This document shows, piece by piece, positions 1-64,000 of a stretch of 64,000 nucleotides of DNA. Under the pieces are notes generated by a model that searched no databases, was not told where the DNA came from, and saw only the letters and a list, made by a program, of their open reading frames with translations. How positions within the stretch are numbered: the first letter of the stretch is position 1; the number at the start of each line of letters is the position of its first letter. Both the position numbers and the translations under genes were made by a program. Source of the DNA: a virus. The stretch lies in IMG/VR virus record IMGVR_UViG_3300031867_000045, positions 1 to 64,000 of that record; one strand, written 5' to 3'.

Positions 1-667
1 GTTCTTTTTCAGATTGGTTAAGAATGACATAATTATTTCTCCTTTTCTTATGTTTTTTTCAAGACGCTTCAAATTTTAGCAAATTTTCAAAGTAAATAAA
101 AACTATATTTGATTGCCATTTTCGGCAATCTATTTTTCTTTAGTAGAAGAATAGCAACTCTCGCAAGAATCACATTCCCATATTTGATTTAATCTAATAT
201 GTAATATCATTTTATTGTTTTGTTATTATTGCTGTATACCAGTAACATTTAACCGGCGCGTCTTATCACGACACTTCAATTATCGGGACAAGTGCAGGAT
301 TTTAACCTGCGTTTTCTCCTTTAAAGGGAGACGATCTAAACGCTGATCTAACTCGTCAATAATATTGCTGTCGATGTCGTATCATTCTATATGCTAAACG
401 CAAAATGCGTTAAAGCCAAAACTTCAAGACTCCATAAGGTATTAAAAGAGGCACTGTGCTACCGTTACACTACCATGCCGGAATCGAACCGAACCTGCGC
501 CTTGGAATATTTTATAACCAAAAATTGCTGTCGGAGTCTTATCAAATATTAAATTATCAAGACACATTGTTTGCGACCCTATCGGGTTTGGCGGACTTGA
601 ACCGCCTAAATATAACAGCCAAAAGTAATATTATTATCCATGCGTAAATTTGCTGTATGTGTCTTAT

Positions 668-1213
668 TTATTTACTGTAAATAAATTTTTCAAAATACTT
701 CGGTGGAACATATTTAGTCAAATATACTCCATTTTCTGATTTGAAAAATTTAATACCGTTTTTGTACATTAGCCTTGAATTAATGACAATTACCACGGGA
801 TTTCCGTGCCGCCTTCCTACATTAAATGCCGTCTTTTCATCGGAAGATAAATGAACATATAAACGGCTTTGCGGTTTGATACCTTGCTTTGAAATTGAAT
901 CATAAAATTTAGTGCAGGTTCCATGATACAATATAGAGGGCGGTTCAACCTCTTTCAATTCAACATCTACATTGATCGAATGACCTTGATTTGCCCTAAT
1001 CTTTGTTTTATCAGAATTAAATGAATATCTTTGTTTACTGTCCGACTTGACAATTTCTTCAAGTATAGACATATCTATACGATATTTCCTATTAATTCCC
1101 GCTATCAGTTGTTTTACGTCAGCCCAGCCGTGAGAGTCGAGTGTGATCCCTGCTTCTTCTGGCTTATGCCTCAGAATTAAACTGATATATTTACTTAAAT
1201 TAGTGTAAGACAT
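668..1213 (-). CDS. kptA: RNA 2'-phosphotransferase (Tpt1/KptA family)
   Basis: 181 aa, alignable along its whole length to E. coli KptA: FLSxxLRHKPE, GWAD, RANQGHS, LYHGT, RLYVHLS, ARxHGxPVV motifs all present. Confidence 0.8.
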   Translation of the reverse strand: MSYTNLSKYISLILRHKPEEAGITLDSHGWADVKQLIAGINRKYRIDMSILEEIVKSDSKQRYSFNSDKTKIRANQGHSINVDVELKEVEPPSILYHGTCTKFYDSISKQGIKPQSRLYVHLSSDEKTAFNVGRRHGNPVVIVINSRLMYKNGIKFFKSENGVYLTKYVPPKYFEKFIYSK

Positions 1214-1235
1214 ATCTATCCACCTTTGAACTAAT

Positions 1236-1310
1236 TGGTGCGCGTAGTGGGAGTCGAACCCACCTAAACACGATTAAAAGTCGTGTGCATAGCCGCTTTG
1301 CTACACGCGC
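1236..1310 (-). tRNA. tRNA-Lys (anticodon TTT)
   Basis: 75-nt cloverleaf on minus strand; anticodon stem cacga/tcgtg, loop cTTTTaa; T-arm gtggg-ttcgact-cccac; CCA encoded. Confidence 0.75.
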
Positions 1311-1546
1311 ATAAATCGATATATACGAATAGCAAATCCGCGTTGACCCACATATATCAGATGGGATTAAGTTCTTTTTGTTTTAATATGCCATAAATAT
1401 CGTTTGTTCTGGTAAAACGGTGTAGAACTTTTGTAGAATAACACCAAATAACCCACCAATCATTTAAGAATCGTTTGGTCGCGACAATACCGCCGGATTA
1501 ACATAGGCGTTCGACTATTTGTATGGCTACTACGCATAGCTGCGTT

Positions 1547-1620
1547 TGGAGGGAGGTGCAAGATTTGAACTTGCCCGGACAGTGCCACAAACTGACGTGC
1601 TACCGCTACACTAACCACCC
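1547..1620 (-). tRNA. tRNA-His (anticodon GTG); position -1 is U, so no G-1 is encoded
   Basis: 74 nt; D-stem gtgt/gcac; anticodon loop ttGTGgc with G37; T-arm gcaag-ttcaaat-cttgc; acceptor gggtggt/acctccc; CCA encoded; base 5' of position 1 is U. Confidence 0.65.
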
Positions 1621-1689
1621 ATATACAAAGGACAAAATGATAAACAAATTGCCCTCAATATCCATTATTCTTTATGGGGCTTCTAATTC

Positions 1690-2013
1690 TTAAATGGATT
1701 CACTTTGTTTTGTCTCATAATCCTTACGATATACACATTCTGCAATTACTTCCATATCGCCACAAATCACCATTTGAAGAACTATAATGTCTTTATCTGG
1801 ATCATCTACATAACGAGTGCGACAAAATCTATCATCAAAATCTGTTTTTGTCTTTTGAGCCTTATTTCCACCCTCATGGAGTAATTCATTAGCTCGTTTA
1901 CTGTTGAGGTTAAATCTCTCAAACCAACTTTTAGAATGATTTTTGAGGATGGCACCTGTCACAGCATTGATCTTGATGCTCTGGCTACTCGAACTTGAAT
2001 AACTGTTGAACAT
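1690..2013 (-). CDS. hypothetical protein
   Basis: 107-aa ORF between tRNA-His and a membrane protein gene; no recognisable motif. Confidence 0.4.
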   Translation of the reverse strand: MFNSYSSSSSQSIKINAVTGAILKNHSKSWFERFNLNSKRANELLHEGGNKAQKTKTDFDDRFCRTRYVDDPDKDIIVLQMVICGDMEVIAECVYRKDYETKQSESI

Positions 2014-2015
2014 TA

Positions 2016-2426
2016 CTATGAAATCAATCCTTTAACAACACCATAGAATTGAACTTCCGGAATAAAACACCATTTCAATAATGAGGTTAAATTTATAGCA
2101 ACCAATACGATGCAGGTGATAAATAATACGCCTATTCCGCAAGCCAAAATTGTCGTTACAAGTATAACATCTTCATCATCTTCGTCCGAATCATTGTCCC
2201 ATTTTTTATACTTTTTCTTTAATTTAAAAGATAAGAAAATACCAACGATAATGCCAATGATACCAATACCAAGCCAAATAGAGTTATTTGTAATTGAGTA
2301 AGCACGATATCTCTCCATAATATCTTGGATATACGGAACGATATTCTCAGCACTCCAATTGATTGCAATATTAAATTTTTCGGCAAGATAATTCAATACT
2401 TCTATGATCTGTTCAGAAACTTCCAT
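2016..2426 (-). CDS. hypothetical membrane protein
   Basis: 136 aa with two hydrophobic helices (IVGIFLSF..., ILACGIGVLFITCIVLVAI). Confidence 0.45.
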   Translation of the reverse strand: MEVSEQIIEVLNYLAEKFNIAINWSAENIVPYIQDIMERYRAYSITNNSIWLGIGIIGIIVGIFLSFKLKKKYKKWDNDSDEDDEDVILVTTILACGIGVLFITCIVLVAINLTSLLKWCFIPEVQFYGVVKGLIS

Positions 2427-2437
2427 TACTATCTCCT

Positions 2438-3211
2438 TTACTCACCAACAAAAATTAAATCATCAATATATTTCCGACCTTCGCCCTTGAAAACGGGAAT
2501 TTCATCATCAATCACCCACGAACTTCTGCCGGTAGTCTGATCGACTTTGCGAATACAACAACTGCCACGCTTATATTTTGTCGGATAACTATTCCAGTCA
2601 ATTCCCTTTTCATTGAGCAACATCTTGATGATCTCGCTCGTATTTTTACCGTGCATTTGCTTATCGGAAAAGTTTGCATGACCGACCATTTGAATCGAAT
2701 TTCTGATCGCGTCCTGCTGCCGCCAATAAATATTATTGGCTACTTCCTCTTTCGGAATGTTAAATACACGAGCATCAAACATAGCGCCCTTTGTTTCTGC
2801 TATTCCATGTGCGCAATCCCAGCCGATAACCCAACCGCGTGAGAACGCTTTATTAAAAGCTAACGTCGCCATGCTTGCCGCTACGCTTGCACATTTTTGA
2901 ATGTTGTAATCAAACCACGCGGTGGTATTAAGTTCTTTGTAGTCGATCAAAACTAATGTGATCTCGTCCGACTGAGTATAACCAAGAACGCAACCTTGAA
3001 TATTCTCACATAGATATCGCATAGTGTCTTGCATAGCCGCCGAAAGAACAGTATCAAATGGTCTTTGGAATCCGCGAGTGAAAGTATGAAATGCCTTACC
3101 GTCGATTCTGATAATGACCGGCGTTCTCGTAGTTAAATAATTCCGAGAAACATATTCATATTTTTTCATTCTCTTATCGAAGTCGCTGTATTTGCTCATA
3201 ACGTATTTCAA
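2438..3211 (-). CDS. Thg1-like tRNA-His guanylyltransferase
   Basis: 257 aa with Thg1 signature blocks: TPVIIRIDGKAFHTFTRGF, GYTQSDEITLVL, plus the downstream acidic/aromatic regions typical of Thg1/TLP. Confidence 0.7.
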   Translation of the reverse strand: MKYVMSKYSDFDKRMKKYEYVSRNYLTTRTPVIIRIDGKAFHTFTRGFQRPFDTVLSAAMQDTMRYLCENIQGCVLGYTQSDEITLVLIDYKELNTTAWFDYNIQKCASVAASMATLAFNKAFSRGWVIGWDCAHGIAETKGAMFDARVFNIPKEEVANNIYWRQQDAIRNSIQMVGHANFSDKQMHGKNTSEIIKMLLNEKGIDWNSYPTKYKRGSCCIRKVDQTTGRSSWVIDDEIPVFKGEGRKYIDDLIFVGE

Positions 3212-3399
3212 TCTCCGTTGTAATGTTTATTGAATAGTTCTTCCGCCCGTTTCATATCTTCATCAAATTGTTGTTTGGTTTTGTAAAAAGGGCAATTTCC
3301 ACGAGTTTCGCATAACTTTTCGCGTAGAATAACACATTTTTCGCGAAATTCGTTTCCTCCTGGATTTGCGAAACAATCGTAATATTTCTTATCCGTCAT
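3208..3399 (-). CDS. small Cys-rich protein, translationally coupled upstream of thg1
   Basis: 63 aa with CxxxxxxxxC...CxxxGNC pattern; its stop overlaps the thg1 start (ATGA). Confidence 0.35.
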   Translation of the reverse strand: MTDKKYYDCFANPGGNEFREKCVILREKLCETRGNCPFYKTKQQFDEDMKRAEELFNKHYNGD

Positions 3400-3422
3400 A
3401 TGTATTTTCCTTTACTTGTTCA

Positions 3423-3497
3423 TGGCAGGGTGACAAAGACTCGAACTCTGACTTTCGGTTTTGGAGACCGACGTTCTACCAGTTAAACTACCACCCT
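3423..3497 (-). tRNA. tRNA-Trp (anticodon CCA)
   Basis: 75 nt; anticodon stem tcggt/accga, loop ctCCAaa; T-loop ttcgagt; CCA encoded. Confidence 0.7.
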
Positions 3498-3675
3498 GTA
3501 GTTGGGCGTTTTTGAGTTGTCGCCCGCAACTGTTTAGGTTAAAACAATATTGTAATTATCATGTTCGATGATTCCTCGCTGACCTATATCAGCAATTACT
3601 ACATCTTCGTTATCCGTTACGGTAAGAGGTAAAACATGATAATAAAACTATTCAGTTCAATGAGTTATGAACCGA

Positions 3676-3752
3676 TGGTGACTGCGGAGGGAATCGAACC
3701 CTCACTCTCCACCTTGAAGGGGTGGCGACTTATACCGTTCGTCTACGCAGCC
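3676..3752 (-). tRNA. tRNA-Glu (anticodon TTC), with an unusual C33
   Basis: 77 nt; anticodon stem ccacc/ggtgg, loop ccTTCaa; T-arm gaggg-ttcgatt-ccctc; CCA encoded. Confidence 0.5.
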
Positions 3753-3946
3753 ACATATGTCCTCGTCTTTCCGAGGTGCCACTTATTATTGGATTCCAAC
3801 CCCCAACGTTAATAAGAAACGCGGATGGTTTTTCTGGAATTAGAGGACATAACCATCAACCTCTTAACATTCTCTGCATACGGATTTGCACCGTTTCTCC
3901 ATCTTTTCTTCGATGGCGTTTTACCTTATAAACTATATAACAGAGA

Positions 3947-4022
3947 TGGTAGCTCTGGCGGGAGTCGAACCCAGCGTCACACGATTGAGAGCCGCGTATC
4001 TTAACCGCTTGACTACAGAGCC
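3947..4022 (-). tRNA. tRNA, anticodon tentatively CTC (Glu)
   Basis: 76 nt; D-arm gtca...agcggtta; anticodon stem cgcgg/tcgtg (two G-U pairs), loop ctCTCaa; T-loop ttcgact; ACCA encoded. Confidence 0.4.
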
Positions 4023-4239
4023 ATATAGATTATCCAACAACCGCCGTTAATTAGTGGCGACCCGATTTTTACGTTTATCGGAAAACGCTTTTTTGATCGG
4101 CAATTTATTAATCGCATAAGCCTTATAGCGATAATCTCTGTTGTTGGCTTTTGCCGTCTTTCCAGCTGTCGTCGATGGTTTCATTCCGAATCCAAGAATA
4201 AAACCAAGAGAAGAAATTTAAAATGAACTTAGCGGTTCA

Positions 4240-4692
4240 TGGTGGAGCTGGTGGGTGTCGAACCCACGTCCAAAATTCATACTCAAATTAACTATTTTTA
4301 CGCAATAGACTAATTTTCACTGAATCCGTATTAGTCAAACGCTGGGTTCATTCAAATAGGTCGCCAGTTACCTTTGGGAATGTAAAGGTTTATACTTTAC
4401 AATCGTCCACCACTTACTTTTTAGGAAAGCAAGAAAACCATCGCATGCGGCACCACTTGTTTTTAAGGCTCAAACAAGAAACCATCATTCAATATTCGTC
4501 CGACAAATTAACCGAATGACAGGTGTTTACCGGAATCTGGATCAAGCCGCAGTTCTCTTAGAGAGAGCAGCGACAAGAGCCGGATGAAATACAACAGTAG
4601 TATTGTCGTTTATTTTTGTTTTGCGCCGTAAGGTGGATCGCCAACCTGCGAAGTTAATTCTTTCAAAACCCTGTCGAATCCAATTCAGCCCC
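4240..4692 (-). ncRNA. ssrA: tmRNA (ssrA-like transfer-messenger RNA)
   Basis: 5' end GGGGCTGAATTGGATTCGACAG and 3' end GGACGTGGGTTCGACACCCACCAGCTCCACCA match the tmRNA tRNA-like domain (E. coli GGGGCUGAUUCUGGAUUCGACGGG and GGACGGGGGUUCAAAUCCCCCCGGCUCCACCA). An internal frame ends ...NDNTTVVFHPALVAALSKRTAA-TGA, which looks like a tag peptide. Confidence 0.65.
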
Positions 4693-4838
4693 ATATTATA
4701 GAAACTTGTTACCGACATTTGCGGAAAGAAAGTTGTTGGCAAGCGCACATTTTACTAAAACTTGCCGATTTGACGATGTGCTTTAATTTAGTTAATGGTA
4801 TATATCGATGCCAATGGGCGTACCGCCAAGAATGGCGG

Positions 4839-4933
4839 TGGCGGAGCGGGTGGGACTCGAACCCACACACCGAGATCGCTCGGCTACTTTCTGTGTAGCA
4901 AACAGATACCTTACCAATTAGGTTTACCGCTCC
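4839..4933 (-). tRNA. tRNA-Ser (anticodon GCT), class II with long variable arm
   Basis: 95 nt; anticodon stem tctgt/acaga, loop ttGCTac; long variable arm; T-arm gtggg-ttcgagt-cccac; CCA encoded. Confidence 0.7.
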
Positions 4934-5550
4934 ATTTCTATCGGTTTTAGACTCCATTTATATCCAAAAGCTGTTTTACTCAAACCTCTGGCACAATCAC
5001 TAATATGACCTGGTTTTTTACCAATAAATCTTGCAGCATCAGAATATGATTCAAATGTATGTAATAAGTTGCCGTTAAGATCATATTGATAAATAATCAT
5101 ATGATTTTCTAAATTACTATAATCTTTATTATTAATTGCGTAGTCAATAATATTTTCTGCCGTAAAGTCATCCACACAAAGAGGGATTGAAGCATTTACT
5201 TTTCTTCTACTAAATGCCAATGTCCTTGTAGAACCATTGCAAAATTCAATCGGTAAAAGATAACATTGATTATTGTAATATGTTCCAATCATATCAATTT
5301 CATTTTTCGTGTATTCATGTTTTACATTTTCTTTGCCGGAAGTTGTAATTGAATATGCTTTAATTTTGATTCCCGTTTCAACTTCTACGCAACTTTTTAT
5401 TTGAACTCTTAATAATAAGTTATTAACATCAAGTATAAAATCGTATTTGCAATCTTCTCCAATAGGAACACTCACATTATATCCAAGAGAAGTTAGATAT
5501 GCCTCACACAATAATTCTGTTGCTATCCCTTTTGCTTTACCATTAAACAA
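4924..5550 (-). CDS. homing-endonuclease-like protein (PD-(D/E)XK-like N-domain plus C-terminal NUMOD/AP2-like DNA-binding repeat)
   Basis: 208 aa. N-terminal motif ELLCEAYLTSLGY...DxxxDFIL..RVQIKS resembles a restriction-endonuclease-like core. C-terminal IYQYDLNGNLLHTFESYSDAARFIG..GxISDCARGLSKTAFGYKW is a typical homing-endonuclease DNA-binding module. The stop lies in the 10 nt overlap with the 5' acceptor strand of tRNA-Ser. Confidence 0.5.
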   Translation of the reverse strand: MFNGKAKGIATELLCEAYLTSLGYNVSVPIGEDCKYDFILDVNNLLLRVQIKSCVEVETGIKIKAYSITTSGKENVKHEYTKNEIDMIGTYYNNQCYLLPIEFCNGSTRTLAFSRRKVNASIPLCVDDFTAENIIDYAINNKDYSNLENHMIIYQYDLNGNLLHTFESYSDAARFIGKKPGHISDCARGLSKTAFGYKWSLKPIEMER

Positions 5551-5989
5551 ATTATTCGTTCACCTATTCGCCTATTCAATTTATGGAACTTTGCACTCCG
5601 CAAATATTTAATTTATCACGGAGTGCTTACCGCTCCATATATCCCGCGACTTCCGCCAAAACTATTATGTATCAAATGGTTGCCTTTTGCGAGCCGCGAG
5701 GAATATAGTTTGTTACCTTAGCTGTTATCTCTTTGAATGTTGCAATCAATCTCAGAAGTAGGTTGCTATCCTAATCGTTTATCATCAATTCCGTAGCCAA
5801 TTCGGAAAGATGGATAATCGAAGCCGTGAATCCCGACTCAACATATTGTTCATTTCGCTAAAATGTCACAAAACACGCTGCTTTAGTTGAAACAGTACCC
5901 CATTCTTTGCGGTAAAGAATATGAAAACCCCAATTTCCATAAAGTCTATCGGATAACCAAACTTTGCGGCTAAAGGCAGTTCGACCTTT

Positions 5990-6065
5990 TGGCTGGGTCA
6001 CTCGGAATCGAACCGAGAGCGGTGGGGTCAAAGCCCACTATGTTGACCGGTTACACCACAACCCA
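5990..6065 (-). tRNA. tRNA-Gln (anticodon TTG)
   Basis: 76 nt; anticodon stem gtggg/cccac, loop ctTTGac; T-arm ctcgg-ttcgatt-ccgag; CCA encoded. Confidence 0.6.
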
Positions 6066-6225
6066 TCGTGTGATCGAGCCACAGGACTCACACCTGCGGG
6101 AATGAAGGTTAGGGTTGACTGCGCACATCTCACCTAACAGCATTTATTATTAATCTCGTTCTTTTACTTTACTTCATTACTTCATAATCCGTGCTTTTAA
6201 GAGATTTTCTTTTTGGTCAAGATGT

Positions 6226-6296
6226 TGTGGGAGTCGAACCACACCCTTCCGCCCTTACGCGGGCAGCGTGCTATCCGCTACACTATCACTCTAATC
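6226..6296 (-). tRNA. atypical tRNA-like element (possible pseudogene), anticodon unresolved
   Basis: Canonical D-arm (tagtgtagcggatagcac) and T-loop (ggttcgactccc) are present, but I cannot fold a 7-nt anticodon loop or a matching acceptor stem. Confidence 0.3.
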
Positions 6297-6387
6297 TCTG
6301 CCACCCATCAACAAAATTGTACGGTTTCATTAATGGTTGTACGTTGTGGCACATTTCATATGGCTTTATACTCACTACTCGATCAAA

Positions 6388-6461
6388 TGGAGCGAATAAA
6401 GGGATTTGAACCCTCACAATCAGAATGGAAATCTGATGTGCTACCGTTACACCATATCCGC
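6388..6461 (-). tRNA. tRNA-Gly (anticodon TCC)
   Basis: 74 nt; anticodon stem tcaga/tctga, loop ttTCCat; T-loop ttcaaat; CCA encoded; acceptor gcggata/tattcgc. Confidence 0.7.
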
Positions 6462-6524
6462 AGATTTGTGGGAGGGAAGCGAGGTGTGAAACCCTCCCAC
6501 GAGGTAATCTATAGTTACAAATTA

Positions 6525-8174
6525 TTAGGTGTTATCTGTATTTTCCGGCAAGGTGTCCTTTTTCTGAACGCCATCGGCAGGTACTACCTGAGTAGTAGAT
6601 AGCAGACCCTTTACAGGTTCGGCGATGCTACCCACCAATCCACGAAGTTCATCATTGATCGGCTTGCCGTTAAGGGCTTCATTCTGAACATTCAGAGTTT
6701 TCATCAGCGCAGGAATACTGGATAAGGTATCGACAAGAACGTTGCCGGAACCACTGCCCTGAGAACTTCCGCCGAAGTTGATAAACTCAGCCTTGCTACC
6801 AACTGAACCCATAAGTTCCGCGGCTTTGGTTGCAATCTGCACTTTACCCTCTGTTTCGATCTTCAACTTCTCGATCTCGAAGTTTACTTTCTCGTTAGAC
6901 GCTCTCGCTTCTGCAAGTGCGCGTTCACCTTCGGCTTGTGCCATAAGTTTCTGCTTTTCTACCTCAGCTTCCGCAAGACCTTTCTGCTTGATGACTTCCG
7001 CATCGGCAAGACCTTGCTGTTTTGCAACCTCAGCTTGTGCAAGACCTTTCTGCTTGGTAACGTCAGCTTCGGCATTACCTTTCTGCTTGATGACTTCCGC
7101 AGAAGCATTACCCTCTGTCTTAACCTTTTCCGCTTCTGCTTGTGCTGCGATCTTGATGGCATCCGCGTGGTTTCGTGATACCTGCACCTCTGCCTCTGCA
7201 CTGATAGTCTTTACATTCGCTTCCGCTTCGGCTTCGATGCGCTTCTTCTTCTTTTCTGATTCTGCTCTTGTGGAGATAACTTCCTGCTCCTTGATTGCTG
7301 CGAGATTTGCCTGTTCCTGCTTGACAACCTCAACACGACCCTTTTGCTGTTCTACCTCCTGCGCTCGAATGGTTCTCTGCAACTGACCGGCAACTTCGGC
7401 ATCGGCGTCTGCCTTATCAGTTTCAACCTTGAACGCAGCCATTTTCAGTTTATTATCTCTTTCTTTCTCAGCGATAGCCAACTCGGATTCCAATTCGGTC
7501 TGAGAAGCTGTACGCTCAGATTCAGCGTTTTGAGTACGGATAGCCTGATCTACCTTTGCTTTCTTGCTTTCGGCTTCACGGCGCTTATCCTGCATATCAA
7601 GTTCGGCAATGTTATCATAATAACCATTGTTGTCGTTGATGTCTTGGATGTTAAGGCTTACAAGTTCCATACCCATGTTGAGCATTTCATCCTGAATAAT
7701 ATCCTTAACCTTATTAGCAAATACCGCCTTTTCAGATAGTACACTTTCGGGGGTCATTGATGCTACTACATCACGAACACCACCCATAAGTGTCATTCTG
7801 GTGTCGCTGATAATCGCATCCTTTCCTCTTTCCTTAAAGGAAATGATTGCTTTCAGCAACGTTTCCGGATTTGAAGTATCGGGGCGAATCTGCGCCGTCC
7901 AGTCAATAGTAATCGGTACTGATGTTGCCGTCATAATCTCGTCACCATTTGCCGTTACCGTTAGCATTGACAAATCAAAATAATCATACTTGCGAATAAT
8001 CGGCATTACGAACGCACCGCCCGAAACATGAATTTGCGGTTTCTTGCCGCCCGTTACGATCAGTGCCTTGTCTACGCTTGCGACCTTATACATTGATTTT
8101 CCGATCAGGAAGATAGCCACAAGGATAACCAACGCAATTCCGACAGGAATGAGGATTGATAAATATTGTTCCAT
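6525..8174 (-). CDS. SPFH/band-7 (flotillin/YqiK-like) membrane protein with a long Ala/Glu/Lys-rich repeat tract
   Basis: 549 aa with an N-terminal TM helix and a band-7 core. It contains an 11-aa tandem repeat (KQKGLAEAEVx, about 6 copies, also visible as ~33-bp DNA repeats at 6950-7110) and a long coiled-coil. Confidence 0.65.
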   Translation of the reverse strand: MEQYLSILIPVGIALVILVAIFLIGKSMYKVASVDKALIVTGGKKPQIHVSGGAFVMPIIRKYDYFDLSMLTVTANGDEIMTATSVPITIDWTAQIRPDTSNPETLLKAIISFKERGKDAIISDTRMTLMGGVRDVVASMTPESVLSEKAVFANKVKDIIQDEMLNMGMELVSLNIQDINDNNGYYDNIAELDMQDKRREAESKKAKVDQAIRTQNAESERTASQTELESELAIAEKERDNKLKMAAFKVETDKADADAEVAGQLQRTIRAQEVEQQKGRVEVVKQEQANLAAIKEQEVISTRAESEKKKKRIEAEAEANVKTISAEAEVQVSRNHADAIKIAAQAEAEKVKTEGNASAEVIKQKGNAEADVTKQKGLAQAEVAKQQGLADAEVIKQKGLAEAEVEKQKLMAQAEGERALAEARASNEKVNFEIEKLKIETEGKVQIATKAAELMGSVGSKAEFINFGGSSQGSGSGNVLVDTLSSIPALMKTLNVQNEALNGKPINDELRGLVGSIAEPVKGLLSTTQVVPADGVQKKDTLPENTDNT

Positions 8175-8190
8175 TAAATTCTCCTTTTAT

Positions 8191-8312
8191 GCTTTTCGAG
8201 ATATTTACTGAATATCCCGATATTTTAACCGCATTTCCAGCGGCTCTTGACTACATTTAATATTGTAGCAAATCACCATTCAGTTGTCAAGTGTTTTCGA
8301 GTAATTTCTTAA
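8191..8312 (-). promoter_or_regulatory. promoter cassette: conserved motif, TTGACA-17 bp-TACAAT, hairpin, second motif copy, RBS (drives the SPFH gene)
   Basis: On the minus strand: AAGAAATTACTCGAAAACAC-TTGACA-17-TACAAT, then ccgctggaaatgcgg hairpin, then AAATATCTCGAAAAGCA followed by AAGGAG and ATG. Confidence 0.7.
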
Positions 8313-8320
8313 ATATTTTT

Positions 8321-9061
8321 TTAGAATGTATACCCGTCCATTAATCTCATTTTGAATTTATTTTTCTGATGGAGTGCATCAATCTTGTTCTTTACTGCCC
8401 CATCTTCGCAAATGCCTGTCCGAATATACCGATCAAGCGTTTCGTATGTAAAACCCAGGTTTTCCTCGTCAGTCTTTCCGCACAAACCATCTGATGGCTC
8501 TTTATCCATCAAATAGTCCGATAATCCGAGAGCATACCCAATGTCAATGACTTCACTTTTTGTAAACGGGGCAAGCGGCGACAAATCACCAACAGAATCT
8601 CCGTATCTCGTTGAATATCCGATATAGTCCTCAGATAAATTGCAAGTATTGACAACTCTACCGTTACTGCTCTGTGAAACAGCGTATAATGCAGCCATGC
8701 GGATTCTCGCAGGGAGATTGGTAGTTGTCTGACCGGAAATATTAAGAGTAGGCTCTTTTTCCATTCCGTCTAAAATTCCATCTACGGAATTGCCGATATT
8801 GATGGTAAAACTCTTAATTCTAAGAGTATTCACAAGCGTTTCAGCATATTTAATATCGTCCTGCTCGTGGTCTGGAAGTAAAACGCCGATGACGCGGTTT
8901 TCTCCCAAAGCCTTTACGCACAACGCGGCAACCACAGAGCTATCAATTCCGCCGGAAATTCCGACAATGGCTTTTCCAAAATTGCTATTCTTTCTGAACC
9001 AATCCTTAATCCATTCAGCACACTTTTCAGCATGATAATTTCCAAATCCAAATCTATTCAT
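8321..9061 (-). CDS. nadE: NH3-dependent NAD+ synthetase
   Basis: 246 aa; SGGIDS PP-loop motif and overall NadE-like sequence (GISGGIDSSVVAAL...). Confidence 0.75.
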   Translation of the reverse strand: MNRFGFGNYHAEKCAEWIKDWFRKNSNFGKAIVGISGGIDSSVVAALCVKALGENRVIGVLLPDHEQDDIKYAETLVNTLRIKSFTINIGNSVDGILDGMEKEPTLNISGQTTTNLPARIRMAALYAVSQSSNGRVVNTCNLSEDYIGYSTRYGDSVGDLSPLAPFTKSEVIDIGYALGLSDYLMDKEPSDGLCGKTDEENLGFTYETLDRYIRTGICEDGAVKNKIDALHQKNKFKMRLMDGYTF

Positions 9062-10530
9062 TAGAAATCACCGCCGTGCAAAGTTTTTCTGATTTCTTTC
9101 AGACTGGTTTCTTTCAGCATTTCACCATCACGGAAAATAGGCTTTAACATATTGCAAGGATCATTACTTGCTTCTTCCCAAGTCTTTTGATCTGTATAAG
9201 CAATCCCGCCATAATAATCCTCATAAACAAGACAACAACCCTTTTGAGAAGTCTTGAATCCGCCCTCTTTCGGGTCTTTGAAAATGGGAGTAGGCTTTCC
9301 GTCAATCTCACAATATGTCGCCTTAATACAAGAACTGAAAGTATCACGAGTAAACGGTTTTAGAATCCCATCTTCTTCAATGCACTGGAATGAGAACGAA
9401 CCGACACCGAGAGATACATTACAAGCCGCAAATCCGTTTTCTTTGAGAATTTCATAAATCTTCTCGCAACGCTGAACGGTAATTGAATCACCGTACAGAG
9501 CTTTCACACGAGGATCGAGGACTTTATATCCCTTGCTATTAATATAACCGCCGAACTGATCCCATAACTTGAATACCGTCTTTGTTACGACTTCCACGCA
9601 ATCGCCGGAATCTCCGCGCATAAGCATACAACCATTATGGTTCATAATTTCCTTTTTGAGTTTCGGAAGTACGTTATCAATTACATTCCAGTAATCATAA
9701 GAATCCAAAACGCAAGAAAATGATGTATTCGGGTAAATCTCCGTCAACAGTCTGCGGAGCAAAGTAATTTCATCACCGTCAACCGCAAAATTAGAACACA
9801 TTACAGAATGTTCGGTACTCGGAGCGCCAAATCCAACAGGTTCATTTTTGCAATCACAATTATAATTCTTTTCCAAATACGGAATTGCGGGAACCGTTGC
9901 AGTATTCAAGAATGAAAGCAACCAACCCGCAGCCGCCTTCGTTGCAGACTGTAAACATTCCTCACCGCGAAAATCAAAATCTCCCAACGCTCTTGCTCTC
10001 GGCATATCGTCGTCACAGGTTTCAGCATAATACTTGTTCACGATTTCACGATAAGTTGCGCCGACGGTGGCAGCCAACATGGGGTGCCACATTTCAGCCG
10101 AGATCAGCGATTCAAGCGACTGAGGAAGCCATGCAAAATCGGGATGGGTATTTGTGATTCCGAACATCGGAACGTGCATAGGCACTTTCGTTCCTTCGGG
10201 CAACGCCACAATTTCAATGGGTAAATATCCGAGATTATGCAGTTTCTTGATTTTGTTGATATTATATGTATCTTTTCCAAGAGTGGCGTCCATGATTCTT
10301 TGATATTCAACCAAAATCAGGTCGAGGGGCTTTTCAAAAAATTCTCTGTTGAAGTAATCAATCAGATATTCCTTAATAAATCCCTGCAATCCAAAGAATA
10401 CAACTTCATTCCAGCGCTTTACTCTGCTCATTCTCGGAGTAAAATAAGATACCGATTTTGTGATCTTTTCCGGCAACATTTCAGCGTGTACCGCCTTATA
10501 GTAGTCGATCAATAACATCGGATTCGTCAT
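9061..10530 (-). CDS. nadV: nicotinamide phosphoribosyltransferase (NadV/NAMPT)
   Basis: 489 aa; NAMPT-like blocks (DSYDYWNVI, LMRGDSGD, GVGSFSFQ...TRDTF) and the right length. Confidence 0.75.
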   Translation of the reverse strand: MTNPMLLIDYYKAVHAEMLPEKITKSVSYFTPRMSRVKRWNEVVFFGLQGFIKEYLIDYFNREFFEKPLDLILVEYQRIMDATLGKDTYNINKIKKLHNLGYLPIEIVALPEGTKVPMHVPMFGITNTHPDFAWLPQSLESLISAEMWHPMLAATVGATYREIVNKYYAETCDDDMPRARALGDFDFRGEECLQSATKAAAGWLLSFLNTATVPAIPYLEKNYNCDCKNEPVGFGAPSTEHSVMCSNFAVDGDEITLLRRLLTEIYPNTSFSCVLDSYDYWNVIDNVLPKLKKEIMNHNGCMLMRGDSGDCVEVVTKTVFKLWDQFGGYINSKGYKVLDPRVKALYGDSITVQRCEKIYEILKENGFAACNVSLGVGSFSFQCIEEDGILKPFTRDTFSSCIKATYCEIDGKPTPIFKDPKEGGFKTSQKGCCLVYEDYYGGIAYTDQKTWEEASNDPCNMLKPIFRDGEMLKETSLKEIRKTLHGGDF

Positions 10531-11393
10531 AGATTAAACACCTCGATTTTAGATGGCATTAAGTCAATATCTTTCGCATACTTCTGCGTACTCTTGACAA
10601 AAATGCTATCTGTAGTATATAGTTTCTCGATTAAATCTCCGTGTAACAATTCACCACGAAAAACGGTAAATTCACAATGAGTTACAAATAGATATATCTT
10701 ATCCGCGCCGAGTTCTTTTAACTTCTTCGCAGAATGTAAGAATGTTCCGCCTTTACTGCAAATATCATCAATGATTAAAACTATTTTGTTTTTAATCAAA
10801 TTTGTATCTCCGCAAACATCAAGCCCAAGAATATTTCCAGTTTCCCAATCTCGCCGTTTGATACCAAAAGCGTATGGTCGATTGATCTTGCCGGAATACC
10901 GTTTCATGGCACCTTCATCGGGAAAGAATATCGTTGGATTTGTTATGTAATTATCCTTGCAAACATTCTTAATTGCCTGTTCGATATAGGGAGTAGGTTC
11001 CAAAACGGTCAAATTATCGAACAACGCTTCACTCACAGAAGAATGAGGGTCTAAGACAACCACATTCAAGAATTTCAGCGCATTGATAAATTCCGCAAAA
11101 TATTTCAAAGTGAAAACATCCGATTTTCCCTTTACCCTATCCATTCTGGCGTTCGGAATATACGGCAAGAATAGCTCAACATCATAACCCAATCTTTGCA
11201 GGTGTTTTGTCAGAAATAAGATTGCTGCCATTTCACCGTCATTCTCGTAATGCCATGAAATAGTCACGGATTCTTGAATAGGCTCGACAGACTTCAACTC
11301 GGGTTTCAAGTGCAAAGTTCCATCGGGAAAATGATCGAGGACAACTTCGTTTCCATCAATTTTAATCATTCTGTTACCTCGTCGATCTGGCAA
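10527..11393 (-). CDS. prs: ribose-phosphate pyrophosphokinase (PRPP synthetase)
   Basis: 288 aa; PRPP-binding loop IVLIIDDICSKGGTF and PRPP synthetase N-domain. Confidence 0.7.
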   Translation of the reverse strand: MPDRRGNRMIKIDGNEVVLDHFPDGTLHLKPELKSVEPIQESVTISWHYENDGEMAAILFLTKHLQRLGYDVELFLPYIPNARMDRVKGKSDVFTLKYFAEFINALKFLNVVVLDPHSSVSEALFDNLTVLEPTPYIEQAIKNVCKDNYITNPTIFFPDEGAMKRYSGKINRPYAFGIKRRDWETGNILGLDVCGDTNLIKNKIVLIIDDICSKGGTFLHSAKKLKELGADKIYLFVTHCEFTVFRGELLHGDLIEKLYTTDSIFVKSTQKYAKDIDLMPSKIEVFNL

Positions 11394-11929
11394 GAGTGCA
11401 TGACCATCTTAGCAGCGTTATGTAATTCGGGAGTCACACCCGCACAACAAGAGAAGTCACAAGCGATTTGGATTTCCGGCGCGGCTGTCTTGATAACCAG
11501 TGCGTTAGTCACTACACAAATATCGGTACACAATCCAACAAGTTCAACGTAATCGAATCCGCCCTGAACAACAGCCTGAGCCAATGCGAAAGAGCCGAAA
11601 GACTCCTTCAAGAAAACTCTTTTATCATCGTTGTAAGTGAATTTTTCGTTCTTCTCGGCAAGACGATCTCTGAAAGCCTTTTCAATGGTTGGATTCAACT
11701 GCCAACCCTCGGTATGTAAGATACAGTGTTTCACGGGCAAGTGTTTGCCCTCATTAGAATCGAGGTATGAGTCCTCAAAATGTGTGTCATATGTAGCCGC
11801 GATCTCACCGTCGAATGTTTTGATTTTTTCTGCAACCTTATCAACGATTGCCATAGCTTCGGGAGTTCCGAGAGAGCCGTCAATAAAATCGTTTTGACAG
11901 TCAACCACGACAAGTAAACGTTTTTCCAT
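11366..11929 (-). CDS. pncA: isochorismatase-family nicotinamidase (PncA-like)
   Basis: 187 aa; VVVDCQNDF N-terminal motif and catalytic-cysteine block GLCTDICV typical of PncA. Confidence 0.65.
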   Translation of the reverse strand: MEKRLLVVVDCQNDFIDGSLGTPEAMAIVDKVAEKIKTFDGEIAATYDTHFEDSYLDSNEGKHLPVKHCILHTEGWQLNPTIEKAFRDRLAEKNEKFTYNDDKRVFLKESFGSFALAQAVVQGGFDYVELVGLCTDICVVTNALVIKTAAPEIQIACDFSCCAGVTPELHNAAKMVMHSCQIDEVTE

Positions 11930-12099
11930 TTAATTCTCCTTAAAAACTCTAAAATAGCGCCGATCTGTTGATTTTATGCGATAATCTTCTTCATCTTGTG
12001 CCTCCTTGATTTTGACATACTATATATAGTGGTTATAATATTTTATACCACAATATCTTGTGCTAAAAAGTGAATAAAACAGCGATTTGATTCACTTTC

Positions 12100-12513
12100 T
12101 TAAAATCCGTTAAATCCATTCGGATTTCCGTTCATAATGTTGTCGTATTGGTTAATCAAATTCTGTAACTCAGGATCGCTTTTTGCCAACTCACGGTACA
12201 AAGAAAGATTACGATTTTCCTTAACATGCTTATCCATAGCCGTAACGAGCTTGTTAATTGTAGCAGTGTTTTCCTTTCTTCTGTTCCACGCAGAAAAATC
12301 CACCTTACAGATAATATCTTTTGTTGCGGCGACGCCAAAGTAATTGTTGGGTGAAATAATGTTCACCACTTTAGCTACAACAAAATCATTTGCGCTATCT
12401 GTAAGAACATAATCTCCGACACGGATATTTGTATCGTACAGCCGGAAAGCGTATTCCTTAGATGTGTTGAAGCCCCTAACAAAAGTCACCTTTGCGATTA
12501 AATAATGGTTCAT
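12100..12513 (-). CDS. hypothetical protein
   Basis: 137-aa ORF preceded by the conserved UTR motif and an RBS. Confidence 0.45.
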   Translation of the reverse strand: MNHYLIAKVTFVRGFNTSKEYAFRLYDTNIRVGDYVLTDSANDFVVAKVVNIISPNNYFGVAATKDIICKVDFSAWNRRKENTATINKLVTAMDKHVKENRNLSLYRELAKSDPELQNLINQYDNIMNGNPNGFNGF

Positions 12514-12607
12514 ATTCTTTTTCCTTTCTTTTGCTTTTCGAGTTATTTCTTGATTGCCTTGAAATAAAAACCGCAGGATCGCGGTCTTATTTCAAGTTCG
12601 ATTTTGA

Positions 12608-12684
12608 TGGTGTGCCATCAGGGAATCGAACCCTACACCTACAGATTATGAGTCTGTTGCTCTAACCGAATGAGCTAATGGCAC
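12608..12684 (-). tRNA. tRNA-Met or tRNA-Ile2 (anticodon CAT)
   Basis: 77 nt; anticodon stem acaga/tctgt, loop ctCATaa; T-arm taggg-ttcgatt-cccta; CCA encoded; followed by a GATC-loop hairpin and T-run. Confidence 0.7.
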
Positions 12685-12687
12685 ATA

Positions 12688-13689
12688 TTATTCTGTCGGA
12701 AGATATAACCTCAATCGAGTTTTAATGTCTGCCGCTCTTACATCTGATGATACACCAAATTCAGAAGCGATTGATAGTAACTCATTTATATCATCGGAAT
12801 TGCGGAAGGACATAACTAATTTTTTAGTATGTTCCAAACCACATTTTTCGATAAAGAAATCATACATTCCGAGCCAATATATATTACGAAATGTGATCTT
12901 TAAATCATACCAATTTCGTATATATTCTGACAATAACTTGTTTAACGCGATTGCAACCTCTTTTTCCGGTCGTTCATCAAATGTATCTTCATGGCTGGGA
13001 CTTACAACAAAGTGCATATAACTACCATTCCAACTTCTCATTAACGAATTACGGAAAGAATTGAAAGTCGTTGTTTGATGATTGGCTTGAAGCAAAGTGA
13101 TTGTTCTCACATCAAGTTTAACAACTCTGCCCGGCAATACCACTTGCCTTGTTCGGAAATTAATATCCTTTTCTTTTAGATTGATAACTTCCGACAATTC
13201 ATAAAATCCACAATGGAATAAACCGCACAACAATTCAATTAAATCGGCACGATCATTCTTACCTTGCTTTCTCATATCGGTGAAAATATCCAGTAAATCT
13301 TGCCATTCCAAAGGCTTCGCAGCAGTTTCTAATATTTTCATCAATCCCTTGTTCCCTTTTAGATCGGGTGATCTCAACCAAATTGGAATAGGCTCAATAT
13401 TATATGAGTACCACTCGCAAACAACCGTCAACATGAGTTTCACTTGTTTATAAGTGAAGAACAAAATCGGCGACTGTTCTTTGGGATCAAGCGACTGTGT
13501 AAGAAGCACACGCACGAGCTGTATGGTTTCCTCTTTATTCATATCGACAAGTTCTTTACCGATCTTTTCCTCATACTTAAACAATAAATCATTGTCGATT
13601 GTATTTCTAACGGTATTCCTGCGGGTTTGATTATAACTTTCGTCAGCATAGAATCTGTCTAAGAGTTCTCTTGTGGATAATTTTCCCAT
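12688..13689 (-). CDS. hypothetical protein
   Basis: 333 aa; no confident motif. The central region (LIELLCGLFHCGFYELSEVINLKEKDINFRTRQVVLPGR) weakly resembles tyrosine-recombinase box I but lacks the catalytic Arg. Confidence 0.4.
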   Translation of the reverse strand: MGKLSTRELLDRFYADESYNQTRRNTVRNTIDNDLLFKYEEKIGKELVDMNKEETIQLVRVLLTQSLDPKEQSPILFFTYKQVKLMLTVVCEWYSYNIEPIPIWLRSPDLKGNKGLMKILETAAKPLEWQDLLDIFTDMRKQGKNDRADLIELLCGLFHCGFYELSEVINLKEKDINFRTRQVVLPGRVVKLDVRTITLLQANHQTTTFNSFRNSLMRSWNGSYMHFVVSPSHEDTFDERPEKEVAIALNKLLSEYIRNWYDLKITFRNIYWLGMYDFFIEKCGLEHTKKLVMSFRNSDDINELLSIASEFGVSSDVRAADIKTRLRLYLPTE

Positions 13690-13756
13690 AACAACACCTC
13701 ATTTAATACGATTATAGCAATATAATTCACCATTGTCAAGAAATAAATCGAAAAAA

Positions 13757-14125
13757 TCAGTGAACCAAGATAGGAAATTGTATGCAGATAGCGTCTGTAA
13801 TATGTGTCAGAATCGCATTGTCCGCAATTTCTCCGATACACTTATCTAATCTTTCGATGTTTACGGTCTGAATCTGCTCGATCAACAATGTACTCGGCGC
13901 TTTCAGCCCGTATTCATTGTAATCCCACAATTCAACGTGTACCGGCAACTTCTTCTTGCTCATTCTCGATGTAATGGGAATGACATTGAGCGTAGTGCTA
14001 TATGTATTATTTTTGTTGTTGGAGAGGATAAAGACAGGTCTATATCCGCCCTGTACGCTACCCTCCGAAGTAAGGTAGCATAGCCAGATTTCGCCGCAGC
14101 GAGGTCTTGTGTTTGAGCGCAGCAT
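13757..14125 (-). CDS. MazF/PemK/Kid-family endoribonuclease toxin, with no antitoxin ORF
   Basis: 122 aa; GEIWLCYLTSEGSVQGGYRPVFILSNN...TTLNVIPITSRM...PVHVEL...LKAPSTLLIEQIQTVNIERL matches the PemK/MazF fold signature. Confidence 0.6.
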   Translation of the reverse strand: MLRSNTRPRCGEIWLCYLTSEGSVQGGYRPVFILSNNKNNTYSTTLNVIPITSRMSKKKLPVHVELWDYNEYGLKAPSTLLIEQIQTVNIERLDKCIGEIADNAILTHITDAICIQFPILVH

Positions 14126-14276
14126 AATTCCGTACCACCTTATGATAAAATATGTAAGAAATCATAGGACTGGAACTACACAACTCGCCCTGAGTGCTGT
14201 TATGAAATTGTTATTCGGGCTTCACGTCACCTCCAGCCCCTTTGGTTTCTGTGCAACCTCTCTTGATTGCACCTAT

Positions 14277-14327
14277 ATAATACCACATCATGGATAGTTT
14301 GTCAAGCATTTCGAGATATTTCTTTTT
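14277..14327 (-). promoter_or_regulatory. promoter cassette upstream of the mazF-like gene (motif, TTGACA-17 bp-TATTAT), followed by a ~150-nt structured leader
   Basis: On the minus strand: AGAAATATCTCGAAATGC-TTGACA-17-TATTAT. The leader contains a gtgcaa...ttgcac hairpin before the AAGGTGG RBS. Confidence 0.6.
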
Positions 14328-14678
14328 ATTTTATTTCAAAATACTTTTCGGATAAATCCAACGGTGTTTTAGCTTTTCCTAATTTGGTGGCTTTTCCGTC
14401 GATCAGCCGGTAGCAAAAATAATAATCTCTGATCGGCTTTGATGTAATATAGAACACGGAGCCATCAATTCGTGTGTATGTCTGCCAGATGATTTCCGTC
14501 TTTGGAATCCCTGGGATTGGTTTAGGTTTACTCATTATGTATTTCCTTTTTAATAAAGGTAATTGTTACCTCGCTGCCGCTCAATCCAACTAAACATTTA
14601 TTGATGATGTTGGATTCCCTGAGATTTTCCAGCGTCCTCACAATTTCCCGATCAAACAACCTTGTCGGAAATGTAACT

Positions 14679-15050
14679 TTAACTGTCTGCGTGTATGTAA
14701 TGCGTAAAGGTGTCATTTGCTAACACGCTCCGATCTACACACAGTTGTAAACAGGCTTTGTCATTTTCTATTGTATAGTCAACCCGCGCAGAATAAGGGC
14801 AAGTATCACACTTATTACATGATCCGCAAAATCCATTCTTAATATCTTCCGATTCCTCTGTTTGTTCAGATAGGATAGGACACAGAAAACCGAAAGTTTC
14901 CGCTCCGCCCGTCAACCTTGCAAGGCAGACATGGTAATGGTTGAATTTGTTAAACTGCAATTCAGACGAATGGCGGGGATAAAAGAAATAATAAGGATAT
15001 TTCAAAAATTCCGCCATTGTCCGAAATGCGTTCTTAATTTTACTTAGCAT
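14679..15050 (-). CDS. Cys-rich hypothetical protein
   Basis: 123 aa with CPILS...CGSCNKCDTCPY cysteine cluster, possibly metal or Fe-S binding. Confidence 0.4.
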   Translation of the reverse strand: MLSKIKNAFRTMAEFLKYPYYFFYPRHSSELQFNKFNHYHVCLARLTGGAETFGFLCPILSEQTEESEDIKNGFCGSCNKCDTCPYSARVDYTIENDKACLQLCVDRSVLANDTFTHYIHADS

Positions 15051-15053
15051 TAA

Positions 15054-16025
15054 TTATTTCGCAACTCCTTCGATTAAGCTCATAAACTCATTCATGGCTT
15101 CAATATGAATCGCAGGATCAGAATTTCCGGCGTTCTCTGCCCCACTCTGATAAACCATAGCAATAATATCACGCAGGTCTGCAACATCGAGCGTCATAAC
15201 GGGATTTGTAGATTCCGCAGTGAAATTTTCGCCGCCCTGAACGTGCCTATTATAGAAATCTCCAAAATCCTTGAAATACTGATCGACCTTGCTTTTTGTC
15301 AAGCCGATATATCTCTTGGTGGTTTTCGTATCGCTATGATTGTAAATGGTCTGCAAGAGTTCCATGCTGTCATAGTCATTCGGGTGCAGCATACGACTGA
15401 TCTTTCCGAAAGTCTTTCGTGTGCTGTGCGTTCCAATATTGTATTCAATCCCGCAATTTTCCGCTGCACGTTTCAGCGCTTTTCTCCAACCATCGGGAGA
15501 AAGAACGTTGCCTTTTCCAGTTCCCGAAAGCTGCATGAATACAAATCCGTGATAGTTTTCCGCAGATGGATCACAGCCCGTCTTTTCGAGATACAGATTA
15601 ATGGCGTCCTTGCAAGCCTGATTGATATAAGGATTCGCCAGTTTGTCGGTCTTGTCCTCTACGATTTCCATTAATTCCGTGCGAAATTTTCCGTTTTTCG
15701 GATTAAAGAAATGTTCCCATGTCAAGCTCAGAGTATCACCGACACGACGAGCCATATTCAAAGAAATCACAAACAGCATATAATGAAGCCATGATTTGTT
15801 TTCAATAAAGTAATTCATCATTTTCCGCAAATCCGCGACTTCAAATGCGAATACTTCCGACTTCTTGCCCTTCTGCTTGTTTTGCTTGATCTTCTTGGGC
15901 TTGCCGTCCTTACGAAGTTTCGGGGCATTTTCCGGCTGAGGATCAACAGGCATTTCGGTAAAGAAAGTCTGTCCGGGAAAAAGTGGTGATGTTACCATAA
16001 CGGTATTAGTCTGAATATTTTTCAT
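15054..16025 (-). CDS. int: tyrosine-type site-specific recombinase (phage integrase)
   Basis: 323 aa; box I ARRVGDTLSLTWEHF, box II/III HSTRKTF...LLQTIYNHSDTKTTKRYI (R-H-R-Y catalytic residues); basic N-terminal arm. Confidence 0.75.
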   Translation of the reverse strand: MKNIQTNTVMVTSPLFPGQTFFTEMPVDPQPENAPKLRKDGKPKKIKQNKQKGKKSEVFAFEVADLRKMMNYFIENKSWLHYMLFVISLNMARRVGDTLSLTWEHFFNPKNGKFRTELMEIVEDKTDKLANPYINQACKDAINLYLEKTGCDPSAENYHGFVFMQLSGTGKGNVLSPDGWRKALKRAAENCGIEYNIGTHSTRKTFGKISRMLHPNDYDSMELLQTIYNHSDTKTTKRYIGLTKSKVDQYFKDFGDFYNRHVQGGENFTAESTNPVMTLDVADLRDIIAMVYQSGAENAGNSDPAIHIEAMNEFMSLIEGVAK

Positions 16026-16056
16026 AGTTTTAACCCCCTATGTATTCATTGACTAA

Positions 16057-16107
16057 ATTATACCATTTGTGATTTAGTTTGTCAAGCATTTCGAGATATT
16101 TCTTTTA
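16057..16107 (-). promoter_or_regulatory. promoter cassette for the integrase (motif, TTGACA-17 bp-TATAAT)
   Basis: On the minus strand: AAGAAATATCTCGAAATGC-TTGACA-aactaaatcacaaatgg-TATAAT, about 30 nt upstream of the int ATG. Confidence 0.65.
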
Positions 16108-16247
16108 ATTTCTTTTATATGACGCAAACAATAATATCGTCATAGCGGTCAACCACATCCAATTACCATTATTGAAATAAATGGTTAGCGTAATTGCACT
16201 TGCAAAAACGATTAAAACCATCAATATATTATATATCATTGTCGGCT

Positions 16248-16676
16248 TCATGCTGAGTTCTCCATATCTTTTAATTGCTGAATAACATTTTTAACTTCCG
16301 CCATTATTTCCTCTGTTCGCCACATTTTTCCGTTAATTGAAAGAGCTAATCCCGGCAGAAAGTCGCCATAATGGGTATAATCCCAGCCGATCACAAAAGT
16401 ATCTCCGAATAACTTATATAATTCCTGATTCTTTATCCGAGCATTTGCGCCTCTGAAATTTTCCATGAAAGAAATACCGCCATGACATTGAATTGATCGT
16501 TCAATCATTGTGCGATTTCCCCGAAGTGGGTGCTTGTCTGGAATATTGACATAAGCACAAGGGTGATACCCATAATTGATGATAACGTACTGATATCCGT
16601 CGATTTCTCCACCCGCAAGAGGATAAAAAAGACGTATCACAGAGTAGATCATTTCAGTTGGCTCTATTGTTTGCAT
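16248..16676 (-). CDS. hypothetical protein
   Basis: 142-aa ORF in the minus-strand operon. Confidence 0.4.
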   Translation of the reverse strand: MQTIEPTEMIYSVIRLFYPLAGGEIDGYQYVIINYGYHPCAYVNIPDKHPLRGNRTMIERSIQCHGGISFMENFRGANARIKNQELYKLFGDTFVIGWDYTHYGDFLPGLALSINGKMWRTEEIMAEVKNVIQQLKDMENSA

Positions 16677-17118
16677 GATTTCTCACCACATTTTTTGATG
16701 AAATTATATATCGTTTCAGCAGCTTCTTTGAGTTCTTCCAAAGGGTACATTAGAACAATATCTTTATATGTAATATCTTCCTTGACTGAACCATCTGGAT
16801 ATTTCCAAATCATTGTGCCGACCATATCCATAGCTTCCAACAATTTTTTAAATTCCGTTTCAGGCATTTTCTTCCTCTTTTTCCGATATTATTGTCCGAG
16901 TTGTAAAATCAAGGATGATCCCGTTTTCTAAGTGGAGTCGCTGCATACCATTATCATACATGGTTGCAATATAACACATGACTTTATAATACCGAGATTT
17001 CAGCCACCAACCGATAATGGTTCTCGGAATTTTGAAACGCTTTCTTTTCTGAGTATAACATTTATTGCCGGATTTATTATTTTGATCGAAATACTTGTCG
17101 CAAACTTCATTCCACATA

Positions 17119-17547
17119 TCATTCACCAAGAGCCGTGCTACCGAGCATAGCAAGAGTAGTCAAAACATTAGGATTTGAATAATCAAAAGTAATACGCATA
17201 GGATCATAATTCGGATCAAGTTCGGGTATTTCCTTAACCCAACAATCCCAATAAGCATTTCTGCGAAAAGGAGAGAAATCGTGATCCTTTTCATAAAGAT
17301 TTACGATTGCATTCCATTTATTGTTTAATTCCCGAACAATTCCTCTCACGGCGTCGTTTCGTTGTGCTTTCCGAGATACGATAAGCTCTTTTGCTTCCTT
17401 GTTTAATCCGCTGACAATTTCTCCGGTAATTGCTCCAAACTCGTCCGCCGTTTGGGGATTTGCTTCAACGATCTTTTTATAATAATCTTTAGCTTTCATG
17501 TAATTTCCGCCTTTCATACTCTTTTTCATAACAAGATTCACATACAC
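17119..17547 (-). CDS. hypothetical protein
   Basis: 142-aa ORF. Confidence 0.4.
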   Translation of the reverse strand: MYVNLVMKKSMKGGNYMKAKDYYKKIVEANPQTADEFGAITGEIVSGLNKEAKELIVSRKAQRNDAVRGIVRELNNKWNAIVNLYEKDHDFSPFRRNAYWDCWVKEIPELDPNYDPMRITFDYSNPNVLTTLAMLGSTALGE

Positions 17548-17669
17548 CGTAGCCGAATCCCGCGTGATTAAAGTGTTCCATTGAGGTATACGCTTCTCCG
17601 AAAGTGATAACCTTATTGCAACCTTTACAAAGGATTTTCTTATTCATATCGGTTGAATAAAGGCAATAA

Positions 17670-18200
17670 TCAAGATTTTCCGGCATTGTTATTCTCCTTT
17701 CCAAGCCCTAAAATCAAGTCCATGAAGTTCCATTTTCTCCGTCCTTCCCATACTTGTGAAGAAAACATTGGAGTATAGAAAATTTCCTGCCCTTCCTTTT
17801 CATCAGGAAATAATACGTGTACTCCCGTCGCTGGATTTGATAATGTATCTCCGATCACAACATATCCAGCACAACCAAGCAGCGATAATTGAATGTAGCA
17901 CATTAAGGCGACAATTCTGCTAATATCCTGAGCAATAAACAAAGCATGATTCTGATAATCAAGCTCATTTTTCCGCATGACGTTTGCCGCAGCGATCAAT
18001 GTAGCACCAGCGCCACAAGCACAATCATAAATCGTAGTCCACCCGCGATTCTTGATATTTTCCGCTATGCCGTCATAATTGATCTTAGACATCATTTCAC
18101 ACAAATGATAAGGTGTGAAGAATTGACCCGCCCAATGGTTGCCTAATTCAAGGCTCATATAAAGATGACCGAGGAAATCTTGATCGGGATTTTCCGTCAT
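17670..18200 (-). pseudogene. N6-adenine DNA methyltransferase-like, C-terminal part (motifs X and I), separated from its N-terminal part by an in-frame TAA
   Basis: GQFFTP (motif X) and IYDCACGAGATL (motif I) are present but there is no clear NPPY/F motif IV. ORF 18204-18434 is in the same frame and ends in TAA, one codon before this ATG. Confidence 0.45.
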
Positions 18201-18203
18201 GGC

Positions 18204-18434
18204 TTAAATCACGATAGAAAACAATTCAGCAGGTTTTTCCATTCCACCAAGTCGCTCAATACATTGTTCATATTCCTTTTCGTTGGATTCTCTCTGCTTT
18301 GCGCGGGTTTCCGTTCGGTTTGCTAATGACATAGCGGTTGCCGTGATGAAATCCGTCCAGACTTGCCAACTATTTCGGGAATAGCACAATCCATCAAAGA
18401 TTTTTAAAAACTCTTTTTCGTATTGACTTGACAT
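18204..18434 (-). pseudogene. N6-adenine methyltransferase N-terminal (HsdM-N-like) fragment
   Basis: 76 aa; ...SWQVWTDFITATAMSLANRTE... resembles the HsdM N-terminal helical domain; same frame as 17670-18200. Confidence 0.4.
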
Positions 18435-18467
18435 TTGGATTCTCCTATGGTTTATTATTTTCCTTTA

Positions 18468-19040
18468 TTATTCGTCCTCATTAAATGGCGTACACATTTC
18501 ATCGAGCGTCGGCAAATTATCCAGTTGCCATTCTGCAACAAGTTTAACCGGCATATATCCATCTTCTGCTTTATCCGACAAGAAATAAAATCTTTCGTTT
18601 TCCGTTAATGCTTCTTTATTGAATCCCTCATATCCCTCAAACGTATTCTTATCGAGATCGATAACCCACGCATATTCACAGAATAAACTATTCGCCGCAA
18701 AGTTTATTCTATTTCTGAGTTTCAGCCCATTTTCCGACTTGTAAACAAGTTCAAGAATATCCGCGCCGGTATCTCTTGAAAGTTCGGGATATACTCTTGT
18801 GTAATCGTCCAGTTCGCCCGATTTGATTCTCTCGTTAATGGCGTCGATATATTCAGAAGTTGCCCAACTGCAAGCCTTTAATTTCTGCTCAAATTCTCTG
18901 CGAAAACCACCATCAGAAAGATTCTGACAGAATTTAAGGCACGTTGCCCCCTGACCTTCGGGATAGCCGTCCCACTGGCTGTATTGTGCTACCCTATATT
19001 CTCCATCGAAAAATACTGCAATTAGATTTCTTGTACCCAT
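18468..19040 (-). CDS. hypothetical protein
   Basis: 190-aa ORF. Confidence 0.4.
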   Translation of the reverse strand: MGTRNLIAVFFDGEYRVAQYSQWDGYPEGQGATCLKFCQNLSDGGFRREFEQKLKACSWATSEYIDAINERIKSGELDDYTRVYPELSRDTGADILELVYKSENGLKLRNRINFAANSLFCEYAWVIDLDKNTFEGYEGFNKEALTENERFYFLSDKAEDGYMPVKLVAEWQLDNLPTLDEMCTPFNEDE

Positions 19041-19245
19041 TTTATGACTCCTTTTTATTTATAACATCTTCGATTTCGGCTTTTGTGTACCGTGATAGAT
19101 CATGTTTAAAATATTTATACTGCCTGTATTTACTCATACATTCTTTCAGCGTTTCCGCCTCGATTGTTTTTGAATGTTTCTTATTAAACAGCGGGCGCAT
19201 TTCCGCATCACGTTCATAATAAACAATCGTGATTATATATTGCAT

Positions 19246-21180
19246 TTAGTTATTCCTTCCGTATTCAAATACCGGCTTGTAAGTGTTGAAAATCGGTTTC
19301 AGCCCTTTTTTAAGGCAATAATCAATTACAATGTCAAACTGCTTCGGATCACAAGCTGAGATAATCGATCTCTGAATACTTACACCAGGCGTTTTACTCT
19401 CGACAGGCGTATAGAAAATATCTTTCGGAATATCCACCCAGCCGTCATAAATCAGAGCTTCGCCATAAATGCGAATTGAGTATAAGCCGCGCTTTCTCGG
19501 CAGCTTTACAATCAGTTTCACGGTGTTTTCGTACTGTGCATATTTTCCGATCTCGTAACTCTCGAATGTTACATGGTTGATCGATACCCAGCCGAATCCA
19601 TTAGATTGTATGACGGTATATTTTCCGCCCTGTTTCATATCGGCATATCGCATTTGATCTACCCTATTAATGGTTTCATTCAGTACACGATACATACAAT
19701 ACTTGAATTTTCCGACAGGAATAGCACGAACGATATTAACGTTGAACGGCACTTTATGACTATTGATGTAATTAACCATCTCGGCGCGGAACAGTTCAAA
19801 ACCCATTGAATTGTAATCACTTTCGGATTTATCATCATCAACAATGTAATCACTGTTGGCAGCGAGAATATCGTCCTTTGCCTTTTCCAGTTCTTCCGCC
19901 ACGGCTTCGTATTCTTTGAGCTTTTCCAATGTCATGGTGCCGGTGTTCGGTGCGAAAGTTTCCGTCACAACAGATTTTTCATCAACCTCATACACATAAC
20001 GACCATAATTATATCCCTGCGGATCAATAACCAGTTTCAAAACGTTTTCACAATAAATGGCAACACAATTTGTATTGTACCACTCAACTGTTTCACGTTC
20101 TTCCTTGCTCATGCGGGTGTAATCTTCCATATCCTTAACTCTGTAATCATCAGTATCGGAACCACCCATCTGTTCAAGGAACGAAAAATCAGTAATAAGA
20201 TGTTCATTGATAAACAGATTGTAAATATACTCAGACATGAATACTTTTCTTGCGATCTTGCAATTCACACGACCATGACGAGTATAATATTCATCTTCCT
20301 TTGAATCAAGATTGGGTACTTTGTTAGCAACCAACTTAACGCCTACCGCCCACATTTCGCAATCTTCCGTAGTGTGATTTGCTTCGATCTCGGCGGTTTC
20401 CGCTTCCATACGCTTTCTAAATTCTTCTGCACGTTTCCGGGCAATCTCATACTCGCGCATGGCTTCTTCATGTTCACGCTGCTTGCGTTCTTCCTCGGAC
20501 TTCTCAAACTCAGCAAGATCAATTTTGAATTGCTCGGAAATCGTATGTTCACCGACTGTTTCCTCGCGCTGTTCATACTCATATCTGCTTACAATATTAT
20601 TAGGATGATAGGAACCGTAAAAATTGACATCGAAATAGTCAGAATAATAATCGGAATTGTTATAATTATAACTATCAACAAATCTATAAACATACTCTGC
20701 GATAGCCTGTACCTCTGCGCTCTCACGATCCCAGGGACTTGACTTCATGGTAACGTCGATAGAATTATAATCCGATCTTACCGACCATTTGCACATCGGG
20801 AATCTCGCGCGAATGTGCTTACGAATAATAGTGGCGATCTCTTTGGTGTCGGTCAAATGGCTTTCCGCGTAATGATTCTTGATATTATCCGTTCTCGTCA
20901 TTTCAAACAGATTATAAGGTTTCTCGGACTTTTCGAGAGATTTCTTGACTTCGGCACAATTATCAAGGCTGTTAGCAAATGCCATACGCTCGTCGCTCTG
21001 CTTTGCGTACCACATTTTCTGCTTACCGCTCCAACGAAAACCGTTTGTCTTTAAACCCTCGATCACGCTTGCCGCGGGCTTACAATCAAATCTGATTTCG
21101 ATTCCGTTTTTCTCGTTATTGATCGTGATTGTCGTCATTTTGATGATCTCCTTTACTTGCGTTGTTGTCGTTGTTTTCAT
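19246..21180 (-). CDS. large hypothetical protein (644 aa) with a central charged coiled-coil
   Basis: Long ORF with its own consensus promoter (21188-21238); EEERKQREHEEAMREYEIARKRAEEFRKRMEAE coiled-coil; no recognisable catalytic motif. Confidence 0.5.
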   Translation of the reverse strand: MKTTTTTQVKEIIKMTTITINNEKNGIEIRFDCKPAASVIEGLKTNGFRWSGKQKMWYAKQSDERMAFANSLDNCAEVKKSLEKSEKPYNLFEMTRTDNIKNHYAESHLTDTKEIATIIRKHIRARFPMCKWSVRSDYNSIDVTMKSSPWDRESAEVQAIAEYVYRFVDSYNYNNSDYYSDYFDVNFYGSYHPNNIVSRYEYEQREETVGEHTISEQFKIDLAEFEKSEEERKQREHEEAMREYEIARKRAEEFRKRMEAETAEIEANHTTEDCEMWAVGVKLVANKVPNLDSKEDEYYTRHGRVNCKIARKVFMSEYIYNLFINEHLITDFSFLEQMGGSDTDDYRVKDMEDYTRMSKEERETVEWYNTNCVAIYCENVLKLVIDPQGYNYGRYVYEVDEKSVVTETFAPNTGTMTLEKLKEYEAVAEELEKAKDDILAANSDYIVDDDKSESDYNSMGFELFRAEMVNYINSHKVPFNVNIVRAIPVGKFKYCMYRVLNETINRVDQMRYADMKQGGKYTVIQSNGFGWVSINHVTFESYEIGKYAQYENTVKLIVKLPRKRGLYSIRIYGEALIYDGWVDIPKDIFYTPVESKTPGVSIQRSIISACDPKQFDIVIDYCLKKGLKPIFNTYKPVFEYGRNN

Positions 21181-21187
21181 TATCTGT

Positions 21188-21238
21188 ATTATATCACAGG
21201 TTTATACGATTGTCAACACTTTTCGAGAAATTTCCTGA
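21188..21238 (-). promoter_or_regulatory. promoter cassette (motif variant AGGAAATTTCTCGAAAAGTG, TTGACA-17 bp-TATAAT)
   Basis: Perfect -35 and -10 hexamers with 17-bp spacer on the minus strand. Confidence 0.65.
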
Positions 21239-22243
21239 TTTTTTCTTGAAAAAAATGCTCAATAATTGAACACTTTTTCAGCCGATTTTGACGATAAAAT
21301 TACCATTTGATTTACATTGTTATTTGCTTAGTTTTTTATATATTCTTTCTCTATATTGGTTTACTTTCTTTTGGTATATATTTCCTTTGACCATATCCAA
21401 TATTCTCAAAGCATCATTATACCTCTTTCCAGAAATGTAAAGATCAACGAGCCTAAAAGTCCAGCTCATACTATCAAAGGCTAAACCGCCATTTTGAAAA
21501 ATCAATTCCCAAAAAGATGTGATTTTTTCGTAATCACAATCATTTTCATATTGTTCTTCCGCCTTATTGATTGCCTCAATTTGCATTTCTTGCAATACCA
21601 ATATTTGATATTGCCTCGGAGCAACCTCTTTAAATCTTTCTAATTCTGATTTATCTAATGGGAGTATTCTTTTTACTTTTTTACCAATATACATATTTCT
21701 TACCTCTTATATTCATAATTTTCCGCGCCGGTGATATACTTCTGAAAATCTACGCGAATCAAATCATCGTTTCCGATCTTTTTCACTCCGCTGCCGAATG
21801 CAATTCTTCCGTTTGCTCCGACAAAGTTAATTGTCTTGTTTCCATTCACCGCCATAATCTCGGCATAACATCTTTCTGTCGGCTTTGCGCCGTCGCAAAA
21901 GGTGAATCCCTCGTCCTCGGCAAGCTGCATAAACTTTTCGCCGATTGCCACGTTTGCAAGATATACATATACTCTGCCGTTTTTCTTGCTTAATTCTTCG
22001 ATTGTTCTCATTGATATTTTCCTTTCAAAATAGAATTTTCGTAAAATAAAATCCTATCTTAACCGATAGGATATATCTCACTCCTATCGGTCAAGCATTA
22101 CCACCTTGCCTATTTATCGTCAGATTTTCCGCAAATTGCCGATTGATATGGTAGGTTGGTGTACGGTCATCGGGCTTGCCCCTCGCGTACTCTATATAGG
22201 ACTTATTCTATTACTTATAGTATAGCCAGATTTTCCGGTATTG

Positions 22244-23425
22244 TCAAGCGGATTTCTTCATGTATGACAAAATTGCCTCGCTATGCTCGTCCTGCATTCT
22301 CATAGGAACGATCATACATTCATATTCTCCCTGCTGAATGTAAATCGGTTTCAAACTGTTATCCGATGTGATAACAATATGATCTTGAATTTTTGAATCG
22401 TTTTTCAGAACTCCCAAAATTCGGGACATGAAATGCGGATTGATCATCTTGACAAAATCCTCGGAGATTTCGCCGGTATGCTCCAAAATTTCCATAGTCT
22501 TGAATCTGCTTGTACCGAATCCAACGGTCAGATTGTCGCCGATCATGGCGATAATCGCGCCTTTACTCATATGAGAATCAATATCTGCAAATTCCTTGAA
22601 TGTTTCATACGCTGCCGGAATGTTCAATTTGAATCTCAAATTTTCCTCTTTGACGGGATCAATGGCAAGAGAGTAATCAAAAAATTCTCCCTCGGTCAGC
22701 ATAAAGGTGTATTCAAAATCTCCACCGACAAATGCGCCGTACTTTCCGTCCTCAGATACACGGATTTCGATTGTTTCCTTTGTCTTATAATCCACAATCT
22801 TTTTCAAATTTGTGAGATAGCCGGAATCAATGCCACGAATGAGCATACCGGAATAATCCTCTTTCACAAAATCCCATTCGACGTTTCTTTTCACCATGAT
22901 AAAACCATCACAAGTGACAATTACATGATGTTTCGGATCAAGGAAATATGACTGATATACCGGCTTATTCGGATTATCCGATAATCCCGCCGCTACGTTC
23001 TTGAATGTTTCCAGTAAATCGGATTTATCAACGCGGATCGCCGGTAATACTGCGGAATGCGCTTCGGGCATTTCCTTTTCATATCGGTCATTCTCGGCAA
23101 CCAGCTCGCATTTCTTCTTTCCGGTGCTGATAGTAAAATACTTTTCCTCGCTACATTCCACCATGAGCATACTGTCTTTTACCTTGATGTATTTCGTTTC
23201 ATTGTAGTTAATAAATGCAAAACCACCTTCGATGACGTTGGCGCCGGGAACGCTGATTTTCAAATGTTCGTCGATCTGCTGCGTTTCCATTGTAACGGTA
23301 TTTTCCACCTGATTCGCCGTGATCTTGATATACTCGAAAATCTGAATGCGTGTTTTCTTTTTCGCGATAACCGTTACACGATCCAGGGCGTTCATAAATT
23401 CCTTTGTCGGTACTGTAAATTTCAT
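22244..23425 (-). CDS. dnaN: DNA polymerase III beta subunit (sliding clamp)
   Basis: 393 aa; starts MKFTV and ends ...ECMIVPMRMQ, like bacterial beta clamps (MKFTVERE...YVVMPMRL); clamp-like length. Confidence 0.65.
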   Translation of the reverse strand: MKFTVPTKEFMNALDRVTVIAKKKTRIQIFEYIKITANQVENTVTMETQQIDEHLKISVPGANVIEGGFAFINYNETKYIKVKDSMLMVECSEEKYFTISTGKKKCELVAENDRYEKEMPEAHSAVLPAIRVDKSDLLETFKNVAAGLSDNPNKPVYQSYFLDPKHHVIVTCDGFIMVKRNVEWDFVKEDYSGMLIRGIDSGYLTNLKKIVDYKTKETIEIRVSEDGKYGAFVGGDFEYTFMLTEGEFFDYSLAIDPVKEENLRFKLNIPAAYETFKEFADIDSHMSKGAIIAMIGDNLTVGFGTSRFKTMEILEHTGEISEDFVKMINPHFMSRILGVLKNDSKIQDHIVITSDNSLKPIYIQQGEYECMIVPMRMQDEHSEAILSYMKKSA

Positions 23426-24633
23426 TTTGTTGCTCCTTATTTCTTACATTTTCTCATGGTGTAAATAATCTGCTCAATCTCGCTCATTCTCAAATCAACT
23501 CTGATTGCTAATCCTCCGTCGATGACACTGAATGATACAACATTGATTTTCAAAAGCAAACCACCATTATAATAAAAGTCGTTTATGGTCTTTTCTCTGC
23601 GAATCGGCTGCAAGTTATCATCATTAATAACTATCGGGATATTCCAGTTAGAATACAGAGCAAGTAATTCTTTTACAGTCATGTTATTACCTCACTTTTC
23701 TGCTTGTTTTAAAGTATTAAATAAACTTCTGAGATCATCATACTTATTAATTGTAGGAATTGAAGCGCCAAAATTTCCACGAATTTCACCGGTGCCCTTC
23801 CAATGATTCACGCTGATTGTCAAATCTGCCGCGGATTTTTCCGGGTAATTTGGCTTATAATCCGCAAAGTATTCATCTCTTGTCTGCGAAAAATATAAAT
23901 GTTCATCGTCCGCTGCAAGCAATCTTCTGATGATATTTTTAAAACTTTTCATCGTTAATGAGATTTGAGGATCAATAATTTTAGCCATTGTCTGCCTCCG
24001 TATAGTTATTTATCAAATCGTTTCGTTATCCCCAATTGCCCTATAATGTTTTGCAAAATATTCCATATCCTTTGCAGTCGGGATATAGCCATCTTCCCAT
24101 ATAGGGAGGCGAATCAAATAAGGTTCACTCCGCTGATCTAAAAACTCGCATTCTTTACATTCCTGCGGGATATTCTTGTAAAACTCTTTACGAAATCTAC
24201 AATTACGGCAAATAGAATTACACTCTATGGTATAGCCGTACAAGTTAGGGTATTTAATTCTTTCGGTAATAACTCCCGATTTCTTGCTCATATTATTTCA
24301 CCTCATTATCACCACAATTCCGATTGATCGAAAACTTCAATTTGCCTGACATTCTTATCTTTATACTTCGCATTTCTTTGATTGTAATGCTTGATTCTGT
24401 CTGCAATCTCAGATTCGCTACCAGTAAAGATATATCCCTCGCCGGAAATAATATATCCGCCATCGACCTTCATATATTTGATAGTTCCATCTATCGGCTC
24501 AACTCTCACACGAAATAAACCCTGCGGATTATCTTCACTTTTGAATATATCATCATAATCCAAAGAAGAATTATAATATCCCGACTTATTCAGCCTTTTT
24601 ACAATGATTGTACTTGTCATACAAAATCACTCC

Positions 24634-25404
24634 TTAATGTGCTGCTGCAAAAGCCATACAAAGTAATCCGGCTTCCGCTGCGCTGCTCGAACCCTGGATC
24701 AGAGATTCAAGATCATTCATCAGTTTGTTGCCGTCGCCGTGCTGCTTGTTCGGTTTAACTTTTACAAGCTCCGGCATATGGACTTCGATCATCTTTTCAA
24801 ATTTACCTACATCATCGGTATCTCCACGCCGCGCCGCTATCAAGTTAGCATATGCGACTGCTTCATCACCCTGTAAAGCTGAGAAATAACGATCCTTACT
24901 GATATTCGGATTGTAATGGTATGTCACGAATAAACCGGTTCCTCCGTGATTATGACCTAAGCCAAATGTGGTAATATCATATCTCGGCTCGGCTGTCTGT
25001 GAATAAACTTCTCCATCAATAATGATGTAGTTTTTATTCGCGTCCTTTACGGCTTGAATCATCCTTTTTCTATCCGGATGTTCACCGTCGCGCCATTCTC
25101 GCGGAAAGAACACAGAAGAATGTTCGCTTTTCCATTTCAACTCGTCCAGAGTAGATGTGATCCCCTTTTCTTCCGGATCATATACAAATGTTCCGGACTT
25201 TACTTTGCTCCACAGTTTACCCTTGAAAAAATAAATCTTACCTTTGCCGTTGTATGAATTATCTTCAAATGCAAGTTGCATTTCTTCCGGCGCAACCTCT
25301 CGGATATTTGCGTCATAGTATTCTTCACAAACACGGTAACGTGTTTTTCTACATCTTGGCGGGATATATCCTTCCTCATATTTGATCCATGTCTTGATTT
25401 TCAT
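24634..25404 (-). CDS. hypothetical protein
   Basis: 256 aa; its leader and first codons (cgaaaagcgagggaaacgaaATGAAAAT) are identical to those of the gene at 33998-34444. Confidence 0.45.
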   Translation of the reverse strand: MKIKTWIKYEEGYIPPRCRKTRYRVCEEYYDANIREVAPEEMQLAFEDNSYNGKGKIYFFKGKLWSKVKSGTFVYDPEEKGITSTLDELKWKSEHSSVFFPREWRDGEHPDRKRMIQAVKDANKNYIIIDGEVYSQTAEPRYDITTFGLGHNHGGTGLFVTYHYNPNISKDRYFSALQGDEAVAYANLIAARRGDTDDVGKFEKMIEVHMPELVKVKPNKQHGDGNKLMNDLESLIQGSSSAAEAGLLCMAFAAAH

Positions 25405-25419
25405 TTCGTTTCCCTCGCT

Positions 25420-25534
25420 TTTCGAGATATTTCTTTTACTGGATTATTTTATAAGGGCGATCCGCCCTGTTTCATTGTATACATTATACCATATACATTT
25501 TAGATTGTCAATGCTTTTCGAGTAATTTCTTGAT
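25420..25534 (-). promoter_or_regulatory. full promoter cassette: motif, TTGACA-17 bp-TATAAT, agggcgGATcgccct hairpin, second motif, RBS
   Basis: On the minus strand: CAAGAAATTACTCGAAAAGCA-TTGACA-atctaaaatgtatatgg-TATAAT, then GGGCGGATCGCCC hairpin, then AGAAATATCTCGAAAAGCG-AGGGAAACGAA-ATG. Confidence 0.7.
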
Positions 25535-25552
25535 TATTTTACGCGATATTTT

Positions 25553-26014
25553 TCAATCGCGATCCGCCCAAAACAGATTACCACTTGCCAAATTTCCGAT
25601 AACCATGCCATAGATTTCTTTTTCATCGCCAGGATTGCAAGGCAAGCCGAATTGATATTCTACCGCGCCACTACCCTCATAATTCGTGAAAACCTCGGCA
25701 ATCATTTTATGGTCTGCGTCCACTTCCTGCGGGATAAAATGAATTGTGATAATTTTCTTTTCTTCATCGTTCAGTTTAACACGCAGCGTTTTGATTTCTT
25801 CTTTTGTGATTTTCTGAAAATCCGTCATAGCTTCCGCGCCAACTGCAACCGATAGAACCTCATAACTGTCTACATTTTTCAAGTTATCGGTAATCCAATC
25901 CTCGATATACTCATAGTATTCTGCGGATTCCGGCTTGATATCATCAGCCATATGGATTTTAACTGTAAAATTAGCGTCCATAGCCGAATGAATTAAAAGA
26001 ATAACATCATACAT
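25553..26014 (-). CDS. hypothetical protein
   Basis: 153-aa ORF. Confidence 0.4.
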   Translation of the reverse strand: MYDVILLIHSAMDANFTVKIHMADDIKPESAEYYEYIEDWITDNLKNVDSYEVLSVAVGAEAMTDFQKITKEEIKTLRVKLNDEEKKIITIHFIPQEVDADHKMIAEVFTNYEGSGAVEYQFGLPCNPGDEKEIYGMVIGNLASGNLFWADRD

Positions 26015-27250
26015 ATTGATAGCTCCTTTAGATAAAATATCATGTTTAGTATAACATATTTTCTTATAATTGCAAGGGATAGGCGGTAGTTAAACCGCCC
26101 AGCCCTGCGCTTTCCATTCCTCGATCACATCATAGCCATCATGGTACTTTGTGATGATTTCATCGTCCCATGAATAATAACCGTTCATATACTCGGTTAA
26201 ATCGTTAATGATCTTTTGCGGCGCTTTCTTATACTTATTCAGCCACCAGATATAATTGACGATCTTCTCAGTCGAAAACTCAGGATAACCACCGGCGACA
26301 TGACGATCAATGTTTTCTTTGATTCTGATAACCTTGCGCAATATTCCATTTTTGATCTGTTGCTTCTTTGCCATGATCTTGCCCCCTTGATTATCTTACA
26401 AGTCAATTATACTATATCATTTTAGTAATGTCAATACTTTTCGAGAAATTTCCCGAATTATTTTTTGCGGGCTTGCTTTCCGATCTGCTTCCAGTATTTT
26501 CGGCGTGACTTCTGATCCTTTAACTGCATAGCCCTCATGTTATGCTTTTTAAAATCGTCAATAGGCGGATTTGACGGCGTTGCTTTTTGGATAATACCGT
26601 ACACCGCCCAAACAAGCAAGATTAAAAAAACCACCACCAACCACATTGAATCACTCCCTCACAATCTCGTCCAATTTTTCAATAATGCCATTTGCGCCAT
26701 GAAGAACGCCCAAGGATTCCAGATCGTATATCAAGCCGATCAACTGACTATATGCCCTGCTGCCGGTCTTTGTAAAGTAATTATAATGCTTCTCGCCGTC
26801 ATAATCAATACATTCGATTGTTGGATTTTTCAAAAACGGTTTATTGCAACCAAAATATTCTTTTAAAATCTCGTCAAGTGCTTTCATGTGATCCTCCTTA
26901 AATTGTATTGTAGAAGATTTCCCGATACTCCGGTAATTTTTCTTTGATCGGTCTTTTATCGTTTAATGCTTTGATTAAATCGCTCGTTTTTAAAGTATCA
27001 AGGATTTTAAACCATTGATTTTGAGCGGGTAGCTGCTCAAATTTAAAGGCTTGATCTGCTCGCCTGTCTTTTGCTTCCCTCTCGATTCTCTCGATAATAT
27101 TGGCGGGCATTTTATCCTTTGAAATATACCATGTGATCCTGCCGCCGTCTGAGATATGCGCTACTGTAGGATAATCATTATTGATCTTGACCGCTACATT
27201 ATAAGCTGTGATCCCGTTGCCAAAGAATCCAAAGTGAATATCATATTTTG

Positions 27251-27592
27251 TCATGCTGATACCTCCGTTATGCTTTCTTCGAGAAAACGATCTACATTAG
27301 AATACATACATTCAACTTTATTTCTAAGAATATCATTGCCAAATGTTCTAACTAATTTTTCATCATAAATGTTGGTAAATCCTCTCGTATTCACCAAATA
27401 ATAAGGCATTGAAACAACTTTAGCATGACCATAATCATAAAGTATCAATACTAAATCGGTAATATGCTTTGCAAGTAATCTATCAACCTGTGACCATTTC
27501 ATCTGTCCCTGCTGCTCGATGAAATCCATAAGAGAAATAACTTCTGAATTTGATAATTTATATCTCTTTTCCTTTTTCATATTGCTCTCCAC
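27251..27592 (-). CDS. hypothetical protein
   Basis: 113-aa ORF preceded by a full promoter cassette (27593-27660). Confidence 0.4.
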   Translation of the reverse strand: MESNMKKEKRYKLSNSEVISLMDFIEQQGQMKWSQVDRLLAKHITDLVLILYDYGHAKVVSMPYYLVNTRGFTNIYDEKLVRTFGNDILRNKVECMYSNVDRFLEESITEVSA

Positions 27593-27699
27593 CTTTTCGA
27601 GTAATTTCTTGTAATGGATTTAACTTTAGGCGGATCGCCCGCCTTTCGATTACATATAGATTATAGCATATCATTTTAGTAATGTCAATACTTTTTTAA

Positions 27700-27896
27700 A
27701 AAAAGTTTTAAAAAGTAAAAATGTGCGCCTTTTGTGTCCGACTGGATATAAAAGCGCACCACATTACTATATATATAAATATATTATATACTATACATAA
27801 CTTATTATTACCGTATATATAGTAATGTGATTATATATTAATTACTATACATTACTTATAGTAATTATATATTATATACTTATATATGCGATTTTT
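27700..27896. repeat. AT-rich array of 29-bp palindromes (TAATTACTATA-N7-TATAGTAATTA and variants), copy A
   Basis: ttactatacattacttatagtaa and related palindromes; the array ends tatatgcgattttttt; a near-copy lies at 38760-38960 in the same orientation. Confidence 0.6.
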
Positions 27897-28238
27897 TTAA
27901 TTGTGTGAAATGAAGAAGTGAAACATATCGCGGAACACTTGCGCAAAATTCCGACCGGCTGCCTTTTGATCGTCCAGGTACTCAATAATTTTTCGATCTT
28001 CTTCGCTGTTTTGCCGTAGATTTAAAGTGTATGTTTTATAGTTTTGTTTATTCCATTCTGATGTATGTTTTGTGTGCTGCTTTTTGCGCTGCTCGATAGT
28101 TTCCTGACTTGTTTCTAATTCGTAACAGTCACGATGAAAATAACGATTTCTGTACGGTGTTACATAGTCCTCTTTATCAATGTTGATCTTGCCGCCGTGT
28201 AGACAATTTTTACATCTACATACCTTGATATTATCCAT
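27897..28238 (-). CDS. zinc-finger protein (possible DNA-binding regulator)
   Basis: 113 aa with CRCKNCLHGG...YFHRDCY zinc-ribbon and a basic region; adjacent to palindrome array A. Confidence 0.4.
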   Translation of the reverse strand: MDNIKVCRCKNCLHGGKINIDKEDYVTPYRNRYFHRDCYELETSQETIEQRKKQHTKHTSEWNKQNYKTYTLNLRQNSEEDRKIIEYLDDQKAAGRNFAQVFRDMFHFFISHN

Positions 28239-28264
28239 TTTATCCGCTCCTTTACCTCAGTATA

Positions 28265-28771
28265 TCATAACTCACTGGAATAATCAACCTTAGCGCCGTC
28301 AAATCCGCCGTATGTACCCGTGATTTCAAGGCTGCCGACAAGCTCTGAATTGATCCTATTGAGCGGAATAAAATCTAATTTGCCGGTATTGACGGGCTTG
28401 CCGATCTTGCTAACAGAAATTGTGATATGAGGATTTGAAATAGTAAAAAATTCTTTTGCTAAATCGTTGGATTCTGTAGTGTGTAAACAAACCGATACGC
28501 CCTGATTGTTTTCGTCGCAAGCATATCCAATGATATTGAATGTTGCTTTTTTGCCGAAAAGCGCGGGATCGATCTTGCTCGGTCTGAACGCAAAGGTGAT
28601 ATGCGGATTATCAATCACGCGGTAAAGCCTTGTTTTTGTGATCTTATCAATAATGTTTTGTAATTCTTCTTGATCGAAAAATACACCTGTATAAATATAT
28701 GCCATGTTATATCTCCTATCTGATAATATAGCAATTACGTCTTGCATTATATTGCAAAACAACTTGCCCAT
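28265..28771 (-). CDS. 2H phosphoesterase family protein (LigT/CPDase/Acb1-like)
   Basis: 168 aa with two H-x-T-x motifs at the expected spacing: NPHITFAF and NPHITISV. Confidence 0.55.
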   Translation of the reverse strand: MGKLFCNIMQDVIAILSDRRYNMAYIYTGVFFDQEELQNIIDKITKTRLYRVIDNPHITFAFRPSKIDPALFGKKATFNIIGYACDENNQGVSVCLHTTESNDLAKEFFTISNPHITISVSKIGKPVNTGKLDFIPLNRINSELVGSLEITGTYGGFDGAKVDYSSEL

Positions 28772-29492
28772 CTTTGATTTCGCATTCTGTTATAATTAAA
28801 TCTGAATGCCTTGCTTCCGAAGAAAAATAATTAACTTTTTTGATTGTTTTATCTGGAAATTTCCGCCTTACTGCGTTAATAGGGGAATTACCGTATATAA
28901 CCTCGCTTTTTGCTAAAACTACATCACTTTTAACATGAAAACGATTAAACCCAATAAGATAACATTTCATCATAATTCCCTCTCAATAATGTTATTTTAT
29001 ACCTCAGCTAAATAGCCTAAATGGTACTCCCTGACGCTGATCCCGCATTGTTTTAATGTAGGGATAACCATATCTGTGTAAAAGCAGAAATAGCATTTCT
29101 TATTCGTTGATAATTCATCATAGATGTGTTCTAATTGACGAAAACCATCTAATGAATATCTTTTACTCGGCATTTTACCGGTATCATACACTCTCTCGAT
29201 GATCTCTTTTAACTTCTTCATTGTTTACCTCCCGATAGATTTTACCGTCTGAAAATGTCAAGCCGTCACGCTCGATGATGTACATATAAGAAATAATGTT
29301 ATTGATAGTTTTGATACGTTCCTGCGCTGCTGCCCTAATCACCTTATTCTTTCCATATAAAGGGTTTAATGGCATTAACTGTGATTCCGCTATGCTTTTA
29401 TCTCTCCAAAGATAATTATAAAGTATATTAAAATCATTACGTTCAAATTTCTTTTCTGCGTTATTATTAATCAATTCCATTGTTGGATTCTC

Positions 29493-30080
29493 CTATCTTT
29501 TACTGATGAAATACTCAACCGGCGCGGATTTCTCGATCAACGGTATAACCTCCGACAAGTCGTAATGATATTTCAAATTTCTGCGATATTTAATTCCGCC
29601 GCCCGGAATGCCTGCAAATTCTCCTGTACGATAAAGAATATCATAGAATACACGACTAAATTCTTTCGGCGAAAAAACCATTGTGATCGGCTCTGTGACT
29701 TCTATGTTGACAAGCTCCGCCGCATGAAAATGATTATTGTTTTTAAACTGTTCGATATTTTCCGCACGTTTTAACATTCTCAACAAGTGCATACCGTAGT
29801 CATAGCAACTCGCATATCTGCTGCCGATTTTTAACTCAAAATCTCCGCCGTCCTTATAAGGCTTTGATCCTTCCATATATTTTTTAGCGTTATCAATAAA
29901 CTGATCTTTGCTATAAACCAAGGCATGAAATACGTTCTTTTCTCTGCCCTCGTTATCGTTATTGCAACCGCTCCGGTTGAAATGAATGATCCTGCCATCG
30001 CCCAGGTCTACGATCTTTGTCTGAAAAATAATGCTATAACTCATGCTATTTACTCCTTTATAAATTCTTATTAAAACCAT
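29493..30080 (-). CDS. hypothetical protein
   Basis: 195-aa ORF. Confidence 0.4.
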   Translation of the reverse strand: MVLIRIYKGVNSMSYSIIFQTKIVDLGDGRIIHFNRSGCNNDNEGREKNVFHALVYSKDQFIDNAKKYMEGSKPYKDGGDFELKIGSRYASCYDYGMHLLRMLKRAENIEQFKNNNHFHAAELVNIEVTEPITMVFSPKEFSRVFYDILYRTGEFAGIPGGGIKYRRNLKYHYDLSEVIPLIEKSAPVEYFISKR

Positions 30081-30163
30081 CGACTGATAACTTTAATAAA
30101 AATTTATATGCCCGTATAGCCGATAGCTCAGCTTTATGTAATTACTTAAACATATAATCCTCC

Positions 30164-30427
30164 TTATACCTGCGCCGTGATTTTTCCGACCTTGCCGCTC
30201 ATGGTCTTATGTACTGCGACAAAGTACAAAATGATAAATTTAACGCCCTTGATAGCCCATGCGGGCGCGTAGAAGATAGCCGCCGCGATCCTGCCGACAA
30301 TGCAATTACCATCGACAAAACGCTCCTTCATTTCATGCGCCGAAAACTTCAAGGCGGTAAATACGTTAATTGCGATATACGCAACTCCGATTGCTGCTAA
30401 AACGATAGTGATAATGAGATTTGACAT
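30164..30427 (-). CDS. small membrane protein
   Basis: 87 aa with two hydrophobic helices. Confidence 0.4.
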   Translation of the reverse strand: MSNLIITIVLAAIGVAYIAINVFTALKFSAHEMKERFVDGNCIVGRIAAAIFYAPAWAIKGVKFIILYFVAVHKTMSGKVGKITAQV

Positions 30428-30472
30428 GATGATTTTCCTTTCTGTTTCTGTTTTTTGTTTTATCTAACCGCT

Positions 30473-30955
30473 TCACGCGGATTTCTGACATATTTGGTAT
30501 TCTGCCGGAATGCTGCTCTCGTTACAGATATACGGGAGAATGTTAATAAGCGCGTCATATCGTTTCCAATAATTCGCTCCGTATTCGACACAAAGACAAT
30601 GCCGGATATAATTGTGGTTGTCATCTGTAATCACATACGCGAATATATCTTCGTAACTTCCGCGCCATACTCTGAACTTATAGAGAATCACGCTGCGCTC
30701 TCTCGCCTTGTCATAGATGATCTCACGGATCGGCTCCGGAATACTGCGGAATGTCTGCAAATCAAAATTCATCAAATGCCCTTTCGGATTCTCCCTGCCA
30801 TTGCATTCTGTTTCGTTGTACGGTCTGATGAATAAACTTGTCTGAGTGTTAGCAAACACATTTCCGGTGCTGATGACGTTCGTTTGCTTATTGAATGTCT
30901 TGAACTCACTATCAAAGTGCATTTTGTTCGGATTATCCCATGTGATCTTTTTCAT
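30473..30955 (-). CDS. hypothetical protein
   Basis: 160-aa ORF with a UTR-type motif and RBS upstream. Confidence 0.4.
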   Translation of the reverse strand: MKKITWDNPNKMHFDSEFKTFNKQTNVISTGNVFANTQTSLFIRPYNETECNGRENPKGHLMNFDLQTFRSIPEPIREIIYDKARERSVILYKFRVWRGSYEDIFAYVITDDNHNYIRHCLCVEYGANYWKRYDALINILPYICNESSIPAEYQICQKSA

Positions 30956-30994
30956 CTTTGTTTCCTCCTTTGACCTGTTCGAGATATTTCTTGA

Positions 30995-31513
30995 TTAGAA
31001 TATTTGTGCAAACTTGCCGCCACAAATAGCGCATTTGTAATTGCCGGGATTCTTCGTGAATTTGCTTGCGCGTTCACGTGTGATCGTCTGCCCGCAACAA
31101 GTACATTCAAACATATACTTGATACTGTGATCTATTCGGCGCGGCTTATAAGGGATTCTCGTTTCCTCTGCTACTCCCTTTTCTTCTGCCGATGAAGTTC
31201 TCTTGATCTCGATTCCGTAGGCTCTGTATACCTTATCAGCTTGACGCTTCCAGTTTTCGCCGTGATTCATACAGCCTTTGACGGAATGCAACAACTCATG
31301 CAAGATCGTATTTATCAAGCCTTTATCGTCGTTTCTCTCGTCCAGTAAAGCGGAATTGATATTGATTGAATAGCCGCCCGGAATTGCCTTGATCTGACCC
31401 CATCTTTTTCTTGCCCTGGTGTTCGGCACCATTTCAATGATATTGCCATACTCAATGCCGATCTCGTCCAGCATTTCCATGCACTTGACGCCGTATGCGA
31501 TTAAATCTCTCAT
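30995..31513 (-). CDS. SprT-like zinc metalloprotease with C-terminal zinc ribbon
   Basis: HELLH zinc-binding motif plus CTCCGQ...CAICGG ribbon. The start was placed at the MRDLIAYG Met because a full promoter cassette and RBS lie immediately upstream (31525-31620). Confidence 0.55.
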   Translation of the reverse strand: MRDLIAYGVKCMEMLDEIGIEYGNIIEMVPNTRARKRWGQIKAIPGGYSININSALLDERNDDKGLINTILHELLHSVKGCMNHGENWKRQADKVYRAYGIEIKRTSSAEEKGVAEETRIPYKPRRIDHSIKYMFECTCCGQTITRERASKFTKNPGNYKCAICGGKFAQIF

Positions 31514-33997
31514 GGTATACTCTCCTTTGTTTTTCGAGATATTTCTTGTAATCCGCGCTGTTTTGTGGATCGCTCTCTTGATTACATATAAAGTATACCA
31601 TATCATTTTAGTAATGTCAATACATTTTTAAAAAATATTTATTACATGTTTGTAATTATTTCTTCCATTCATCACACCAATTATAAATCGTATTGTTGTT
31701 TGTTCCGTGTTCACAACAATGATTATATAACTGTGTGATAAAATCTCTTTCGATATCTGCACCGGTTATGTTCATATAATCTAACATACCCATTAGATAT
31801 ACAAGTCTATATCCTTCTGTAATGTTTAATAACTTTCCTATGATCCTGCGCTGCCTATCGTTCATTGTAAACCTCCGAAAAGTAAATCAAATTAGTTTTT
31901 TATCGTCATTAACTATCCCAATTATGAATATATTTCTCTTTATAGAATCCGGCGTGATATGCCGATAATTTACCGATATATGCGTCAAGCTCATGCTCTC
32001 CGCCGCTGCCATGATAAAATCCGATCACACTTGTTTCTAAATCTTCGCCCGTTCTCCGATCCAACATGATGAAAGTCAAATCCGTGTCCGGTGCATACGT
32101 TGTATATACTTTGTATTCTCTGATGATCTTCTCTCCGGCAATCATTCCGCCGTGTGTTTCAACCTCGGTAATAATACCATATTGTACTTTTTCCAGTAAA
32201 CCGTTATTTGCTTCGGCTCCGTCACGCACCATATCCAGTAAATCATTGACCGCCTCAAAATCATCGGAATATGTGTCGCTGATTGAATTTCCAAATACTG
32301 TTTCCACTTCAAGATTATAGTGCTTCATGCTGATTCCTCCTATTCTATAACCATGAATCCAGTGTAAAGGCTTCTGTTGATCTTGACCGGATAATCCTCG
32401 ATAAAGTGATGACTTGCGCCTGATTTTCCGTAAAAGCCCTTGATATGCTCGATATTCTTCTCATTTATCGTGTCCGGCGTCGCTTTGCCGATTAAACCAA
32501 CAACAACCGGATTTGCGCCGATCTCTGATACTCTTTGAAAACGTCCTGCAATATTCATGTTATTTCCTCCTTAACTGAAAACGATATATTCTCCGCCGAT
32601 TCTGCCGATCAAATCCAAAATGCGGATAACGTCTTGACCGGATTCAATCGCGTTATTGACCTTCTTCAAATTTTCCTCTGTGCCATTAAATACCATATCA
32701 CAATGGAAATTATATATCTTGTCCGTGATCTCGACTATGCCCTCATGTGCTTTATATCCGACCGCTGCGGGATAGAACATCTTATAGGTTTTAATAAGCT
32801 CGATTGCCGTGCAATTCAAAAGATTGTTTGCTTCCGGCATTCCGTTATATTCCCATATTGAAAATGCCTGATTATAGTCTGCTTTCGCTCTCTCTAATCT
32901 CTTTTCTATTGTCATTGTTATTCTCCCTTTTATGCAATTCTACGGCTGCCAGGTCTGTACTTGTATAGGGTCTTTTCTGCTTCTTCAAATGTGTTAAACC
33001 GCTGCGCTGTTGCTACTCCGTCCGGATTATCCGCCGTGACCTGCTTTTTGATCTGAAATTTATGATTCGGCAATTCAACGATCTTTGCATAGATTGTATG
33101 ACCTTTTTTATATGTTTTATATACTGCTGATATTGTGATCCTCCTTAGATGAATAAATGTCTAAAATAGGGCTTTGCTTCGGTAAATGTGATATATCTGT
33201 TGTGAATTTCCGCCGTTTCCTTTGCCATGCTCATATCGGCGCATACCGTGTAGATGTTGACCGTTCCGACCGCTGCCGATTCAGTTTTGTATACTGCCGG
33301 AATTTCGCTTGTCCTGCTGCTCTTGAATGTTCCGGCTGTATAGATGTTTACCCTCTTGATCCGCGGGCGACTTTTCAATAATACGGCTTCCGCCGCTTCG
33401 TATGTGTTAAACTCTCCGCTGGTTGTTACGCCGTATGGATTCCGCTTGTCGATCCCGTATGTGATACAAAATCCGCGATTCTCGATATACTTGATCTCGT
33501 ATAACTCCGCCGTGTTATCGTGTTTATAGATTGCCATGATTATACCCTCGCTTCATAACTTCTAAATGGATCGGTAAAAGAATTAACATAATGATAGCAA
33601 TAAACCATATGATTTAATACTCCGTAAATTCCGCCCTTGATAGCTTCCTTTACTTTCCGCGCGGCTTCCGTCCTGCTGATTCCGTCATGCCACATGACCG
33701 TCTTGATATATTCCGATTTAGTATAAAACAGTTTATTGCTTTTCATGCCGTGACCCTCCTTGTTTCCTTTGCTTTACGCCATGCGGCTCTGATTTCCGCC
33801 CGCGCTTCTTCGCTCATTTCATATAAATGTGTTCGGCTTCCCATGCCCCATATCTGCATTTTATAGCCTTTATCGCGGGCAACCTGTCGCGCTGCCGTGC
33901 CGCCGTCAATCTGTATTCCTTGATACATGATCCCGCCCTGCTTGTCCGTCAAGATGACGAATACATTATTATTATTTTTCATCGTTTCCGCCCTCTC

Positions 33998-34444
33998 TTA
34001 AAACAAAATAGAATATTTAGGGATATCGTCCACGGTTTCCAGATTTGCCGCCGCCCATTCCTGCGCGAATTTCTCCGCGTCATATTCGCCGCTGATTCTG
34101 CAAAGTGTAGAATACTTTTTTGTCTTTTCCGGCTCTCCCATCGGGATTCCGCGGCTGATTGGTACGCTGTTATACATATCACCTGTTCCGGTATGCCTTA
34201 AAAGATCGATCCTAAGTTCCGGAATTTGCCGACCTGTTTGTGCGTTCCAACTGCAATATTCATTCGATCTTCTTTCGTATTCCGGCATAAACCAGATTCT
34301 AAACTCGATCACAACATCGTCATTCAGCTTGACATACTTGACAAGTGTTTTCTCACCGTGCGTCAAATAATAATTGACATCAAACCTAAATCCGCCCTGC
34401 GCCTGTTTATTCCACTTGATCGCCTGTTCTCTTGTAATTTTCAT
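33998..34444 (-). CDS. hypothetical protein
   Basis: 148 aa; shares its leader with 24634-25404. Confidence 0.4.
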   Translation of the reverse strand: MKITREQAIKWNKQAQGGFRFDVNYYLTHGEKTLVKYVKLNDDVVIEFRIWFMPEYERRSNEYCSWNAQTGRQIPELRIDLLRHTGTGDMYNSVPISRGIPMGEPEKTKKYSTLCRISGEYDAEKFAQEWAAANLETVDDIPKYSILF

Positions 34445-34595
34445 TTCGTTTCCCTCGCTTTTCGAGTAATTTACTGATTAATATTGATTTGTTGGCGGGA
34501 TTTCCGGCTCCCGCCCTGCCTGATCTGTTGTATATATCTTATCACATATATTTAGTAATGTCAATAGCTTTTCGAGATATTTCTTGAATTTTTTT
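34445..34595 (-). promoter_or_regulatory. full promoter cassette (motif, TTGACA-17 bp-TAAGAT, gggcgggagccggaaatcccgcc hairpin, motif, RBS)
   Basis: On the minus strand: TTCAAGAAATATCTCGAAAAGCTA-TTGACA-ttactaaatatatgtga-TAAGAT, hairpin, AAATTACTCGAAAAGCG-AGGGAAACGAA-ATG. Confidence 0.65.
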
Positions 34596-34850
34596 AAATC
34601 CTTATGTTCTGATCTTCCGCCGACGTCCTCAGCCTAAATTTAAAGTAATATCCCGCCGCGTCCGCGTGATCGAATACAATGTTATAGTATAGCCCAGGAT
34701 ATAGCCGATCCAGTTCTCTATATAACTCTGTGATGATTCCGCGCGGTATGCTCTCTTTTGCTTCCTCGCGCTCTCTGTTGCATTTATCCAGTTTATCCAT
34801 ATAGGTTTATACCTCCGTTATATCGTCCGATTTAGGCTATTTTAGGGCAT

Positions 34851-35465
34851 TTATTCCGCGTATAGCTTTTTAAATCTCAGCCAATAGCTTTTATCAAAAT
34901 CCATTAAAGTATATCCGCCGATCTGCGTATCTTCTCCAAATTCGCCGTGATTTCCTTTTGCCGCGATATTTTCCAAAAAGCGATAAAGTCCTTTGGCTCC
35001 GCCCTGAGCGCGGATTCTCGTCTTTAATAGTTTGAATACATAACCATAATCGGGGATAACTTCAAGTGATTTTCCGTTGATTTTGATTTTGTTTTCTGAT
35101 TCATATTCTACCGTCATACCGTCATATTCGCACTTCATGCCGATCTCGATTTGATTTTCCTGCAAGCTCCTAATCTCGATCTTTTCCGGCGTTCTCTGAT
35201 CCAGTTCATAGACGTGCATATCGTCCGGCGTAAATGCAAAGATAGAATAATTCTGCGACGGCTGCCATGATATAGCAATTTCAAAACACTTGACGATCTC
35301 GCCGTTCTGCATTTTGTGGTAATAATATTTTCCGCTTTTCGGATCGTGCAAAATTCGGATTCTAATATTATCCGTTTCATTGGTACGATCCGCGATAATA
35401 TCGCAGTATTGAATTTTTACATTCGATTCTTTTTCGAGCGTCAAAAGTTCCGATATGCGTTTCAT
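34851..35465 (-). CDS. hypothetical protein
   Basis: 204-aa ORF. Confidence 0.4.
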   Translation of the reverse strand: MKRISELLTLEKESNVKIQYCDIIADRTNETDNIRIRILHDPKSGKYYYHKMQNGEIVKCFEIAISWQPSQNYSIFAFTPDDMHVYELDQRTPEKIEIRSLQENQIEIGMKCEYDGMTVEYESENKIKINGKSLEVIPDYGYVFKLLKTRIRAQGGAKGLYRFLENIAAKGNHGEFGEDTQIGGYTLMDFDKSYWLRFKKLYAE

Positions 35466-35681
35466 GCTGATTTCCTCCGATCAAAACATATATCCCATAT
35501 ATTCCATATCTTCAAGAACGGATATTAAACCGTCAAAATCCTCTGATTCGCCCAGAATATCCGCTAAACATTCGACGGTATAATAATCAACGCCATAATC
35601 CGCCGCGACTGATTCCAAATATTCCACCCTGTTTTTATATCCGTTTTTCTCGTAAATGTTCGGCATTATAATTCCCTCCTC

Positions 35682-36203
35682 TTAATATTCCATTATTTCT
35701 TGATTTTCCAGTATCAAGGATTCATAATCAGTTTCAGCATAATGATTATTAAACCATCCGATATTAGCGACCGGCTCCCACGGGATCAGCTTTTCGATCA
35801 CAATATCATCAATTTTTCCGCCGTCGTTTCCGTCGATCATCATATGAATATTGCTATATGTTACTTGATTTATTCGGCTATATTCGGATAAACCATTCAT
35901 GAGAATTTCCGTTTTGTTAAATTCAAATGATATTGAATTACTCGCCGCGCTACCGTGCCTCCGATATTTCCGCCATAAGTCAATACATTGCTTCATGATT
36001 TCCGCGCTCGATTTAGTTAATAATGATATATTCCAATCAGTGGGAGCCGCCGCTGTAATCGCGTTAATCATTCCGATCCTATTCATTATTGATTCCTCCG
36101 TTTCAGTTATACGCCGGGCATAACGATCTTGCCGCCGCTTCTTTTGCTTTTCTTCTATCCGATTCGACTTTACAAGCCGCCATATATCCGTAATGAAAAG
36201 CAT
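35682..36203 (-). CDS. hypothetical protein
   Basis: 173-aa ORF. Confidence 0.4.
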   Translation of the reverse strand: MLFITDIWRLVKSNRIEEKQKKRRQDRYARRITETEESIMNRIGMINAITAAAPTDWNISLLTKSSAEIMKQCIDLWRKYRRHGSAASNSISFEFNKTEILMNGLSEYSRINQVTYSNIHMMIDGNDGGKIDDIVIEKLIPWEPVANIGWFNNHYAETDYESLILENQEIMEY

Positions 36204-36491
36204 TTACAAGTGCAAATAATACTTCCCTTTTTACGTTCATTTCTTTTGCCGTTCCCGCCATAAATGAATCATTATTTAAAAAGAATGTTACATATACATC
36301 TTCGCCATCTTCCTCATATTTCATGCTGATTTTGAAATTGTCACGGTATAAACCATCATTTAAAGAGTAGACAAGATTCTGTAAATCTTTGATTATTTTA
36401 GCGTTTTGATTTGTCATTGTGATTTCCTCCTATCGCGCCGGGCGTCGATCCGTTTCCGGCGCTATCCATTTATTTTTACGTTTCAATAGGT

Positions 36492-37001
36492 TTATGCAAT
36501 TTGCGGGATGGATTCCGTTGCTATCGTTTCCGATCCCCATTTTTCTTTTAATTCATCCAGGTTTTTATGTTTAGGATAACGGCTATAGTGTACATAATAT
36601 TCCGGGTGCCAATACCATGCCTTCTTTTTACTCCCCCATTTAAAGCCTAAATCCTTTAATACATCTTTGTATGGATATGTATTTCCTGTGATCCAGATAA
36701 AGATTCCTACAAGTTCAATAGTGATATTAGGAATGTGAATTAAACCGTTAATGACTTTTTTAAATTCGGCGGGGATTTCAGTTTTTGCCGATTCGGTTTT
36801 ATTTTCGTATGTTTTACCGTCTACCGATCTATGAATATTTTTATACTTTTCAAATGCTATTTCATATTCGGCATTGATTTCCTTCATGATTTTATTGGAT
36901 TCTGCGGAATTGTTATTCCTATCGGGATGATACTTGAATATCAATTTGTGATATCTGCTTTTTACATCTTCAATACATTTACACTCTGTAAACCATTTCA
37001 T
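36492..37001 (-). CDS. J-domain (DnaJ-like) protein
   Basis: 169 aa; YHKLIFKYHPDRN contains the HPD tripeptide in J-domain helix II-III context. Confidence 0.55.
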   Translation of the reverse strand: MKWFTECKCIEDVKSRYHKLIFKYHPDRNNNSAESNKIMKEINAEYEIAFEKYKNIHRSVDGKTYENKTESAKTEIPAEFKKVINGLIHIPNITIELVGIFIWITGNTYPYKDVLKDLGFKWGSKKKAWYWHPEYYVHYSRYPKHKNLDELKEKWGSETIATESIPQIA

Positions 37002-37226
37002 TACATTTACCTCCGATCATGCTATTACTAACAATCCGTAATTGTCTGTTAAATCCGATAACATTTCATTATGTGATTCGTAGCTATCGGGATCGACGAT
37101 CAAATTGTCTATGTATTCGGTATAATTCCCGTCATTGGATTCTGCGTTATAGCCGTATCTATCTATCAATCTACCATTAAGGATATTAGCAAGGATTCTT
37201 GACAATTTCATTTCGTATACCTCCTA

Positions 37227-37622
37227 TTAGATGAATTGAATATCTGATTCGGTAATTTCTACCATAACAGATTCTTGATTCAATTCGGTTTTAATATCAC
37301 TAACCATATCATGCAAGGATTCGATCATGCTATCGCTTGCAATTTCAACGCGGATTGACGGCTCATTAACAATGTTACCGGTAGATTGCATTTTGTAATA
37401 GCCGTTACATTCGATCATCGTAAAAGCGAAAATATCATAGACATTTAATAAGATATTAGCTATAATATTTTTTGCGGATTCAGTGCCGATCTTTTGTGAT
37501 TCAGTGTCCTTATCGAATAAACCGATTGTTAATACTGTTTTTGTCATTGTAATTACCTCCTGATTTGATTGCTTTTTGATTTCGAGTATTTTCTTGATTG
37601 CAAGGCTATTATATAATATCAT
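37227..37622 (-). CDS. hypothetical protein, first gene of the leftward block
   Basis: 131 aa; preceded by TTGACA-17 bp-TATAAT, the motif and an AGGAGG RBS (37575-37640). Confidence 0.45.
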   Translation of the reverse strand: MILYNSLAIKKILEIKKQSNQEVITMTKTVLTIGLFDKDTESQKIGTESAKNIIANILLNVYDIFAFTMIECNGYYKMQSTGNIVNEPSIRVEIASDSMIESLHDMVSDIKTELNQESVMVEITESDIQFI

Positions 37623-37640
37623 TTTAGTATTGTCAATAGA

Positions 37641-38970
37641 TTATTTAAACTTTTTTGATGAATTATTGCATTTTGGCGGATTGCACAAACCAACATGATA
37701 TTACTTGTATAATTTGCACAATGCCGGGATCGTGCTGCTATTACTGGATATAGTATTATATATTATACTTATTATATACCACAATATTATATTGCTATAA
37801 AAGAATATTACATACTGTAATATGATATCGGATCAATTACTATTTGTATATTTTATTATTCTATAATAGAATATTGTATAGTCCTGGATCATGCTTATTA
37901 TTCTATTGTAGAATTATAATTTTGTGGGATAAAGTACCGTTTATTGGACTTTGTTTGTATTGAGTACAATAAATTGGACTTTGTAAAGTACATTATTGCG
38001 ATGATATAACTTTAATTGTGATGATTAAATTTGATTGAATTGTGATTATTTTTGATTAAATTTGAGGGAATTTGACTGAGTTTGCTTTTAGGTGTAAAGC
38101 ATTTTACTTTACACCTCTCGAAAAATCTGAAAATCCTTTATTTCTTTTAAAGCATAATAATTTCATAGAATCCATCGGGATCATGCTACAATTCCAAAAT
38201 GTGAATAAAACATTTATTTGATGACTATATTGTAATTCTGTTTTTTGCACTATTACAGAATTAAAGCCCAAAAATTGAGCATTTATACTACTTGCCTACT
38301 TGATAGGTAGGTAGGGGGTAGGTTTACATCTCGAACATCTGTTCGAGCCGGATGCCGGTTTTAATGTGCTCCCCTCTACTCTCACCTCAAAATTTAAATC
38401 CCCCTTACCTGTTCAATTTTTGAACACTCACCGAAAATTACAGTCAACAATTAAAGGTGTTCAATAATTGGTACTTTTTCTGAAAATTAGTCGTTTATCG
38501 AAAACGCAAAAAATTTATTAAAGTGTTCAATAACTGATACTTTTTTGGTGAAATTTTCGACGTACCGAAAACTGAGTAAAAATCCCGCAATTTTTCGTTT
38601 TTATAAAAGCTCAGTTTTTGAACAAAAATATTTTAAGGTAAACGATCAAAACAATCGATCATGGTGGTTTCGAGATAAAAGTTGCGGAAAATTGATGAAA
38701 ACATTTCGGTAATTTTGCTCCGAAATTCTGGTAAGCAACCCGAAAAATCATTCCGAAAATTACCTTAAAACGAAACTGCGACCGCAACTTAATCTATTTA
38801 CTATATACTATACGTTACTTATATAATTACATTGTATATAGATTAAGTAAAGTATATAATTACTATACATAACGTATAGTAAATAATAATTACTATAAGT
38901 AATGTATAGTAATTAATATATATATAATATATATACCTATTTATATGCGATTTTTTAGATCAATTTAAAC
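37641..38970. promoter_or_regulatory. large non-coding divergent control region with several repeat families (candidate replication origin or regulatory hub)
   Basis: No ORF of 60 aa or more. Three copies of GGGATC(G/A)TGCT-type sites (about 37725, 37883, 38173). Perfect inverted repeats ggtgtaaag/ctttacacc and tcgaaca/tgttcga. Two ~32-nt direct repeats (gtgttcaataa-tg-tactttttt) at about 38456 and 38520. At least 8 CCGAAAA repeats at 38400-38760. Palindrome array B at 38760-38960. Confidence 0.5.
38760..38960. repeat. AT-rich 29-bp palindrome array, copy B
   Basis: aattactatacataacgtatagtaa and aattactataagtaatgtatagtaatta; ends tatatgcgatttttt like copy A. Confidence 0.6.
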
Positions 38971-38974
38971 TTAT

Positions 38975-39025
38975 TCAAGAAATATCTCGAAAAGACTTGA
39001 CAACCGAGGAAATATGCTCTACAAT
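38975..39025 (+). promoter_or_regulatory. rightward promoter cassette (motif, TTGACA-17 bp-TACAAT)
   Basis: TCAAGAAATATCTCGAAAAGAC-TTGACA-accgaggaaatatgctc-TACAAT, followed by aacctgcgggattgcaggtt hairpin, then GAGG RBS and ATG at 39085. Confidence 0.7.
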
Positions 39026-39084
39026 GAATATTAGAACATTAAATCAAACCTGCGGGATTGCAGGTTCTTTTATTTGAGGTGTTT

Positions 39085-39654
39085 ATGAAAGATAAGCAAA
39101 CAAATGTGATTTACACTGACGGTCAAAAGAAAATCGTTATCAATGGGAACAATCTCTATATCTCAAAAAGAAATCCTAAAATCAAAACGATTATTTCAAC
39201 CATTGCAATTATCATCATCATTATCTTGCTGGTTCTTCTTGGTTTGAAATCCTGTGACCGCGTTAAACAATATATGGTCGCTACTCCCGACCAAAGTGCC
39301 GTGGAGTGGCAAGGTGAGCAGACAATCAAAAATCCTAATCCGAAAACATCTGCCGGTTCGTATATTCCCGGATTCGCTGTTCTCAATCTTGTATCTAATA
39401 CAAAGAATCAAAAGGTTAATTTTTATAACCCATCTGAGAATAGCTGCTACTTCAAAATGTATTTGTTTATTGACAACGAGCTTGTATGGAAATCTGATTA
39501 CATTAAGCCCGGAACCGGATTTTATGATATTCAGCTTAGTCGCACATTCGTGCCTTGTACGACAAAAGGATATTTGAAAATTGAATGCTACACCATGGCT
39601 GAAACGCGATTAACGAAAACCGTTAATGTAAATTTTGACGTAGAAATATATTAA
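39085..39654 (+). CDS. membrane protein (single TM)
   Basis: Hydrophobic stretch IISTIAIIIIIILLVLLGL. The ATG at 39085 is preferred over the TTG at 39058 because the upstream part forms the leader hairpin. Confidence 0.45.
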   Translation: MKDKQTNVIYTDGQKKIVINGNNLYISKRNPKIKTIISTIAIIIIIILLVLLGLKSCDRVKQYMVATPDQSAVEWQGEQTIKNPNPKTSAGSYIPGFAVLNLVSNTKNQKVNFYNPSENSCYFKMYLFIDNELVWKSDYIKPGTGFYDIQLSRTFVPCTTKGYLKIECYTMAETRLTKTVNVNFDVEIY

Positions 39655-39680
39655 TAATTTTATGAAAGGATTGGTACGAA

Positions 39681-40214
39681 ATGAGAAAATTCATTTCCCT
39701 TGTACTTGCCGTAGCCATGTTGGTTTCTGCTGTTGGCATCGTTACGGCTTATGCTGAGGATTATCGTGAGGACGGTAATACTTTCGCAAATTCAACAGTT
39801 ACATTTAGACAGCCGAGTTCATATTGTATTTTTATCCCCGACATGATTGGTCTTGATTATGACTATCAGATCAGCGGATCAGATATGAACATTTCTGATC
39901 GTGAGTGTTTACGAGTCCTATTGAGCGGTCTTGATTCTGAGAACCATGTGACTTTTGAAAGCCAGGACGGAACCGCTACTTTGAAGAAGTCTATCGAACC
40001 CAAGGTTTTGTTGAACGGCGGCACTACACTCAGCGATTTGGGTTGCCCATCGAATTGTGTGGGTTATTTTCTAAAAGGCGATACAATGTCGGAAGTTGCT
40101 TTCGGACTTAGTGAAGGCTATTCTGATTTTCATTCAAATAACGGCATGACGCAGCCGCCCGCCGGAGAATATTTTGCTCCTGTTACATTTGAAATTTCTT
40201 TAAATAGTTTCTAA
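39681..40214 (+). CDS. secreted or lipoprotein-like hypothetical protein
   Basis: N-terminal signal peptide MRKFISLVLAVAMLVSAVGIVTAYA. Confidence 0.45.
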   Translation: MRKFISLVLAVAMLVSAVGIVTAYAEDYREDGNTFANSTVTFRQPSSYCIFIPDMIGLDYDYQISGSDMNISDRECLRVLLSGLDSENHVTFESQDGTATLKKSIEPKVLLNGGTTLSDLGCPSNCVGYFLKGDTMSEVAFGLSEGYSDFHSNNGMTQPPAGEYFAPVTFEISLNSF

Positions 40215-40234
40215 TTAAATAGGAGATTTGCCTA

Positions 40235-43048
40235 TTGGAGCAAAAAAGCTGTCATCGTCTTGTTTATAAGATTGACAGTTCAATGTTAAAGAGGGCAAAT
40301 TGGAAGCTCAATTTATCACTTCAAACCGCCATGAGAACTTGCCCCGATGTTATTGTTGCACTGAACGATAGCCAGTGTTTGAGATTCATTGATGAAATCA
40401 ATGGCGTCGCAGATGTCAATAATAAAGTTCGAGCTATCCAAAACAAAATCAAAAAAATAAAGAAGAAGCCGAAAAGCAGAGAGAATCTTAAACTGATTAA
40501 CTGCTATTACGAAACTCTTTATGGTTTACAATTTCAGCGCGACTATATCAGCGTTGTAATGAATAGCAAAGAAGACTATGATCGGGCTAATTTAGGGTTC
40601 TCAATAAATTATGGCTTAATTGACAATAAAGAGTGTATTATTCATTACCGCCGTTTTTTAGGCACGAACGGCGGTATCAAGAAATCCACTATTGTATATG
40701 TCAATGAACAAATCTATACAGAGTTGAAACGCCGACTTGATAATGGCAGAAATCCAAACGGAGAATTTGTACCTGCAAAATTAGAAGCCTATCAAGGTTT
40801 GATTTGTTCTGGTTCCATTCCTCTCCCATCTCCAAAAGGAGTGATTGTCGTTAGAGATTGTATCACCCATTTTAAGGAAGATGTTATACTAATTGATGAC
40901 AGTGGAGAAGGCGAACCAAAATTAACATACGAAGACAATTATGAAATTGAACATAATGATTCTGATGGATATGGGTTAATGACACCGGAATATTCACGTG
41001 TTGTTAATAATTTTCTTTGCGGAGAGGATAAACCGATTTCCGGAATGAATACTCGTTCTGCATTTACTAAGGGTATGCTTTACACCTTTGATTTTAAAGA
41101 ATTTGCAGAAAAGATAGCAGGTACTTTTGAGGTCGAGGACGTATGGGGAGATAAGCGCGATATCCGAGATGCCGATGTAATACTCACGGAATCCATGCTC
41201 AAATTGTGGTCAAGTTATGATAGTTGGGAAGATTATCTTGAAAATTGCAAAAAAAACAATTATCACTTGTCGGCAACAAAGACTACTCCCGATCAATTAG
41301 AAAACGTCCGAGATACGAACTATCAATTTTTGCAATCGTATGAGTTTTCAGACGATGATCTGTATAATTTGTGTTTGCCGACCATCAAAGAAATTAAGGA
41401 TGTAATTGGTTTAGACTACCGTAAAAGTTTAACGTTTCTTGCCGGATTCGGTTTAGACGACAATACAGCATTTAGTCAAAACCTTAATTCATATATTAAG
41501 GCATTGATGGTTGAGCCTAAATTAATCAATGATCCGTTTATCCGAAAGAAAATATACCATATGATTCGTAAACGAATTGAAATGGGTGAGCGTGGCGCAA
41601 TTCGTATTAAGGCGAATTACGCTATGATAAGTGGTGATCCATACGCACTTTGCCAGTCTATTTTTAATCTTACCGTTACAGGATTGTTAAAAGCAGGAGA
41701 AGTATATCACAAATATTGGATTGATCGCGGTTCGGATGAAATAGCTTGTTTCCGTGCTCCGATGACGTGTCACAATAATATCCGCAAAATGAAACTCTCG
41801 CGCTCACCCGAAGCTGCTTATTGGTATCGTTACATTGATACGGCACTGATCTACAATGCGTGGGATAGTTCATGCGAGGCTATGAACGGCGCGGATAAAG
41901 ACGGCGATACTAATATGTGTACCGATGATCCAATTATTGTTCAAAACACAAAACCACTTCGGACAATAATTTGTTTACAGAAAAACGCAAAAAAAATCAT
42001 TCCTACCGAGGAATCTATTATTGAAGCAAATAAATTAGCTTTTAATGATGAAATCGGAGAAGTAACGAACCGAGTTACAAGCATGATTTGTATTGCCGAT
42101 GGTTTTCCAAAGGAATCAGAAGAATATAAGGTTTTGCAATACCGCATTATGTGTGGTCAGTTATTCCAGCAAAATACAATAGACCGAGCAAAAGGTATTA
42201 TTTCAAAATCCATGCCCGTTCATTGGTATTCAATGCGAGATAATCTTATCGGAGAAGATGATAATGAGGAATCAAAAGCAAAAAAGATATTCAATCAAAA
42301 AATTGTTGCTTCTCGGAAACCTTATTTTATGGGATATGTTTATCCTAAACTTCGTGCTGAAAATAATACTTACATTAAAAATAATACTTTAGGTGCAATT
42401 CGCCGCTTTAGTGAATTTGGTATTAATGATATTACCGATTTGATTTCATATGAAAACCCAACTCCTGAAATGAAGGAATATTTGGATTACTACAATAAGC
42501 TGACGCCAGTTGATAATAATAAATGTGTTATTAATCGAATTGCATGGTTATTTGAATCAGAGTTCAAAACGTTTATGTCGGATTATTCAAGAAAGATACG
42601 CGAGTCAGATAATTGCATATTTGATTATAGAATCATGAAATCCGGCGTTGAATATAGCCAGTTGCAGTATGATAAAATATCGGAAATATACAAAGAGTAC
42701 CAACTAAGGACTAAAGAATACCGCAAAGAATCTCGAATCAAAAAGGTCGAGAAGTATGACAATATCGAGCAACACATGATTTTGGTAAATTTCTTTAAAC
42801 GAGAGTGTGAGGAAATTTGCCCGAATGAATATGAATTATGTGATATTCTTTTGGATATGTGCTATCAAGCGGAAACTTCAAAACAATTTGTATGGGATAT
42901 GTGCGGAGATACTATCCTTCAAAATCTTTTAAAGAAACATGATTATGAATTAACATATCCTAAACTGGTTTCCGATCAAGGTGAATTTGAATATTGCGGA
43001 GAACAATTCATTATGCAGAAAACGCGAATCGAGGTGATTGATGTATGA
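40235..43048 (+). CDS. large protein (937 aa) with a NADFDGD-like motif; candidate non-canonical two-barrel RNA polymerase (YonO/QDE-1-like)
   Basis: TTG start 9 nt after AGGAG. The motif AMNGADKDGDTNM resembles the metal-binding NADFDGD loop of multisubunit RNAP beta-prime, YonO, and the DYDGD of QDE-1. No other polymerase family motif (PolB, primase) is evident. Confidence 0.35.
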   Translation: MEQKSCHRLVYKIDSSMLKRANWKLNLSLQTAMRTCPDVIVALNDSQCLRFIDEINGVADVNNKVRAIQNKIKKIKKKPKSRENLKLINCYYETLYGLQFQRDYISVVMNSKEDYDRANLGFSINYGLIDNKECIIHYRRFLGTNGGIKKSTIVYVNEQIYTELKRRLDNGRNPNGEFVPAKLEAYQGLICSGSIPLPSPKGVIVVRDCITHFKEDVILIDDSGEGEPKLTYEDNYEIEHNDSDGYGLMTPEYSRVVNNFLCGEDKPISGMNTRSAFTKGMLYTFDFKEFAEKIAGTFEVEDVWGDKRDIRDADVILTESMLKLWSSYDSWEDYLENCKKNNYHLSATKTTPDQLENVRDTNYQFLQSYEFSDDDLYNLCLPTIKEIKDVIGLDYRKSLTFLAGFGLDDNTAFSQNLNSYIKALMVEPKLINDPFIRKKIYHMIRKRIEMGERGAIRIKANYAMISGDPYALCQSIFNLTVTGLLKAGEVYHKYWIDRGSDEIACFRAPMTCHNNIRKMKLSRSPEAAYWYRYIDTALIYNAWDSSCEAMNGADKDGDTNMCTDDPIIVQNTKPLRTIICLQKNAKKIIPTEESIIEANKLAFNDEIGEVTNRVTSMICIADGFPKESEEYKVLQYRIMCGQLFQQNTIDRAKGIISKSMPVHWYSMRDNLIGEDDNEESKAKKIFNQKIVASRKPYFMGYVYPKLRAENNTYIKNNTLGAIRRFSEFGINDITDLISYENPTPEMKEYLDYYNKLTPVDNNKCVINRIAWLFESEFKTFMSDYSRKIRESDNCIFDYRIMKSGVEYSQLQYDKISEIYKEYQLRTKEYRKESRIKKVEKYDNIEQHMILVNFFKRECEEICPNEYELCDILLDMCYQAETSKQFVWDMCGDTILQNLLKKHDYELTYPKLVSDQGEFEYCGEQFIMQKTRIEVIDV

Positions 43049-43929
43049 TTATCTTGAATGAGCGAGAGTATGCTGAGGATTGCTTGAAAAACGGGATCAT
43101 AAACGACAATCCATATATCACGGTATCAATTTTAGCAAAGTATTATTATCATTGTCATGGATTCCGCAAAAAGAAGATAACGAGATTGTTGCTTGAATTT
43201 CTTTCTAAATATTATTCAAGATATGAAATAAATGAAATAAGTTGGATTTCGAGCGTCGAAAAACTCGCAGCCAACGCAGGTAAATATCCGTTATTTGAAA
43301 TTCCCGGCGTAAAGATAACAAAAGCGGAAATGAAAACCATCACTGATCTTAACAATAAAGTATTAGAACGGCTGGCTTTTACGATGCTCTGCCTTGCTAA
43401 ATTATGTGATGCTAAAAACTCCGAAAATAATGGCTGGGTCAATTCCGATTCAAAAGATATATTCAAATATGCGAGAATTTCATCTACTATAAAAGAGAGA
43501 GAAAAAAAGATAGGAAGGCTATGGCAGTTAGGATTGTTAGAATTTCCGAAAAGAAATGATAACCTGAATTGCCGTGTAACATTCATTAATGATAATGATG
43601 AAGAAGAACTATTTATATCCGATTTTCGTGAACTTGGATATGAGTATTTAAAGTATAAGGGAGAAAATTTCATTCGTTGCGCTGAGTGTGGAATTTTAAC
43701 TCGTGGTAATAAGGCAGGAACAAAAAAATATTGCGGTTCTTGCGCGACCTATACTCCACAACTAACAAAGACAATAGTATGTATTGATTGTGGTAAAGAA
43801 ATCTTTGTTAATTCAAAAAATAATCAATCTTGTCGTTGCGAACAATGTCAAAATAAGCGAAATATAGAATTAAATCGTATATCATCAAAAGAAAGAATGA
43901 AAAAATATCGTGCATCTCAAAACAAATAA
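43045..43929 (+). CDS. zinc-finger protein (C-terminal multi-CxxC), function unknown
   Basis: 294 aa; C-terminus CAECG...CGSC...CIDCG...CRCEQC; overlaps the upstream gene by 4 nt (coupled). Confidence 0.45.
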   Translation: MIILNEREYAEDCLKNGIINDNPYITVSILAKYYYHCHGFRKKKITRLLLEFLSKYYSRYEINEISWISSVEKLAANAGKYPLFEIPGVKITKAEMKTITDLNNKVLERLAFTMLCLAKLCDAKNSENNGWVNSDSKDIFKYARISSTIKEREKKIGRLWQLGLLEFPKRNDNLNCRVTFINDNDEEELFISDFRELGYEYLKYKGENFIRCAECGILTRGNKAGTKKYCGSCATYTPQLTKTIVCIDCGKEIFVNSKNNQSCRCEQCQNKRNIELNRISSKERMKKYRASQNK

Positions 43930-44162
43930 TTAATTTTGTTACGGATAGCAATTTGTAGATGAAACAATTAGGTGTAGATACAACATATAGTAAAACCCAC
44001 TATTTAAGCCATTTTTAACACTATATATTGTGTTAAAAGAAATTTTCAAAATTTCGTTAAATGAAGGGAATATACCCTTTATACTCTCATTTCTTTATCT
44101 TTCTCTTTCTCTTGATGACGCACCAGCTCGGCAAGAGTTGGGCTGGTGCAATCCCTTTATAT

Positions 44163-44239
44163 GCGGATATGGTGTTCAACGGTTAGCACGTTGGCTTGCC
44201 AAGTCAAAAGTACGAGTTCAAATCTCGTTATTCGCTCCA
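44163..44239 (+). tRNA. tRNA-Gly (anticodon GCC)
   Basis: 77 nt; anticodon loop ttGCCaa; T-loop ttcaaat; CCA encoded; acceptor identical to the minus-strand tRNA-Gly(TCC). Confidence 0.65.
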
Positions 44240-44311
44240 TATAAGACACACGCAGCAATTATTCAGAATAATTTTTGCGGTTAAAAAATATTCATGGTGT
44301 CTTGTTCTTAT

Positions 44312-44388
44312 TGCGGGATGGAGCAGATGGTCAGCTCGTCTGCCTCATAAGCAGAAGGTCGTGGGTTCGAGTCCCACTCCCGCAACCA
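44312..44388 (+). tRNA. tRNA-Met or tRNA-Ile2 (anticodon CAT)
   Basis: 77 nt; D-stem gagc/gctc; anticodon stem tctgc/gcaga, loop ctCATaa; T-arm gtggg-ttcgagt-cccac; U1-A72. Confidence 0.6.
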
Positions 44389-44404
44389 CTAATTTAATCA
44401 ATAT

Positions 44405-44489
44405 GGGAGAATCGTATAGCGGCAATTACGGCAGACTGTAAATCTGTTCCCGTAAGGGTTCGATGGTTCGAGTCCATCTTCTCCCACCA
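44405..44489 (+). tRNA. tRNA-Tyr (anticodon GTA), long variable arm
   Basis: 85 nt; anticodon stem gcaga/tctgt, loop ctGTAaa; long variable arm; T-arm gatgg-ttcgagt-ccatc; CCA encoded. Confidence 0.65.
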
Positions 44490-44492
44490 TAT

Positions 44493-44569
44493 GCTTGTGT
44501 AGCTTACGAGGTCGGAGCATCGGTCTGAAAAACCGAAGGATGGTGGTTCGATACCACCCTCAAGCACCA
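44493..44569 (+). tRNA. tRNA-Phe (anticodon GAA)
   Basis: 77 nt; anticodon stem tcggt/accga, loop ctGAAaa; T-arm ggtgg-ttcgata-ccacc; CCA encoded. Confidence 0.6.
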
Positions 44570-44572
44570 TAT

Positions 44573-44648
44573 GGTTCCGTAGTTCAAATGGATAAAACAC
44601 CGCCCTGTCACGGCGGAGTTATGGGTTCAATCCCCGTCGGAATCGCCA
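44573..44648 (+). tRNA. tRNA-Asp (anticodon GTC)
   Basis: 76 nt; anticodon stem ccgcc/ggcgg, loop ctGTCac; T-loop ttcaatc; CCA encoded. Confidence 0.65.
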
Positions 44649-44651
44649 AAT

Positions 44652-44726
44652 GTAGGTGTAAGTCAACGGTAGACGGCTTGCTTTGGGAGCAAGTAGCTGG
44701 GGGTTCGAGTCCTCTCACCTGCACCA
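44652..44726 (+). tRNA. tRNA-Pro (anticodon TGG)
   Basis: 75 nt; anticodon stem cttgc/gcaag, loop ttTGGga; T-loop ttcgagt; CCA encoded. Confidence 0.6.
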
Positions 44727-44776
44727 AACAGAGTTCGGCACGCCTCTGAATATGCGTACCATGCCGAGCCATATAT

Positions 44777-44852
44777 TCCCACGTAGTTCAGTTGATAGAA
44801 CTCTCGACTGTTAATCGAGTAGTCGCAAGTTTGAGTCTTGCCGTGGGAGCCA
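44777..44852 (+). tRNA. tRNA-Asn (anticodon GTT)
   Basis: 76 nt; anticodon stem ctcga/tcgag, loop ctGTTaa; CCA encoded. Confidence 0.55.
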
Positions 44853-44855
44853 AAC

Positions 44856-44930
44856 GGGGGATTAGTTTAATAGGTAAAATCCTCGCCTTGCACGCGAGGG
44901 TCAGCGGTTCGAGTCCGCTATCCTCCACCA
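44856..44930 (+). tRNA. tRNA-Ala (anticodon TGC)
   Basis: 75 nt; anticodon stem ctcgc/gcgag, loop ctTGCac; T-arm agcgg-ttcgagt-ccgct; CCA encoded. Confidence 0.65.
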
Positions 44931-45038
44931 AATACATAAACAGGACAAGGAGTAATTAACCTTTCTCGGTGCTGCTACACCGAGATTACTGTTTGTGTAT
45001 AGAATAAATAGACAAATTTTAGCAGAAAGGAGTTTATT

Positions 45039-45794
45039 ATGATAGGAATATATAAATTTACAAACAAATTAACAGGCAAATCTTATATCGGACAAAGTAG
45101 AGATATACATAAAAGATACATTCAACATAAATGTAGGCACGAAATATGTTTACACGAAGATGCGCCAAAAGAAGATACATACTTCCATTCAATGCTTAGA
45201 CATTATGGATTTCATAATTTTGATTTTGAAATTTTAGAAGAATGTGAAATATCGGAATTGAACGAAAAGGAAGTTTATTATATTCAAAAATACAACACTT
45301 TATATCCGAATGGTTATAACAAAGATAAAGGTGGAAACACACCTCATCCTAATGCACTTAAATCTTATGAAGATGTTGATGAAATAATAGAACTGTTAAA
45401 AACAACAAAACTTTCAAATATCGAAATTGGAAACAAATATGGAGTATCAGACCAATCAATTTCAGATATAAACAATGGTAGGACTTGGATAAGAGATGAT
45501 ATTAAATATCCAATCCGAAATACATTTGAAGCAAAAAAGATTATTTGGAAATGTAATTCATGTGGGAAAGTATTATCTGGTAAAACCAAAAGCGGATTAT
45601 GCAGAAGTTGTTTGAATAAAAACATACAGGATAATTCTTCTATGCCTGATAAAGAAATATTATATAATTTATTATTACAATATTCGTTTACTTATGTGGG
45701 TGATAAATTTGGAGTTACCAGTAACGCTGTAAGAAAATGGTGTGACAAATATAATATCCCACGACATTCTTCATATTACAAAAATGTTGCTTAA
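45039..45794 (+). CDS. GIY-YIG homing endonuclease (I-TevI/Seg-like) with C-terminal zinc finger and HTH
   Basis: N-terminal GIYKFTNKLTGKSYIGQS...R...YFHSML..G..NFDFEILE...NEKEVYYIQKYNTLYPNGYN is a textbook GIY-YIG core; C-terminal CNSCG...CRSC zinc finger; sits inside the tRNA cluster. Confidence 0.75.
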   Translation: MIGIYKFTNKLTGKSYIGQSRDIHKRYIQHKCRHEICLHEDAPKEDTYFHSMLRHYGFHNFDFEILEECEISELNEKEVYYIQKYNTLYPNGYNKDKGGNTPHPNALKSYEDVDEIIELLKTTKLSNIEIGNKYGVSDQSISDINNGRTWIRDDIKYPIRNTFEAKKIIWKCNSCGKVLSGKTKSGLCRSCLNKNIQDNSSMPDKEILYNLLLQYSFTYVGDKFGVTSNAVRKWCDKYNIPRHSSYYKNVA

Positions 45795-45812
45795 TACCCG
45801 CAAGGGTAATAT

Positions 45813-45886
45813 GCTGAAATAGTATAATGGTAGTACCGCGGATTTGTAACCCGCTAATCTGAGTTCGACTCTCAGTTTCAGCTCCA
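45813..45886 (+). tRNA. tRNA-Thr (anticodon TGT)
   Basis: 74 nt; D-stem gtat/gtac; anticodon loop ttTGTaa; T-arm ctgag-ttcgact-ctcag; CCA encoded. Confidence 0.6.
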
Positions 45887-45927
45887 CACAATAGCGAAAG
45901 CTAAATAAAAAATAGGAGAAAAAGATA

Positions 45928-46101
45928 TTGAAAGAAATTACAAAGCAAGAAATCAATTTGCTTGAAAAGCACAACATCATCAAGAACACACATAAAGGCT
46001 ATATTGGAGTAGATGACGGCTATCAGGTTGGATTCTATCGGACGGTGAACAAAAGATACATTCAAGATAAATATGCCGATATAGCAAAAACACTTAAATA
46101 A
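45928..46101 (+). CDS. small hypothetical protein (58 aa, TTG start)
   Basis: AGGAG RBS 8 nt upstream of TTG; ORF LKEITKQEINLLEKHNIIKNTHKGYIGVDDGYQVGFYRTVNKRYIQDKYADIAKTLK fills the gap between tRNA-Thr and the next gene. It falls below the ORF-track length cut-off. Confidence 0.3.
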   Translation: MKEITKQEINLLEKHNIIKNTHKGYIGVDDGYQVGFYRTVNKRYIQDKYADIAKTLK

Positions 46102-46111
46102 GGAGCTATAT

Positions 46112-47554
46112 ATGGCTAAAAAGAAATTAAAATCTGATGGAATCTTTTTCACGGGAAAAGCCTCGGAAGATGTTACTGGATCACAATACTTGGTAAAATT
46201 TGGAGAAACACAATGCCTATTAGAATGCGGCTTGCACCAATCATCAAGTAATGATTATTTAGATTCGTACAAAATCAACTCAGAGAAATTTCAATTTAAG
46301 CCAAAAGAAATTGATTATGTTTTTGTGGCACATGCTCATATCGACCATTGCGGTTTAATTCCAAGATTGGTTAAAGAAGGATTTGCCGGAAAAATTATTG
46401 CAACAAAAAATACAGCGGAAATTATGAAGCCCTTGCTTTTCAATTCTTGCGCAATAGTGCAGGAAGAAGCAAGGGTTTTGTCATATCGTTATAAAAGAGA
46501 ATATAAACCATTGTATGAACAGGCAGATGTTGAGAAAGCATTGAACATGATCGAGGTATTCAATGAGTATGATTATATTTACAAACTAAACGATAACATC
46601 AGTTTTAAATGGCTGCATAATTCTCATTGTGTCGGAGCGGCACAGCTATTATTAATATTGAAAAATGGATCAAAAACCAAAAAATTGTTATACACATCAG
46701 ATATGGGTTCATTAAAAACAAAAAATCATTATGTTACAAACACCGAAATTCCAACCGATTTTGCGGATTGCGTTATCATGGAAAGTACATATGGTGATTC
46801 TAAGAGAATTTCAAAAAAGAAACGTTCTTACGATATAGAGCATTTAAGAGTTGCTATTAATACGGTTTTGGAACGCAAAGGAACTATAATTCTTCCATGT
46901 TTTAGTTTTAGCCGAACCCAAGAATTATTGACGAATTTATACGATATTTTTTCTGGTGAAAATGATTTTAACACACCAATATATGTAGATTCAAAACTGA
47001 GTTGTGATATTAGTAAACTTTATTCATCAATTCTATCTGGTAGTGATTTAAAATTATGGGATCAAGTATCTAATTGGGATAATGTTCACTTCATTGAAGA
47101 AAAAGATGAATCGAAGTCCATCATAGCAAATACAGCCCCGAAGATAGTATTATCATCTTCTGGATTCTGCACCAATGGCAGGATCATTGGATATTTGAAA
47201 AAATATATTAAAGATAATAATTCGATGGTGGTTTTCTCTGGCTACGTTGGTGATAATCCATCATATTTATCATATCGAATCAAAAATTACCGTGAGAATA
47301 AAGGAATTAAAATCAATAAGGAATACGTGCCAAATCGTGCCGATTGTATTACATTATCTACATTTAGTAGTCATGCTGATTATAATGATTTGATTAAATA
47401 TGGCAGTTCATTAAATACAAACAAATTGATTTTAGTTCACGGATCATCGGAAGCAAAGCATTGTTTGGCGGAAGGCTTACGTCCGGCAATTTCAAAAAAT
47501 GACAAAACATATCGTGTCATAGAGTCCTATAAGGGTATGATGATACGATTATAG
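46112..47554 (+). CDS. metallo-beta-lactamase-fold beta-CASP family nuclease (RNase J/CPSF/Artemis-like)
   Basis: 480 aa; MBL motifs (HAHIDHCG = HxHxDH motif 2, downstream His/Asp ligands) followed by a beta-CASP-like C-terminal region. Confidence 0.55.
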   Translation: MAKKKLKSDGIFFTGKASEDVTGSQYLVKFGETQCLLECGLHQSSSNDYLDSYKINSEKFQFKPKEIDYVFVAHAHIDHCGLIPRLVKEGFAGKIIATKNTAEIMKPLLFNSCAIVQEEARVLSYRYKREYKPLYEQADVEKALNMIEVFNEYDYIYKLNDNISFKWLHNSHCVGAAQLLLILKNGSKTKKLLYTSDMGSLKTKNHYVTNTEIPTDFADCVIMESTYGDSKRISKKKRSYDIEHLRVAINTVLERKGTIILPCFSFSRTQELLTNLYDIFSGENDFNTPIYVDSKLSCDISKLYSSILSGSDLKLWDQVSNWDNVHFIEEKDESKSIIANTAPKIVLSSSGFCTNGRIIGYLKKYIKDNNSMVVFSGYVGDNPSYLSYRIKNYRENKGIKINKEYVPNRADCITLSTFSSHADYNDLIKYGSSLNTNKLILVHGSSEAKHCLAEGLRPAISKNDKTYRVIESYKGMMIRL

Positions 47555-47565
47555 GGGGTAACAAT

Positions 47566-48183
47566 ATGGCATTAAATATGGAAAATGTCACAGAAAATTT
47601 CTCATACGAGTATTACGATAGATTCTTAATAGAAGATATTGAAGATAGAAGAATTTTTATTAATTCTGAAATTGATGAAACAGTTGTTGATTTGGCTTTG
47701 CATCATATCATCGAATTTAACAGGCAAGATAAAGATGTTCCCATCGAAAAACGCAAGCCAATTCGTGTTTATATTAACTCACCAGGGGGAACGGTATCTG
47801 ATGGATTTGGTTTCATAGATAGCATCATCAATTCTAAGACACCTGTTTATACGATTAATCTTGCACAAGCGGCGTCAATGGCATTTTTGATTTTTATTGC
47901 AGGGCATAAGAGATATACGATGCCCCATGCGGAATTTTTAATGCACGATGGCAGCACCGGAAGTTTTGGCAGTTCTTCTAAAGTAAAGGATCGTATTGAA
48001 TTTGAGTCTATTCAATTAGAAGGAATGACGAAGCAATATGTGATTAGCAGAACTAATATAGATGACGATTTATATGAAAACAAACGTCGAGTTGAGTGGT
48101 ACTTTCTTGCAGATGAAGCCAAGGCTATCGGAGCCGTAGATGTAATCGTTGGCAAAGATTGTGATATTGACGAAATTTTATAA
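47566..48183 (+). CDS. ClpP-family serine peptidase (S14)
   Basis: 205 aa; INSPGG, catalytic-Ser context AASMAFLIF, His context FLMHDGSTG, all co-linear with ClpP. Confidence 0.65.
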   Translation: MALNMENVTENFSYEYYDRFLIEDIEDRRIFINSEIDETVVDLALHHIIEFNRQDKDVPIEKRKPIRVYINSPGGTVSDGFGFIDSIINSKTPVYTINLAQAASMAFLIFIAGHKRYTMPHAEFLMHDGSTGSFGSSSKVKDRIEFESIQLEGMTKQYVISRTNIDDDLYENKRRVEWYFLADEAKAIGAVDVIVGKDCDIDEIL

Positions 48184-48204
48184 TTAATAAAAACAAGGAG
48201 AGTT

Positions 48205-49407
48205 ATGAGTTTTAAAAGATTAGAAAATGAGAACGAAGAACAATTCTTGTGGCGGCTGGGACAAGCCAAAGATAAAGGGCTGGTTGATTTAAGTTGGGAT
48301 GATATAGCTTCAATTATGAACAAAGAGTTTAGAGAAGATATTTCCGAATATCGGAGCGAAGCTGCTTATCGAAAACCTTATCAGCAAGCTAAACGATTTT
48401 ATGAAAATGGAACATTTCAAGATTTGACACAAGAGTTGTATATAAAAGAACTTAGAGATGCAAAACATGAAGTTCGTATTGAAAAACAAAAATTATTCGA
48501 CGAGCGCACCGCTCTAAATAAGATTCTTAGAGAATCCGCAAGAGCGGAGGAAGATTTAGCTCGTTTAGAAGTGTTGATAAGAGAAAATGGTGAAACCGTT
48601 TTCCAGAATACTTGTCCGGAAATCAAAACAGCCGACAATGATTTGGTTGTTTGTTTATCTGATTTTCATTTAGGTATGAATACAAATAATTATTTTGGAA
48701 TCTACAATTCTGAAATTGCGGAAAAACGACTTCAAGATTATTTACAGCAAATAATTGACATAGCAGAATTACATAAATCAGAAAATGTATACTTAATTCT
48801 GCTCGGTGATCTCCTAAGTGGTCAGATACATTTTACAACACAACTTGAAAACCGCGAAAATGTGACGCAACAAGTTCAAAAAAGTGCTGAATTGATTTCT
48901 GCATTTGTTTATGAATTAAGCCGACATTTTTCTGCTGTATATGTAAATGGAGTCGCAGGTAATCATTCACGCACTTCATTTAAAGATCAAGTTCTAAGAG
49001 ACAATAGATTAGACAATCTGATACCTTGGTATATGAAAGCAAAACTATCTCATGTTGATAACATCAAATTTATTGACGATCAAAATATAGATGCTACAAT
49101 CGGGTGCTGCGAAATTCGGGGGCAAAAATATTTGATGGTTCATGGTGATTTCGATAGTTTTAGTGAATCAGGTGTTTCAAAACTCGTGTTAATGCTCGGA
49201 TATAAACCATCTGCTATTTTTTATGGTCATTTGCACCGCTGTTCATACGACAGTATAGCTGGCGTCAAAATCATAAGGAGCGGTAGTTTTTGCGGAACTT
49301 CCGATGATTACACAATTTCAAAGAGATTAAGTGGATCAGCTTCACAAATGGTTTGTGTTGTAACAGATAAAGGAGTACGGACTTGTTATCCGATTGATTT
49401 AAATTAA
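48205..49407 (+). CDS. calcineurin-like metallophosphoesterase (Mre11/SbcD-like) with N-terminal coiled-coil extension
   Basis: 400 aa; phosphoesterase motifs DFHLG (I), LLGDL (II), GNHS (III), VHGDFD, GHLH in canonical order in the C-terminal 250 aa. Confidence 0.6.
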   Translation: MSFKRLENENEEQFLWRLGQAKDKGLVDLSWDDIASIMNKEFREDISEYRSEAAYRKPYQQAKRFYENGTFQDLTQELYIKELRDAKHEVRIEKQKLFDERTALNKILRESARAEEDLARLEVLIRENGETVFQNTCPEIKTADNDLVVCLSDFHLGMNTNNYFGIYNSEIAEKRLQDYLQQIIDIAELHKSENVYLILLGDLLSGQIHFTTQLENRENVTQQVQKSAELISAFVYELSRHFSAVYVNGVAGNHSRTSFKDQVLRDNRLDNLIPWYMKAKLSHVDNIKFIDDQNIDATIGCCEIRGQKYLMVHGDFDSFSESGVSKLVLMLGYKPSAIFYGHLHRCSYDSIAGVKIIRSGSFCGTSDDYTISKRLSGSASQMVCVVTDKGVRTCYPIDLN

Positions 49408-49414
49408 TAGAGAA

Positions 49415-49720
49415 ATGGAGAAAGAAATGAGTAGAACAGAAATCGTAAAAGAATTGTTGGATAGAATGTTTGACGATCCAACACCTGAAAATAAACAATT
49501 ATGTGAAAATTTCTGTAATACTTTCACCGATATTATTATTGATACTTTGTTGGACGATCAAGAAATTAGATGGAAGGGATTGTTTACAATTAAAGTTGTT
49601 AATACGCCTCCGAGAAAAGGCAGAAATCCGGCAACAAATAAAGTGGAGGATTTTCCTGCTTCTAAGAAAGTCGTCTGTAAATTAAGTAGAAGTTTAAAAC
49701 AAATGATTAGTGGAAAGTGA
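49415..49720 (+). CDS. HU/IHF-family DNA-binding protein
   Basis: 101 aa; beta-arm signature RKGRNPATNKVEDFPASKKV matches the R-x-G-R-N-P-x-T-G motif. Confidence 0.6.
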   Translation: MEKEMSRTEIVKELLDRMFDDPTPENKQLCENFCNTFTDIIIDTLLDDQEIRWKGLFTIKVVNTPPRKGRNPATNKVEDFPASKKVVCKLSRSLKQMISGK

Positions 49721-50211
49721 TATATATTATGGAAATAATGAAATTTAAAGATATTGAGGATGTATACGGTTTTATGAGTGATATCGTTACATCTGATAGT
49801 AAGAACATTACTGCCGTGTTGTTTTATGAACAGGCAGAGGAATTAATGAGGCTATTTTTAGAAGACCTCGATGTAACGGTTGGTCATATTGAAATTGGAA
49901 ATCATGATTATAGTAATTATTCGCGTGAATATTACGTTTCAATAGATTCTGATTTGATTTTAGATGTATGTCCCGTTATGCCGCACTACAAACAAGATTT
50001 TGGGTACGTTCCAATTCAAGAAGCAGATATTATTTTATACGATGAAAGTGCAAAACAATCCATTGTAAGAATAAATGATTGTAAAGAATCATATCAAATT
50101 GAATTTGGATATGATGAAGATGAATGTGGAAATTGTTGCAACGATTGTTGCAGTTGCTCCAAGTCGCTTTGCACGGCGATTCGCTTGTTCATGAATTTAT
50201 TAAATGAATAA
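49717..50211 (+). CDS. hypothetical protein with C-terminal Cys cluster
   Basis: 164 aa; C-terminus CGNCCNDCCSCSKSLC. Confidence 0.4.
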   Translation: MIYIMEIMKFKDIEDVYGFMSDIVTSDSKNITAVLFYEQAEELMRLFLEDLDVTVGHIEIGNHDYSNYSREYYVSIDSDLILDVCPVMPHYKQDFGYVPIQEADIILYDESAKQSIVRINDCKESYQIEFGYDEDECGNCCNDCCSCSKSLCTAIRLFMNLLNE

Positions 50212-50260
50212 GCAATTTTATAGTTGATATTATTTTAATAGTTGATATGGAGGTGGCGAT

Positions 50261-51181
50261 ATGCCAAAACCAACAGGGAAAAGCGAGTGCTGCTGTTGCG
50301 GTGAATCGCTCTCCCCCACTCATTTTTATAAATCCAATAGTGGATTTTATAAAACAGGTCGCTTACCTATTTGCCAAGATTGTTTTAAGGCAAAATTTGG
50401 GCAATATGCGGCTGAATATTTAAGTAATAAAAAGGCTATGCAACGAATGTGCATAGCCTTTGACATTTATTTCAACGAAGATGTTTTTGATAAATGTGAT
50501 AACAATGATGAAACAGTTATTGGAAATTATTTTCGGCAATTAAACTTATCACAATGTAAAGGAAAAACTTTTGAGCATACAATCAACGAGGGTAATTTCA
50601 CGTTATCCGGCGCAAGAAAAACCGTCAAAGATGGTGGTCGCGTTGCCGTGGTTGATGAATACGGAAACGAGAACGAAGAAGTATCTGTTGATCCTAAAGA
50701 TGTTGAACGCTGGGGTGAAGGATTAGACCCTGTTGATTATGTGAATCTCAATAACCATTATCAATATTTGAAAAATGCGAATCCTCATTGTGATAGCAAC
50801 CAAGAAATTTTTATAAACGATCTTTGTTACGCGAAAATGCAACAACTTCAATGCGTTCGCAGTCAAGATAGAGATGGGTTTAAGAAAATGGGCGAATATT
50901 ATAATGCAACATTTCAAAAGTCAGGTTTAAAAATATCTAACGACTCTGAAAATAAAGGGGACGATACCCTTGGAACTTGGCTTGGAAGAATTGCTCAGTA
51001 CACTCCCGAAGAATATTACAAAAATAAAACATTGTATCAGGATCACGATGGATTGAGAGATTACATCGAAAGGTTCTTATTGCGTCCATTAAGAAATTTA
51101 CAACATGGAACTAAAGATAGAGATAGAGAGTTCTATGTTAAGGAAGATGGTGAAACTCGTGAAATTGACAACTCCGACTAA
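50261..51181 (+). CDS. hypothetical protein with N-terminal zinc ribbon (small terminase candidate by position only)
   Basis: 306 aa; CCCCGES...CQDC ribbon; lies immediately upstream of and overlapping the large terminase ORF. Confidence 0.3.
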   Translation: MPKPTGKSECCCCGESLSPTHFYKSNSGFYKTGRLPICQDCFKAKFGQYAAEYLSNKKAMQRMCIAFDIYFNEDVFDKCDNNDETVIGNYFRQLNLSQCKGKTFEHTINEGNFTLSGARKTVKDGGRVAVVDEYGNENEEVSVDPKDVERWGEGLDPVDYVNLNNHYQYLKNANPHCDSNQEIFINDLCYAKMQQLQCVRSQDRDGFKKMGEYYNATFQKSGLKISNDSENKGDDTLGTWLGRIAQYTPEEYYKNKTLYQDHDGLRDYIERFLLRPLRNLQHGTKDRDREFYVKEDGETREIDNSD

Positions 51182-52988
51182 GCCATACAAAAGCCGCTAT
51201 GCGGATAATAAACAATCAGAACTATATACAAAATTTCCTACCACCAATTTTCTTGGAAACCCTCAAAATGTAGACCATGTTTTAAAATGGTGTACTTTCT
51301 TTCGTAGAAATTTACATCGTGTAGCAACAGATTATCTTGGATTAAAACTACATATGTATCAAGTTTTGGTTTTGTATTTAATGGGTATTTGTAAAACAAT
51401 GGTGATTGTTGCCGCTCGAAGTGCTGCAAAATCATTCATTATTGCAATATACGCTTGTTGTGTATGTATTGTTTATCCATATTCTGAGGTCGTATTAACC
51501 TCTGCAACAAAGAAACAAGCTAAACTTATTGTTTCGGCAAAGATACAACAGTTGCAGAATTTCTCTCCTGTATTGAGAAAAGAAATAACAAAAATTAAAG
51601 ATAACCAAAATGAAGTAATTGTATTTTTCAGAAGTGGAAGTACAATCACGGTTGTCCCTGCTAACGAAAATGGGCGCGGCTATAGGTCAAATTTTGCTAT
51701 TCGAGAGGAATTTAGACAAATCAAAAAAAATATAGAAGATAGTGTTATTGCTCCGTTCCAAGTTATTAGACAAGTCCCTTATATGGTTGATCCATATTAT
51801 GCTGATATGCCAGTTGGAGTTTGCATTCAAGATTCAGTTGATGTTTATATCAGTTCATCTTGGCTTGATCCGCATTGGATGTGGACTGTTGTTGATAATG
51901 CGTATGAATCAATGTTGGATGGAACTGGGCAATTCTTGATAGCTTTTGACGAAAGTATAGTATTAAAACATAAAATCAAATCGCAGGATTATTACCAAAA
52001 AGAAAAGAAGAAACAAGATAGAATCACATGGGAATGTGAGTTCTTAAATGTTCGTATTAAGGAAAACCAGTTTGCTTTCTTTACATATAAGATGTTTAAT
52101 GACAATCAACATTTAAAACAAGTATTCTATCCAAGAACTACTGCTGATTTTATTATTGGTAGGAAAAATCCATATGCGATATCAAAACAAAAAGGTGAAA
52201 TCAGATTAATCGGAGCAGACTTATCATTTGTGACCCGCAAAGGTAATGATAGGTCTGTTTTTACTTGTATGAGATTATTGCCAGAAACAAAGAGGTATAA
52301 ACGCTCAGAAATGGATGATCTCGAAGTAAGTGGTGGTTACAGACGTATTGTTCCATATATGGAATCATTGCAGGGTGGCGAGATAAGTAATCAAGCACAA
52401 AGGCTAAGACAATTATATGAAGATTTTGAAGCGGATTATATTGTCCTCGATTGCCGGAACGCCGGAATAGCTGTATATGACTGTCTTGCAAGAGTAATGT
52501 ATGACGAAGAACGCAAGGTCGAATATTCACCTTTAAAATGTATGAATGACGAAGCAATCGCAGATCGAATCCAATCGGAGGGTGCATTGGAGTGTATATA
52601 TGCTATAAATGCTTCTCAAAAGCTCAATAGCGATATTGCATTGGATTTTTTACGTGTATTGGAACAAGAAATGATTAATTTCCTTATTCCGTATGAATCT
52701 GCGCAAGACGAAATTTTATCTCAAAATGATAACTATTTAAGTACGCCCGATGCGGACGTTCAATTCTTTTATGAAAGTCCATTTCTTGAAACACAGGCTT
52801 TAATTACAGAATGTATCGAACTGTCTTACGAAAAGAAAGAATCTGGAATAATTGTTGTCAAGGAAGGTTCAACATCACATAAAGACCGTTATTCTTCATG
52901 TAGCTATGCTTCATATGTAGCAACATTATTTGAAAAAGATTTATTTTCCGTTTCAGACGAGTACGCATACGGCGTTTATATTAACTAA
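51105..52988 (+). CDS. terL: terminase large subunit
   Basis: 627 aa; Walker-A-like VIVAARSAAKS after LHMYQVLVLYLM; size and position ahead of the portal; the true start is probably internal, because the listed start overlaps the upstream gene by 77 nt. Confidence 0.55.
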   Translation: MELKIEIESSMLRKMVKLVKLTTPTKPYKSRYADNKQSELYTKFPTTNFLGNPQNVDHVLKWCTFFRRNLHRVATDYLGLKLHMYQVLVLYLMGICKTMVIVAARSAAKSFIIAIYACCVCIVYPYSEVVLTSATKKQAKLIVSAKIQQLQNFSPVLRKEITKIKDNQNEVIVFFRSGSTITVVPANENGRGYRSNFAIREEFRQIKKNIEDSVIAPFQVIRQVPYMVDPYYADMPVGVCIQDSVDVYISSSWLDPHWMWTVVDNAYESMLDGTGQFLIAFDESIVLKHKIKSQDYYQKEKKKQDRITWECEFLNVRIKENQFAFFTYKMFNDNQHLKQVFYPRTTADFIIGRKNPYAISKQKGEIRLIGADLSFVTRKGNDRSVFTCMRLLPETKRYKRSEMDDLEVSGGYRRIVPYMESLQGGEISNQAQRLRQLYEDFEADYIVLDCRNAGIAVYDCLARVMYDEERKVEYSPLKCMNDEAIADRIQSEGALECIYAINASQKLNSDIALDFLRVLEQEMINFLIPYESAQDEILSQNDNYLSTPDADVQFFYESPFLETQALITECIELSYEKKESGIIVVKEGSTSHKDRYSSCSYASYVATLFEKDLFSVSDEYAYGVYIN

Positions 52989-53003
52989 GAAAGGAGGGGT
53001 TAG

Positions 53004-54599
53004 ATGCCAGAAAGTTCTCAAAAATCACAGACTCATGCGTATGAATTTTCTTCATATGAAAGTCAAATGACATATTCAAATTATTATTTTAGCTTAGATA
53101 TTTTTGATACATATACGCAGGAGCAATTAGAATCATTAGTTCGTGATCCGATTGCCAATAATGCGTTATTACGCGAAATCTCACGTATTCTATATGGAAC
53201 GAGCGGTGTTTACACAAATACAGTTGACTATATGGTCGCTATGCCAACGTTGGATAAAGTAATTATTCCGTATGGTAAAAATGTATCTAAAAAGCGTAAG
53301 TACAAAGAATTAATCGAATCTACTTTACGCACCATTAAAGATAAGGAGTTTATTCGTGATGCTTTATTTAGAGGCATGATTGACGGTATTGCATTTTATT
53401 ATTTTGAAGTTGCAAGTCGCCCAAACGCATTAGGCAAAATGTTGACGGATTATGATGTAAATAGCATTATTGAGATCAATGAACTTGGCATAAATGCAAG
53501 TATTATTTCCCTCCCTACTGATTATACACGAATCGTAGGAATTAAAAACAATTCTTATGTTATTGCTTTCAATTTAGATTATTTTACAAATGGAAATGGC
53601 GAAAAAGTTGAAAATAAATTAAAAAAATATCCGAAAGAGATTCGTGAGGCATATTATCGCCGAAAGAAAGATGAAGGATTTACAGGTGGGAATTGGGTTG
53701 TTTTAGACAATACGAAGACTATTGTTCATAAAATACGCAGTGATCGCTCTGAAAAATATGGTAGACCATTGGTTCTTGCGGCAATTCGAGATATTTTATA
53801 TGATGATTATTTTATCAAAACCAAGAGAAATGTTCTTGGTGAGATTAACAACAAAATTATTTATCAAACCTTGCCGGAAGGACAAAAGAAAGGTACTTGC
53901 GCATTAACGAGACCACAACAAGACGATCAACACGCTAAAGTTAAAAGTGCTGTAATGAAAAAGAATAGTCGTGGAGGAATTTCATTCTTTACCGTTGCAT
54001 CTGGAACAAAAATCAGTTCTCTTGATGTTGGCAATACAGATATTTTCGATGATAAATATGAATCAAATCTCGATAATCGTATTGCCCTTGCACTTGGTTT
54101 CGCGGCTTCTGCGCTTAATGGTGTTGGTTCTGGTAGCTATTCCGCACAAGAAACCAACTTAGAATTAGTAACTCAACAAATCTTTCAATGGATAGATCAG
54201 ATAACTAATGAACTGAATAAGTGTTTGATTTCAAGTATTATTAAGGACAAAACAAATTGGGCGGAAGTTAAATATCTACCGATCACTCTTGTAAACCGCG
54301 GAAAAATGGTTGAATATTGCAAAGACCTTTACCTACAAGGTAAAGGTTCTTTATCTTTATGGGCAAGTGCGTGTGGTATTGCGCCGGATATATTCTTTGC
54401 ACTACTCGATCAAGAATTGGACGATGAAATTGAGGAAAAATATCCTGTTCATAAGACAAGCTATGTGCTATCCGCAAGAGACGAATTTGCATTGTCCGAT
54501 AAGGGTGGTAGACCAAAAACTGATAACCCAACTGAAAATACAATTAAATCACAAAATAATAACGGTAATGCGACGCCCACACCGTCCGATAAAAAATAA
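53004..54599 (+). CDS. portal protein (by position and size)
   Basis: 531 aa, directly after terL with an RBS; acidic C-terminus; followed by terminator gaagcccgcaatttgcgggtttttt. Confidence 0.45.
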   Translation: MPESSQKSQTHAYEFSSYESQMTYSNYYFSLDIFDTYTQEQLESLVRDPIANNALLREISRILYGTSGVYTNTVDYMVAMPTLDKVIIPYGKNVSKKRKYKELIESTLRTIKDKEFIRDALFRGMIDGIAFYYFEVASRPNALGKMLTDYDVNSIIEINELGINASIISLPTDYTRIVGIKNNSYVIAFNLDYFTNGNGEKVENKLKKYPKEIREAYYRRKKDEGFTGGNWVVLDNTKTIVHKIRSDRSEKYGRPLVLAAIRDILYDDYFIKTKRNVLGEINNKIIYQTLPEGQKKGTCALTRPQQDDQHAKVKSAVMKKNSRGGISFFTVASGTKISSLDVGNTDIFDDKYESNLDNRIALALGFAASALNGVGSGSYSAQETNLELVTQQIFQWIDQITNELNKCLISSIIKDKTNWAEVKYLPITLVNRGKMVEYCKDLYLQGKGSLSLWASACGIAPDIFFALLDQELDDEIEEKYPVHKTSYVLSARDEFALSDKGGRPKTDNPTENTIKSQNNNGNATPTPSDKK

Positions 54600-54600
54600 T

Positions 54601-54626
54601 TGATAAGAAGCCCGCAATTTGCGGGT
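54601..54626 (+). terminator. rho-independent terminator
   Basis: gcccgcaaTTTgcgggc stem followed by TTTTTT. Confidence 0.7.
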
Positions 54627-54666
54627 TTTTTATATATACAGATTTGCCAAGAAAGGTGGTGAATGA

Positions 54667-55869
54667 ATGATAAAACCATTTGAGATGTTTAGTGAGTCTA
54701 AGAAAAAAGGTGAGAATGGTAAACGTAAATTCAAGATGATCCTATATAAGATTTTTCCTGATTCAGTAATTGATGCCGAGCATGAAGTCGGAACAGAATA
54801 CAACGGAAATGGAATCACTTGGATTGAAGAATACTGTCGAAAGGCTTTAGACAGTATTAAAGGTATGTTTTTGCGTTGTGAATTTTTAGATGATGAACGC
54901 ACAGAAATTTGCGGACACGGTTTCACCGAAATTGTAGACGATCAGCCTTTATTTGAAAACGCGACCACAATCGGCGTCTTTACCGATGGTTATATTGATG
55001 AAATCGAGGAAAATGGCGAAAAGATTAAGGTCTGTATCGGCGTTGGAGAAATTGACAGTAGTTGTTATCACAAATTCTGCGAAAAATTAGATGAATGTTT
55101 GGTAAAAGGTATTTACCCACAAGGCAGTGTTGAGATTTTGAAAACTCCAGGAAATCAAGGAATTGTATATAAATATGGCTACAAAGAAAAAGGCAGAATC
55201 CCGATGGATTTTATTCACTCAGGCTATGCTTTGTTAAACATAGCTCCCGCCGATTCTACGGCAAAATTATTAGAACTCAATGAACATAAGGAGGACAAGA
55301 CAACTATGACTGATGTTGAAATGAACGCTCTTGTGGATAAAGTTGTTGCGACATATACCAATCAAGAAGAAGCTATTGCTCAGGCTAAGGCTGAATGTGC
55401 GCAACAAATTGCTGAGATTAACGAGCAGATGGAGTCAACTATTTCTGAGAAAAATGAGCTTGCCGCTACAGTGGACGAGTTAAAAGCCGCCATCGAGAAA
55501 TGGAAGGCAGACTTCGACGCTTTGACTCAGGAACGCGAAGCACTTTGGGCTGAGAGAGATGAACTTCAAAAGGCTCTTGGCGAGGCAAAGGCAAAAGAGC
55601 GCTTAGGCGAAATGAACGCCGCTATCGCTGATTTCAGCGACACTGAAAAGGAATATGCTAAGGCGGAAATTGACGCTTTTACCGCTGATCCGATTAACTC
55701 TGAAATCAATTCTATTATCGGAAAGATTTATGAGGGAATTGGTAAGGCTGCAAAAGCTGACGCAGCTCAGAAAGAGGCTGAAATCGCCGAGCAAAATTCA
55801 AAGCAAGATGCCGAAGATATTTTTGGCATTGTTGAAACTTCCGAGCCGGAAGACACTAATATCTTTTGA
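54667..55869 (+). CDS. scaffolding protein (coiled-coil C-terminus), possibly fused to an N-terminal protease-like domain
   Basis: 400 aa; the C-terminal 200 aa are Ala/Glu/Lys-rich coiled-coil typical of scaffolds; located between the portal and the capsid genes. Confidence 0.4.
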   Translation: MIKPFEMFSESKKKGENGKRKFKMILYKIFPDSVIDAEHEVGTEYNGNGITWIEEYCRKALDSIKGMFLRCEFLDDERTEICGHGFTEIVDDQPLFENATTIGVFTDGYIDEIEENGEKIKVCIGVGEIDSSCYHKFCEKLDECLVKGIYPQGSVEILKTPGNQGIVYKYGYKEKGRIPMDFIHSGYALLNIAPADSTAKLLELNEHKEDKTTMTDVEMNALVDKVVATYTNQEEAIAQAKAECAQQIAEINEQMESTISEKNELAATVDELKAAIEKWKADFDALTQEREALWAERDELQKALGEAKAKERLGEMNAAIADFSDTEKEYAKAEIDAFTADPINSEINSIIGKIYEGIGKAAKADAAQKEAEIAEQNSKQDAEDIFGIVETSEPEDTNIF

Positions 55870-55930
55870 TAATTAAAACACACTTTACTTACATTATTAC
55901 TCAAAAATTTTAGAAAGGAAGATTATTACT

Positions 55931-56353
55931 ATGATTAAAGTTAGAACTATTGGTATGCTAACACGCGATATCACTAATCCCGTTTTGACTTCTGTAAGCG
56001 CCGTTAAGAATTATGATTTTATTACTGGCGCTGATGGCGAGACTTATCTTGTAGCAAATACAATCACTGGCGATAATGCTTATGTTGATGACAACACTTT
56101 CGCCGCTGGCGAGTATCTGAATGGTCACGCTCTGCGTGCATGGGTTGGTGAGCAACTTATGGTTGATAAGAAACACTTGACTCTTGGTTCTGGCGATACT
56201 TTTGCCGATGTTGCAAAGAATGATATTTTCACAATCGCTAACGGCGGTCTTGTAGCTGCAAATGCAGCCCCCCAAACTGGCTATTACTTTGTTGTTGACG
56301 AGAAGACACGTCTAACTGAGGATGCTGTTGTTGTCACAATTAAAAAGGCTTAA
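55931..56353 (+). CDS. small structural protein (head decoration candidate)
   Basis: 140 aa with Gly/Ala/Val-rich composition and strong RBS between the scaffold and major capsid genes. Confidence 0.3.
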   Translation: MIKVRTIGMLTRDITNPVLTSVSAVKNYDFITGADGETYLVANTITGDNAYVDDNTFAAGEYLNGHALRAWVGEQLMVDKKHLTLGSGDTFADVAKNDIFTIANGGLVAANAAPQTGYYFVVDEKTRLTEDAVVVTIKKA

Positions 56354-56392
56354 TTTATTTAAGAAATCTATAGAAAGGATTGAAGTTTAATT

Positions 56393-57502
56393 ATGAAGAC
56401 TACATTTGAATTAAACAATCAGCGTAAGGACGCGGATTATATTAGCAATACTCAGCTAAACAAATTCTCTCCCGTATCAGAAGTTTTCTCTGCTATGGTT
56501 GATGGTAAAAGCCTGTCAAGCCTAAATCTTGGCGCAAAGGCTGACGCTGCTGTTTCTTACATTAAGAAACTTGGCGAGCGTGCAGAGAACGGCGACTTCG
56601 GTGCTGTTGCAGAGCTGAACACTCTGAGACGCTTCTACATCGAGCAGCCTGTTCTTGATGAAATCAAACTGTTGAGCATTTTTGGTACATATAAGGGTCT
56701 TGGTTATGAGGATTCTATCGAGCGTGTAATTCGTAAGCACGTTGGCGAGCGTTCTCGTAAGCAAGCAGCTATTGGCGACACTGTGTTCCCTGCAATCGTT
56801 GAGGAAAGATACCCTGTCGGTACACAGACCATCTCTGGTGGTTATGCTATTGATTACCGCAGAGTTGCACTTGGCGATATGACAACCGAGAACGAGGGTC
56901 TGGCTATGGTTAAGACCGACATTCAGAACAATGCTCTGCTTTATGTTGTTGATAAGGTTTACAAGGCTATCAAGGCGGCTACTGGCGTTAAGTGTTTCTT
57001 GGAATGCGATAACGGTCTGGTTAAGAACGATGTTGATGGCGTTATTAAGGACGTTCGTAAGTTTGGTCATACTACCGTTCTTGGTGAGTATGGTTTCGTT
57101 TCTCAGTTCAATGGCTGGGCTGGTTACACTGGTTCATCTCCCGCTATTAATGGTATTTCTGAGAAGGCTATGAATGAAATCGCAGCTACCGGTCTGATTG
57201 GCAACTACAATGGTACTACCATTAAGGAAATCCCTAATCCTTACAATGAGTTAGCTTTGAATGAGGCTGGTACTAATTTCGAGACTATGCTACCTGCTGG
57301 TCTTGGTTTCGTTCTTCCCGCTAATGCTCAGTCTCCGATTGCTACTTGGACTCGTGGCGGTCTGACTTCATTTACTGGTAACAATGTTGAGACTGGTAAG
57401 ATCATGACCCGTTTTGATCTTGAAGTTGCTGCTGATGTGGCAAAAGGTCAAGAGTACAAGATTGGCGTTATCTACGATAAGGGTCTTGGCGGTTTAGACT
57501 AA
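56393..57502 (+). CDS. major capsid protein (by position, codon usage and terminator)
   Basis: 369 aa; strongly biased GGT/GCT/GTT/ACT codon usage typical of highly expressed genes; followed by the strongest terminator in the window. Confidence 0.5.
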   Translation: MKTTFELNNQRKDADYISNTQLNKFSPVSEVFSAMVDGKSLSSLNLGAKADAAVSYIKKLGERAENGDFGAVAELNTLRRFYIEQPVLDEIKLLSIFGTYKGLGYEDSIERVIRKHVGERSRKQAAIGDTVFPAIVEERYPVGTQTISGGYAIDYRRVALGDMTTENEGLAMVKTDIQNNALLYVVDKVYKAIKAATGVKCFLECDNGLVKNDVDGVIKDVRKFGHTTVLGEYGFVSQFNGWAGYTGSSPAINGISEKAMNEIAATGLIGNYNGTTIKEIPNPYNELALNEAGTNFETMLPAGLGFVLPANAQSPIATWTRGGLTSFTGNNVETGKIMTRFDLEVAADVAKGQEYKIGVIYDKGLGGLD

Positions 57503-57535
57503 TCAAGAAATATCTCGAACGGTATTTTTTATTTA

Positions 57536-57575
57536 GTTTACTAATGGTTTGGGCGGTTTTCCTTAAACCGCCCTT
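57536..57575 (+). terminator. rho-independent terminator after the capsid gene
   Basis: gggcggttttccttaaaccgccc stem followed by tttatt; a degenerate motif copy (TCAAGAAATATCTCGAACGG) lies just upstream. Confidence 0.7.
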
Positions 57576-57830
57576 TATTATATATTCGCAGGAGAGAAAA
57601 CAATGAAAAATAATGATAATTATTATTGCTATTCCTTGCGACAATTTCATTTTATCTCTGCGTTTGGCGAGCGTTGTTACGTGTCTAAGATCAATTCTGT
57701 TAGTAAAAACAGATATTGGATTTTTAAAAAATCGGAACGTTTAGATAGGATTATTCAGCTCTATAATGAGTGCAAACATAAAATTTAGTTGAAATCTCAA
57801 AAATAATAATTGAAACGAGGTATTTGAAAT

Positions 57831-58373
57831 ATGGCAGGAAAAAGTACAACAAGAAGTAACACTTCAACTACTACAAAGGCAACATCGGAAACCCCTAAAA
57901 CCACAAAGAAAATTGATTTGGAAAACATAAATCTCGACGAGAGAGTAACGGTCAAAAATTTGGCTGGATGGAGAGTTTCATTTAATATGACGCAAGATAA
58001 GGGTTCGGTTTCATTCGCACCAAATGGAGTACAGCGTGTAACTCGTAACGAAATTGCCGCACAAGTAAACAACGGACTGAAATTGTTTGTCGGCAACGAT
58101 GGAGATGGCAGTCACCCAACTCTTTATATTGATGACGAAGCAACTCGTCGTTATGTTGGTTTTGAAACAGATGACACAGAACAAATTGTAGTGAATGACG
58201 CTCTTATTAAAAAGATTTATAATTTGCCATTTGAGGATTTCAAAGCAAAACTATCTTATTATATTACAACCAGAGCGGAAAAACTCGCTTTGATCGAAAC
58301 TATTAAAAGGTTGAATTTAGATAGTTATACAAAGAACAGATATGCTATGGAGTATTCTGGATTCCCGATGTAA
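57831..58373 (+). CDS. hypothetical structural protein
   Basis: 180 aa; Ser/Thr-rich N-terminus; in the structural operon. Confidence 0.4.
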   Translation: MAGKSTTRSNTSTTTKATSETPKTTKKIDLENINLDERVTVKNLAGWRVSFNMTQDKGSVSFAPNGVQRVTRNEIAAQVNNGLKLFVGNDGDGSHPTLYIDDEATRRYVGFETDDTEQIVVNDALIKKIYNLPFEDFKAKLSYYITTRAEKLALIETIKRLNLDSYTKNRYAMEYSGFPM

Positions 58374-58386
58374 TTAGAAAGGAAAG

Positions 58387-58782
58387 GTGCTTATGAATAC
58401 AACCGCGCAAGAAGTATTTGACAGTTTTGAGTCATCATTCCAAGATAAAGTTGTTATTCCGGAGGCACTTGAACTGATTTGGTTGAAGAAAGCCATCGGC
58501 AGATATTCTGTCGAGCTTGACCCCCTCACATTTGATTCCGAGAGTGGGGAATTTGACGGCGAGATCGGTCAATATGTAATTGATACACTTGCCGCTTTTA
58601 TGAAGCAATATTATCAAGAACGTGAAGTTTCCAGAATAAATAAACAAGTTTCTATTTCAAGTAAAGATGTCAGTATTAACGGCGGACAAGGTGCTAAGGC
58701 TGCGGCAAAAAGTGAACTTGATTATTGTGAGAATCAAAGCATACAAATGTTAGCCAATCAAAAACCAACGGCTTATGACTAA
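58387..58782 (+). CDS. hypothetical protein (head-tail connector region)
   Basis: 131 aa in the structural operon. Confidence 0.35.
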   Translation: MLMNTTAQEVFDSFESSFQDKVVIPEALELIWLKKAIGRYSVELDPLTFDSESGEFDGEIGQYVIDTLAAFMKQYYQEREVSRINKQVSISSKDVSINGGQGAKAAAKSELDYCENQSIQMLANQKPTAYD

Positions 58783-58794
58783 GGCGGTGGTTGA

Positions 58795-59877
58795 ATGGCA
58801 GAACAATGGTACTTGATAAACTCTAATCACGATACAGTTAGTGGTTTTGAAAGTGATGATTTTGATTATTATACACAAGATGCTTTTCGAGAGGCTTTAG
58901 AGTCGTCTTTAGGTGATGATATTAAAATCTGTCGTTACGACATGGAGGTATTGACCTCAACAAGAGCCATTCCTATAGGCGGAGTTTCAGATACGAAACT
59001 AAAATCGACCACAAGGCAATTACTTCTACCTATCGGCACTTGTCAAGCTGGTCAATACATCTATTACGAAGATAAATATTGGCTTATCGTAAATTACGTT
59101 GACAACAACAAGGTATATGAAAAAGCAATAATTTATCTATGTAATTATTTATTATCTTGGAAAAACATAAGTGGAGATGTGATTCAACGATGGGTTAGTC
59201 TTACTTCCGCTTCTCAATATAATAATGGTGAAACAGGCGACAAAACATATGTTGTACGGAGCGACCAGCTAATGGTATTGACTCCTGATGACGACGAGTG
59301 TTTATTAATGCCACACAATCAAAGAGTTATTATAGATAGGCGTTGCGAAATTTATGAACGCAATTATTTGGATCAACTCAAAGCAGGAGAAAAGTTCAAT
59401 TTAATGGTTTATAAACTCACACGACTTGATAACGTAATTTACAACTATCAAGGTAGTGGTCATTCCGAATTTATGGCTACACAAACCGAGCAAGGCGAAA
59501 ATGATGGATATTGCGAAATTGACGAACAATGGTATTGGCTTTGTGCCGAATCCGACAACGAAAATCCGCCGATCCCCCCTACCCCATCTGAACAGTATTG
59601 TTCAATTTTGTGTGATGAACCAATTATTTATGTTGGTTTGGAATCTACGATATTTACCGCAAAATTCTATGGTTCTGACGGAAAAGAAAACTACTTGATA
59701 CCACAATGGGAAATTAACTGTGATTTTGTTGACAAACTCAATGTTAAGTATACTAATTCTGCGATTATTATTTCTGTCGATGACGAGAAATTAATAAATA
59801 ATTCGTTTGAGTTATTATTAAATGCTGATAATTATGAGTCCGATTCAATAACAGTTAAGATTAAAGAGTTCATTTGA
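58795..59877 (+). CDS. hypothetical structural protein
   Basis: 360-aa ORF. Confidence 0.4.
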   Translation: MAEQWYLINSNHDTVSGFESDDFDYYTQDAFREALESSLGDDIKICRYDMEVLTSTRAIPIGGVSDTKLKSTTRQLLLPIGTCQAGQYIYYEDKYWLIVNYVDNNKVYEKAIIYLCNYLLSWKNISGDVIQRWVSLTSASQYNNGETGDKTYVVRSDQLMVLTPDDDECLLMPHNQRVIIDRRCEIYERNYLDQLKAGEKFNLMVYKLTRLDNVIYNYQGSGHSEFMATQTEQGENDGYCEIDEQWYWLCAESDNENPPIPPTPSEQYCSILCDEPIIYVGLESTIFTAKFYGSDGKENYLIPQWEINCDFVDKLNVKYTNSAIIISVDDEKLINNSFELLLNADNYESDSITVKIKEFI

Positions 59878-59889
59878 GGAGGCGTATTT

Positions 59890-60381
59890 ATGGCTGTTGA
59901 AATTGCGACAATAAAAGCTCGCGGAAAGTACAAGCGTAAATTAAACGCTGCTCTAATTAATTATGAACCAATCAAGACTTTATTGCTTGGCGATATTAAA
60001 GATAAATCAGCGAAAGAGATACGCAATCTATTTAAAAAGCACGTTAAATCTCATTTATATATAGACGATACAGTAACCGAACAAGATTCCTATATCTTTT
60101 ATGATGTAATAATTCCCAAAATACACAATAGCACCAAAGAGTGCAAAATAATGGTTTATGCCCTATGCCATAAAGACATTATAGATAATTACGAACAAGA
60201 TGGCTATTACGGAAATCGTGTAGACATTTTATCGGAAATGATTGAAGATTGTTTGATCTATAATGAAAAAATCTCGCGTGATTTCGGAATCGGAGAAATA
60301 ACGCTTGATGGCATGGACGTATTTCGATCAAATACTCTATATGGTTATATCTTGAAATTTGTAGTCGAGGATTTCAGATAA
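59890..60381 (+). CDS. hypothetical protein
   Basis: 163-aa ORF. Confidence 0.35.
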   Translation: MAVEIATIKARGKYKRKLNAALINYEPIKTLLLGDIKDKSAKEIRNLFKKHVKSHLYIDDTVTEQDSYIFYDVIIPKIHNSTKECKIMVYALCHKDIIDNYEQDGYYGNRVDILSEMIEDCLIYNEKISRDFGIGEITLDGMDVFRSNTLYGYILKFVVEDFR

Positions 60382-61199
60382 TGAAACTTGATTATGGCAC
60401 TCGGATAAGTTATTCCCCGATTGGTCTACCATTTGGATTGATCCGCAAGCCAACGCTTGAAGAATGTACTACATATCCGATGTCTTTTGAGAAATTTAAT
60501 TCTTATGAATCGATGCTGTTATTGACGCCCGATTTGTTTTTTACAGAGATTGCTAAAGAAGACGTGAAAGAAACATGGTTATCTTTAGCAGAAGAAGAAC
60601 GGGATAAAATGACGCTCTATGATTTAATTACTCTTTATTCGGAACTTGCCAAAGAGTATGAGGAAATTTTCGATTTCTTTTTTATTGAAAAAGTAATATA
60701 TGAAAATGGCATATTCTTTGTTATTGATCCAAATAAAGATATAACCAAATCGCAAGTGGTCGAAAAAGATATACATGGGTTTATTGGGAGAAAAGAATTT
60801 GACATCACATTGAGCGTATTACGACAGATATGCTGTATAGGTAAAGAAGAAGTTTCTGTAGAGGAAATGAAATTCAAGAATGAATTTCAAAAAAATTTAT
60901 ATTTGAAATATTTGAAAGACAAAGAGGAAGAAGAAAAAAAGCAAAAAAAGACTAAGCAAGATAACAAAATGCTTCTTTCAAACATCATTTCTGCGGTAGC
61001 AAATAAACATAATTCATTAAATTATATAAACATATGGAAATTAACAGTGTTCCAGTTGTTTGATACTTTTGAACGTTTACAAGCTAACGCTTACTATGAT
61101 ATAGGTGCCACGAGGACATCTGTATGGGGTGATGAAAAGAAAGTTTTTGAATCTTCCCTTTGGTACAAGAATCATTATGAAGACAATAAGTCGGTTTAA
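60381..61199 (+). CDS. hypothetical protein
   Basis: 272 aa; start overlaps the upstream stop (ATAATG). Confidence 0.35.
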   Translation: MKLDYGTRISYSPIGLPFGLIRKPTLEECTTYPMSFEKFNSYESMLLLTPDLFFTEIAKEDVKETWLSLAEEERDKMTLYDLITLYSELAKEYEEIFDFFFIEKVIYENGIFFVIDPNKDITKSQVVEKDIHGFIGRKEFDITLSVLRQICCIGKEEVSVEEMKFKNEFQKNLYLKYLKDKEEEEKKQKKTKQDNKMLLSNIISAVANKHNSLNYINIWKLTVFQLFDTFERLQANAYYDIGATRTSVWGDEKKVFESSLWYKNHYEDNKSV

Positions 61200-61245
61200 C
61201 AACCGGCTTATTTTTATATAACAAAATTTATAAGGAGGATTTACA

Positions 61246-62031
61246 ATGTTCAAGAACAAGGCAAATAGAGAAGTTTGTAATGTTCAAATTTTGGATTACA
61301 AGACTAAAGCACCTTATATGGAGTATAAACTTGCTAATACAACCGGACTGAACATTTCTTCTGATTCTGTTTATGCTATGGGTCATGGTTCACGCCAGAT
61401 CGCTTTCCAGAATCCGTTAGAGGGCACCGTTACTATTGAGGCGCAAGTTGTTCCATTTAAGGTATATGCACTTTATTCTGACGGTATCATTGACAGTAAG
61501 GCTGACTGCTACACCAGAGCCACTATCAAGTGTGCTACCGCTGACGAACTGCCTTTGGCTGTTTCTGATGGTACTATTGTAGAGGGTACTGTTTTCGTTT
61601 ACCCGAAAGATCAGTTTGGTGGTACACCTATTGCCGCTACATATTCAAGCACAACTCATAAGATTACTCCTGCTGATTCTGCTACAGGTGTATTTGCGGT
61701 AAATACAGAATATGAAGTTGGATTTCTGTTGACTCGTGAGCAGGGAGTTCAGAGCGTTGCACTTAATAACGCACGTCTGCCTAAAGATGTTATTATTTAT
61801 ATGGACACCTTTGATAAGGCTGATGATGGTACAATCGTGCCGTTCCGCATTACCATTAAGAAAGCAACGATTCAGAGAAATCTTGATTTGTCATTCAGCT
61901 CTGAGGGCGATCCTCAGTCTATAACTCTGACATTTGATGTTTTAGAGCAGGATAAGAATAACTTTATCGAGATCACTGAGATCACTGAGGACGTCACTAT
62001 CAACCCTACCACTGAGCAAACCACTCCCTGA
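61246..62031 (+). CDS. major tail (tube) protein candidate
   Basis: 261 aa; high-expression codon bias like the capsid gene; strong RBS; followed by a terminator at 62048-62085. Confidence 0.4.
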   Translation: MFKNKANREVCNVQILDYKTKAPYMEYKLANTTGLNISSDSVYAMGHGSRQIAFQNPLEGTVTIEAQVVPFKVYALYSDGIIDSKADCYTRATIKCATADELPLAVSDGTIVEGTVFVYPKDQFGGTPIAATYSSTTHKITPADSATGVFAVNTEYEVGFLLTREQGVQSVALNNARLPKDVIIYMDTFDKADDGTIVPFRITIKKATIQRNLDLSFSSEGDPQSITLTFDVLEQDKNNFIEITEITEDVTINPTTEQTTP

Positions 62032-62047
62032 TAGCTAATTTCGTTAA

Positions 62048-62085
62048 GAAATAAGACCACCACGATAATGTGGTGGTCTTTAGTT
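62048..62085 (+). terminator. rho-independent terminator
   Basis: aagaccaccacgataatgtggtggtcttt hairpin followed by T-rich sequence. Confidence 0.65.
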
Positions 62086-62692
62086 GATAGGAGGTTTTTA
62101 TGATTCAGAAATGTTTGGTCACAATCAATAACGAAGCTGTGACCGTAGTGAAATATGGCGAGGGGTTCATTCAATTTCCGTCAATCCATAAAGAAGCGGA
62201 ATACGTATTCGTTGAAGAAAAGAATGGTCGTTATTTTGTAGTGGACGAGCCGAAACAAATTGATGAAACTCCCGTAGAGAAAAAAGAAGAAAAAGAAACA
62301 ACCAAAAAGAAAAGCACAAAAAGGACAAAGAGATAATTTGACAATGCTTGGAGTTGTATGATGTTAGTTAAACCATTAGGGAAAGACCTTACGGCTTCAA
62401 ACACAATTAAGAGTCTTTCCCTTTGTTTTTGCGCTTTTTGGATAGGAGAAAGAAATGAATAAAATTCAATTTAGTTCGCTCGAAGAAGTGTTCGAGTGTT
62501 ATGGGCGCGGCAATCTGATCCCTATTGCGAACTTAGAGCAGATCATTGAATATACCGCTCATGGTTGTCAGCCCAAGTATATTTGTGAAAATGAGGTAAA
62601 GCCCGGCAAATTAACGTGTTGGTTTAGTAAAGATGAAACCGCATACGTGTATAGGAAATGGCTTGAAAAGAAAGCTAAAGAGGGCAAATTAA

Positions 62693-63214
62693 ATGGCTAA
62701 GATAAATCAGGGCAAGAAATTTGAAACCAATTTTTCAAAATCTGTTCCTGATTATGCTTTATTATATCGAATTGCAGATTCCGCACAGTCTTTCGGCGGC
62801 GGAAATTTGCGGTTTAGTAATCGAAATCCATTTGATTATATATTGTTCGATTCGCATAAACACATTTTATATGCGCTTGAATTAAAAACAATAGAGAGCG
62901 GTTCAATACCTTTTGATAGAAAACCAGAAGATAAAAATGGTAAAATCCATTATCACCAGATAATGGGATTGAATAAATGGGCTGAATACGATGGAATTAT
63001 TGCAGCATTAATAATTGAATTTCGTGATATTGAAAAAACGGTGTTTATTCGTATAGAAGATTTTAACAAACTTATGGACGTTATTCCAAAACGTAGTTTT
63101 AGATATGATGATTTACAAAAATACAATATCCCATATACGCCCATTGACCAAGTTAAGAAAAAGGTAAACTACAAGTATTTTGTAGACGCTCTATTAGAAT
63201 CTATCACACTTTAA
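62693..63214 (+). CDS. hypothetical protein
   Basis: 173-aa ORF. Confidence 0.35.
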   Translation: MAKINQGKKFETNFSKSVPDYALLYRIADSAQSFGGGNLRFSNRNPFDYILFDSHKHILYALELKTIESGSIPFDRKPEDKNGKIHYHQIMGLNKWAEYDGIIAALIIEFRDIEKTVFIRIEDFNKLMDVIPKRSFRYDDLQKYNIPYTPIDQVKKKVNYKYFVDALLESITL

Positions 63215-64000
63215 CTCTGTTGCGCTCTGTAACGATTTTACGCTTAAAACGTCAAGTTATATTCCTAAAATAAAAATGCAATACAGGGCAATTCTGAGCA
63301 AAATAGGACTATGCTCTTACAAAAGTATAAGAAGGAGATAATATGCAGAAGATTGAAAAGTTTAGAGTAGCATCGGGAGATGTTGCAACTCAAATTTCGG
63401 ATTATTTAGATGATAATTCAGGATCATCAATAGTTGCCTTAACCGCAGTGTTAAATAAAGGCGACGAATATGTTATTGCCGTAGTAGACGACGGAAACTA
63501 ATCTCTTTTTGCCTGTGGATTTCTCTACTGCATTTTTGTATTAAACCTAAGTGTGTTTATATTAAAAACACAAAAATGCAATACAGGGCAAATCTCGGCA
63601 TTTTAGAGGGTGTTAAAAATAGCAATTAAATAATAGTTTTATTTACGAAAGGATTGATAAATGAATGAAGAATCTGAAACTAATTGAATCAGTTAATTTA
63701 TCTACATACGTTCAAGCTGTCAACGAGATCGTTGACGGCTTTTTTGATGAAGACGGAAATTACACACCCCATATCGGACGAGCCAATGCAATAAGTGTAT
63801 TATTCAATTATTTTGTTGACGAGAAATGTATTGATGAATATTTCCCAGAAGACAACATTGATTCTGGCGTGTTACTTGCCGATAAGGATTGTATGATTTT
63901 CTATAATGACGCTTTAATTGGAAACGGTGTATATTTGTTGGATTTTTCTAACGCATACAGTGACGCTTTAGATATTGTAAATACACGCAAAACTTCACTA

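What the first reader, a model, noticed from the sequence alone, without database searches (positions are those of the whole stretch)
8191..39025. Dispersed family of at least 14 near-identical promoter cassettes with a conserved 20-nt motif in two positions
Upstream of many genes on both strands, the same architecture recurs in transcription orientation: [T]CAAGAAAT(A/T)(A/T)CTCGAAAAG(C), then a perfect or near-perfect -35 TTGACA, an exactly 17-bp spacer (often the same spacer, ttactaaaatgatat..), a -10 of TATAAT/TACAAT/TATACT, often a short GC-rich hairpin, then a second copy of the 20-nt motif immediately before the RBS and ATG. Instances include 8191-8312, 12523-12550 (UTR copy only), 14277-14327, 16057-16107, 21188-21238, 25420-25534, about 26400-26460, 27593-27660, 30965-30990 (UTR copy only), 31525-31620, 34445-34595, 37575-37640, 38975-39025 (plus strand) and a degenerate copy at 57495-57525. 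The uniform 17-bp spacer strongly supports genuine host sigma-70/sigma-A promoters. The cassettes resemble T4 PeSL (promoter-early stem-loop) units and would provide homology for gene shuffling. Two genes (24634-25404 and 33998-34444) even share identical leaders and first codons. The function of the conserved 20-mer is open. It could be a UP-element-like activator or repressor operator. When transcribed as the UTR copy it could be an RNA element for translation control or processing. It could also be the promoter of a phage-encoded RNAP, since the UTR copy sits exactly where a short-leader phage promoter would.
Basis: seen in the sequence. Interest (0 to 1): 0.8.

Follow-up and report, generated by a model that had tools for sequence, protein, structure and literature searches.

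The report
Repressor boxes flanking phage early promoters
The repeated 20-letter motif is real and is most likely the docking site of this gut-bacterial virus's master "dormancy" repressor, a type so far studied only in Bacillus phages SPbeta and phi3T; this makes it a new example of a known switch, not a new mechanism.

Summary
CAAGAAATWWCTCGAAAAG occurs 19 times against 0.2 expected. 18 of 19 copies point the same way as transcription, and nearly all are intergenic. Eight copies end 1-3 nt before a TTGACA-17-TAnnnT promoter, and eight end just before a ribosome-binding site.

The window is a distant SPbeta-like phage of gut/rumen Clostridia: it has YonO-type RNA polymerase, terminase and portal in SPbeta order. 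SPbeta and phi3T carry a dispersed, asymmetric, A-tract-rich box (SPBRE / SroF box). My scans find that box in the same positions and with the same co-orientation, including the two-copy arrangement at yonX and phi3T_70. In those phages it binds the monomeric integrase-fold master repressor MrpR/YopR/SroF.

Best reading: these are operator boxes of a SroF-like repressor (confidence about 0.68). No binding or transcript data exist. It is a new member of a known kind, of moderate interest.

The parts
8293..8311 (-). Box copy A1. It ends 2 nt before the -35 of promoter 8290-8262 (TTGACA-17-TACAAT).
8192..8210 (-). Box copy A2. It starts 51 nt after the -10, follows a GC hairpin, and its SD begins 5 nt downstream. 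It precedes gene 6525-8174 (SPFH/Band 7).
12534..12552 (-). Solo box copy B. It follows tRNA-Met and a terminator-like hairpin and sits directly before the SD of gene 12100-12513.
   Evidence: orthologous copy in L036 at 14472
14307..14325 (-). Box copy C. It ends 1 nt before the -35 of promoter 14305-14277 (TTGACA-17-TATTAT). A long leader then runs to the PemK/MazF-like gene.
16087..16105 (-). Box copy D. It ends 1 nt before the -35 of promoter 16085-16057, which heads the tyrosine-recombinase-like gene 15054-16025.
   Evidence: orthologous copy in L036 at 9921 and L042 at 4876
21219..21237 (-). Box copy E. It ends 2 nt before the -35 of perfect promoter 21216-21188, heading gene 19246-21180 (LPD29).
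20929..20947 (-). Intragenic co-oriented copy (CAAGAAATCTCTCGAAAAG) inside gene 19246-21180. Its flanks do not fit the extended box, and it is absent from the L036 orthologue.
25514..25532 (-). Box copy F1. It ends 2 nt before the -35 of perfect promoter 25511-25483.
25418..25436 (-). Box copy F2. It starts 46 nt after the -10, follows a GC hairpin and abuts the SD of gene 24634-25404.
26437..26455 (-). Box copy G. It ends 2 nt before the -35 of perfect promoter 26434-26406.
27593..27611 (-). Box copy H. It starts 48 nt after the -10 of promoter 27688-27660 (which has no upstream copy), follows a GC hairpin and abuts the SD.
30975..30993 (-). Solo box copy I, directly before the SD of gene 30473-30955.
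31530..31548 (-). Box copy J. It starts 43 nt after the -10 of promoter 31620-31592 and abuts the SD of the SprT-like gene.
34568..34586 (-). Box copy K1. It ends 3 nt before the -35 of promoter 34564-34536 (TTGACA-17-TAAGAT).
34458..34476 (-). Box copy K2. It follows a GC hairpin and abuts the SD of gene 33998-34444. The leader is identical to that of F2.
37578..37596 (-). Degenerate box copy L. It starts 11 nt after the -10 of perfect promoter 37636-37608, the first early promoter on the minus arm.
38976..38994 (+). Box copy M. It ends 2 nt before the -35 of promoter 38997-39025, which heads the plus-strand operon containing the YonO-like RNA polymerase gene. It is the positional equivalent of the SPBRE at SPbeta yonP.
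57504..57522 (+). Orphan co-oriented copy N, 1 nt after the stop of gene 56393-57502 (a late-region gene, 55% identical to its MT835469 counterpart). It is adjacent to neither a promoter nor an SD.
13737..13755 (+). Weak inverted copy (CAAGAAATAAATCGAAAAA) overlapping the -35 of promoter 13739-13711, which drives the SroF-like gene. The equivalent sites in L036 and L042 carry those phages' own motif type. Tentative.
12688..13689 (-). Candidate cognate repressor: a 333-aa protein with the SroF/MrpR/YopR integrase-like fold and no conserved catalytic histidines. It has its own perfect sigma-A promoter with no co-oriented box.
13757..14125 (-). PemK/MazF-like toxin gene, directly upstream of the SroF-like gene in the window and in all five relatives examined.
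15054..16025 (-). Tyrosine-recombinase-like gene of 323 aa. Catalytic R, K, HxxR, H and Y are invariant in 20 homologues. It is probably a true recombinase, possibly the YopP/SroD counterpart, and not the repressor.
40235..43048 (+). YonO-like single-chain RNA polymerase gene. It marks the phage as SPbeta-like.
   Evidence: 26% identity, E = 6e-25 to SPbeta yonO

Best explanation
The roughly 23-bp asymmetric motif (W-T-W)CAAGAAATWWCTCGAAAAG(C) is this phage's equivalent of the SPBRE / SroF box of Bacillus phages SPbeta and phi3T. It would be the operator of an integrase-fold master repressor that binds DNA as a monomer. The candidate repressor is the 333-aa product of 12688-13689 (minus strand).

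Proposed mechanism in a lysogen:
- One repressor molecule wraps each box.
- Boxes ending 1-3 nt before the -35 (about -38 to -60) keep host RNA polymerase off the strong early sigma-A promoters.
- Boxes just before ribosome-binding sites act as roadblocks. They stop transcripts that start at the promoter 11-51 nt upstream or read through from the preceding operon.
- Together they silence the minus-strand early arm and the plus-strand operon that carries the YonO-type RNA polymerase gene. Late genes are thereby silenced indirectly.
- Because a monomer reads an asymmetric site, the box has a direction. That fits its strict co-orientation with transcription.

Shown here: the motif, its positions, its orientation, the SPbeta-like ancestry of the phage, the SroF-like fold of the protein, and parallel divergence of protein and motif among relatives.

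Inferred: that this protein binds this motif; that binding represses; and the roadblock role of the copies next to ribosome-binding sites.
For: 1. The phage is SPbeta-like. tblastn against SPbeta matches YonO RNA polymerase (E = 6e-25), yonJ, yonN, yonG, terminase yonF (32% identity, E = 1e-94), portal yonE and yonD, in the same order, next to a divergent early arm.

2. SPbeta has a known counterpart. ChAP-seq, EMSA and lacZ fusions show that MrpR binds the dispersed SPBRE at ten promoter regions, including yonP upstream of yonO (PMC10516654).

3. SPBRE has the same layout in my scan of SPbeta. All good copies are co-oriented with the downstream gene. They lie 6 nt upstream of the -35 (aimR, yonX), inside the spacer, or abutting the SD (yopM, yopV). 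yonX has the two-copy form: box, promoter, box, SD.

4. phi3T behaves the same way. Its box is co-oriented, lies upstream of promoters or abuts SDs, and occurs twice at phi3T_70.

5. SroF binds as a monomer to a 26-bp asymmetric box with two A-tracts and reads 24 bp of it (bioRxiv 10.1101/2025.11.27.690993). The window motif is about 23 bp, asymmetric, and has GAAA at positions 4-7 and 14-17, one helical turn apart. From AAGAA onward, the phi3T box (TTAAGAATAAAAATAAAAT) matches the sister-phage motif TTCAAGAAATAAAGCAAAATG at 14 of 18 positions, counted by eye.

7. The protein and the motif diverge together. The SroF-like protein is 54-55% identical to those of L036 and L042, against 74-79% for the neighbouring genes. 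It is 33-35% identical to those of L038, L040 and L043, against 59-69% for the neighbours. The three protein groups carry three motif types at orthologous cassettes. In cassette A, both copies changed in the same 3' half while the promoter and hairpin stayed 81% identical.

8. The group looks temperate. Homologues of the repressor candidate lie on contigs of up to 907 kb and in MAGs of Ruminococcus, Acutalibacteraceae and Ca. Colimorpha.

9. Intrinsic terminators are not enriched in the early arm (10 found, 11.4 expected), so read-through is plausible.
Against: - There is no binding, transcript-start or expression data for this phage. The link between protein and motif rests on analogy and on a three-group co-variation.
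- The motif has no sequence resemblance to the SPBRE of SPbeta itself.
- In the more distant relatives (L038, L040, L043, L048, L049) the element upstream of the -35 is looser and looks like a generic A-tract/UP region. A different conserved palindrome (TATAGTAAATGAGTTACTACAA) follows the -10 there. Part of the promoter-proximal motif may therefore be ordinary promoter architecture.
- Copy N, after a late gene, and the intragenic copy at 20929 are not explained.
- The downstream copies are 43-51 nt from the -10, with a conserved hairpin in between. That is farther than in SPbeta yopV or yopM.
- No AimR/arbitrium homologue or Sar-like antirepressor was identified in the window.
Confidence: 0.68

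Rival explanations
1. Generic promoter architecture kept uniform by recombination, with no dedicated binding protein. The promoter-proximal copy would be an A-tract/UP-like element that helps host RNA polymerase. Copies would stay alike within a genome through gene conversion among cassettes, as with T4 PeSL. Copies next to ribosome-binding sites would be recombination joints or 'solo' remnants of cassettes bounded by direct repeats.
For: The region from -38 to about -66 is A-rich in all relatives and shares AAAAATAATT. In L038, L040 and L043 the same frame holds a looser TGGAAAAGTTTCAAAAAAG. The box-promoter-hairpin-box cassettes look like units flanked by direct repeats. Gene content differs between the window and L036 within a conserved backbone.
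Against: Eight copies sit before an SD with no promoter. The invariant CTCGAA core is not A-tract-like. Both copies of cassette A changed in the same half while the intervening promoter and hairpin were conserved. The indel boundaries against L036 do not evidently coincide with cassettes. The experimentally characterised boxes in SPbeta and phi3T have the same layout.
Confidence: 0.12
2. RNA-level element. Once transcribed, the motif would be a single-stranded site between a 5' hairpin and the SD. It would be recognised by a phage or host RNA-binding protein or endoribonuclease for translational control or mRNA processing, for example the PemK/MazF-like toxin (13757-14125) or the RNase J-like protein (46112-47554).
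For: Copies are strictly co-oriented with transcription (18 of 19). Eight copies sit immediately next to an SD, and a GC hairpin precedes five of them. The motif is mostly unpaired in minimum-free-energy folds. RNase-type genes are present. The early arm is co-directional with few terminators, so the promoter-proximal copies could also be transcribed by read-through.
Against: No conserved structure or pairing involves the motif, and no Rfam family matches. Co-orientation is also seen for the DNA-bound boxes of SPbeta and phi3T, and follows from monomer binding to an asymmetric site. Precise spacing to the -35 (1-3 nt) is a DNA-level feature. MazF-type sites are 3-7 nt long, not about 23 (established knowledge of MazF/PemK toxins).
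Confidence: 0.1
3. Promoter or activator site for a phage-directed transcription machinery. The 20-mer would be recognised by the YonO-like RNA polymerase, or by a phage activator, and would start short-leader transcripts at the copies next to ribosome-binding sites.
For: A YonO-like polymerase is encoded nearby, and its promoter sequence is still undefined in SPbeta (PMC5467207). The SD-proximal copies are where a short-leader promoter would sit. One copy (57504) lies inside the late gene block.
Against: [quoted passage not shown] Here 17 of 19 copies are in the early arm, next to strong host-type promoters. The corresponding SPbeta and phi3T boxes are bound by the repressor.
Confidence: 0.05

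Closest known systems
SPBRE (SPbeta repeated element) with the master repressor MrpR = YopR = SroF of Bacillus phage SPbeta (PMC10516654)
   Same: The phage backbone is shared: YonO, terminase and portal in synteny, with divergent early and late arms. Both have a dispersed asymmetric box of about 20 bp, co-oriented with transcription. In both it lies just upstream of the -35, or abutting the SD, or in both places around one promoter (yonX). Both have a box at the promoter of the operon that contains yonO. Both encode an integrase-fold protein of about 330 aa lacking the catalytic residues.
   Different: The box sequence is unrelated (CAAATACAAATAATATGTATA there). The proteins show no detectable sequence similarity. 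In SPbeta many boxes lie inside the promoter spacer, which is not seen here. This phage has more copies per kb (at least 17 in 64 kb, against ten ChAP-seq peaks in 134 kb). Five cassettes here have a GC hairpin between the -10 and the downstream box. The candidate repressor gene follows a PemK/MazF-like gene and has its own promoter, rather than ending a yopM-R operon. The host is a gut/rumen member of the Oscillospirales, not Bacillus. No arbitrium genes were seen in the window.
SroF box and SroF-Sar switch of Bacillus phage phi3T (bioRxiv 10.1101/2025.11.27.690993; PDB 9rd5, 9rgl)
   Different: The window's own type has a CTCG core where phi3T has an A-tract. No Sar-like antirepressor was identified. 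A perfect LexA-type box is present (38332-38345) but is not linked to any gene.
T4-type PeSL (promoter-early stem-loop) cassettes (PMC2839356, PMC4122927)
   Same: Both are repeated early-promoter modules with a stem-loop, scattered among small genes of unknown function. Such modules could serve as homology for recombination.
   Different: PeSLs are composite terminator/promoter units defined by their role at indel boundaries. Here the hairpin lies in the 5' leader and lacks a T-run. The defining repeated unit is a separate 23-bp box that also occurs without a promoter. Cassette-bounded indels were not demonstrated.
Bacterial UP elements (alpha-CTD binding sites at -40 to -60)
   Same: The promoter-proximal copies have the UP position and A-rich character. 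AAAAATAATT lies further upstream in all relatives.
   Different: An identical sequence occurs next to ribosome-binding sites away from any promoter. The core is an invariant non-A-tract CTCG. The sequence type is specific to each phage.

Membership tests
SPBRE / SroF (MrpR, YopR) operator-repressor system of SPbeta-like phages | The phage belongs to the SPbeta-like lineage: YonO single-chain RNA polymerase ahead of a late operon with SPbeta-type terminase and portal, divergent from an early arm. | tested here: met
   tblastn against NC_001884 matches YonO (E = 6e-25), yonJ, yonN, yonG, yonF (E = 1e-94), yonE and yonD in the same order. The closest GenBank terminases include SPbeta-like phages. 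Identities are low (22-32%).
SPBRE / SroF (MrpR, YopR) operator-repressor system of SPbeta-like phages | It encodes a repressor of about 320-330 aa with an integrase/tyrosine-recombinase fold (CB and CAT domains) that has lost the catalytic residues. | tested here: met
SPBRE / SroF (MrpR, YopR) operator-repressor system of SPbeta-like phages | A long (20-26 bp), non-palindromic, A-tract-containing box is present in many dispersed intergenic copies in front of early operons. | tested here: met
   19 copies against 0.2 expected. The box is about 23 bp, with GAAA repeated 10 bp apart. At least 15 of 19 copies are intergenic.
SPBRE / SroF (MrpR, YopR) operator-repressor system of SPbeta-like phages | Placement of the box: co-oriented with the regulated gene; immediately upstream of or overlapping the promoter and/or abutting the SD; a copy at the promoter of the yonP-yonO operon. 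| tested here: met
   Window. SPbeta. phi3T. Copy M at 38976 heads the operon with the YonO-like gene.
SPBRE / SroF (MrpR, YopR) operator-repressor system of SPbeta-like phages | The repressor binds the box specifically and represses the adjacent promoters. | not testable with these tools
   This needs EMSA, ChAP-seq or reporter assays. The only indirect support is three repressor groups matching three motif types in six genomes.
SPBRE / SroF (MrpR, YopR) operator-repressor system of SPbeta-like phages | Companion modules are present: arbitrium (AimR/AimP/AimX), the sroA-F operon, and a LexA-controlled Sar antirepressor. | tested here: inconclusive
   No AimR, YopQ or YosL homologue was found in the window at E < 1. 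The recombinase-like ORF weakly resembles YopP/SroD (E = 0.005). A perfect CGAACAGATGTTCG box lies at 38332-38345, but no Sar-like gene is assigned. Only 64 kb of a probably larger genome was examined (closest GenBank relative 176 kb; relatives' contigs 130-190 kb).
T4-type PeSL cassettes | A composite terminator/early-promoter unit whose copies delimit insertions, deletions or replacements between related genomes. | tested here: inconclusive
   Promoter plus hairpin is present, but the hairpin lies downstream of the promoter and has no T-run. blastn blocks between the window and L036 break at places not clearly tied to cassettes.
UP element | An A/T-rich sequence at -40 to -60 of a promoter that acts only in that position. 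| tested here: not met
   Eight copies lie next to an SD with no -35/-10 downstream, one follows a late gene and one is intragenic. The position criterion is met only for the eight promoter-proximal copies.
Known RNA families (Rfam 15) | A match to a curated covariance model over the leader or motif. | tested here: not met
   Only a tRNA and a SAM riboswitch reach the gathering score in 7000-40000, and neither overlaps a cassette.

The most novel reading that the evidence does not exclude
SroF-type integrase-fold monomeric repressors and their dispersed directional boxes would not be a peculiarity of Bacillus arbitrium phages. They would be an ancient, widespread lysogeny switch of YonO-carrying phages, including large (130-190 kb), tRNA-rich phages of gut and rumen Clostridia. 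In this clade the repressor gene is always coupled to a phage-borne PemK/MazF-like toxin gene directly upstream. In phi3T, by contrast, the host MazEF system is wired into the lysis-lysogeny decision (PMC10769878). The boxes may also double as UP-like promoter elements, so that repressor and the RNA polymerase alpha subunit would compete for the same DNA.
Probability: 0.25. Interest if true: 0.6.

Novelty: new member of a known kind. Interest (0 to 1): 0.42.

Why it matters
If confirmed, the unusual SroF/MrpR mode of prophage repression would extend from a few Bacillus phages to an abundant clade of uncultured large phages of gut and rumen Clostridia. In that mode a dead integrase wraps as a monomer around a long directional box at many scattered sites.

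It would also provide a natural series of diverged repressor-box pairs (three types in six genomes). These could be used to work out how this fold reads DNA and how immunity specificity evolves.

In practice, the boxes mark the repressor-controlled early regulon of a phage whose early genes are almost all of unknown function. The motif type could serve as an immunity-group marker in metagenomes.

Tried and rejected
- **Closest database relatives.** Megablast of 12 kb of the early arm against GenBank phages found nothing. An exact-pattern scan of IMG/VR gave only single, apparently chance hits, and no relative with multiple copies.
- **MT835469.** This is the closest GenBank phage (176 kb, terminase 50% identical). 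It lacks the motif, and k-mer and repeat searches gave no convincing equivalent, only a 3-copy AATAAGnACyTTACAAACAACAC before some start codons.
- **First repressor candidate.** I tried the 323-aa Pfam 'Phage_integrase' ORF (15054-16025). I rejected it because its catalytic R-K-HxxR-H-Y are invariant, its model is mediocre (pLDDT 71), its Foldseek hits are ordinary recombinases, and MrpR is absent from the top 50.
- **Sequence searches for the repressor.** BLASTP, phmmer and hhalign searches for YopR/MrpR, YopQ, AimR and YosL homologues in the window were all negative. Only fold comparison found the SroF-like protein.
- **Early ORF annotation.** Pfam scans of about 30 further early ORFs gave no DNA-binding domains.
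- **RNA folding.** Folding around all copies showed no common structure involving the motif.
- **PeSL-type shuffling.** Cassette-bounded indels against L036 were not evident.
- **Inverted copy.** I treat the inverted copy on the repressor gene's -35 as tentative. Part of its match is forced, because the motif's start, TCAAG, resembles the reverse complement of TTGACA.

Full report

Yes. The 19-mer CAAGAAATWWCTCGAAAAG with up to three mismatches occurs 19 times in the 64-kb window, against 0.2 expected; none of 100 dinucleotide-preserving shuffles comes close. Words from it are the most repeated 11-mers of the window.

I found two further copies. One is intragenic, at 20929-20947. The other is weak and inverted, at 13737-13755.

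A position weight matrix built from 17 copies shows conservation about 3 nt further 5' (A/T-T-T/A) and 1 nt further 3'. The unit is therefore about 23 bp. Its invariant core is AAAT..CTCGAA, and GAAA is repeated exactly 10 bp apart.

Eighteen of 19 copies point in the local direction of transcription (P = 4e-5). At least 15 of 19 are intergenic, in a window that is about 85% coding (P = 1e-9). With the true start codons, only 20929 is inside a gene.

**2. Anatomy of the cassettes**

The minus-strand genes from about 38 kb down to position 1 form a co-directional array of mostly small ORFs of unknown function. From 39 kb the plus strand carries the late genes.

- Eight motif copies end 1-3 nt before a TTGACA hexamer that is followed by exactly 17 bp and a TAnnnT -10. 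These are 8293, 14307, 16087, 21219, 25514, 26437, 34568 and 38976(+). Five of these promoters are perfect 12/12 consensus matches.
- Eight copies end 1-7 nt (16 nt for 37578) before a Shine-Dalgarno sequence. These are 8192, 12534, 25418, 27593, 30975, 31530, 34458 and 37578.
- Cassettes A, F and K have both copies, 96-110 bp apart.
- Cassettes H, J and L have a promoter with only the downstream copy.
- Cassettes B and I are solo copies with no nearby promoter.
- In A, F, H, J and K a short GC-rich hairpin without a T-run lies between the -10 and the downstream copy.
- Copy N (57504) follows a late gene and is next to neither a promoter nor an SD.

**3. What genome is this?**

The window has 19 tRNA genes, a terminase, a portal and NAD-salvage genes. 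Its terminase is closest to an unannotated 176-kb phage from human faeces (50% identity). Next come Lysinibacillus, Thomasclavelia and Clostridioides phages and the Bacillus SPbeta-like phages.

I compared all window ORFs with SPbeta (NC_001884) by tblastn. The 937-aa ORF 40235-43048 matches the single-chain RNA polymerase YonO (E = 6e-25). The yonJ, yonN, yonG, yonF (terminase), yonE (portal) and yonD counterparts follow in the same order. So the window is a distant SPbeta-like phage with the same divergent early and late arms.

Identical and related contigs occur in gut metagenome assemblies. Homologues of one of its genes lie on contigs of up to 907 kb and in MAGs of Ruminococcus, Acutalibacteraceae and Ca. 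Colimorpha. The group is therefore probably temperate and infects gut/rumen Oscillospirales.

**4. The known counterpart**

SPbeta has the 'SPbeta repeated element' (SPBRE). ChAP-seq, EMSA and lacZ fusions showed that it is the binding site of the master repressor MrpR (= YopR = SroF). This protein has a tyrosine-recombinase fold and no recombinase activity. [quoted passage not shown]

I located the element in the SPbeta sequence; it is approximately CAAATACAAATAATATGTATA. All good copies are co-oriented with the downstream gene. They lie in one of three places:
- 6 nt upstream of the -35 (aimR, yonX);
- inside the promoter spacer (yorE, yorM, yorZ, yosX, yonP);
- directly against the SD (yopM, yopV, and a second copy at yonX).

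The copy at yonP heads the operon that contains yonO, just as copy M (38976) heads the operon with the YonO-like gene here.

A 2025 preprint solved phi3T SroF bound to its 26-bp box. SroF binds as a monomer and encircles the DNA. It reads 24 of the 26 bp, including two consecutive A-tracts, and appears to sense DNA shape (10.1101/2025.11.27.690993).

In the phi3T genome the box, read in gene orientation, is (A)TTAAGAATAAAAATAAAAT(T)AC. It too is always co-oriented with transcription. It sits upstream of promoters or against SDs, and occurs twice around the promoter of phi3T_70.

A monomer on an asymmetric site gives the box a direction. That accounts for the strict orientation, which would otherwise suggest an RNA element or a promoter.

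**5. Is there a matching repressor in the window?**

My first candidate was the 323-aa Pfam 'Phage_integrase' ORF (15054-16025). It keeps all catalytic residues in 20 homologues. Its model resembles ordinary recombinases, and MrpR is not among its top 50 hits. It is probably a real recombinase, possibly the YopP/SroD counterpart (weak BLASTP match, E = 0.005).

The 333-aa ORF 12688-13689 has no Pfam, PHROG or PDB sequence match and no detectable similarity to YopR. With an alignment of 21 homologues it gave a confident model (pLDDT 92.8, pTM 0.88).
- Foldseek against the PDB ranks the SroF-Sar complex, SroF-DNA, MrpR and three YopR entries first (E = 3e-6 to 6e-5), ahead of Tn1549 integrase, XerA and Cre.
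- No histidine is conserved in the family, so the HxxR and His catalytic positions are gone.

The gene has its own perfect sigma-A promoter (13739-13711) with no co-oriented box. It follows a PemK/MazF-like toxin gene in the window and in every relative examined.

**6. Comparative test**

I fetched the orthologous 16-21 kb from five relatives.
- L036 and L042 have neighbouring genes 74-79% identical to the window's. They carry boxes at the orthologous places: cassette A with both copies (both relatives), the copy after the terminator as in B (both), the copy in front of the recombinase-like gene as in D (both), and the copy before the LPD29 gene (L036 only). Their motif is TTCAAGAAATA[A/G][A/G][A/G/C]CAAAATG. 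The 5' half is the same as here, but there is no CTCG.
- In the pairwise alignment of cassette A, the promoter, hairpin and leader are conserved (81% identity overall). Both box copies differ in the same 3' half.
- L038, L040 and L043 (neighbours 59-69% identical) have a looser element in the same frame upstream of the -35 (TGGAAAAGTTTCAAAAAAG). They also have a different conserved sequence, TATAGTAAATGAGTTACTACAA, right after the -10.

The SroF-like protein falls into the same three groups and diverges much faster than its neighbours. It is 54-55% identical between the window and L036/L042, and 33-35% identical between the window and the third group.

Uniformity within a genome, divergence between genomes and a fast-evolving cognate protein are what one expects of an immunity-specific operator-repressor pair. 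With only three groups this is suggestive, not proof.

**7. Mechanism proposed**

*Shown here:*
- the motif, its two positions and its orientation;
- the sigma-A promoters;
- the SPbeta-like ancestry of the phage;
- the SroF-like fold of the 333-aa protein;
- the parallel divergence of protein and motif.

*Established in SPbeta and phi3T, from the papers:*
- such boxes bind the repressor as a monomer;
- binding represses the adjacent promoters.

*Inferred here:*
- The 333-aa protein binds each box.
- Copies at about -38 to -60 keep RNA polymerase off the early promoters.
- Copies before ribosome-binding sites block elongation from the promoter 11-51 nt upstream, or from read-through of the preceding operon. 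This is plausible because terminator-like sites are not enriched in the early arm (10 found, 11.4 expected).
- Silencing promoter M keeps the YonO-type polymerase, and so the late genes, off.

A weak inverted copy overlaps the -35 of the repressor gene's own promoter. It follows the motif type in L036 and L042, which would fit autoregulation. Part of that match is forced by TTGACA itself, so I treat it as tentative.

**8. Rivals**

- *Generic A-tract/UP-like architecture homogenised by recombination, PeSL-like (about 0.12).* Favoured by the AAAAATAATT shared upstream of the -35 and by the looser third type. Weakened by the promoter-less copies, the CTCG core and the concerted change in cassette A. 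Indel boundaries against L036 do not clearly coincide with cassettes.
- *RNA-level element (about 0.10).* Favoured by orientation and closeness to the SD. Weakened by the absence of any common structure, the absence of an Rfam match and the exact spacing to the -35.
- *Promoter for the YonO-like polymerase or an activator site (about 0.05).* In SPbeta, YonO starts the late operon at one site and is not needed for early genes.

**9. Verdict**

The feature is best filed as a new, sequence-distinct member of the SPBRE/SroF (MrpR) operator-repressor system. It sits in a clade of large phages of gut/rumen Clostridia where this system had not been described, as far as the papers I read show.

It is not a new kind of mechanism. 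Its value is in widening the known range of an unusual repressor and in offering natural specificity variants. Interest is about 0.4.

Noticed in passing
window 22051-22202 (-): A SAM riboswitch (Rfam RF00162; 49.6 bits against a gathering score of 44.4). It lies directly after a box-less sigma-A promoter (22247) and before small ORFs 21700-22011 and 21320-21694. A similar leader is visible in relatives L036, L038 and L043, so a phage-encoded S-box seems conserved in this group.
   Followed up: partly
window 38332-38345, within the non-coding region 37640-38975: A perfect 14-bp LexA/DinR-type box (CGAACAGATGTTCG). It is the only GAAC-N4-GTTC in the window and sits in the 1.3-kb non-coding region between the early and late arms. 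The region also holds TTTTCGG/CCGAAA repeats and direct repeats AGTAyCAnTTATTGAACAC (about 38475 and 38540). In SPbeta and phi3T a LexA-controlled antirepressor (Sar) inactivates SroF. No gene could be tied to the box here.
   Followed up: partly
window 27839-27870 and 38857-38915: AT-rich palindromic repeats (TAATTACTATA..TATAGTAATTA), each followed by tatatgcgattttttt. They lie in the two longest intergenic gaps, and the second is just upstream of box copy M. Possible origin or second operator. Their TAGTAA/TTACTA words recall the TATAGTAAATGAGTTACTACAA element that follows the -10 in relatives L038, L040 and L043.
   Followed up: no
window 285-357 (-); tRNA clusters 285-6461, 12608-12684 and 44163-45886: 19 tRNA genes, including a predicted suppressor tRNA with anticodon TTA, which would read the TAA stop codon.
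   Followed up: no
window 13757-14125 (-), with 12688-13689 (-): A PemK/MazF-like toxin gene lies immediately upstream of the SroF-like repressor gene, in the window and in all five relatives. In phi3T the host MazEF system is part of the lysis-lysogeny decision (PMC10769878). A phage-borne MazF next to the repressor may be related to that.
   Followed up: partly
window 8321-11929 (-): An NAD salvage/synthesis cluster downstream of cassette A: NAD synthase-like, NAMPT/NAPRTase, PRPP-synthase-like and isochorismatase/nicotinamidase-like genes. It may act as a counter-defence against NAD-depleting systems.
   Followed up: no
window 46112-47554 (+): An RNase J / beta-CASP metallo-beta-lactamase ribonuclease-like gene between the YonO-like gene and the yonJ homologue. 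It is conserved in MT835469 (32% identity) but not found in SPbeta.
   Followed up: no
window 39046-39067: A terminator-like hairpin with a T-run, between promoter M and the first gene of the operon that contains the YonO-like polymerase. It may be a leader attenuator adding a second layer of control over the late switch.
   Followed up: no
window 668-1213 (-) and L044 7800-9500 (left part of the window and beyond): tRNA-related enzymes among the tRNA genes: an RNA 2'-phosphotransferase (PF01885) and a Thg1-like protein (PF04446). A further two-copy box cassette lies about 2.2 kb beyond the left edge of the window (L044 12719 and 12862).
   Followed up: partly
window 37227-37622 (-): The first gene after the leftward early promoter L has a weak, below-threshold Pfam match to S-adenosylmethionine lyase (E = 0.001), the T3-type anti-restriction function.
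   Followed up: no

Follow-up and report, generated by a model that had tools for sequence, protein, structure and literature searches.

Depletion of NAD+ is among the commonest strategies by which bacteria resist phages. Three phage counter-pathways, NARP1 to NARP3, have been described since 2024. NARP1 consists of Adps and Namat and is found in phages Bas63, SPbetaL1 and FADO (Osterman et al. 2024); it builds the dinucleotide straight from ADP-ribose pyrophosphate (ADPR-PP), without an NMN/NaMN adenylyltransferase (Osterman et al., bioRxiv 10.1101/2024.02.11.579819), and structures of Namat are available (9w5x/9w5w; Lan et al. 2026). NARP2, of the Vibrio phage KVP40 type, combines a phage NadV/Nampt with an NMN adenylyltransferase, while NARP3 is composed of a PnuC-like transporter and a NadR-like enzyme (Yan et al. 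2026, PMC13464706).

The stretch of DNA analysed here (64 kb from the ~160-kb genome of a large gut phage; hereafter the window) had been described in an earlier note as carrying four contiguous, co-oriented genes for NAD+ salvage, and all four were found on the minus strand. The first gene encodes a PncA-like nicotinamidase (11366..11929; 187 aa), with an AAGGAG ribosome-binding site 8 nt upstream of its ATG, and is followed by genes for an Adps-like ADP-ribose pyrophosphokinase (10527..11369; 280 aa), a Namat-like transferase (9061..10530; 489 aa) and, at the end, an NH3-dependent NAD+ synthetase, NadE (8321..9061; 246 aa). The motifs that had been quoted for them (VVVDCQNDF, GLCTDICV, IVLIIDDICSKGG and SGGIDS, the last being the P-loop of NadE) are all present in the translations. 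Since stop and start codons overlap at all three junctions (ATGA for PncA/Adps and Adps/Namat, TAATG for Namat/NadE), the genes form a tightly packed operon. The only sizeable gap adjoining the cluster is the 170-bp intergenic region 5' of PncA (11930..12099, minus strand), which likely serves the four genes as promoter or regulatory region; inspection by eye gave a possible extended -10 (TGgTATAAA) on the minus strand at ~12040-12050, and a consensus scan of the same strand of this region did not find a full -35/-10 promoter. At the other side, the next gene downstream of NadE encodes a flotillin-like protein (6525-8174) and has its own strong promoter (8290-8262), marking the end of the operon. 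The cluster is phage-borne, as had been proposed, with a large terminase subunit, a portal protein, a ClpP-like protease, an integrase and 19 tRNA genes encoded in the same window.

All four family assignments of the earlier note agreed with profile matches whose E-values cannot be put down to chance, but its labels 'Prs' and 'NadV' for the second and third proteins did not hold, the two proteins falling in the Adps and Namat clades. For the second gene, the mechanical open reading frame (10527-11393; 288 aa) reaches a TTG at 11393; the ATG at 11369 is most likely the true start, because the alignment to SPbetaL1 Adps begins there. With the ribose-phosphate diphosphokinase family model TIGR01251, the 288-aa frame scores 100 bits, which is under the cut-off of 113. 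The protein is 42% identical (E 8e-52) to the biochemically characterised Adps of SPbetaL1 and 34% identical to that of FADO, and among true PRPP synthetases with a PDB entry its best match reaches only 67 bits. The essential lysine of SPbetaL1 Adps, K162 (bioRxiv 10.1101/2024.02.11.579819), is invariant in both the four-gene and the two-gene class, as are 15 other positions, and a comparison of the class alignments found no Adps position that separates the two. These sequence comparisons place the 280-aa protein in the Adps clade and not with true PRPP synthetases.

The 489-aa protein is a member of the NAMPT family (NF006629, 442 bits against a cut-off of 405), and among solved structures it is closest to SPbetaL1 Namat (9w5x/9w5w), with 398 bits compared to ~170 for human NAMPT. 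In a neighbour-joining tree of 70 representatives, the Namat-like class grouped with Namat, apart from phage Nampt, which places the protein in the Namat clade of NARP1. The enzyme retains the catalytic His, R306, D308, F189, R192, D13 and Y15, as well as the Namat-type clamp (R40, F392 and T398-R399-D400), where Nampt has Gly at 392. In the Namat/NAMPT pocket, Asp215 hydrogen-bonds the amide of nicotinamide. Seven residues of Namat form this pocket (F189, R192, D215, A242, R306, D13' and Y15'; PMC12774641), of which the window enzyme keeps five and differs at exactly two, with Ala for D215 and Ser for A242 (SPbetaL1 numbering). The equivalent of Asp215 in human NAMPT, Asp219, defines substrate specificity (PMC7096376); its D219S change 'switches the substrate affinity' and D219A leads to loss of activity (PMC4919578), and in SPbetaL1 Namat itself D215A lowers the activity on nicotinamide by ~8-fold. 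Throughout the Namat-like four-gene class both residues, 215 and 242, are switched. They belong to a set of only 15 positions, out of 491, by which the classes can be told apart (hypergeometric P = 0.017), and six others of this set are no more than 8 residues away from 215, 242 or 306 of the pocket. The AlphaFold model (pLDDT 42.5) was too poor for inspection of the pocket. In the sub-clade of the window, the helix of the selectivity clamp carries a 9-aa insertion (GSFSFQC-IEEDGILKP-FTRD) in the position of the adenine-stacking Tyr396, and the GSxΦxΦxΦTRD signature is intact in sister lineages of the same class. This insertion could weaken the selectivity for ADPR-PP; the conserved R40, F392 and TRD of the clamp, together with an Adps free of class-specific change, suggest that use of ADPR-PP is retained.

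The PncA-like protein matched Pfam Isochorismatase (E 6e-16), with the nicotinamidases of P. horikoshii (1ilw/1im5) and M. tuberculosis (3pl1) as its best solved relatives. Its catalytic triad (D10/K108/C138) and metal-site residues (D48/H50/H68) align with the sites of both PncA enzymes and are at least 97% conserved among 127 distinct homologues from related loci; its score of 31 bits, far under the NCBIfam equivalog cut-off of 174, marks it as a divergent member of the nicotinamidases. NadE matched Pfam NAD_synthase (E 1.7e-51) and TIGR00552 (178 bits, cut-off 64), and its best solved relatives are NH3-dependent NAD synthetases, the second best being F. tularensis NadE (3fiu). Since this enzyme prefers NaMN, NaAD is only a predicted substrate of the window's NadE. 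At 12 related loci a 648-aa glutamine-dependent NAD synthetase takes the place of NadE, in the same position, and this exchange shows that the amidation step is under selection.

Thus, the core of the cluster is, by clade and conserved residues, of the NARP1 type, an Adps with a Namat-like enzyme. As in NARP1, the two genes are adjacent, overlapping and phage-borne, the enzymes are 42-45% identical to the characterised SPbetaL1 proteins, and the Adps catalytic Lys, the Namat catalytic His/Arg/Asp and the R40/F392/T-R-D clamp are kept. However, NARP1 is a self-sufficient two-gene operon, whereas the operon of the window has four genes, with a nicotinamidase and an NAD synthetase as near-constant partners; Asp215 and Ala242 are replaced, the clamp signature is broken in the sub-clade, and the transferase is predicted to yield NaAD in place of NAD+. 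With NARP2, compared through Vibrio phage D479 (L198), the locus shares a NAMPT-family enzyme and the presumed purpose of NAD+ restoration. The window enzyme is nevertheless only 30% identical to phage Nampt, is paired with Adps, carries Phe392 and R40 in place of the Gly and Met/Lys of Nampt, and has a Namat-like loop instead of the Gly-rich GGGLLQ. Scans of the 64-kb window with Pfam (64 ORFs, including every ORF of at least 113 aa) and with HxGH and Nudix-box motifs (113 ORFs) turned up neither an NMNAT (cytidylyltransferase-like) nor a Nudix, PncB or NadD protein, which agrees with the earlier note's failure to notice an NMN/NaMN adenylyltransferase or a PncB. Based on the loop and on the lack of an adenylyltransferase among the ORFs scanned in these 64 kb, identity with NARP2 was rejected, and the remark that the gene mix departs from NadV plus Nmnat was borne out. 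The bacterial Preiss-Handler pathway (PncA-PncB-NadD-NadE) has the same first and last enzymes and also passes through nicotinate and NaAD, but its middle enzymes, PncB and NadD, are absent from the window, where Adps and the Namat-like transferase are the predicted replacements and ADP-ribose, not PRPP plus ATP, is the predicted ADP-ribosyl source. NARP3, which counters Sir2-type immunity, is likewise a phage pathway restoring NAD+, but from imported nicotinamide riboside and with unrelated proteins; neither its PnuC-like transporter nor its NadR-like enzyme was found within the window.

In the route we propose, the PncA-like nicotinamidase would deamidate nicotinamide (nicotinamide + H2O to nicotinate + NH3), and Adps would pyrophosphorylate ADP-ribose with ATP to ADPR-PP and AMP. 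The Namat-like enzyme, with its amide-recognising Asp changed to Ala, would then couple nicotinate and ADPR-PP directly to NaAD and PPi, from which NadE would form NAD+ with ATP and NH3, releasing AMP and PPi. Such a route would require no PRPP, PncB or adenylyltransferase. It costs two ATP, against one, and no selective advantage is demonstrable. The order of the steps, the substrate of the third and the anti-defence role of the operon are what we infer: the two pocket residues and the gene content point to nicotinate as the base used by the Namat-like enzyme, while for the anti-defence role we draw on what experiments showed for canonical NARP1. The link to anti-defence NAD+ reconstitution made in the earlier note agrees with this reading. 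We give a little better than an even chance to the reading that the cluster is a four-gene derivative of NARP1 that restores NAD+, via deamidated intermediates, from ADP-ribose and nicotinamide, the products of immune NADases. That the Namat-like enzyme carries out the coupling of nicotinate and ADPR-PP to NaAD, which would be a new reaction, and with PncA, Adps and NadE makes up a self-contained 'deamido-NARP1', is in our judgement an even call; an NAD+ route through nicotinic acid and ADPR-PP was not described in the literature searched. The suggestion of a NadV-based pathway with missing steps was not upheld, the core being NARP1, which needs no adenylyltransferase. Since such a core makes the dinucleotide from ADPR-PP, there is no need for host NadD/NadR or for a hidden enzyme. 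The ORF at 12100-12513, which had been offered as such an enzyme, matched only a PHROG of unknown function, and its homologues, present in 3 of the first 80 related loci, are so rare that it lies outside the conserved module.

The most unusual feature, which went unremarked in the earlier note, is the changed nicotinamide pocket and its close coupling to PncA and NadE. The state of the pocket was compared with gene content across about 230 related loci. All but two of the ~170 enzymes with A/S215 and S242 lie near a nicotinamidase and/or an NAD synthetase, in contrast to none of the ~59 D/E215 enzymes. In the set of 201 loci plus the window, PncA and/or NadE lie near 156 of 158 A/S215 + S242 enzymes, the exceptions being L161 and the cut fragment L069, and near 0 of 43 D/E215 enzymes; a further 30 loci obey the same rule. 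Nine distant A/S215 lineages with a canonical, un-inserted adenine clamp have NadE in every case and PncA in eight, while two D215 controls have neither. The A/S215 class is a single split of the trees, supported by 200/200 bootstraps locally but by only 56/100 in the broad set, so that this co-variation may trace to one ancestral event and not to many independent trials. Among 81 dereplicated neighbourhoods, only the PncA, Adps, Namat-like and NadE families are conserved (68-79 loci each), and NadD, NMNAT and PncB are not recurrent. A NADAR gene joins the cluster in some relatives, and in about a quarter of the relatives its immediate neighbour is an NrtR-like gene, encoding a Nudix and an NrtR winged-helix domain. 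NrtR regulators respond to ADP-ribose, and this gene may switch the cluster on in some members. The clade accounts for about one third of the 150 nearest representatives of clusters at 50% identity and is frequent among large phages and prophages linked with gut Clostridia; of 50,697 deposited phage genomes, only one carries it.

It is unlikely that the cluster works as a host-dependent boost of the Preiss-Handler pathway, in which PncA would supply nicotinate, the Prs-like protein PRPP and the NadV-like protein NaMN, with host NadD making NaAD and the phage NadE NAD+; this is essentially the reading of the earlier note with nicotinate replacing nicotinamide. The pocket switch would fit the use of nicotinate there equally well, the Pfam and NCBIfam labels are those of Prs and NAPRTase/NAMPT, SPbetaL1 Namat also accepts PRPP in vitro (bioRxiv 10.1101/2024.02.11.579819), and the clamp insertion in the window's clade falls at the place of Tyr396. 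However, the Prs-like protein lies in the Adps clade, indistinguishable by class from canonical Adps, for which PRPP-synthetase activity was not detected in vitro with the SPbetaL1 enzyme (bioRxiv 10.1101/2024.02.11.579819). R40 and F392 are of the Namat type, the nine lineages with a fully canonical clamp have the same PncA/NadE partners, and neither the window nor the 81 neighbourhoods provide NadD or PncB as a regular component. An ordinary NARP1, converting ADP-ribose and nicotinamide to NAD+, with PncA and NadE as independent helpers that push the first and last steps of host nicotinate salvage, seems comparably improbable. NARP1 operons do acquire accessory genes, for example RyDEP in the DyoEdafos NARP1 locus (bioRxiv 10.64898/2026.05.28.727677), and the NADAR and NrtR-like genes join the present cluster likewise, but this would leave unexplained why the replacement of Asp215 and Ala242 tracks the PncA/NadE partners; the ~8-fold loss in Namat D215A also speaks against it, and a nicotinamidase expressed alongside Namat would be a competitor for its nicotinamide.

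The remaining alternative concerns the biological role and is compatible with the chemistry of the proposed deamidated route: the genes could be a general auxiliary metabolic or lysogen-benefit cassette rather than serve anti-defence, supplying NAD+ to replication, to phage enzymes that consume it, for instance Tpt1, or to the lysogen. Tpt1 is encoded in the window at 668-1213 (minus strand), and the earlier note's suggestion that it consumes NAD+ is plausible. The phage looks temperate, with an integrase and a MazF toxin nearby; relatives lie on 250-330 kb contigs of isolate genomes, such as Pseudoruminococcus massiliensis, and one distant member adjoins a bacterial chemoreceptor gene. A bacterial NARP1 of unknown role exists (PMC12774641), and the NrtR-like gene next to the cluster in many relatives resembles ordinary NAD regulons. 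We still consider such a cassette doubtful, given that the substrate of Adps, ADP-ribose, is a product of NADase immunity, that canonical NARP1 overcomes Thoeris, DSR1/2, SIR2-HerA and SEFIR (bioRxiv 10.1101/2024.02.11.579819), and that the clade is overwhelmingly on phage-sized contigs.

If the proposed route is true, it would add a further phage NAD+ pathway to NARP1-3, with new transferase chemistry, and the D215A/S plus A242S switch would represent a natural experiment on what determines the choice of base in the NAMPT/Namat fold. Characterisation has so far been limited to pathways of cultured phages, while the four-gene variant is apparently widespread in uncultured phages associated with gut Clostridia and nearly absent from phage genome collections. 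Labels such as 'Prs + NadV/nicotinate phosphoribosyltransferase' conceal NARP1-type modules and lead readers to hunt for steps that are not missing; the pocket residues, together with the PncA/NadE partners, may provide a simple rule for sorting metagenomic Namat-family genes.

The four co-oriented minus-strand ORFs that the earlier note had placed at 8321-11929 were present there and carried the motifs it had quoted. The PncA-like protein (11366-11929, 187 aa) has an isochorismatase fold (Pfam E 6e-16), and it is followed on the same strand by the Prs-family, Adps-like ORF (10527-11393, 288 aa), which scored 100 bits against TIGR01251, below the cut-off of 113, by the NAMPT-family, Namat-like gene (9061-10530, 489 aa; NF006629, 442 bits) and by NadE (8321-9061, 246 aa; TIGR00552, 178 bits). 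For the Prs-like gene, the ATG at 11369 is the most likely start, since the alignment with SPbetaL1 Adps begins there and this codon overlaps the PncA stop as ATGA. The junctions read ATGA (PncA/Adps), ATGA (Adps/Namat) and TAATG (Namat/NadE), and because stop and start codons overlap at all of them, the four genes form a single compact operon. A gap of 170 bp (11930-12099) lies upstream, and a promoter/terminator scan found no convincing minus-strand promoter 5' of PncA and no terminator downstream of NadE. The gap also contains a perfect plus-strand sigma-70 consensus (TTGACA-16-TATAAT, 12012-12039), directed away from the operon and antisense to ORF 12100-12513, and a 6-codon minus-strand ORF (MKKIIA) with a strong ribosome-binding site.

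Among solved structures, 9w5x/9w5w matched the 489-aa protein best (398 bits, as compared to about 170 bits for human NAMPT); residue numbers and motifs show that 9w5x is SPbetaL1 Namat, described by Lan et al. 2026 (PMC12774641). The Prs-like protein aligned with SPbetaL1 Adps at 42% identity (E 8e-52) and with FADO Adps at 34%, the top genuine PRPP synthetase in the PDB reached only 67 bits, and the essential Adps Lys (K162) is kept. In NARP1, the phage NAD+ restoration pathway formed by these two enzymes, Adps pyrophosphorylates ADP-ribose (ADPR) and Namat couples the resulting ADP-ribose pyrophosphate (ADPR-PP) to nicotinamide, yielding NAD+ directly (Osterman et al., bioRxiv 10.1101/2024.02.11.579819), so that no adenylyltransferase takes part. 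Judged by sequence, the Adps plus Namat core of the window is NARP1, and the steps that the earlier note regarded as missing are therefore not missing. Its failure to see an adenylyltransferase or PncB agrees with our scans: NMNAT, Nudix, PncB and NadD were absent by Pfam from 64 window ORFs, including every ORF of at least 113 aa, and HxGH and Nudix-box motif scans of 113 window ORFs likewise found nothing. The suggestion that ORF 12100-12513 is an unrecognised NAD enzyme was rejected, as it gave only a sub-threshold HAS-barrel match (E 0.009) and a PHROG without known function, and it is not conserved with the cluster (homologues in 3 of the first 80 related loci). Adps and Namat appear to be fused into one protein in some phages, since the N-terminal half of another PHROG (phrog_12872, 547 positions) matches the window Adps and its C-terminal part the Namat-like protein.

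The nicotinamide pocket of Namat consists of seven residues (F189, R192, D215, A242, R306, D13' and Y15'), of which Asp215 hydrogen-bonds the amide, and the D215A substitution lowers activity about 8-fold (Lan et al., PMC12774641). Five of the seven are kept in the window protein, which differs at position 215, where it has Ala (NTATVPAI vs GTDTIPAI), and at position 242, where it has Ser (PSTEH vs PATEH). In human NAMPT, the equivalent of 215 is Asp219, described as fundamental to substrate specificity (PMC7096376); D219S switches substrate affinity and D219A abolishes activity (review table in PMC4919578, citing Khan et al. 2006). The helix of the selectivity clamp also carries a 9-aa insertion (GSFSFQC-IEEDGILKP-FTRD vs GSFTYQYNTRD), while the Namat-type R40, F392 and T-R-D are kept; phage Nampt has Gly at 392. 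For the Namat-like protein, an AlphaFold2 model from 12 close homologues was too poor to use (mean pLDDT 42.5).

Pocket state was compared with gene content in 231 loci drawn from IMG/VR contigs (found with the window protein, SPbetaL1 Namat and P0154, a Namat-family cluster representative, as queries), GTDB genomes, deposited phage records and contigs encoding cluster representatives, each locus being classified with HMMs of the four families. Among the first 201 loci and the window, 158 enzymes had Ala or Ser at 215 together with Ser242, and 156 of these had PncA and/or NadE nearby (both in 135), the exceptions being L161 and L069, of which the latter is a cut fragment; neither gene was found beside any of the 43 enzymes with Asp or Glu at 215 and Ala242. 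The further 30 loci gave the same picture: NadE accompanied 13/13 and PncA 11/13 of the Ala/Ser215, Ser242 enzymes, both loci lacking PncA being cut contigs, and none of the 16 Asp/Glu215, Ala242 enzymes had either. Two D215 control loci had Adps as the only partner. In an all-against-library search, D215/A242 was found in 92 and (A or S)215/S242 in 51 of the best 150 representatives of 50%-identity clusters. The clamp motif was intact and un-inserted in ten non-Asp215 representatives, and in the nine of these lineages that were inspected an NAD synthetase was always present and an isochorismatase-family gene was present in eight, in varying gene orders. An unbiased scan showed that 15 of 491 positions separate the two enzyme classes; 215 and 242 are among them, so that two of the seven pocket residues fall within the discriminating set (P = 0.017), and six further discriminating positions are no more than 8 residues away from one of the pocket positions 215, 242 and 306. 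Adps had no class-discriminating position.

In neighbor-joining trees built with our own implementation, the A/S215 class formed one split, recovered in 200/200 bootstraps with 70 local representatives and in 56/100 with 143 broad representatives, where the insertion-bearing group was nested inside it, and the association may thus go back to one ancestral event. Its persistence nevertheless argues for function rather than mere inheritance, since it is kept down to about 40% identity, outlasts altered gene order and interspersed genes, is seen in different kinds of phage, and holds where NadE is swapped for an NAD synthetase of a different subfamily, a 648-aa glutamine-dependent enzyme (CN_hydrolase + NAD_synthase) found in the NadE position in 12 loci. 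When neighbours were clustered in 81 dereplicated loci, only the four families were conserved (79, 72, 70 and 68 loci), the next commonest being an NrtR-like gene (28 loci). Many Namat-family genes are 570-1100 aa long (P0135, P0151, P0167, P0216 and other representatives) and match the query in two or three segments, with the breaks near residues 240-320, which suggests that they contain inteins or other inserted elements; several deposited Bacillus phage matches were likewise in two pieces.

Megablast of the cluster DNA against 50,697 phage records gave no match, and at the protein level one of these records, the unannotated faecal clone MT835544, exceeded 60% identity; it is the sole deposited phage record of those searched with this cluster type. 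In metagenomes relatives are numerous, mostly on contigs of 100-170 kb: of the 8000 candidates scored in a word-indexed search, almost all had E <= 1e-20, and identity to the window protein was 79% or more in each of the best 120 clusters. GTDB relatives were mostly in bins of Lachnospiraceae and other Clostridia, with isolates including Pseudoruminococcus massiliensis and Filifactor villosus, bin taxonomy being an imperfect guide to the host.

The best solved relatives of the PncA-like protein were the nicotinamidases of P. horikoshii and M. tuberculosis, and its triad (D10/K108/C138) and metal ligands (D48/H50/H68) were at least 97% conserved in 127 homologues. The window NadE is a typical short NH3-dependent enzyme whose second-best solved relative is F. 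tularensis NadE, an enzyme that prefers NaMN. The NrtR-like gene (Nudix plus NrtR winged-helix DNA-binding domain) occurred in 44 of the first 201 related loci, 43 of them in the Ala215 class, and also in L202 (128-958). It is co-oriented and stands directly before PncA or after NadE (e.g. L172 36-956, L145 10188-11129), a canonical Nudix box was found in 10 of 28 examined, and its product may regulate the operon in response to ADP-ribose. The window lacks this gene; ORF 12688-13689 was considered as a divergent NrtR and rejected, since it did not resemble the NrtR-like proteins found in relatives and an HMM built from these did not match it. NADAR domains, which are linked to ADP-ribose processing, were found in some relatives, either fused to the NadE N-terminus or as a separate gene beside the cluster, as well as in two canonical two-gene NARP1 loci (together L136 9726-10934, L133 7458-8642, L180 9487-10782, L228 8675-9499, and L068, L122, L125, L103 and L105), and could feed ADPR into the pathway. 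In several relatives a reverse transcriptase with a YAcAr/DprA-like domain, or stand-alone YAcAr ORFs, lay a few kb from the cluster (L136 12378-13805, L004 12147-13193, L222 6569-6919, L224 13066-13479).

The window is phage DNA, with genes for the large terminase subunit, portal protein, a ClpP-like protease and an integrase, and 19 tRNA genes. One of these tRNAs (285-357, minus strand; ARAGORN) has the anticodon TTA and would read the UAA stop as a suppressor, and no stop-codon recoding was obvious in the terminase and portal genes or in other long intact ORFs of the window. Directly downstream of NadE, a 549-aa SPFH/flotillin-like protein with a long coiled-coil, Ala/Glu/Lys-rich tail is encoded at 6525-8174 (minus strand) behind its own strong near-consensus promoter (TTGACA-17-TACAAT, 8290-8262), and homologues (29-77% identity) follow the cluster in many relatives. 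Genes for a MazF/PemK-family toxin (13757-14125, E 5e-21) and a tyrosine integrase (15054-16025), both on the minus strand, are near each other, and close relatives (L001, L004, L011, L067, L136) share this pair upstream of the cluster. An RNA repair/processing set at 668-1213 (-), 2438-3211 (-), 46112-47554 (+) and 48205-49407 (+) comprises a Tpt1 RNA 2'-phosphotransferase (E 8e-50), a Thg1-like tRNA-His guanylyltransferase, a beta-CASP/RMMBL RNase and a calcineurin-like phosphoesterase; in Bacillus phage FADO (L083), Thg1 is also close to NARP1, as it is in the relatives L076 and L224, and RNA ligases and CCA-adding enzymes lie near the cluster in L222 and L228.

Immune NADases cleave NAD+ to ADPR and nicotinamide, which would be the starting materials of the operon. 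On balance, we favor a four-step route in which PncA would deamidate nicotinamide to nicotinate, Adps would convert ADPR to ADPR-PP, the Namat-like enzyme would join nicotinate and ADPR-PP to nicotinate adenine dinucleotide (NaAD), and NadE would amidate NaAD to NAD+, possibly with the NH3 released by PncA. This reading presumes that the altered pocket is specific for nicotinate and that ADPR-PP is still used in the insertion-bearing sub-clade. The Preiss-Handler pathway has its first and last enzymes in common with the cluster, but only these, and a host-dependent route of that kind through PRPP, NaMN and NadD seems improbable to us, as the Prs-like protein belongs to the Adps clade, the adenine clamp residues are retained, sister lineages with a canonical clamp exist, and neither NadD nor PncB turned up among the window ORFs scanned or the recurrent neighbours in the 81 related loci. 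We similarly doubt that the operon is ordinary NARP1 with unrelated helper genes: the pocket switch would be left unexplained, and PncA and Namat would be competitors for nicotinamide. A role in housekeeping or to the benefit of the lysogen, which we think unlikely, bears on the role rather than the chemistry and is compatible with the four-step route; the role we propose is anti-defence.

The cluster would thus work like NARP1, with which it shares two core enzymes, but it does not have the Asp that binds the amide, it is not a self-sufficient pair of genes, and its clamp signature is altered. It differs from NARP2 (phage Nampt/NadV plus NMN adenylyltransferase) in having neither the Nampt-type loop nor, among the window ORFs scanned, an NMNAT, and NARP3 was rejected as a match because its proteins (PnuC and NadR) are unrelated to those of the cluster. 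In the literature searched, which is not exhaustive, we found neither a nicotinate-using Namat nor a NARP1-type module that includes PncA and NadE, and no 'NARP4' or 'NARP5' covering this arrangement. Within that literature, the cluster appears to be a previously undescribed variant of the NARP1-type module. We speculate that its costlier route, using two ATP, might be favored where nicotinate makes up most of the pyridine pool of the host, or by the pull of an irreversible last step.

Follow-up and report, generated by a model that had tools for sequence, protein, structure and literature searches.

We describe a phage gene of the PemK/MazF toxin family for which no antitoxin gene was recognised and whose own messenger RNA probably keeps the encoded protein in check. 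Two copies of UACAUA are evolutionarily fixed in this message, one by its position in the leader and the other by codon choice. We give roughly even odds (about 0.5) to the full reading, in which an antitoxin-less phage MazF-family endoribonuclease, self-limited by its own mRNA, works within an SPβ-like lysis-lysogeny module. Toxin-antitoxin biology assumes that a MazF needs a neutralising partner; if our reading is true, a widespread and conserved family manages without one, and the enzyme's target, written into its own message, replaces the antitoxin.

The mazF gene and the UACAUA sites of its message

The window, i.e., the whole 64,000 nt (64 kb) stretch of DNA analysed here, harbors terminase and portal genes that indicate its phage origin, and no close DNA relative was found among deposited phages. 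All sequence features that the first-pass annotation had named were found again at the same coordinates. The coding region and the two UACAUA copies lie as follows:

13757..14125, − strand: mazF/pemK-family ORF, 122 aa, ATG start (Pfam PF02452, homologues, residues)
14151..14156, − strand: leader UACAUA (context UUACAUA), candidate MazF cut site U^ACAUA (conservation in relatives)
14001..14006, − strand: second UACAUA, in the ORF at codons Asn40-Thr41-Tyr42 (AAU ACA UAU) (conservation, codon choice)

The 122-aa product is a member of the PemK/MazF family, as had been proposed from its sequence: it matches Pfam PF02452 PemK_toxin (E=5.5e-21, 75.3 bits against a cut-off of 23.1, profile positions 2-108 of 109) and PHROG 1936 'MazF-like growth inhibitor' (E=7e-23). 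Among solved structures in the PDB, S. aureus MazF and B. subtilis EndoA, both UACAU(A)-specific, come closest to it (E ~5e-17). We found 283 homologues; the family is 53-81% identical and is carried on phage contigs of 100-190 kb, the carrier here being a large gut or rumen phage. The counts over relatives reported throughout are drawn from kindred sequences, with statistics that carry no correction for phylogeny.

The leader copy of UACAUA lies 31 nt 5′ of the ATG and ~10 nt 5′ of the Shine-Dalgarno (SD) sequence in the window. Among 48 non-redundant relatives, 34 present the hexamer 25-36 nt 5′ of the ATG, while ~4% would be expected to have it per 75 positions (background 5.2e-4/nt). Ranking all 4096 hexamers in these leaders returned UACAUA at the top, with 35/48 against an average of 2.1 for 59 hexamers of the same composition. 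It is the most conserved leader element and persists although the leaders form structurally different classes that can no longer be aligned. The ORF copy at codons 40-42 is found in 28 of the 48 relatives, where synonymous shuffling gives 11.3±2.8, and the Thr41 codon is ACA in 34/35 cases vs. 41% elsewhere (p ~1e-12, uncorrected for phylogeny). Around one quarter of the relatives carry neither site, so the feedback proposed below would not be universal. Outside the family, other MazFs on viral contigs, with the canonical GSEQGG loop, present UACAUA between −70 and −3 in 12/37 cases vs. ~4% expected, and in their leaders the hexamer is as frequent as SD hexamers.

The MazF enzymes of B. subtilis, L. 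monocytogenes and S. aureus make a strict 6-mer cut, U^ACAUA (bioRxiv 10.64898/2026.08.06.743204), and the phage MazF would cut the same sequence as these nearest characterised relatives do. While accumulating, it would cleave its own message at both the leader site and the ORF site, a negative feedback that would keep free toxin tolerably low, with a low basal translation rate contributed by the structured leader. We infer this specificity from the relatives and from the conserved sites in the mRNA; with only ~40% identity to the UACAUA-specific enzymes, the specificity of the phage protein could differ.

Self-cleavage of this kind has precedents, namely the post-transcriptional autoregulation of E. 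coli mazF (PMC5888573) and a cut made by S. aureus MazF inside the mazF mRNA (PMC7470975). The proposed logic is the same, an RNase limiting itself via its own message, but in those species it supplements control by an antitoxin and acts at sites of undemonstrated conservation, whereas in the phage gene, for which self-cleavage is proposed, the sites are evolutionarily fixed and no antitoxin was found.

The residues of the protein bear on whether it is an active nuclease. G22, R29, P30 and T52 align to B. subtilis G18, R25, P26 and T48 (roles of the catalytic and RNA-contact residues in PMC8634880) and do not vary among 31 family members. On the other hand, the loop Glu (E20 in B. subtilis, E24 in E. 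coli) is replaced by Val or Ile in 31/31 aligned members, with Val24 in the window copy, so that the GSEQGG of S. aureus MazF aligns to GSVQGG. Since E20A and E24A mutants lose most activity and are nearly inactive (PMC8634880), the phage MazF may be a weak or inactive nuclease, and cleavage, sequence specificity and toxicity are put forward here as properties that it may have. Compared with the Firmicutes MazEF systems (B. subtilis EndoA/MazF, S. aureus MazF), it belongs to the same family, keeps the catalytic Arg and Thr and the RNA-contact Gly and Pro, and bears in its mRNA exactly the hexamer that they cut; unlike them, it has no mazE, a strong promoter of its own, a long structured leader, the Glu to Val/Ile change and a place in a conserved phage module.

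Neighbouring genes and UACAUA across the phage

The mazF locus is conserved between an integrase-like gene and a gene whose predicted fold best matches YopR/SroF, the repressors of SPβ/phi3T:

12688..13689, − strand: downstream neighbour (C3), 333 aa, predicted integrase-fold protein of YopR/SroF type (model, Foldseek)
15054..16025, − strand: upstream neighbour (C2), 323 aa, tyrosine-recombinase-like (Pfam Phage_integrase E=1.6e-12; PHROG 216 integrase)

C3 follows mazF in 37 loci and has its own promoter (13739-13711, 12/12 consensus). Its AF2 model (pLDDT 91) gave as top Foldseek PDB matches YopR (8bj6), phi3T SroF-DNA (9rd5) and SroF-Sar (9rgl), with E values from 9e-7 to 4e-6 and TM of 0.42-0.53, ahead of true recombinases. 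We thus predict an integrase-fold protein of the YopR/SroF type, the kind that marks SPβ-type modules, and its possible role as a repressor is suggested by fold similarity alone. C2 also has a promoter of its own (16085-16057, 12/12 consensus) and is syntenic with mazF in 41 loci.

UACAUA is unevenly distributed over these genes. In C3 it is depleted (2 observed vs. 11.5 expected), more strongly than any other of 60 hexamers with the same composition (z=−3.1), and the window copy has none at all. The C2 ORFs hold 1 against 5 expected. In C4, another neighbour present in relatives, UACAUA is enriched (27 vs. 5), the most enriched of 60 hexamers of the same composition (z=+11.4). The first-pass annotation had overlooked the leader UACAUA, its second copy in the ORF and the module with a site-avoiding YopR/SroF-like repressor gene.

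For phi3T, most of the phage mRNAs are degraded by host MazF while the operon with the repressor gene sroF is spared, which promotes lysogeny (bioRxiv 10.1101/2025.11.27.690993; PMC10769878). By analogy, the phage RNase may take part in lysis-lysogeny or early-gene control, cutting phage (and host) transcripts that bear the site and sparing the repressor-type gene. The likeness to SPβ/phi3T consists of a predicted YopR/SroF-type integrase-fold protein near an integrase-like gene and of the avoidance of UACAUA by the repressor-like gene. There are differences as well: phi3T uses host MazF, controlled via MazE binders and MazF inhibitors, whereas the window phage carries its own mazF; each window gene has its own promoter, which sets the arrangement apart from a six-gene sroA-F-type operon; and the hosts are rumen or gut Clostridia for the mazF-phage family and Bacillus for SPβ/phi3T. 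As a tentative generalisation, which we hold to be a little less probable than not, a clade of large Clostridia phages would use a MazF in its own lysis-lysogeny switch, with no antitoxin, an mRNA antidote and a UACAUA code that sorts transcripts: those of mazF and C4 would be MazF-sensitive, and the repressor-like and integrase-like genes immune. If true, this extends the SPβ-like phage finding to a clade that carries the RNase itself beside the same unusual type of repressor.

Across the window, the sense strand shows no avoidance of the cut site (UACAUA: 34 observed vs. 23-33 expected; UACAU: 79 observed vs. 78 expected, i.e., no depletion), so an active enzyme would hit many phage genes. 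Non-coding UACAUA is mildly over-represented, with 8 of the 34 copies in 14% of the sequence. Phage-wide avoidance, the signature of host shutoff, is ruled out by these counts. The first-pass annotation had offered as one reading a phage-delivered RNase for host shutoff or abortive-infection mimicry; our evidence points more to a regulated, self-limiting RNase that may be tied to lysis-lysogeny control.

T4 RegB is another antitoxin-less phage sequence-specific endoribonuclease with a toxin-like fold; it cuts near Shine-Dalgarno sequences and counts its own message among its targets. The phage MazF has another protein fold and another recognition sequence. A RegB-like regulon of early 5′ UTRs was considered and found unsupported, since UACAUA is rare 5′ of neighbouring genes (4/41, 1/21 and 1/37).

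The distribution of UACAUA over the phage genes would fit any UACAUA-specific RNase, be it from host or phage. It could be host MazF that reads the phage UACAUA sites, freed by a catalytically impaired phage MazF that acts as a sponge for host MazE. Such a protein has a counterpart in phi3T, where Phi3T_93 binds MazE, frees MazF and promotes lysogeny (PMC10769878), and the absence of the conserved Glu from every aligned member fits an impaired enzyme. Under this alternative the feedback would be retained, since host MazF would read the mazF message, and the need for an antitoxin would be removed. We nevertheless consider it rather unlikely: the invariance of Arg29, Pro30, Gly22, Thr52 and the EQ motif, which serve catalysis and RNA contact, argues for retained RNA chemistry, and phage MazFs with the canonical GSEQGG loop are also without an adjacent upstream ORF and also have the leader site. 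Should the enzyme prove inactive, the mazF locus would retain its value as a candidate MazE decoy.

Promoter and search for an antitoxin

The self-limiting MazF that we favour would be expressed from a promoter of its own and act without a protein partner. The features that bear on this are:

14277..14305, − strand: sigma-70-type mazF promoter, TTGACA at 14305-14300, 17-nt spacer, TG-n-TATTAT (−10 at 14282-14277)
14326..14535, − strand: 69-aa ORF (C7) directly 5′ of the mazF promoter; no other nearby ORF is a candidate for an unrecognised partner protein

The gene is transcribed from its own strong promoter. The TTGACA-17-TATTAT element noticed in the initial reading scored 11/12 consensus matches in our promoter scan, with an extended −10 TG, and most relatives have an equivalent TTGACA/TATAAT promoter at the same place. 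Promoter-like sites overall are no more frequent in the window than in shuffles, but only three sites score 11-12/12 and each of them is directly 5′ of a gene (mazF and two neighbours); this gene adjacency, together with the conservation of the leader in relatives, means that chance does not explain these features.

No MazE-sized ORF exists between the promoter and the ATG, even with GTG and TTG starts allowed, which agrees with the earlier claim that no antitoxin ORF precedes the toxin. The adjacent, co-transcribed antitoxin gene of the MazE/PemI, AbrB, RHH or Phd type that characterises type II systems is absent here. The proposed search for a cognate antitoxin elsewhere returned no known antitoxin family (Pfam, PHROGs, PADLOC, NCBIfam) among the neighbours or the 46 small early-strand ORFs of the 64-kb window; the sequence covered, 64 kb, is part of a genome that may reach ~150 kb, and profile searches miss antitoxins of a novel type.

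A partner of unrecognised type, either the 69-aa ORF or a gene beyond the 64 kb searched, would turn the locus into a divergent but otherwise ordinary type II pair. Synteny of the 69-aa ORF with mazF is seen in 21/48 loci, and the ORF has a conserved C-terminal helix, acidic and aromatic, with the pattern P-x-(D/E)-L-E-x-K-(Y/F); MazE-type antitoxins bind via their C-terminal helix. We regard such a pair as improbable. As a MazE-like antitoxin the ORF was rejected, given that it matches no antitoxin family and that its predicted fold is a generic beta-meander unrelated to antitoxins.

The structured leader

The leader is ~145 nt long, its transcription start site (TSS) lying near 14270 and the ATG that ends it at 14125. 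Its elements are:

14251..14272, − strand: 5′-terminal hairpin, GGUGCAAUC / GGUUGCAC, 8 bp (MFE and centroid fold)
14232..14240, − strand: P1 5′ strand, GGGGCUGGA, purine-rich and resembling a Shine-Dalgarno sequence, pairing with 14174-14166
14166..14174, − strand: P1 3′ strand, UCCAGUCCU, pairing with the P1 5′ strand
14172..14179, − strand: 5′ arm of the start-codon helix, GUAGUUCC, with a UCC common to the P1 3′ strand (duplex)
14124..14131, − strand: 3′ arm of the start-codon helix, GGAAUUAU, spanning −6 to +2 of the start codon (duplex)
14135..14141, − strand: Shine-Dalgarno AAGGUGG (from sequence; predicted mostly paired)

With an MFE of −46.6 kcal/mol (z=−3.4), the leader folds better than 200/200 dinucleotide shuffles and is kept in relatives, in line with the ~150-nt structured leader described from the sequence alone. 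The gtgcaa/ttgcac hairpin described with it is an 8-bp stem located where the transcript is predicted to begin (14272-14265 with 14258-14251); relatives have a hairpin of other sequence at the same place, often AGTAA-N-TTACT, and it could serve as a 5′ stabiliser or an operator.

Comparative data show that the leader is a conserved structured RNA with two covarying helices. P1 was recovered independently by RNAalifold, with 86% of cells paired vs. 24-49% when the partner is slid and with changes on both sides at 6/9 pairs. The start-codon helix (duplex 14179-14172 / 14131-14124, −7.8 kcal/mol) was assessed by a permutation test on duplex energies rather than by pair counts, as the MAFFT register shifts by 1 nt between sequences: over 19 leaders the cognate arms form stabler pairs than non-cognate arms (permutation p=0.002), and compensatory variants include GGAUUA/UAAUCC, GGAUUU/AAAUCC and GAGAUUU/AAAUCUC. 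Most of the SD and start region is predicted to be paired, with mean unpaired probabilities over 34 leaders of 0.34 for the SD region and 0.36 for the AUG vs. a leader mean of 0.46, and of 0.07 for the start region (−6..+3) in the window copy. The UACAUA site lies between the anti-SD/P1 3′ segment and the SD, in a stretch of higher predicted accessibility, the site itself being unpaired with a probability of 0.61 vs. the leader mean of 0.46 (p=0.003, 34 leaders).

This position, as a rule within the loop of a hairpin closing over SD and AUG, raises a question on the direction of the effect. With the SD and the ORF spared and the anti-SD segment removed, a cut there could increase translation instead of reducing it, and UACAUA cleavage by phage or host MazF might turn translation on. 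Yet the conserved site in the ORF can only inactivate the message, a reporter with UACAUA in its 5′ UTR fell in expression on MazF induction (bioRxiv 10.64898/2026.08.06.743204), and positive feedback on a toxin without an antitoxin would be lethal. Activation by cleavage is therefore quite improbable in our view, somewhat more so than an unrecognised protein partner.

The first-pass annotation had also suggested an RNA or micro-peptide antitoxin. The leader, conserved, structured and holding the presumed recognition sequence of the enzyme, could in principle serve as a competing substrate that neutralises the protein in a type III-like manner, or a leader mini-ORF could encode the antidote, but both are very improbable: the tandem RNA repeats followed by a terminator 5′ of the toxin that define ToxIN-like type III systems are absent (no tandem repeats in 13600-14600, no terminator-like site on the − strand of the leader), there is one site per leader, and none of 23 leaders shares an ORF conserved in position, length or sequence. 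The 26-codon mini-ORF named in that annotation does exist, though not as part of the leader, since it starts at 14291, inside the −35/−10 spacer, and hence upstream of the TSS of the mazF promoter, and relatives do not conserve it.

Returning to self-limitation through the message, the leader can be compared with known RNA families, none of which matched it in Rfam. A covariance model of the class A leader detected no further copy in the window and matched other leader classes only weakly; a match at positions 2798-2906 of locus L092 (E=4e-4) is inside a coding region and was taken as spurious. The pemK RNA motif (Rfam RF02913; Weinberg et al. 2017) is a cis-regulatory leader 5′ of pemK/mazF genes and, like the phage leader, a structured 5′ element of mobile-element mazF/pemK genes. 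RF02913 had no match in the window at its gathering score (34.8 bits), in 13600-14600 at E<=10, in family loci L001-L003 (E<=1) or in 20 further family loci, and the phage helices (P1, start-codon helix) are unlike the three hairpins of the pemK consensus.

As a positive control, RF02913 was detected 5′ of mazF in 10/20 other viral-contig loci (43-67.5 bits), and 7 of these 10 leaders carry UACAUA near the SD. Our reading suggests a possible function for the UACAUA-bearing leaders of many mobile-element mazF genes, also those with the pemK RNA motif. If it is true, the recurrence of UACAUA in leaders of phage mazF genes that are unrelated, some of them behind the pemK RNA motif, would suggest that solitary toxins of mobile elements share a general 'self-substrate' design, the so far orphan and uncharacterised motif would gain a functional context, and synthetic biology would have a compact RNase cassette that limits itself.

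The mazF gene and its phage setting

The first-pass annotation had proposed a PemK/MazF protein behind a consensus promoter and a structured leader of ~150 nt. An ATG-initiated 122-aa ORF at 13757-14125 (-) matches the whole Pfam PemK_toxin profile (E=5.5e-21) and also PHROG 1936 'MazF-like growth inhibitor'. The promoter elements are all present 5′ of it, namely TTGACA (14305-14300), a 17-nt spacer and TG-n-TATTAT (14282-14277), and the predicted transcript start near 14270 gives a leader of ~145 nt. The gtgcaa/ttgcac hairpin lies at the leader's extreme 5′ end (14272-14251), and the leader fold, at -46.6 kcal/mol, beats 200/200 dinucleotide shuffles (z=-3.4). No MazE-sized ORF is found between promoter and ATG, whichever start codon is allowed. 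The 26-codon mini-ORF exists, but its start at 14291 falls within the promoter spacer. The observation is confirmed and is more interesting than first described.

Searches of the mazF neighbours against Pfam, PHROGs, PADLOC and NCBIfam, and of 40 further small early-strand ORFs against Pfam, returned no antitoxin family, and the leader contains neither tandem repeats nor a terminator. Among these ORFs of the 64-kb window, MazF has no antitoxin recognisable by known-family searches; a partner of a novel type, or one encoded beyond the window, may exist. A micro-peptide antitoxin, one of the readings offered earlier, is contradicted by the variation of leader mini-ORFs in position, length and sequence across 23 leaders, with none conserved.

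A protein search returned 283 MazF homologues, 61-99% identical over >93% of the length among the matches listed, many of them on 100-190 kb contigs. Of 84 loci drawn from viral, metagenomic and genomic datasets, 48 remained once near-duplicates were removed. Gene order is almost invariant across these 48: an integrase-like gene (C2), small variable gene(s), mazF and a gene of ~330 aa (C3). mazF belongs to the conserved core of these phages and is no stray toxin. One locus belongs to the isolate genome Ruminococcus sp. YE282 (207-kb contig), which indicates that the element is able to reside in a cell; it is apparently the 113-kb viral region recorded for that isolate genome in IMG/VR.

Genes and RNAs of the window
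12688-13689 (-), C3, 333 aa
14326-14535, C7, 69-aa ORF upstream of the mazF promoter, among the small variable genes (21/48 loci)
15054-16025, C2, integrase-like gene
51105-52988, terminase large subunit
53004-54599, portal protein
285-12684 and 44163-45886, two clusters holding 19 tRNA genes
285-357 (-), tRNA with anticodon UUA (ARAGORN 'tRNA-Stop')
12608-12684, tRNA-Met, directly after C3
4240-4692 (-), tmRNA (RF00023, 90.7 bits)
22051-22202 (-), SAM riboswitch of the early region (RF00162, 49.6 bits, above gathering score)
37227-37622, ORF with a weak Pfam match to S-AdoMet-lyase

The terminase and portal genes identify the window as phage, and it encodes 19 tRNAs plus a tmRNA; the tRNA at 285-357 looks like a phage-carried ochre suppressor. 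Among pentamers, sense-strand depletion is strongest for GTCTC and GAGAC, which occur 3 and 8 times across the whole window where base composition predicts 29 and 55; the pattern looks like type IIS restriction-site avoidance.

Separate promoters, each scoring 11-12 of 12, precede C2, mazF and C3 in the window. The early strand carries at least 10 perfect or near-perfect TTGACA-17-TATAAT promoters, with consensus promoters starting at 37636, 27688, 26434 and 25511, and also at 21216, 16085, 13739 and 8290, all (-). The spacer ACTAAAATGATAT recurs in four early-strand promoters, suggesting that it contains a site for a common regulator.

A structured leader over the mazF start

Among relatives, the leaders form several classes, by now mutually unalignable. 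For the window's own class, 19 sequences were aligned (A2), and RNAalifold, unaided, found a single helix, the long-range P1, formed by GGGGCUGGA (14240-14232) and UCCAGUCCU (14174-14166). Paired cells amount to 86% in this alignment, against 24-49% with the partner slid by 1-3 columns; 6/9 pairs show changes on both sides, and just 2/500 shuffles reached the covariation score. A second helix joins GUAGUUCC (14179-14172), directly 5′ of the P1 3′ strand, to GGAAUUAU (14131-14124), which covers positions -6 to +2 of the mazF start codon. Its pairing is kept in variants such as GGAUUA/UAAUCC, GGAUUU/AAAUCC and GAGAUUU/AAAUCUC, cognate arms averaging -4.7 kcal/mol against -3.8 for non-cognate ones (permutation p=0.002). 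Both helices use the same UCC triplet, and must therefore alternate or stack as a pseudoknot.

Over 34 leaders of all classes, the predicted unpaired probability is 0.34 for the SD and 0.36 for the start region, against a leader average of 0.46. The leader is a conserved structured RNA, predicted from these folds to occlude the mazF start region. Searching the window with a covariance model built for its leader class found no second copy.

UACAUA sites in the mazF message and around it

The sole feature common to almost all leader classes is UACAUA, usually as UUACAUA, found 25-36 nt 5′ of the ATG in 34/48 non-redundant leaders; the count is 36/48 for the 80 nt before the ATG. The same-strand background in the flanks, 5.2e-4 per nt, corresponds to ~4% per 75 positions. 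Among all hexamers in the -70..-3 windows it ranks first (35/48; 59 same-composition hexamers average 2.1). It typically occupies the loop separating the anti-SD segment from the SD, with a predicted accessibility of 0.61 against 0.46 for the rest of the leader (Wilcoxon p=0.003). A second copy, inside the ORF, spans codons Asn40-Thr41-Tyr42 (AAU ACA UAY) in 28/48 relatives; these 28 are all the copies in the mazF ORFs, where synonymous shuffling gives 11.3±2.8. Thr41 is encoded by ACA in 34/35 cases, against 41% for other Thr codons. Judging from this conservation, the mazF message carries two evolutionarily fixed UACAUA sites.

UACAUA sites of the window's mazF message
14156-14151, leader site
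14006-14001, ORF site

B. subtilis MazF is reported to cut strictly at U^ACAUA, and the L. monocytogenes and S. aureus enzymes cut there too; placed in a reporter 5′ UTR, UACAUA lowered expression upon MazF induction (bioRxiv 10.64898/2026.08.06.743204). Among solved structures, these UACAUA cutters are the closest to the window protein.

Leaders of neighbouring genes rarely contain the hexamer (4/41, 1/21 and 1/37). By statistics that are optimistic because related sequences were treated as independent (the proteins compared are 30-80% identical, so that synonymous positions should largely be randomised), UACAUA is the most depleted of 60 same-composition hexamers in C3 coding sequence (2 in 36.9 kb vs 11.5 expected, z -3.1), the 8th most depleted of 60 in C2 (1 vs 5.0, z -2.1) and the most enriched of 60 in C4 (27 vs 5.0, z +11.4). 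C4, a gene of ~210 aa (PHROG 32601) absent from the window, follows C3 in most relatives (e.g. L006 4530-5174; L017 4492-5142), and most of its sites fall at one conserved HYIEF motif, in the codon pair UAC-AUA. The whole window shows no UACAUA depletion (34 observed, 23-33 expected). Further copies lie at 3399-3404, 14536-14541 and 16039-16044, all (-). UACAUA abuts the start codons of a 63-aa ORF (UACAUAUG) and of the 69-aa ORF (UACAUAAUG), and another copy, kept in only 4/41 relatives, stands between promoter and SD of the integrase-like gene.

In a divergent sub-clade (L022, L024, L068, L069, L074 and L078; MazFs 53-59% identical), the leader is short, at ~35 nt, and includes a hairpin that covers the SD; UACAUA is missing from leader and ORF alike, and residues 41-42 are Leu-Phe in place of Thr-Tyr. 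Specificity or control may have changed in this sub-clade.

Of four annotated phages examined that encode distant MazFs, Enterocloster phage CB473P1 carries UACAUA a short way 5′ of the start codon, directly before the SD, and the mazF leader of Psychrobacillus phage Perkons contains it twice. In 37 non-redundant viral-contig MazF loci with the canonical GSEQGG loop, UACAUA occurs in the -70..-3 interval of 12 (~4% expected), as frequently as SD hexamers, and 22 have no ORF of at least 45 aa ending beside the start. An Rfam scan of 20 fetched viral-contig loci, chosen to include leader-site carriers, found pemK RNA (RF02913, 43-67.5 bits) 150-400 nt upstream of mazF in 10 (L095, L104, L105, L111, L131, L132, L136, L138, L157 and L166), and seven of these leaders also have UACAUA near the SD. 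This co-occurrence links the orphan pemK RNA motif to the MazF cut site. Rfam searches found no RF02913 in the window or in 23 loci of its mazF family.

Proposed self-cleavage, its rivals and the C3 neighbour

We infer that the phage MazF cuts U^ACAUA and would cleave its own message, a negative feedback substituting for an antitoxin; precedents are the mazEF systems of E. coli and S. aureus, where self-cleavage forms one layer of control. A serious rival is that a weakened MazF decoys host MazE and the UACAUA sites are read by the host's own MazF, since a Glu conserved in characterised MazFs is Val or Ile in the window's family, and two other MazFs become almost inactive when this residue is mutated. 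A leader cut could in principle instead activate translation by removing the anti-SD segment, but the site inside the ORF and the reporter result with UACAUA in the 5′ UTR speak against this as the net effect.

The 333-aa product of C3 gave no sequence-family match. Its AlphaFold (AF2) model (pLDDT 91) has as best PDB matches YopR (the master repressor of SPbeta), DNA-bound SroF of phi3T and the SroF-Sar complex, all outranking true tyrosine recombinases; on this model, C3 looks like an SPbeta/phi3T integrase-fold repressor. Lysogeny of phi3T is promoted by the activity of host MazF, which proteins of the phage either free from MazE or inhibit (PMC10769878). Host MazF breaks down most phi3T mRNAs, whereas the operon with the repressor gene sroF is spared (bioRxiv 10.1101/2025.11.27.690993). 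Similarly, the gene adjoining mazF here is SroF-like and avoids the cut site, whereas the RNase is carried by the phage rather than the host. A self-limiting phage MazF may serve lysis-lysogeny or early-gene control.

The components are of known kinds: MazF toxin, self-cleavage autoregulation, pemK leader RNAs and MazF in SPbeta-type lysogeny control. What appears to be new is their combination: an antitoxin-less MazF carried by a phage, whose message bears evolutionarily fixed candidate self-target sites, in a module with a site-avoiding repressor-like gene. A phrase search for phage-encoded MazF within one literature collection found no paper, which is weak evidence of novelty.

Relatives L002-L063 contain 21 copies of the palindrome AGTAA-N4-7-TTACT, each immediately after a consensus promoter (e.g. 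L003, about 4862-4878). Its sole copy in the window, at 38877-38895, belongs to the divergent control region at 38.9 kb, where UACAUA lies 5 nt upstream of it. Candidate roles for the palindrome are an operator, possibly bound by the SroF-like protein, and a 5′ stem-loop.

Follow-up and report, generated by a model that had tools for sequence, protein, structure and literature searches.

Two matched palindrome arrays with TA-rich tracts at the borders of the early gene block in a YonO-encoding SPbeta-like phage

Two regions of the 64,000-nucleotide stretch of viral DNA analyzed here (the window) carry TA-rich palindromes, and they raise two related questions: (i) is the resemblance between them more than a matter of base composition and (ii) if so, what acts at these sites. 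The palindrome arrays at the two loci are real and non-random, as a first-pass annotation had proposed, but their copies, orientation and limits differ from its description. We favor, tentatively and with a probability of roughly 40%, a reading in which the arrays would be binding-site clusters for one phage-encoded dimeric DNA-binding protein and would mark the borders of the early gene block.

The window comes from a large gut siphophage of the SPbeta/c-st/Enterocloster-phage group (SPbeta/YonO-type), and megablast matched its 26-30 kb region to no GenBank phage. Gene orientation is leftward as far as 37.6 kb and rightward from 39.06 kb, where the genes include an operon with a YonO-like single-chain RNA polymerase. 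Genes for YonB, YonD, YonJ and an HU-like protein are found after those for the terminase and portal. Small leftward genes between 27.9 and 37.6 kb form an early block, and the two arrays lie at its outer borders, array 1 on the left and array 2 on the right (Table 1). The cumulative GC skew turns at 37-39 kb and has its minimum at array 2 and the strand switch; because gene orientation flips at the same place, the turn is ambiguous as a sign of an origin.

Table 1. Window coordinates of the arrays and of the features around them
Feature	Position	Strand	Details
Promoter, consensus sigma-A type	27660-27688	-	TTGACA-17-TATAAT with TG; faces away from early block
Terminator-like hairpin	27723-27757	-	GC stem and T-run between array 1 and the next promoter; read from sequence
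Array 1, nested inverted repeat	27760-27829		16-nt outer arms CACATTACTATATATA (27760-27775) and TATATATAGTAATGTG (27814-27829), 38 nt between
Array 1, copy 1	27839-27867		perfect 29-bp palindrome; spacer CATTACT
Array 1, TA-rich tract	27868-27897	+	ends in tail TATATGCGATTTTTT
113-aa protein gene	27897-28238	-	Cys/His-rich N-terminus; conserved helix and ribbon-helix-helix-like C-terminal domain
Non-coding control region at strand switch	37623-39058		1.4 kb; position matches SPbeta yonR-yonP (pac) region
Third TA-rich block	37740-37900		upstream of first leftward promoter (37608-37636); not significantly palindromic
Array 2, degenerate half-sites and inverted repeats	38795-38856
Array 2, copies 2 and 3	38857-38915		adjacent, 30 bp apart, jointly a 59-bp palindrome
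Array 2, TA-rich tract	38916-38956	+	ends in tail TATATGCGATTTTTT
First rightward promoter-like site, sigma-A type	38997-39025	+	TTGACA-17-TACAAT; heads yonO operon
YonO-like single-chain RNA polymerase gene	40235-43048	+	operon
Large terminase gene	51105-52988
Portal gene	53004-54599

The arrays share a 29-bp palindrome, TAATTACTATA-N7-TATAGTAATTA, which is perfect in copies 1 (27839-27867) and 3 (38887-38915) and has one mismatch and the spacer CATAACG in copy 2 (38857-38885); 0.01 matches to the pattern are expected in shuffles of the whole window. Array 2 thus bears out the two to three copies per array annotated at first, with two canonical units plus degenerate ones, but array 1 has only one canonical 11-7-11 unit. 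With one mismatch allowed, each array contains six to seven half-sites, and 9 of the 12 TTACTATA octamers in the 64-kb window fall inside the two arrays, against 2.7 expected. The nested repeat of array 1 also encloses further TACTATA/TATAGTA half-sites. The arrays proper begin at ~27760 and ~38795, rather than at 27700 and 38760 as first drawn, and the common ending noted at the outset is exact in both (27883-27897 and 38942-38956). Read from the strings, copies 1 and 3 are exact reverse complements of each other, asymmetric spacer included, and the longest word common to both arrays, of 37 nt, is also inverted. The same orientation initially assigned to the two arrays therefore describes the tail and the overall layout, which are direct, but not this word or copies 1 and 3. 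The 30-bp interval between copies 2 and 3 fits spacing by helical turns, for which array 1, having a single canonical unit, offers no pair. The TA tract points toward the promoter at array 2 and away from it at array 1.

To judge these features we shuffled the arrays themselves 1000 times while preserving dinucleotide content. A palindrome with 11-nt arms turns up in 2.7-5.1% of these shuffles and, because such arms arise by chance this often (3-5%), a lone palindrome counts for little. What is non-random is the sequence sharing between the arrays: a 29-mer shared between them occurs in 0 of 1000 shuffles, where the maximum is 22. Folded as single-stranded DNA, arrays 1 and 2 give z values of -5.1 and -3.7, and the third TA-rich block gives -1.3. 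Simple low-complexity AT sequence without conserved half-sites, the outcome that would have undone the original proposal, is not what the sequences show. A search for further copies, suggested at the same time, found none in the same phage within ~10 kb to the left and ~7 kb to the right of the window. Exact searches with the window palindrome in IMG/VR, JGI metagenomes and GTDB genomes returned single chance matches only, Rfam gives no match at the arrays, and DnaA boxes are neither clustered nor enriched there.

Protein look-up located the same phage in the ENA assembly ERZ27256863 and in the Logan assembly SRR9036512, and array 1 is identical in both. The ENA contigs cross both arrays in the window arrangement and break at ~31.5 kb, and the Logan unitigs end exactly at the shared palindrome, so that the shared repeat accounts for contigs that stop at the arrays. 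No inverted or deleted junctions are seen in ERZ27256863 or SRR9036512, a small set of samples represented by assemblies only. The suggestion that direct repeats might cause deletion of the intervening block is weakened accordingly, since the best-conserved unit is inverted and the assemblies of these two other samples keep the window arrangement.

The small gene placed beside one array by the first-pass annotation does abut array 1, and it is the last gene of the early block. On the minus strand, its stop codon is followed by array 1, a hairpin with a T-run, a promoter and the next gene, which puts array 1 in a transcribed 3' region ahead of a terminator-like hairpin; a simple terminator scan missed this hairpin because its loop is 16 nt long. 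Both arrays face outward-reading promoters, in opposite relative orientation. An RNA role for the arrays is unlikely, with array 2 upstream of its promoter and array 1 in a 3' untranslated region.

The promoter beyond array 1 is one of five in a conserved early-promoter family, all on the minus strand (26389-26454, 27643-27708, 31575-31640, 34519-34584 and 37591-37656), which have ~66 nt in common. The -35 to -10 spacer of this family, TACTAAAATGATAT, hardly varies and, if the SPBRE element of SPbeta considered below is a guide, could serve as an operator in its own right. It is at the 31.6-kb copy of this promoter that the ENA contigs of the same phage break.

Array 2 occupies the stretch 40-200 bp ahead of the yonO-operon promoter, which begins 40 bp past the array; its position upstream of the first rightward promoter was thus correctly recognized. 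The 1.4-kb region around it contains no ORF longer than 55 aa and carries a conserved motif, GGGGTAGGTTTACAT, together with many other repeats. Counterparts of this control region (window 37623-39058) are found at 7100-8100 of relative L003 and 5300-6260 of relative L174. Its contents include three G/T-rich repeats TGATTAAATTTGATTGAATT, a palindrome TCGAACATCTGTTCGA, a C-rich arm and many CCGAAAAT-like repeats, and the conserved non-coding region may hold a pac site or a small RNA. Past the yonO-operon promoter and ahead of the first gene, at 39047-39066(+), is a GC-rich hairpin and T-run that may act as an attenuator or leader structure.

Packaging in SPbeta-like phages is by headful, and their genomes open at a point (pac) situated between yonR and yonP (bioRxiv 10.1101/2021.11.22.469490; PMC8270828). 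The homologous region of the SPbeta-like phage Goe12 has a motif, GGGGTAnnTTTACAT, and the C-rich arm in common with the window and L003, and is without a palindrome array. PhageTerm places the pac of PMBT24 9.6 kb upstream of yonO, within a non-coding region of its own that has TA blocks on either side (PMC11035940). We rejected the arrays as a promoter for YonO itself because the SPbeta YonO start site maps elsewhere, downstream of yonO and upstream of yonK (PMC5467207).

Comparison with relatives, recovered through the YonO gene as 34 IMG/VR loci, shows which of these features are retained. At the array-2 position, ~16 relatives have lineage-specific palindromes or tandem units followed by a TA-rich or (TA)n tract, and this block lies 0.1-0.3 kb upstream of a yonO-operon TTGACA...TATAAT promoter. 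Position and architecture are thus conserved across ~16 lineages, and the palindrome sequence turns over quickly. Half-sites are separated by 0, 1, 4 or 7 nt depending on the lineage, there are up to 13 units per genome, and unit orientation flips freely within arrays. Tails like that of window array 2 occur in L036 and L003.

No relative has a second copy in the 10 kb upstream of yonO, but farther out, at a distance of 9-11 kb, a matching second array is found in two. Contig 2593339225_000003 carries three copies of the unit AATTAAGAATAGTCTTAA at the yonO-proximal site and, 9-9.7 kb to the left, two arrays of five copies each, spaced at 29-31 bp and with common flanks. The closest relative (YonO 83% identical) has its second block 10.9 kb to the left, with a palindrome, CACAATACTATATAG-N10-ATATATAGTATTGTG, that is a homolog of the outer one in window array 1, and its gene, array, hairpin and promoter follow one another as they do in the window. 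Pairing is not universal, because the palindrome of L035 and L023 occurs once per contig in an exact search. A search with a 16-nt relative-specific pattern gave more than 120 matches, mostly by chance, and revealed relative L106, five units of which are 29-31 bp apart; a search for related loci with the clamp-like protein (22244-23425) found nothing, and the region upstream of yonO in the c-st phage is too rearranged for comparison.

Two further features of the yonO neighborhood were observed in these genomes. Enterocloster phages have a near-perfect palindrome of ~240 bp with TA-rich direct-repeat flanks just upstream of yonO (L158 11880-12130, CB473P1; L166 9050-9300, PMBT24), and GenBank records of the CB473P1 type start and end inside the adjoining TA tract. 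The YonO match itself spans 3.3-4.1 kb or two to three ORFs in L014, L017, L020, L023 and L035, in c-st (NC_007581, 164.4-167.5 kb) and in OP172755 (245-3838), which suggests introns, inteins or insertions in the RNA-polymerase gene.

The best candidate for a protein that binds the arrays is the 113-aa product of the gene beside array 1. The annotation had nominated it as a zinc-finger protein, and it is a reasonable candidate, but by virtue of its conserved C-terminal part: the Cys/His-rich N-terminus is unique to this phage and modeled with low confidence, and the conserved part models as a ribbon-helix-helix (RHH) domain, with ParR of pB171 among its best structural matches. More than 400 small proteins, without a Pfam family, make up the family to which residues 45-113 belong. 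In the window, a protein of predicted RHH fold is therefore encoded with an array, and the three genomes with paired arrays all have homologous genes beside the distal array. However, an RHH gene followed by an array was found in only three of eight lineages examined, and in L004, L005, L006, L175 and L177 promoters only, and no array, come after the RHH gene. The strand residues of the RHH domain do not track the array motif cleanly (L004 and L011 have the same motif and a different strand), and no locally encoded protein was found to be unusually conserved between lineages that share a motif. The parS-like character also proposed for the arrays finds no counterpart in the gene content, as no partition NTPase (ParA, ParM or TubZ) was detected among ~35 window proteins scanned with Pfam, PHROGs and NCBIfam or among the Pfam labels of flanking loci.

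Matched, lineage-specific and phased palindromes at conserved positions indicate sites for a co-evolving, sequence-specific protein. As we picture it, an early protein, most plausibly the RHH protein of the last early-block gene, would bind the palindromes cooperatively on units about three helical turns apart, with the flexible TA-rich tract allowing the DNA to wrap or bend. Complexes at both borders would then set the activity of the neighboring promoters at 27688(-) and 38997(+), perhaps by bridging the two arrays, and expression would shift from the early block to the flanking operons, the yonO operon being driven from 38997(+). Both the identity of the binder and the choice among repression, activation and insulation are things that we infer. 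Sites for a dimeric regulator or iteron-like sites, as first suggested, are favored by the conserved position, the ~30-bp units and the matching arrays. Two features sit awkwardly with regulation: a simple repressor would be expected closer to the -35 element than the palindromes, which are 80-230 bp upstream of it, and an operator has no need of the TA-rich tract that invariably accompanies them, a feature more in keeping with an origin.

Lambdoid iterons co-vary with their O proteins, and oriL and oriR of SPP1 are two origins served by one initiator. By this comparison the arrays could be replication origins of the lambda/SPP1 type, a possibility we regard as real but on the unlikely side, in which palindromic iterons would bind an initiator and the adjacent TA-rich tract would melt, one initiator serving two origins with possible help from transcription at the strong promoters. 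Repeated units beside an AT-rich tract are found in both arrays and in most relatives, and nearly all lineages keep the order of palindromes and then TA tract although the palindromes themselves differ in sequence. Several arrays with the same unit occur per genome, array 1 is in a transcribed 3' region before the terminator-like hairpin, and array 2 is at the GC-skew minimum and strand switch, although the skew and gene-orientation switches are confounded. Nothing contradicts such a role, as SPbeta-like replication is uncharacterized (PMC8270828). It would be better placed, however, if an initiator, replisome organizer, DnaD-like or Rep-like protein were among the scanned proteins beside the arrays; Pfam and PHROGs identify none, a weak negative because many neighboring proteins have no annotation. 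Unclustered DnaA boxes and the opposite direction of the TA tract relative to the promoter at the two arrays also count against origins. A packaging function is less probable still, whether the arrays mark long-terminal-repeat ends, with the same nuclease or terminase recognizing each border and the ~11-kb early block thereby present in duplicate at the ends of virion DNA, or array 2 is an accessory pac site. T5, SPO1 and Twort-like phages duplicate an early block at their virion DNA ends, and the terminal repeats of T5 and SPO1 hold small early genes behind strong promoters, as does the block between the arrays. The yonR-yonP pac region of SPbeta-like phages is the counterpart of 37.6-39.06 kb and has motifs in common with it, the PhageTerm pac region of PMBT24 is flanked by TA-rich blocks, and contigs and GenBank records of several relatives end in or near the TA block. 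Yet SPbeta-like phages and PMBT24 package headfuls from pac rather than exact long repeats, the PMBT24 pac is not at its yonO-proximal TA block, and the homologous region of Goe12 is without such arrays; contigs that end at arrays are accounted for by the shared repeat, and the ENA contigs run through both arrays and break elsewhere (~31.5 kb).

The geometry of the 29-bp palindrome invites comparison with site-specific recombination, as core sites of the dif/lox/FRT type have inverted arms of 11-13 bp and a 6-8-bp spacer, and the 11-7-11 arrangement is of this kind. If the palindromes were core sites for a tyrosine recombinase, exchange between copies 1 and 3, which are inverted and identical through the 7-nt spacer, would invert the 11-kb block, either as a switch or to redirect a replication fork, as Flp does on the 2-micron plasmid. 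A Phage_integrase-family protein at 15054-16025(-), the only protein of tyrosine-recombinase fold in the window, keeps the R, K, HxxR, H and Y residues as judged by eye, but its gene is 12 kb away. The geometry is not conserved, since relatives have spacers of 0-4 nt, up to 13 units per genome and units that flip freely within arrays, and assemblies of the two other samples contain the window arrangement only, so we hold recombination to be very improbable. We give marginally less credence even than this to arrays with no function of their own, which would have arisen as low-complexity TA-rich sequence by slippage, or as a duplicated intergenic segment kept similar by gene conversion. A single palindrome with 11-nt arms in 3-5% of composition-matched shuffles, a third block that is TA-rich without significant structure and the rapid turnover of array sequences between relatives are all compatible with such an origin. 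The 37-nt word common to the arrays (0 of 1000 shuffles) is not, nor are the position and architecture kept in ~16 lineages despite sequence turnover, the regular 29-31-bp phasing of units in one relative or the identity of the arrays in independent samples.

Carried to its fullest extent, the binding-site reading would make a broader proposal, to which we attach a low probability. YonO-encoding SPbeta-like gut phages would bracket their immediate-early block with two matched, fast-evolving arrays of palindromes and TA tracts, bound by small RHH proteins of an undescribed family that has more than 400 members and no Pfam family. Bridging would loop the early block into a temporal switch, closing down early transcription and activating the operon of the phage RNA polymerase; alternatively, inverted core sites would let a recombinase flip the block or redirect forks to form concatemers.

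Several other features of this genome were noted along with the arrays. The window contains 19 tRNA genes, including a predicted suppressor tRNA with anticodon TTA, and a full-length tmRNA gene (Rfam 90.7 bits), at 285-357(-), 1236-12684(-), 44163-45886(+) and 4240-4692(-) taken together; the suppressor tRNA and tmRNA may point to stop-codon reassignment or manipulation of translation. Genes for a Tpt1/KptA-type RNA 2'-phosphotransferase and a Thg1-like protein among the tRNA genes (668-1213(-); L180 8015-8776) suggest a tRNA repair or maturation module. Beside the tRNA cluster there is a weak GIY-YIG match at 45039-45794(+), and further right lie a metallo-beta-lactamase/beta-CASP protein with a weak anti-Pycsar Apyc1 label (46112-47554(+)) and, after it, a ClpP-like protease (47566-48183(+)). 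Genes for NAD synthetase, nicotinamide phosphoribosyltransferase and ribose-phosphate pyrophosphokinase stand in a row at 8321-11393(-) and form an NAD+ salvage module of the kind linked to countering NAD-depleting defense. A SAM riboswitch at 22051-22202(-) scores 49.6 bits, above its gathering score, within the phage genome, and the first leftward early gene (37227-37547(-)) has weak, sub-threshold matches to S-adenosylmethionine lyase (E 0.0017). The tyrosine recombinase at 15054-16025(-), also listed at L183 11966-13018, combines a basic, very short N-terminus with ~80 additional aa at the C-terminal end, and has no sequence match in the PDB. A second, canonical integrase, with a SAM-like N-terminal domain and a catalytic domain, is encoded among tail genes just past the right end of the window.

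The arrays provide a conserved and easily recognized landmark by the phage RNA-polymerase operon, with a member of a large unannotated protein family as candidate binder, and they explain why assemblies of these phages break at this point. If they prove to be origins or packaging signals, they would help to fix genome ends and the start of replication in metagenomic phages.

Iteron- or operator-like arrays are a known kind of element; the paired arrangement is a variant for which, as for the associated protein family, a literature search found no description. The closest parallel within the same phage group (homologs of YonO, YonB/D/J and terminase) is the master repressor of SPbeta, MrpR (YopR), whose 15-bp binding site, SPBRE, is found at ten early promoters. 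The yonP promoter, that of the yonP-yonO operon, is one of them and carries an MrpR operator (PMC10516654). Like the arrays, SPBREs are repeated elements in early promoter regions, including yonP-yonO, which is the array-2 position. Unlike them, SPBRE is a single 15-bp motif distributed over about ten promoters, whereas the arrays consist of multi-copy 29-bp palindromes with a TA tract at two loci, with the palindromes set well back from the -35 element, and no MrpR-like protein was detected in the window. With respect to pac, array 2 is in the intergenic region homologous to that between yonR and yonP of SPbeta-like phages, and repeats flank a central segment; in contrast, SPbeta-like Goe12 is without such arrays, array 1 is 11 kb from the pac-like region and pacL and pacR of SPP1 have no similarity to the arrays. 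The window palindrome resembles dif, loxP and FRT in its 11-bp inverted arms, its asymmetric 7-bp spacer and the identity of that spacer in two sites, but differs from them in that its units are multi-copy, their geometry is not conserved and no recombinant junctions are seen.

RHH systems (ParR-parC of pB171, R1 and pSK41, omega of pSM19035, ParG, CopG and Arc/Mnt) have an RHH protein encoded beside a helically phased repeat array near promoters, as is predicted here. Their centromere members come with a partition ATPase, for which we found no counterpart, and these systems have short direct iterons upstream of the operon, whereas the window units are long palindromes, array 1 is downstream of the gene and the adjacency holds in some lineages only. 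The origin of lambda and oriL and oriR of SPP1, which are bound by G38P, have an initiator at the origin, whereas the arrays have no recognized initiator nearby and are not inside an initiator gene. In their organization, however, these origins and the arrays are alike: phage-specific inverted-repeat units stand in tandem beside an easily melted AT-rich tract and, as in SPP1, two distant clusters of the same unit occur in one genome.
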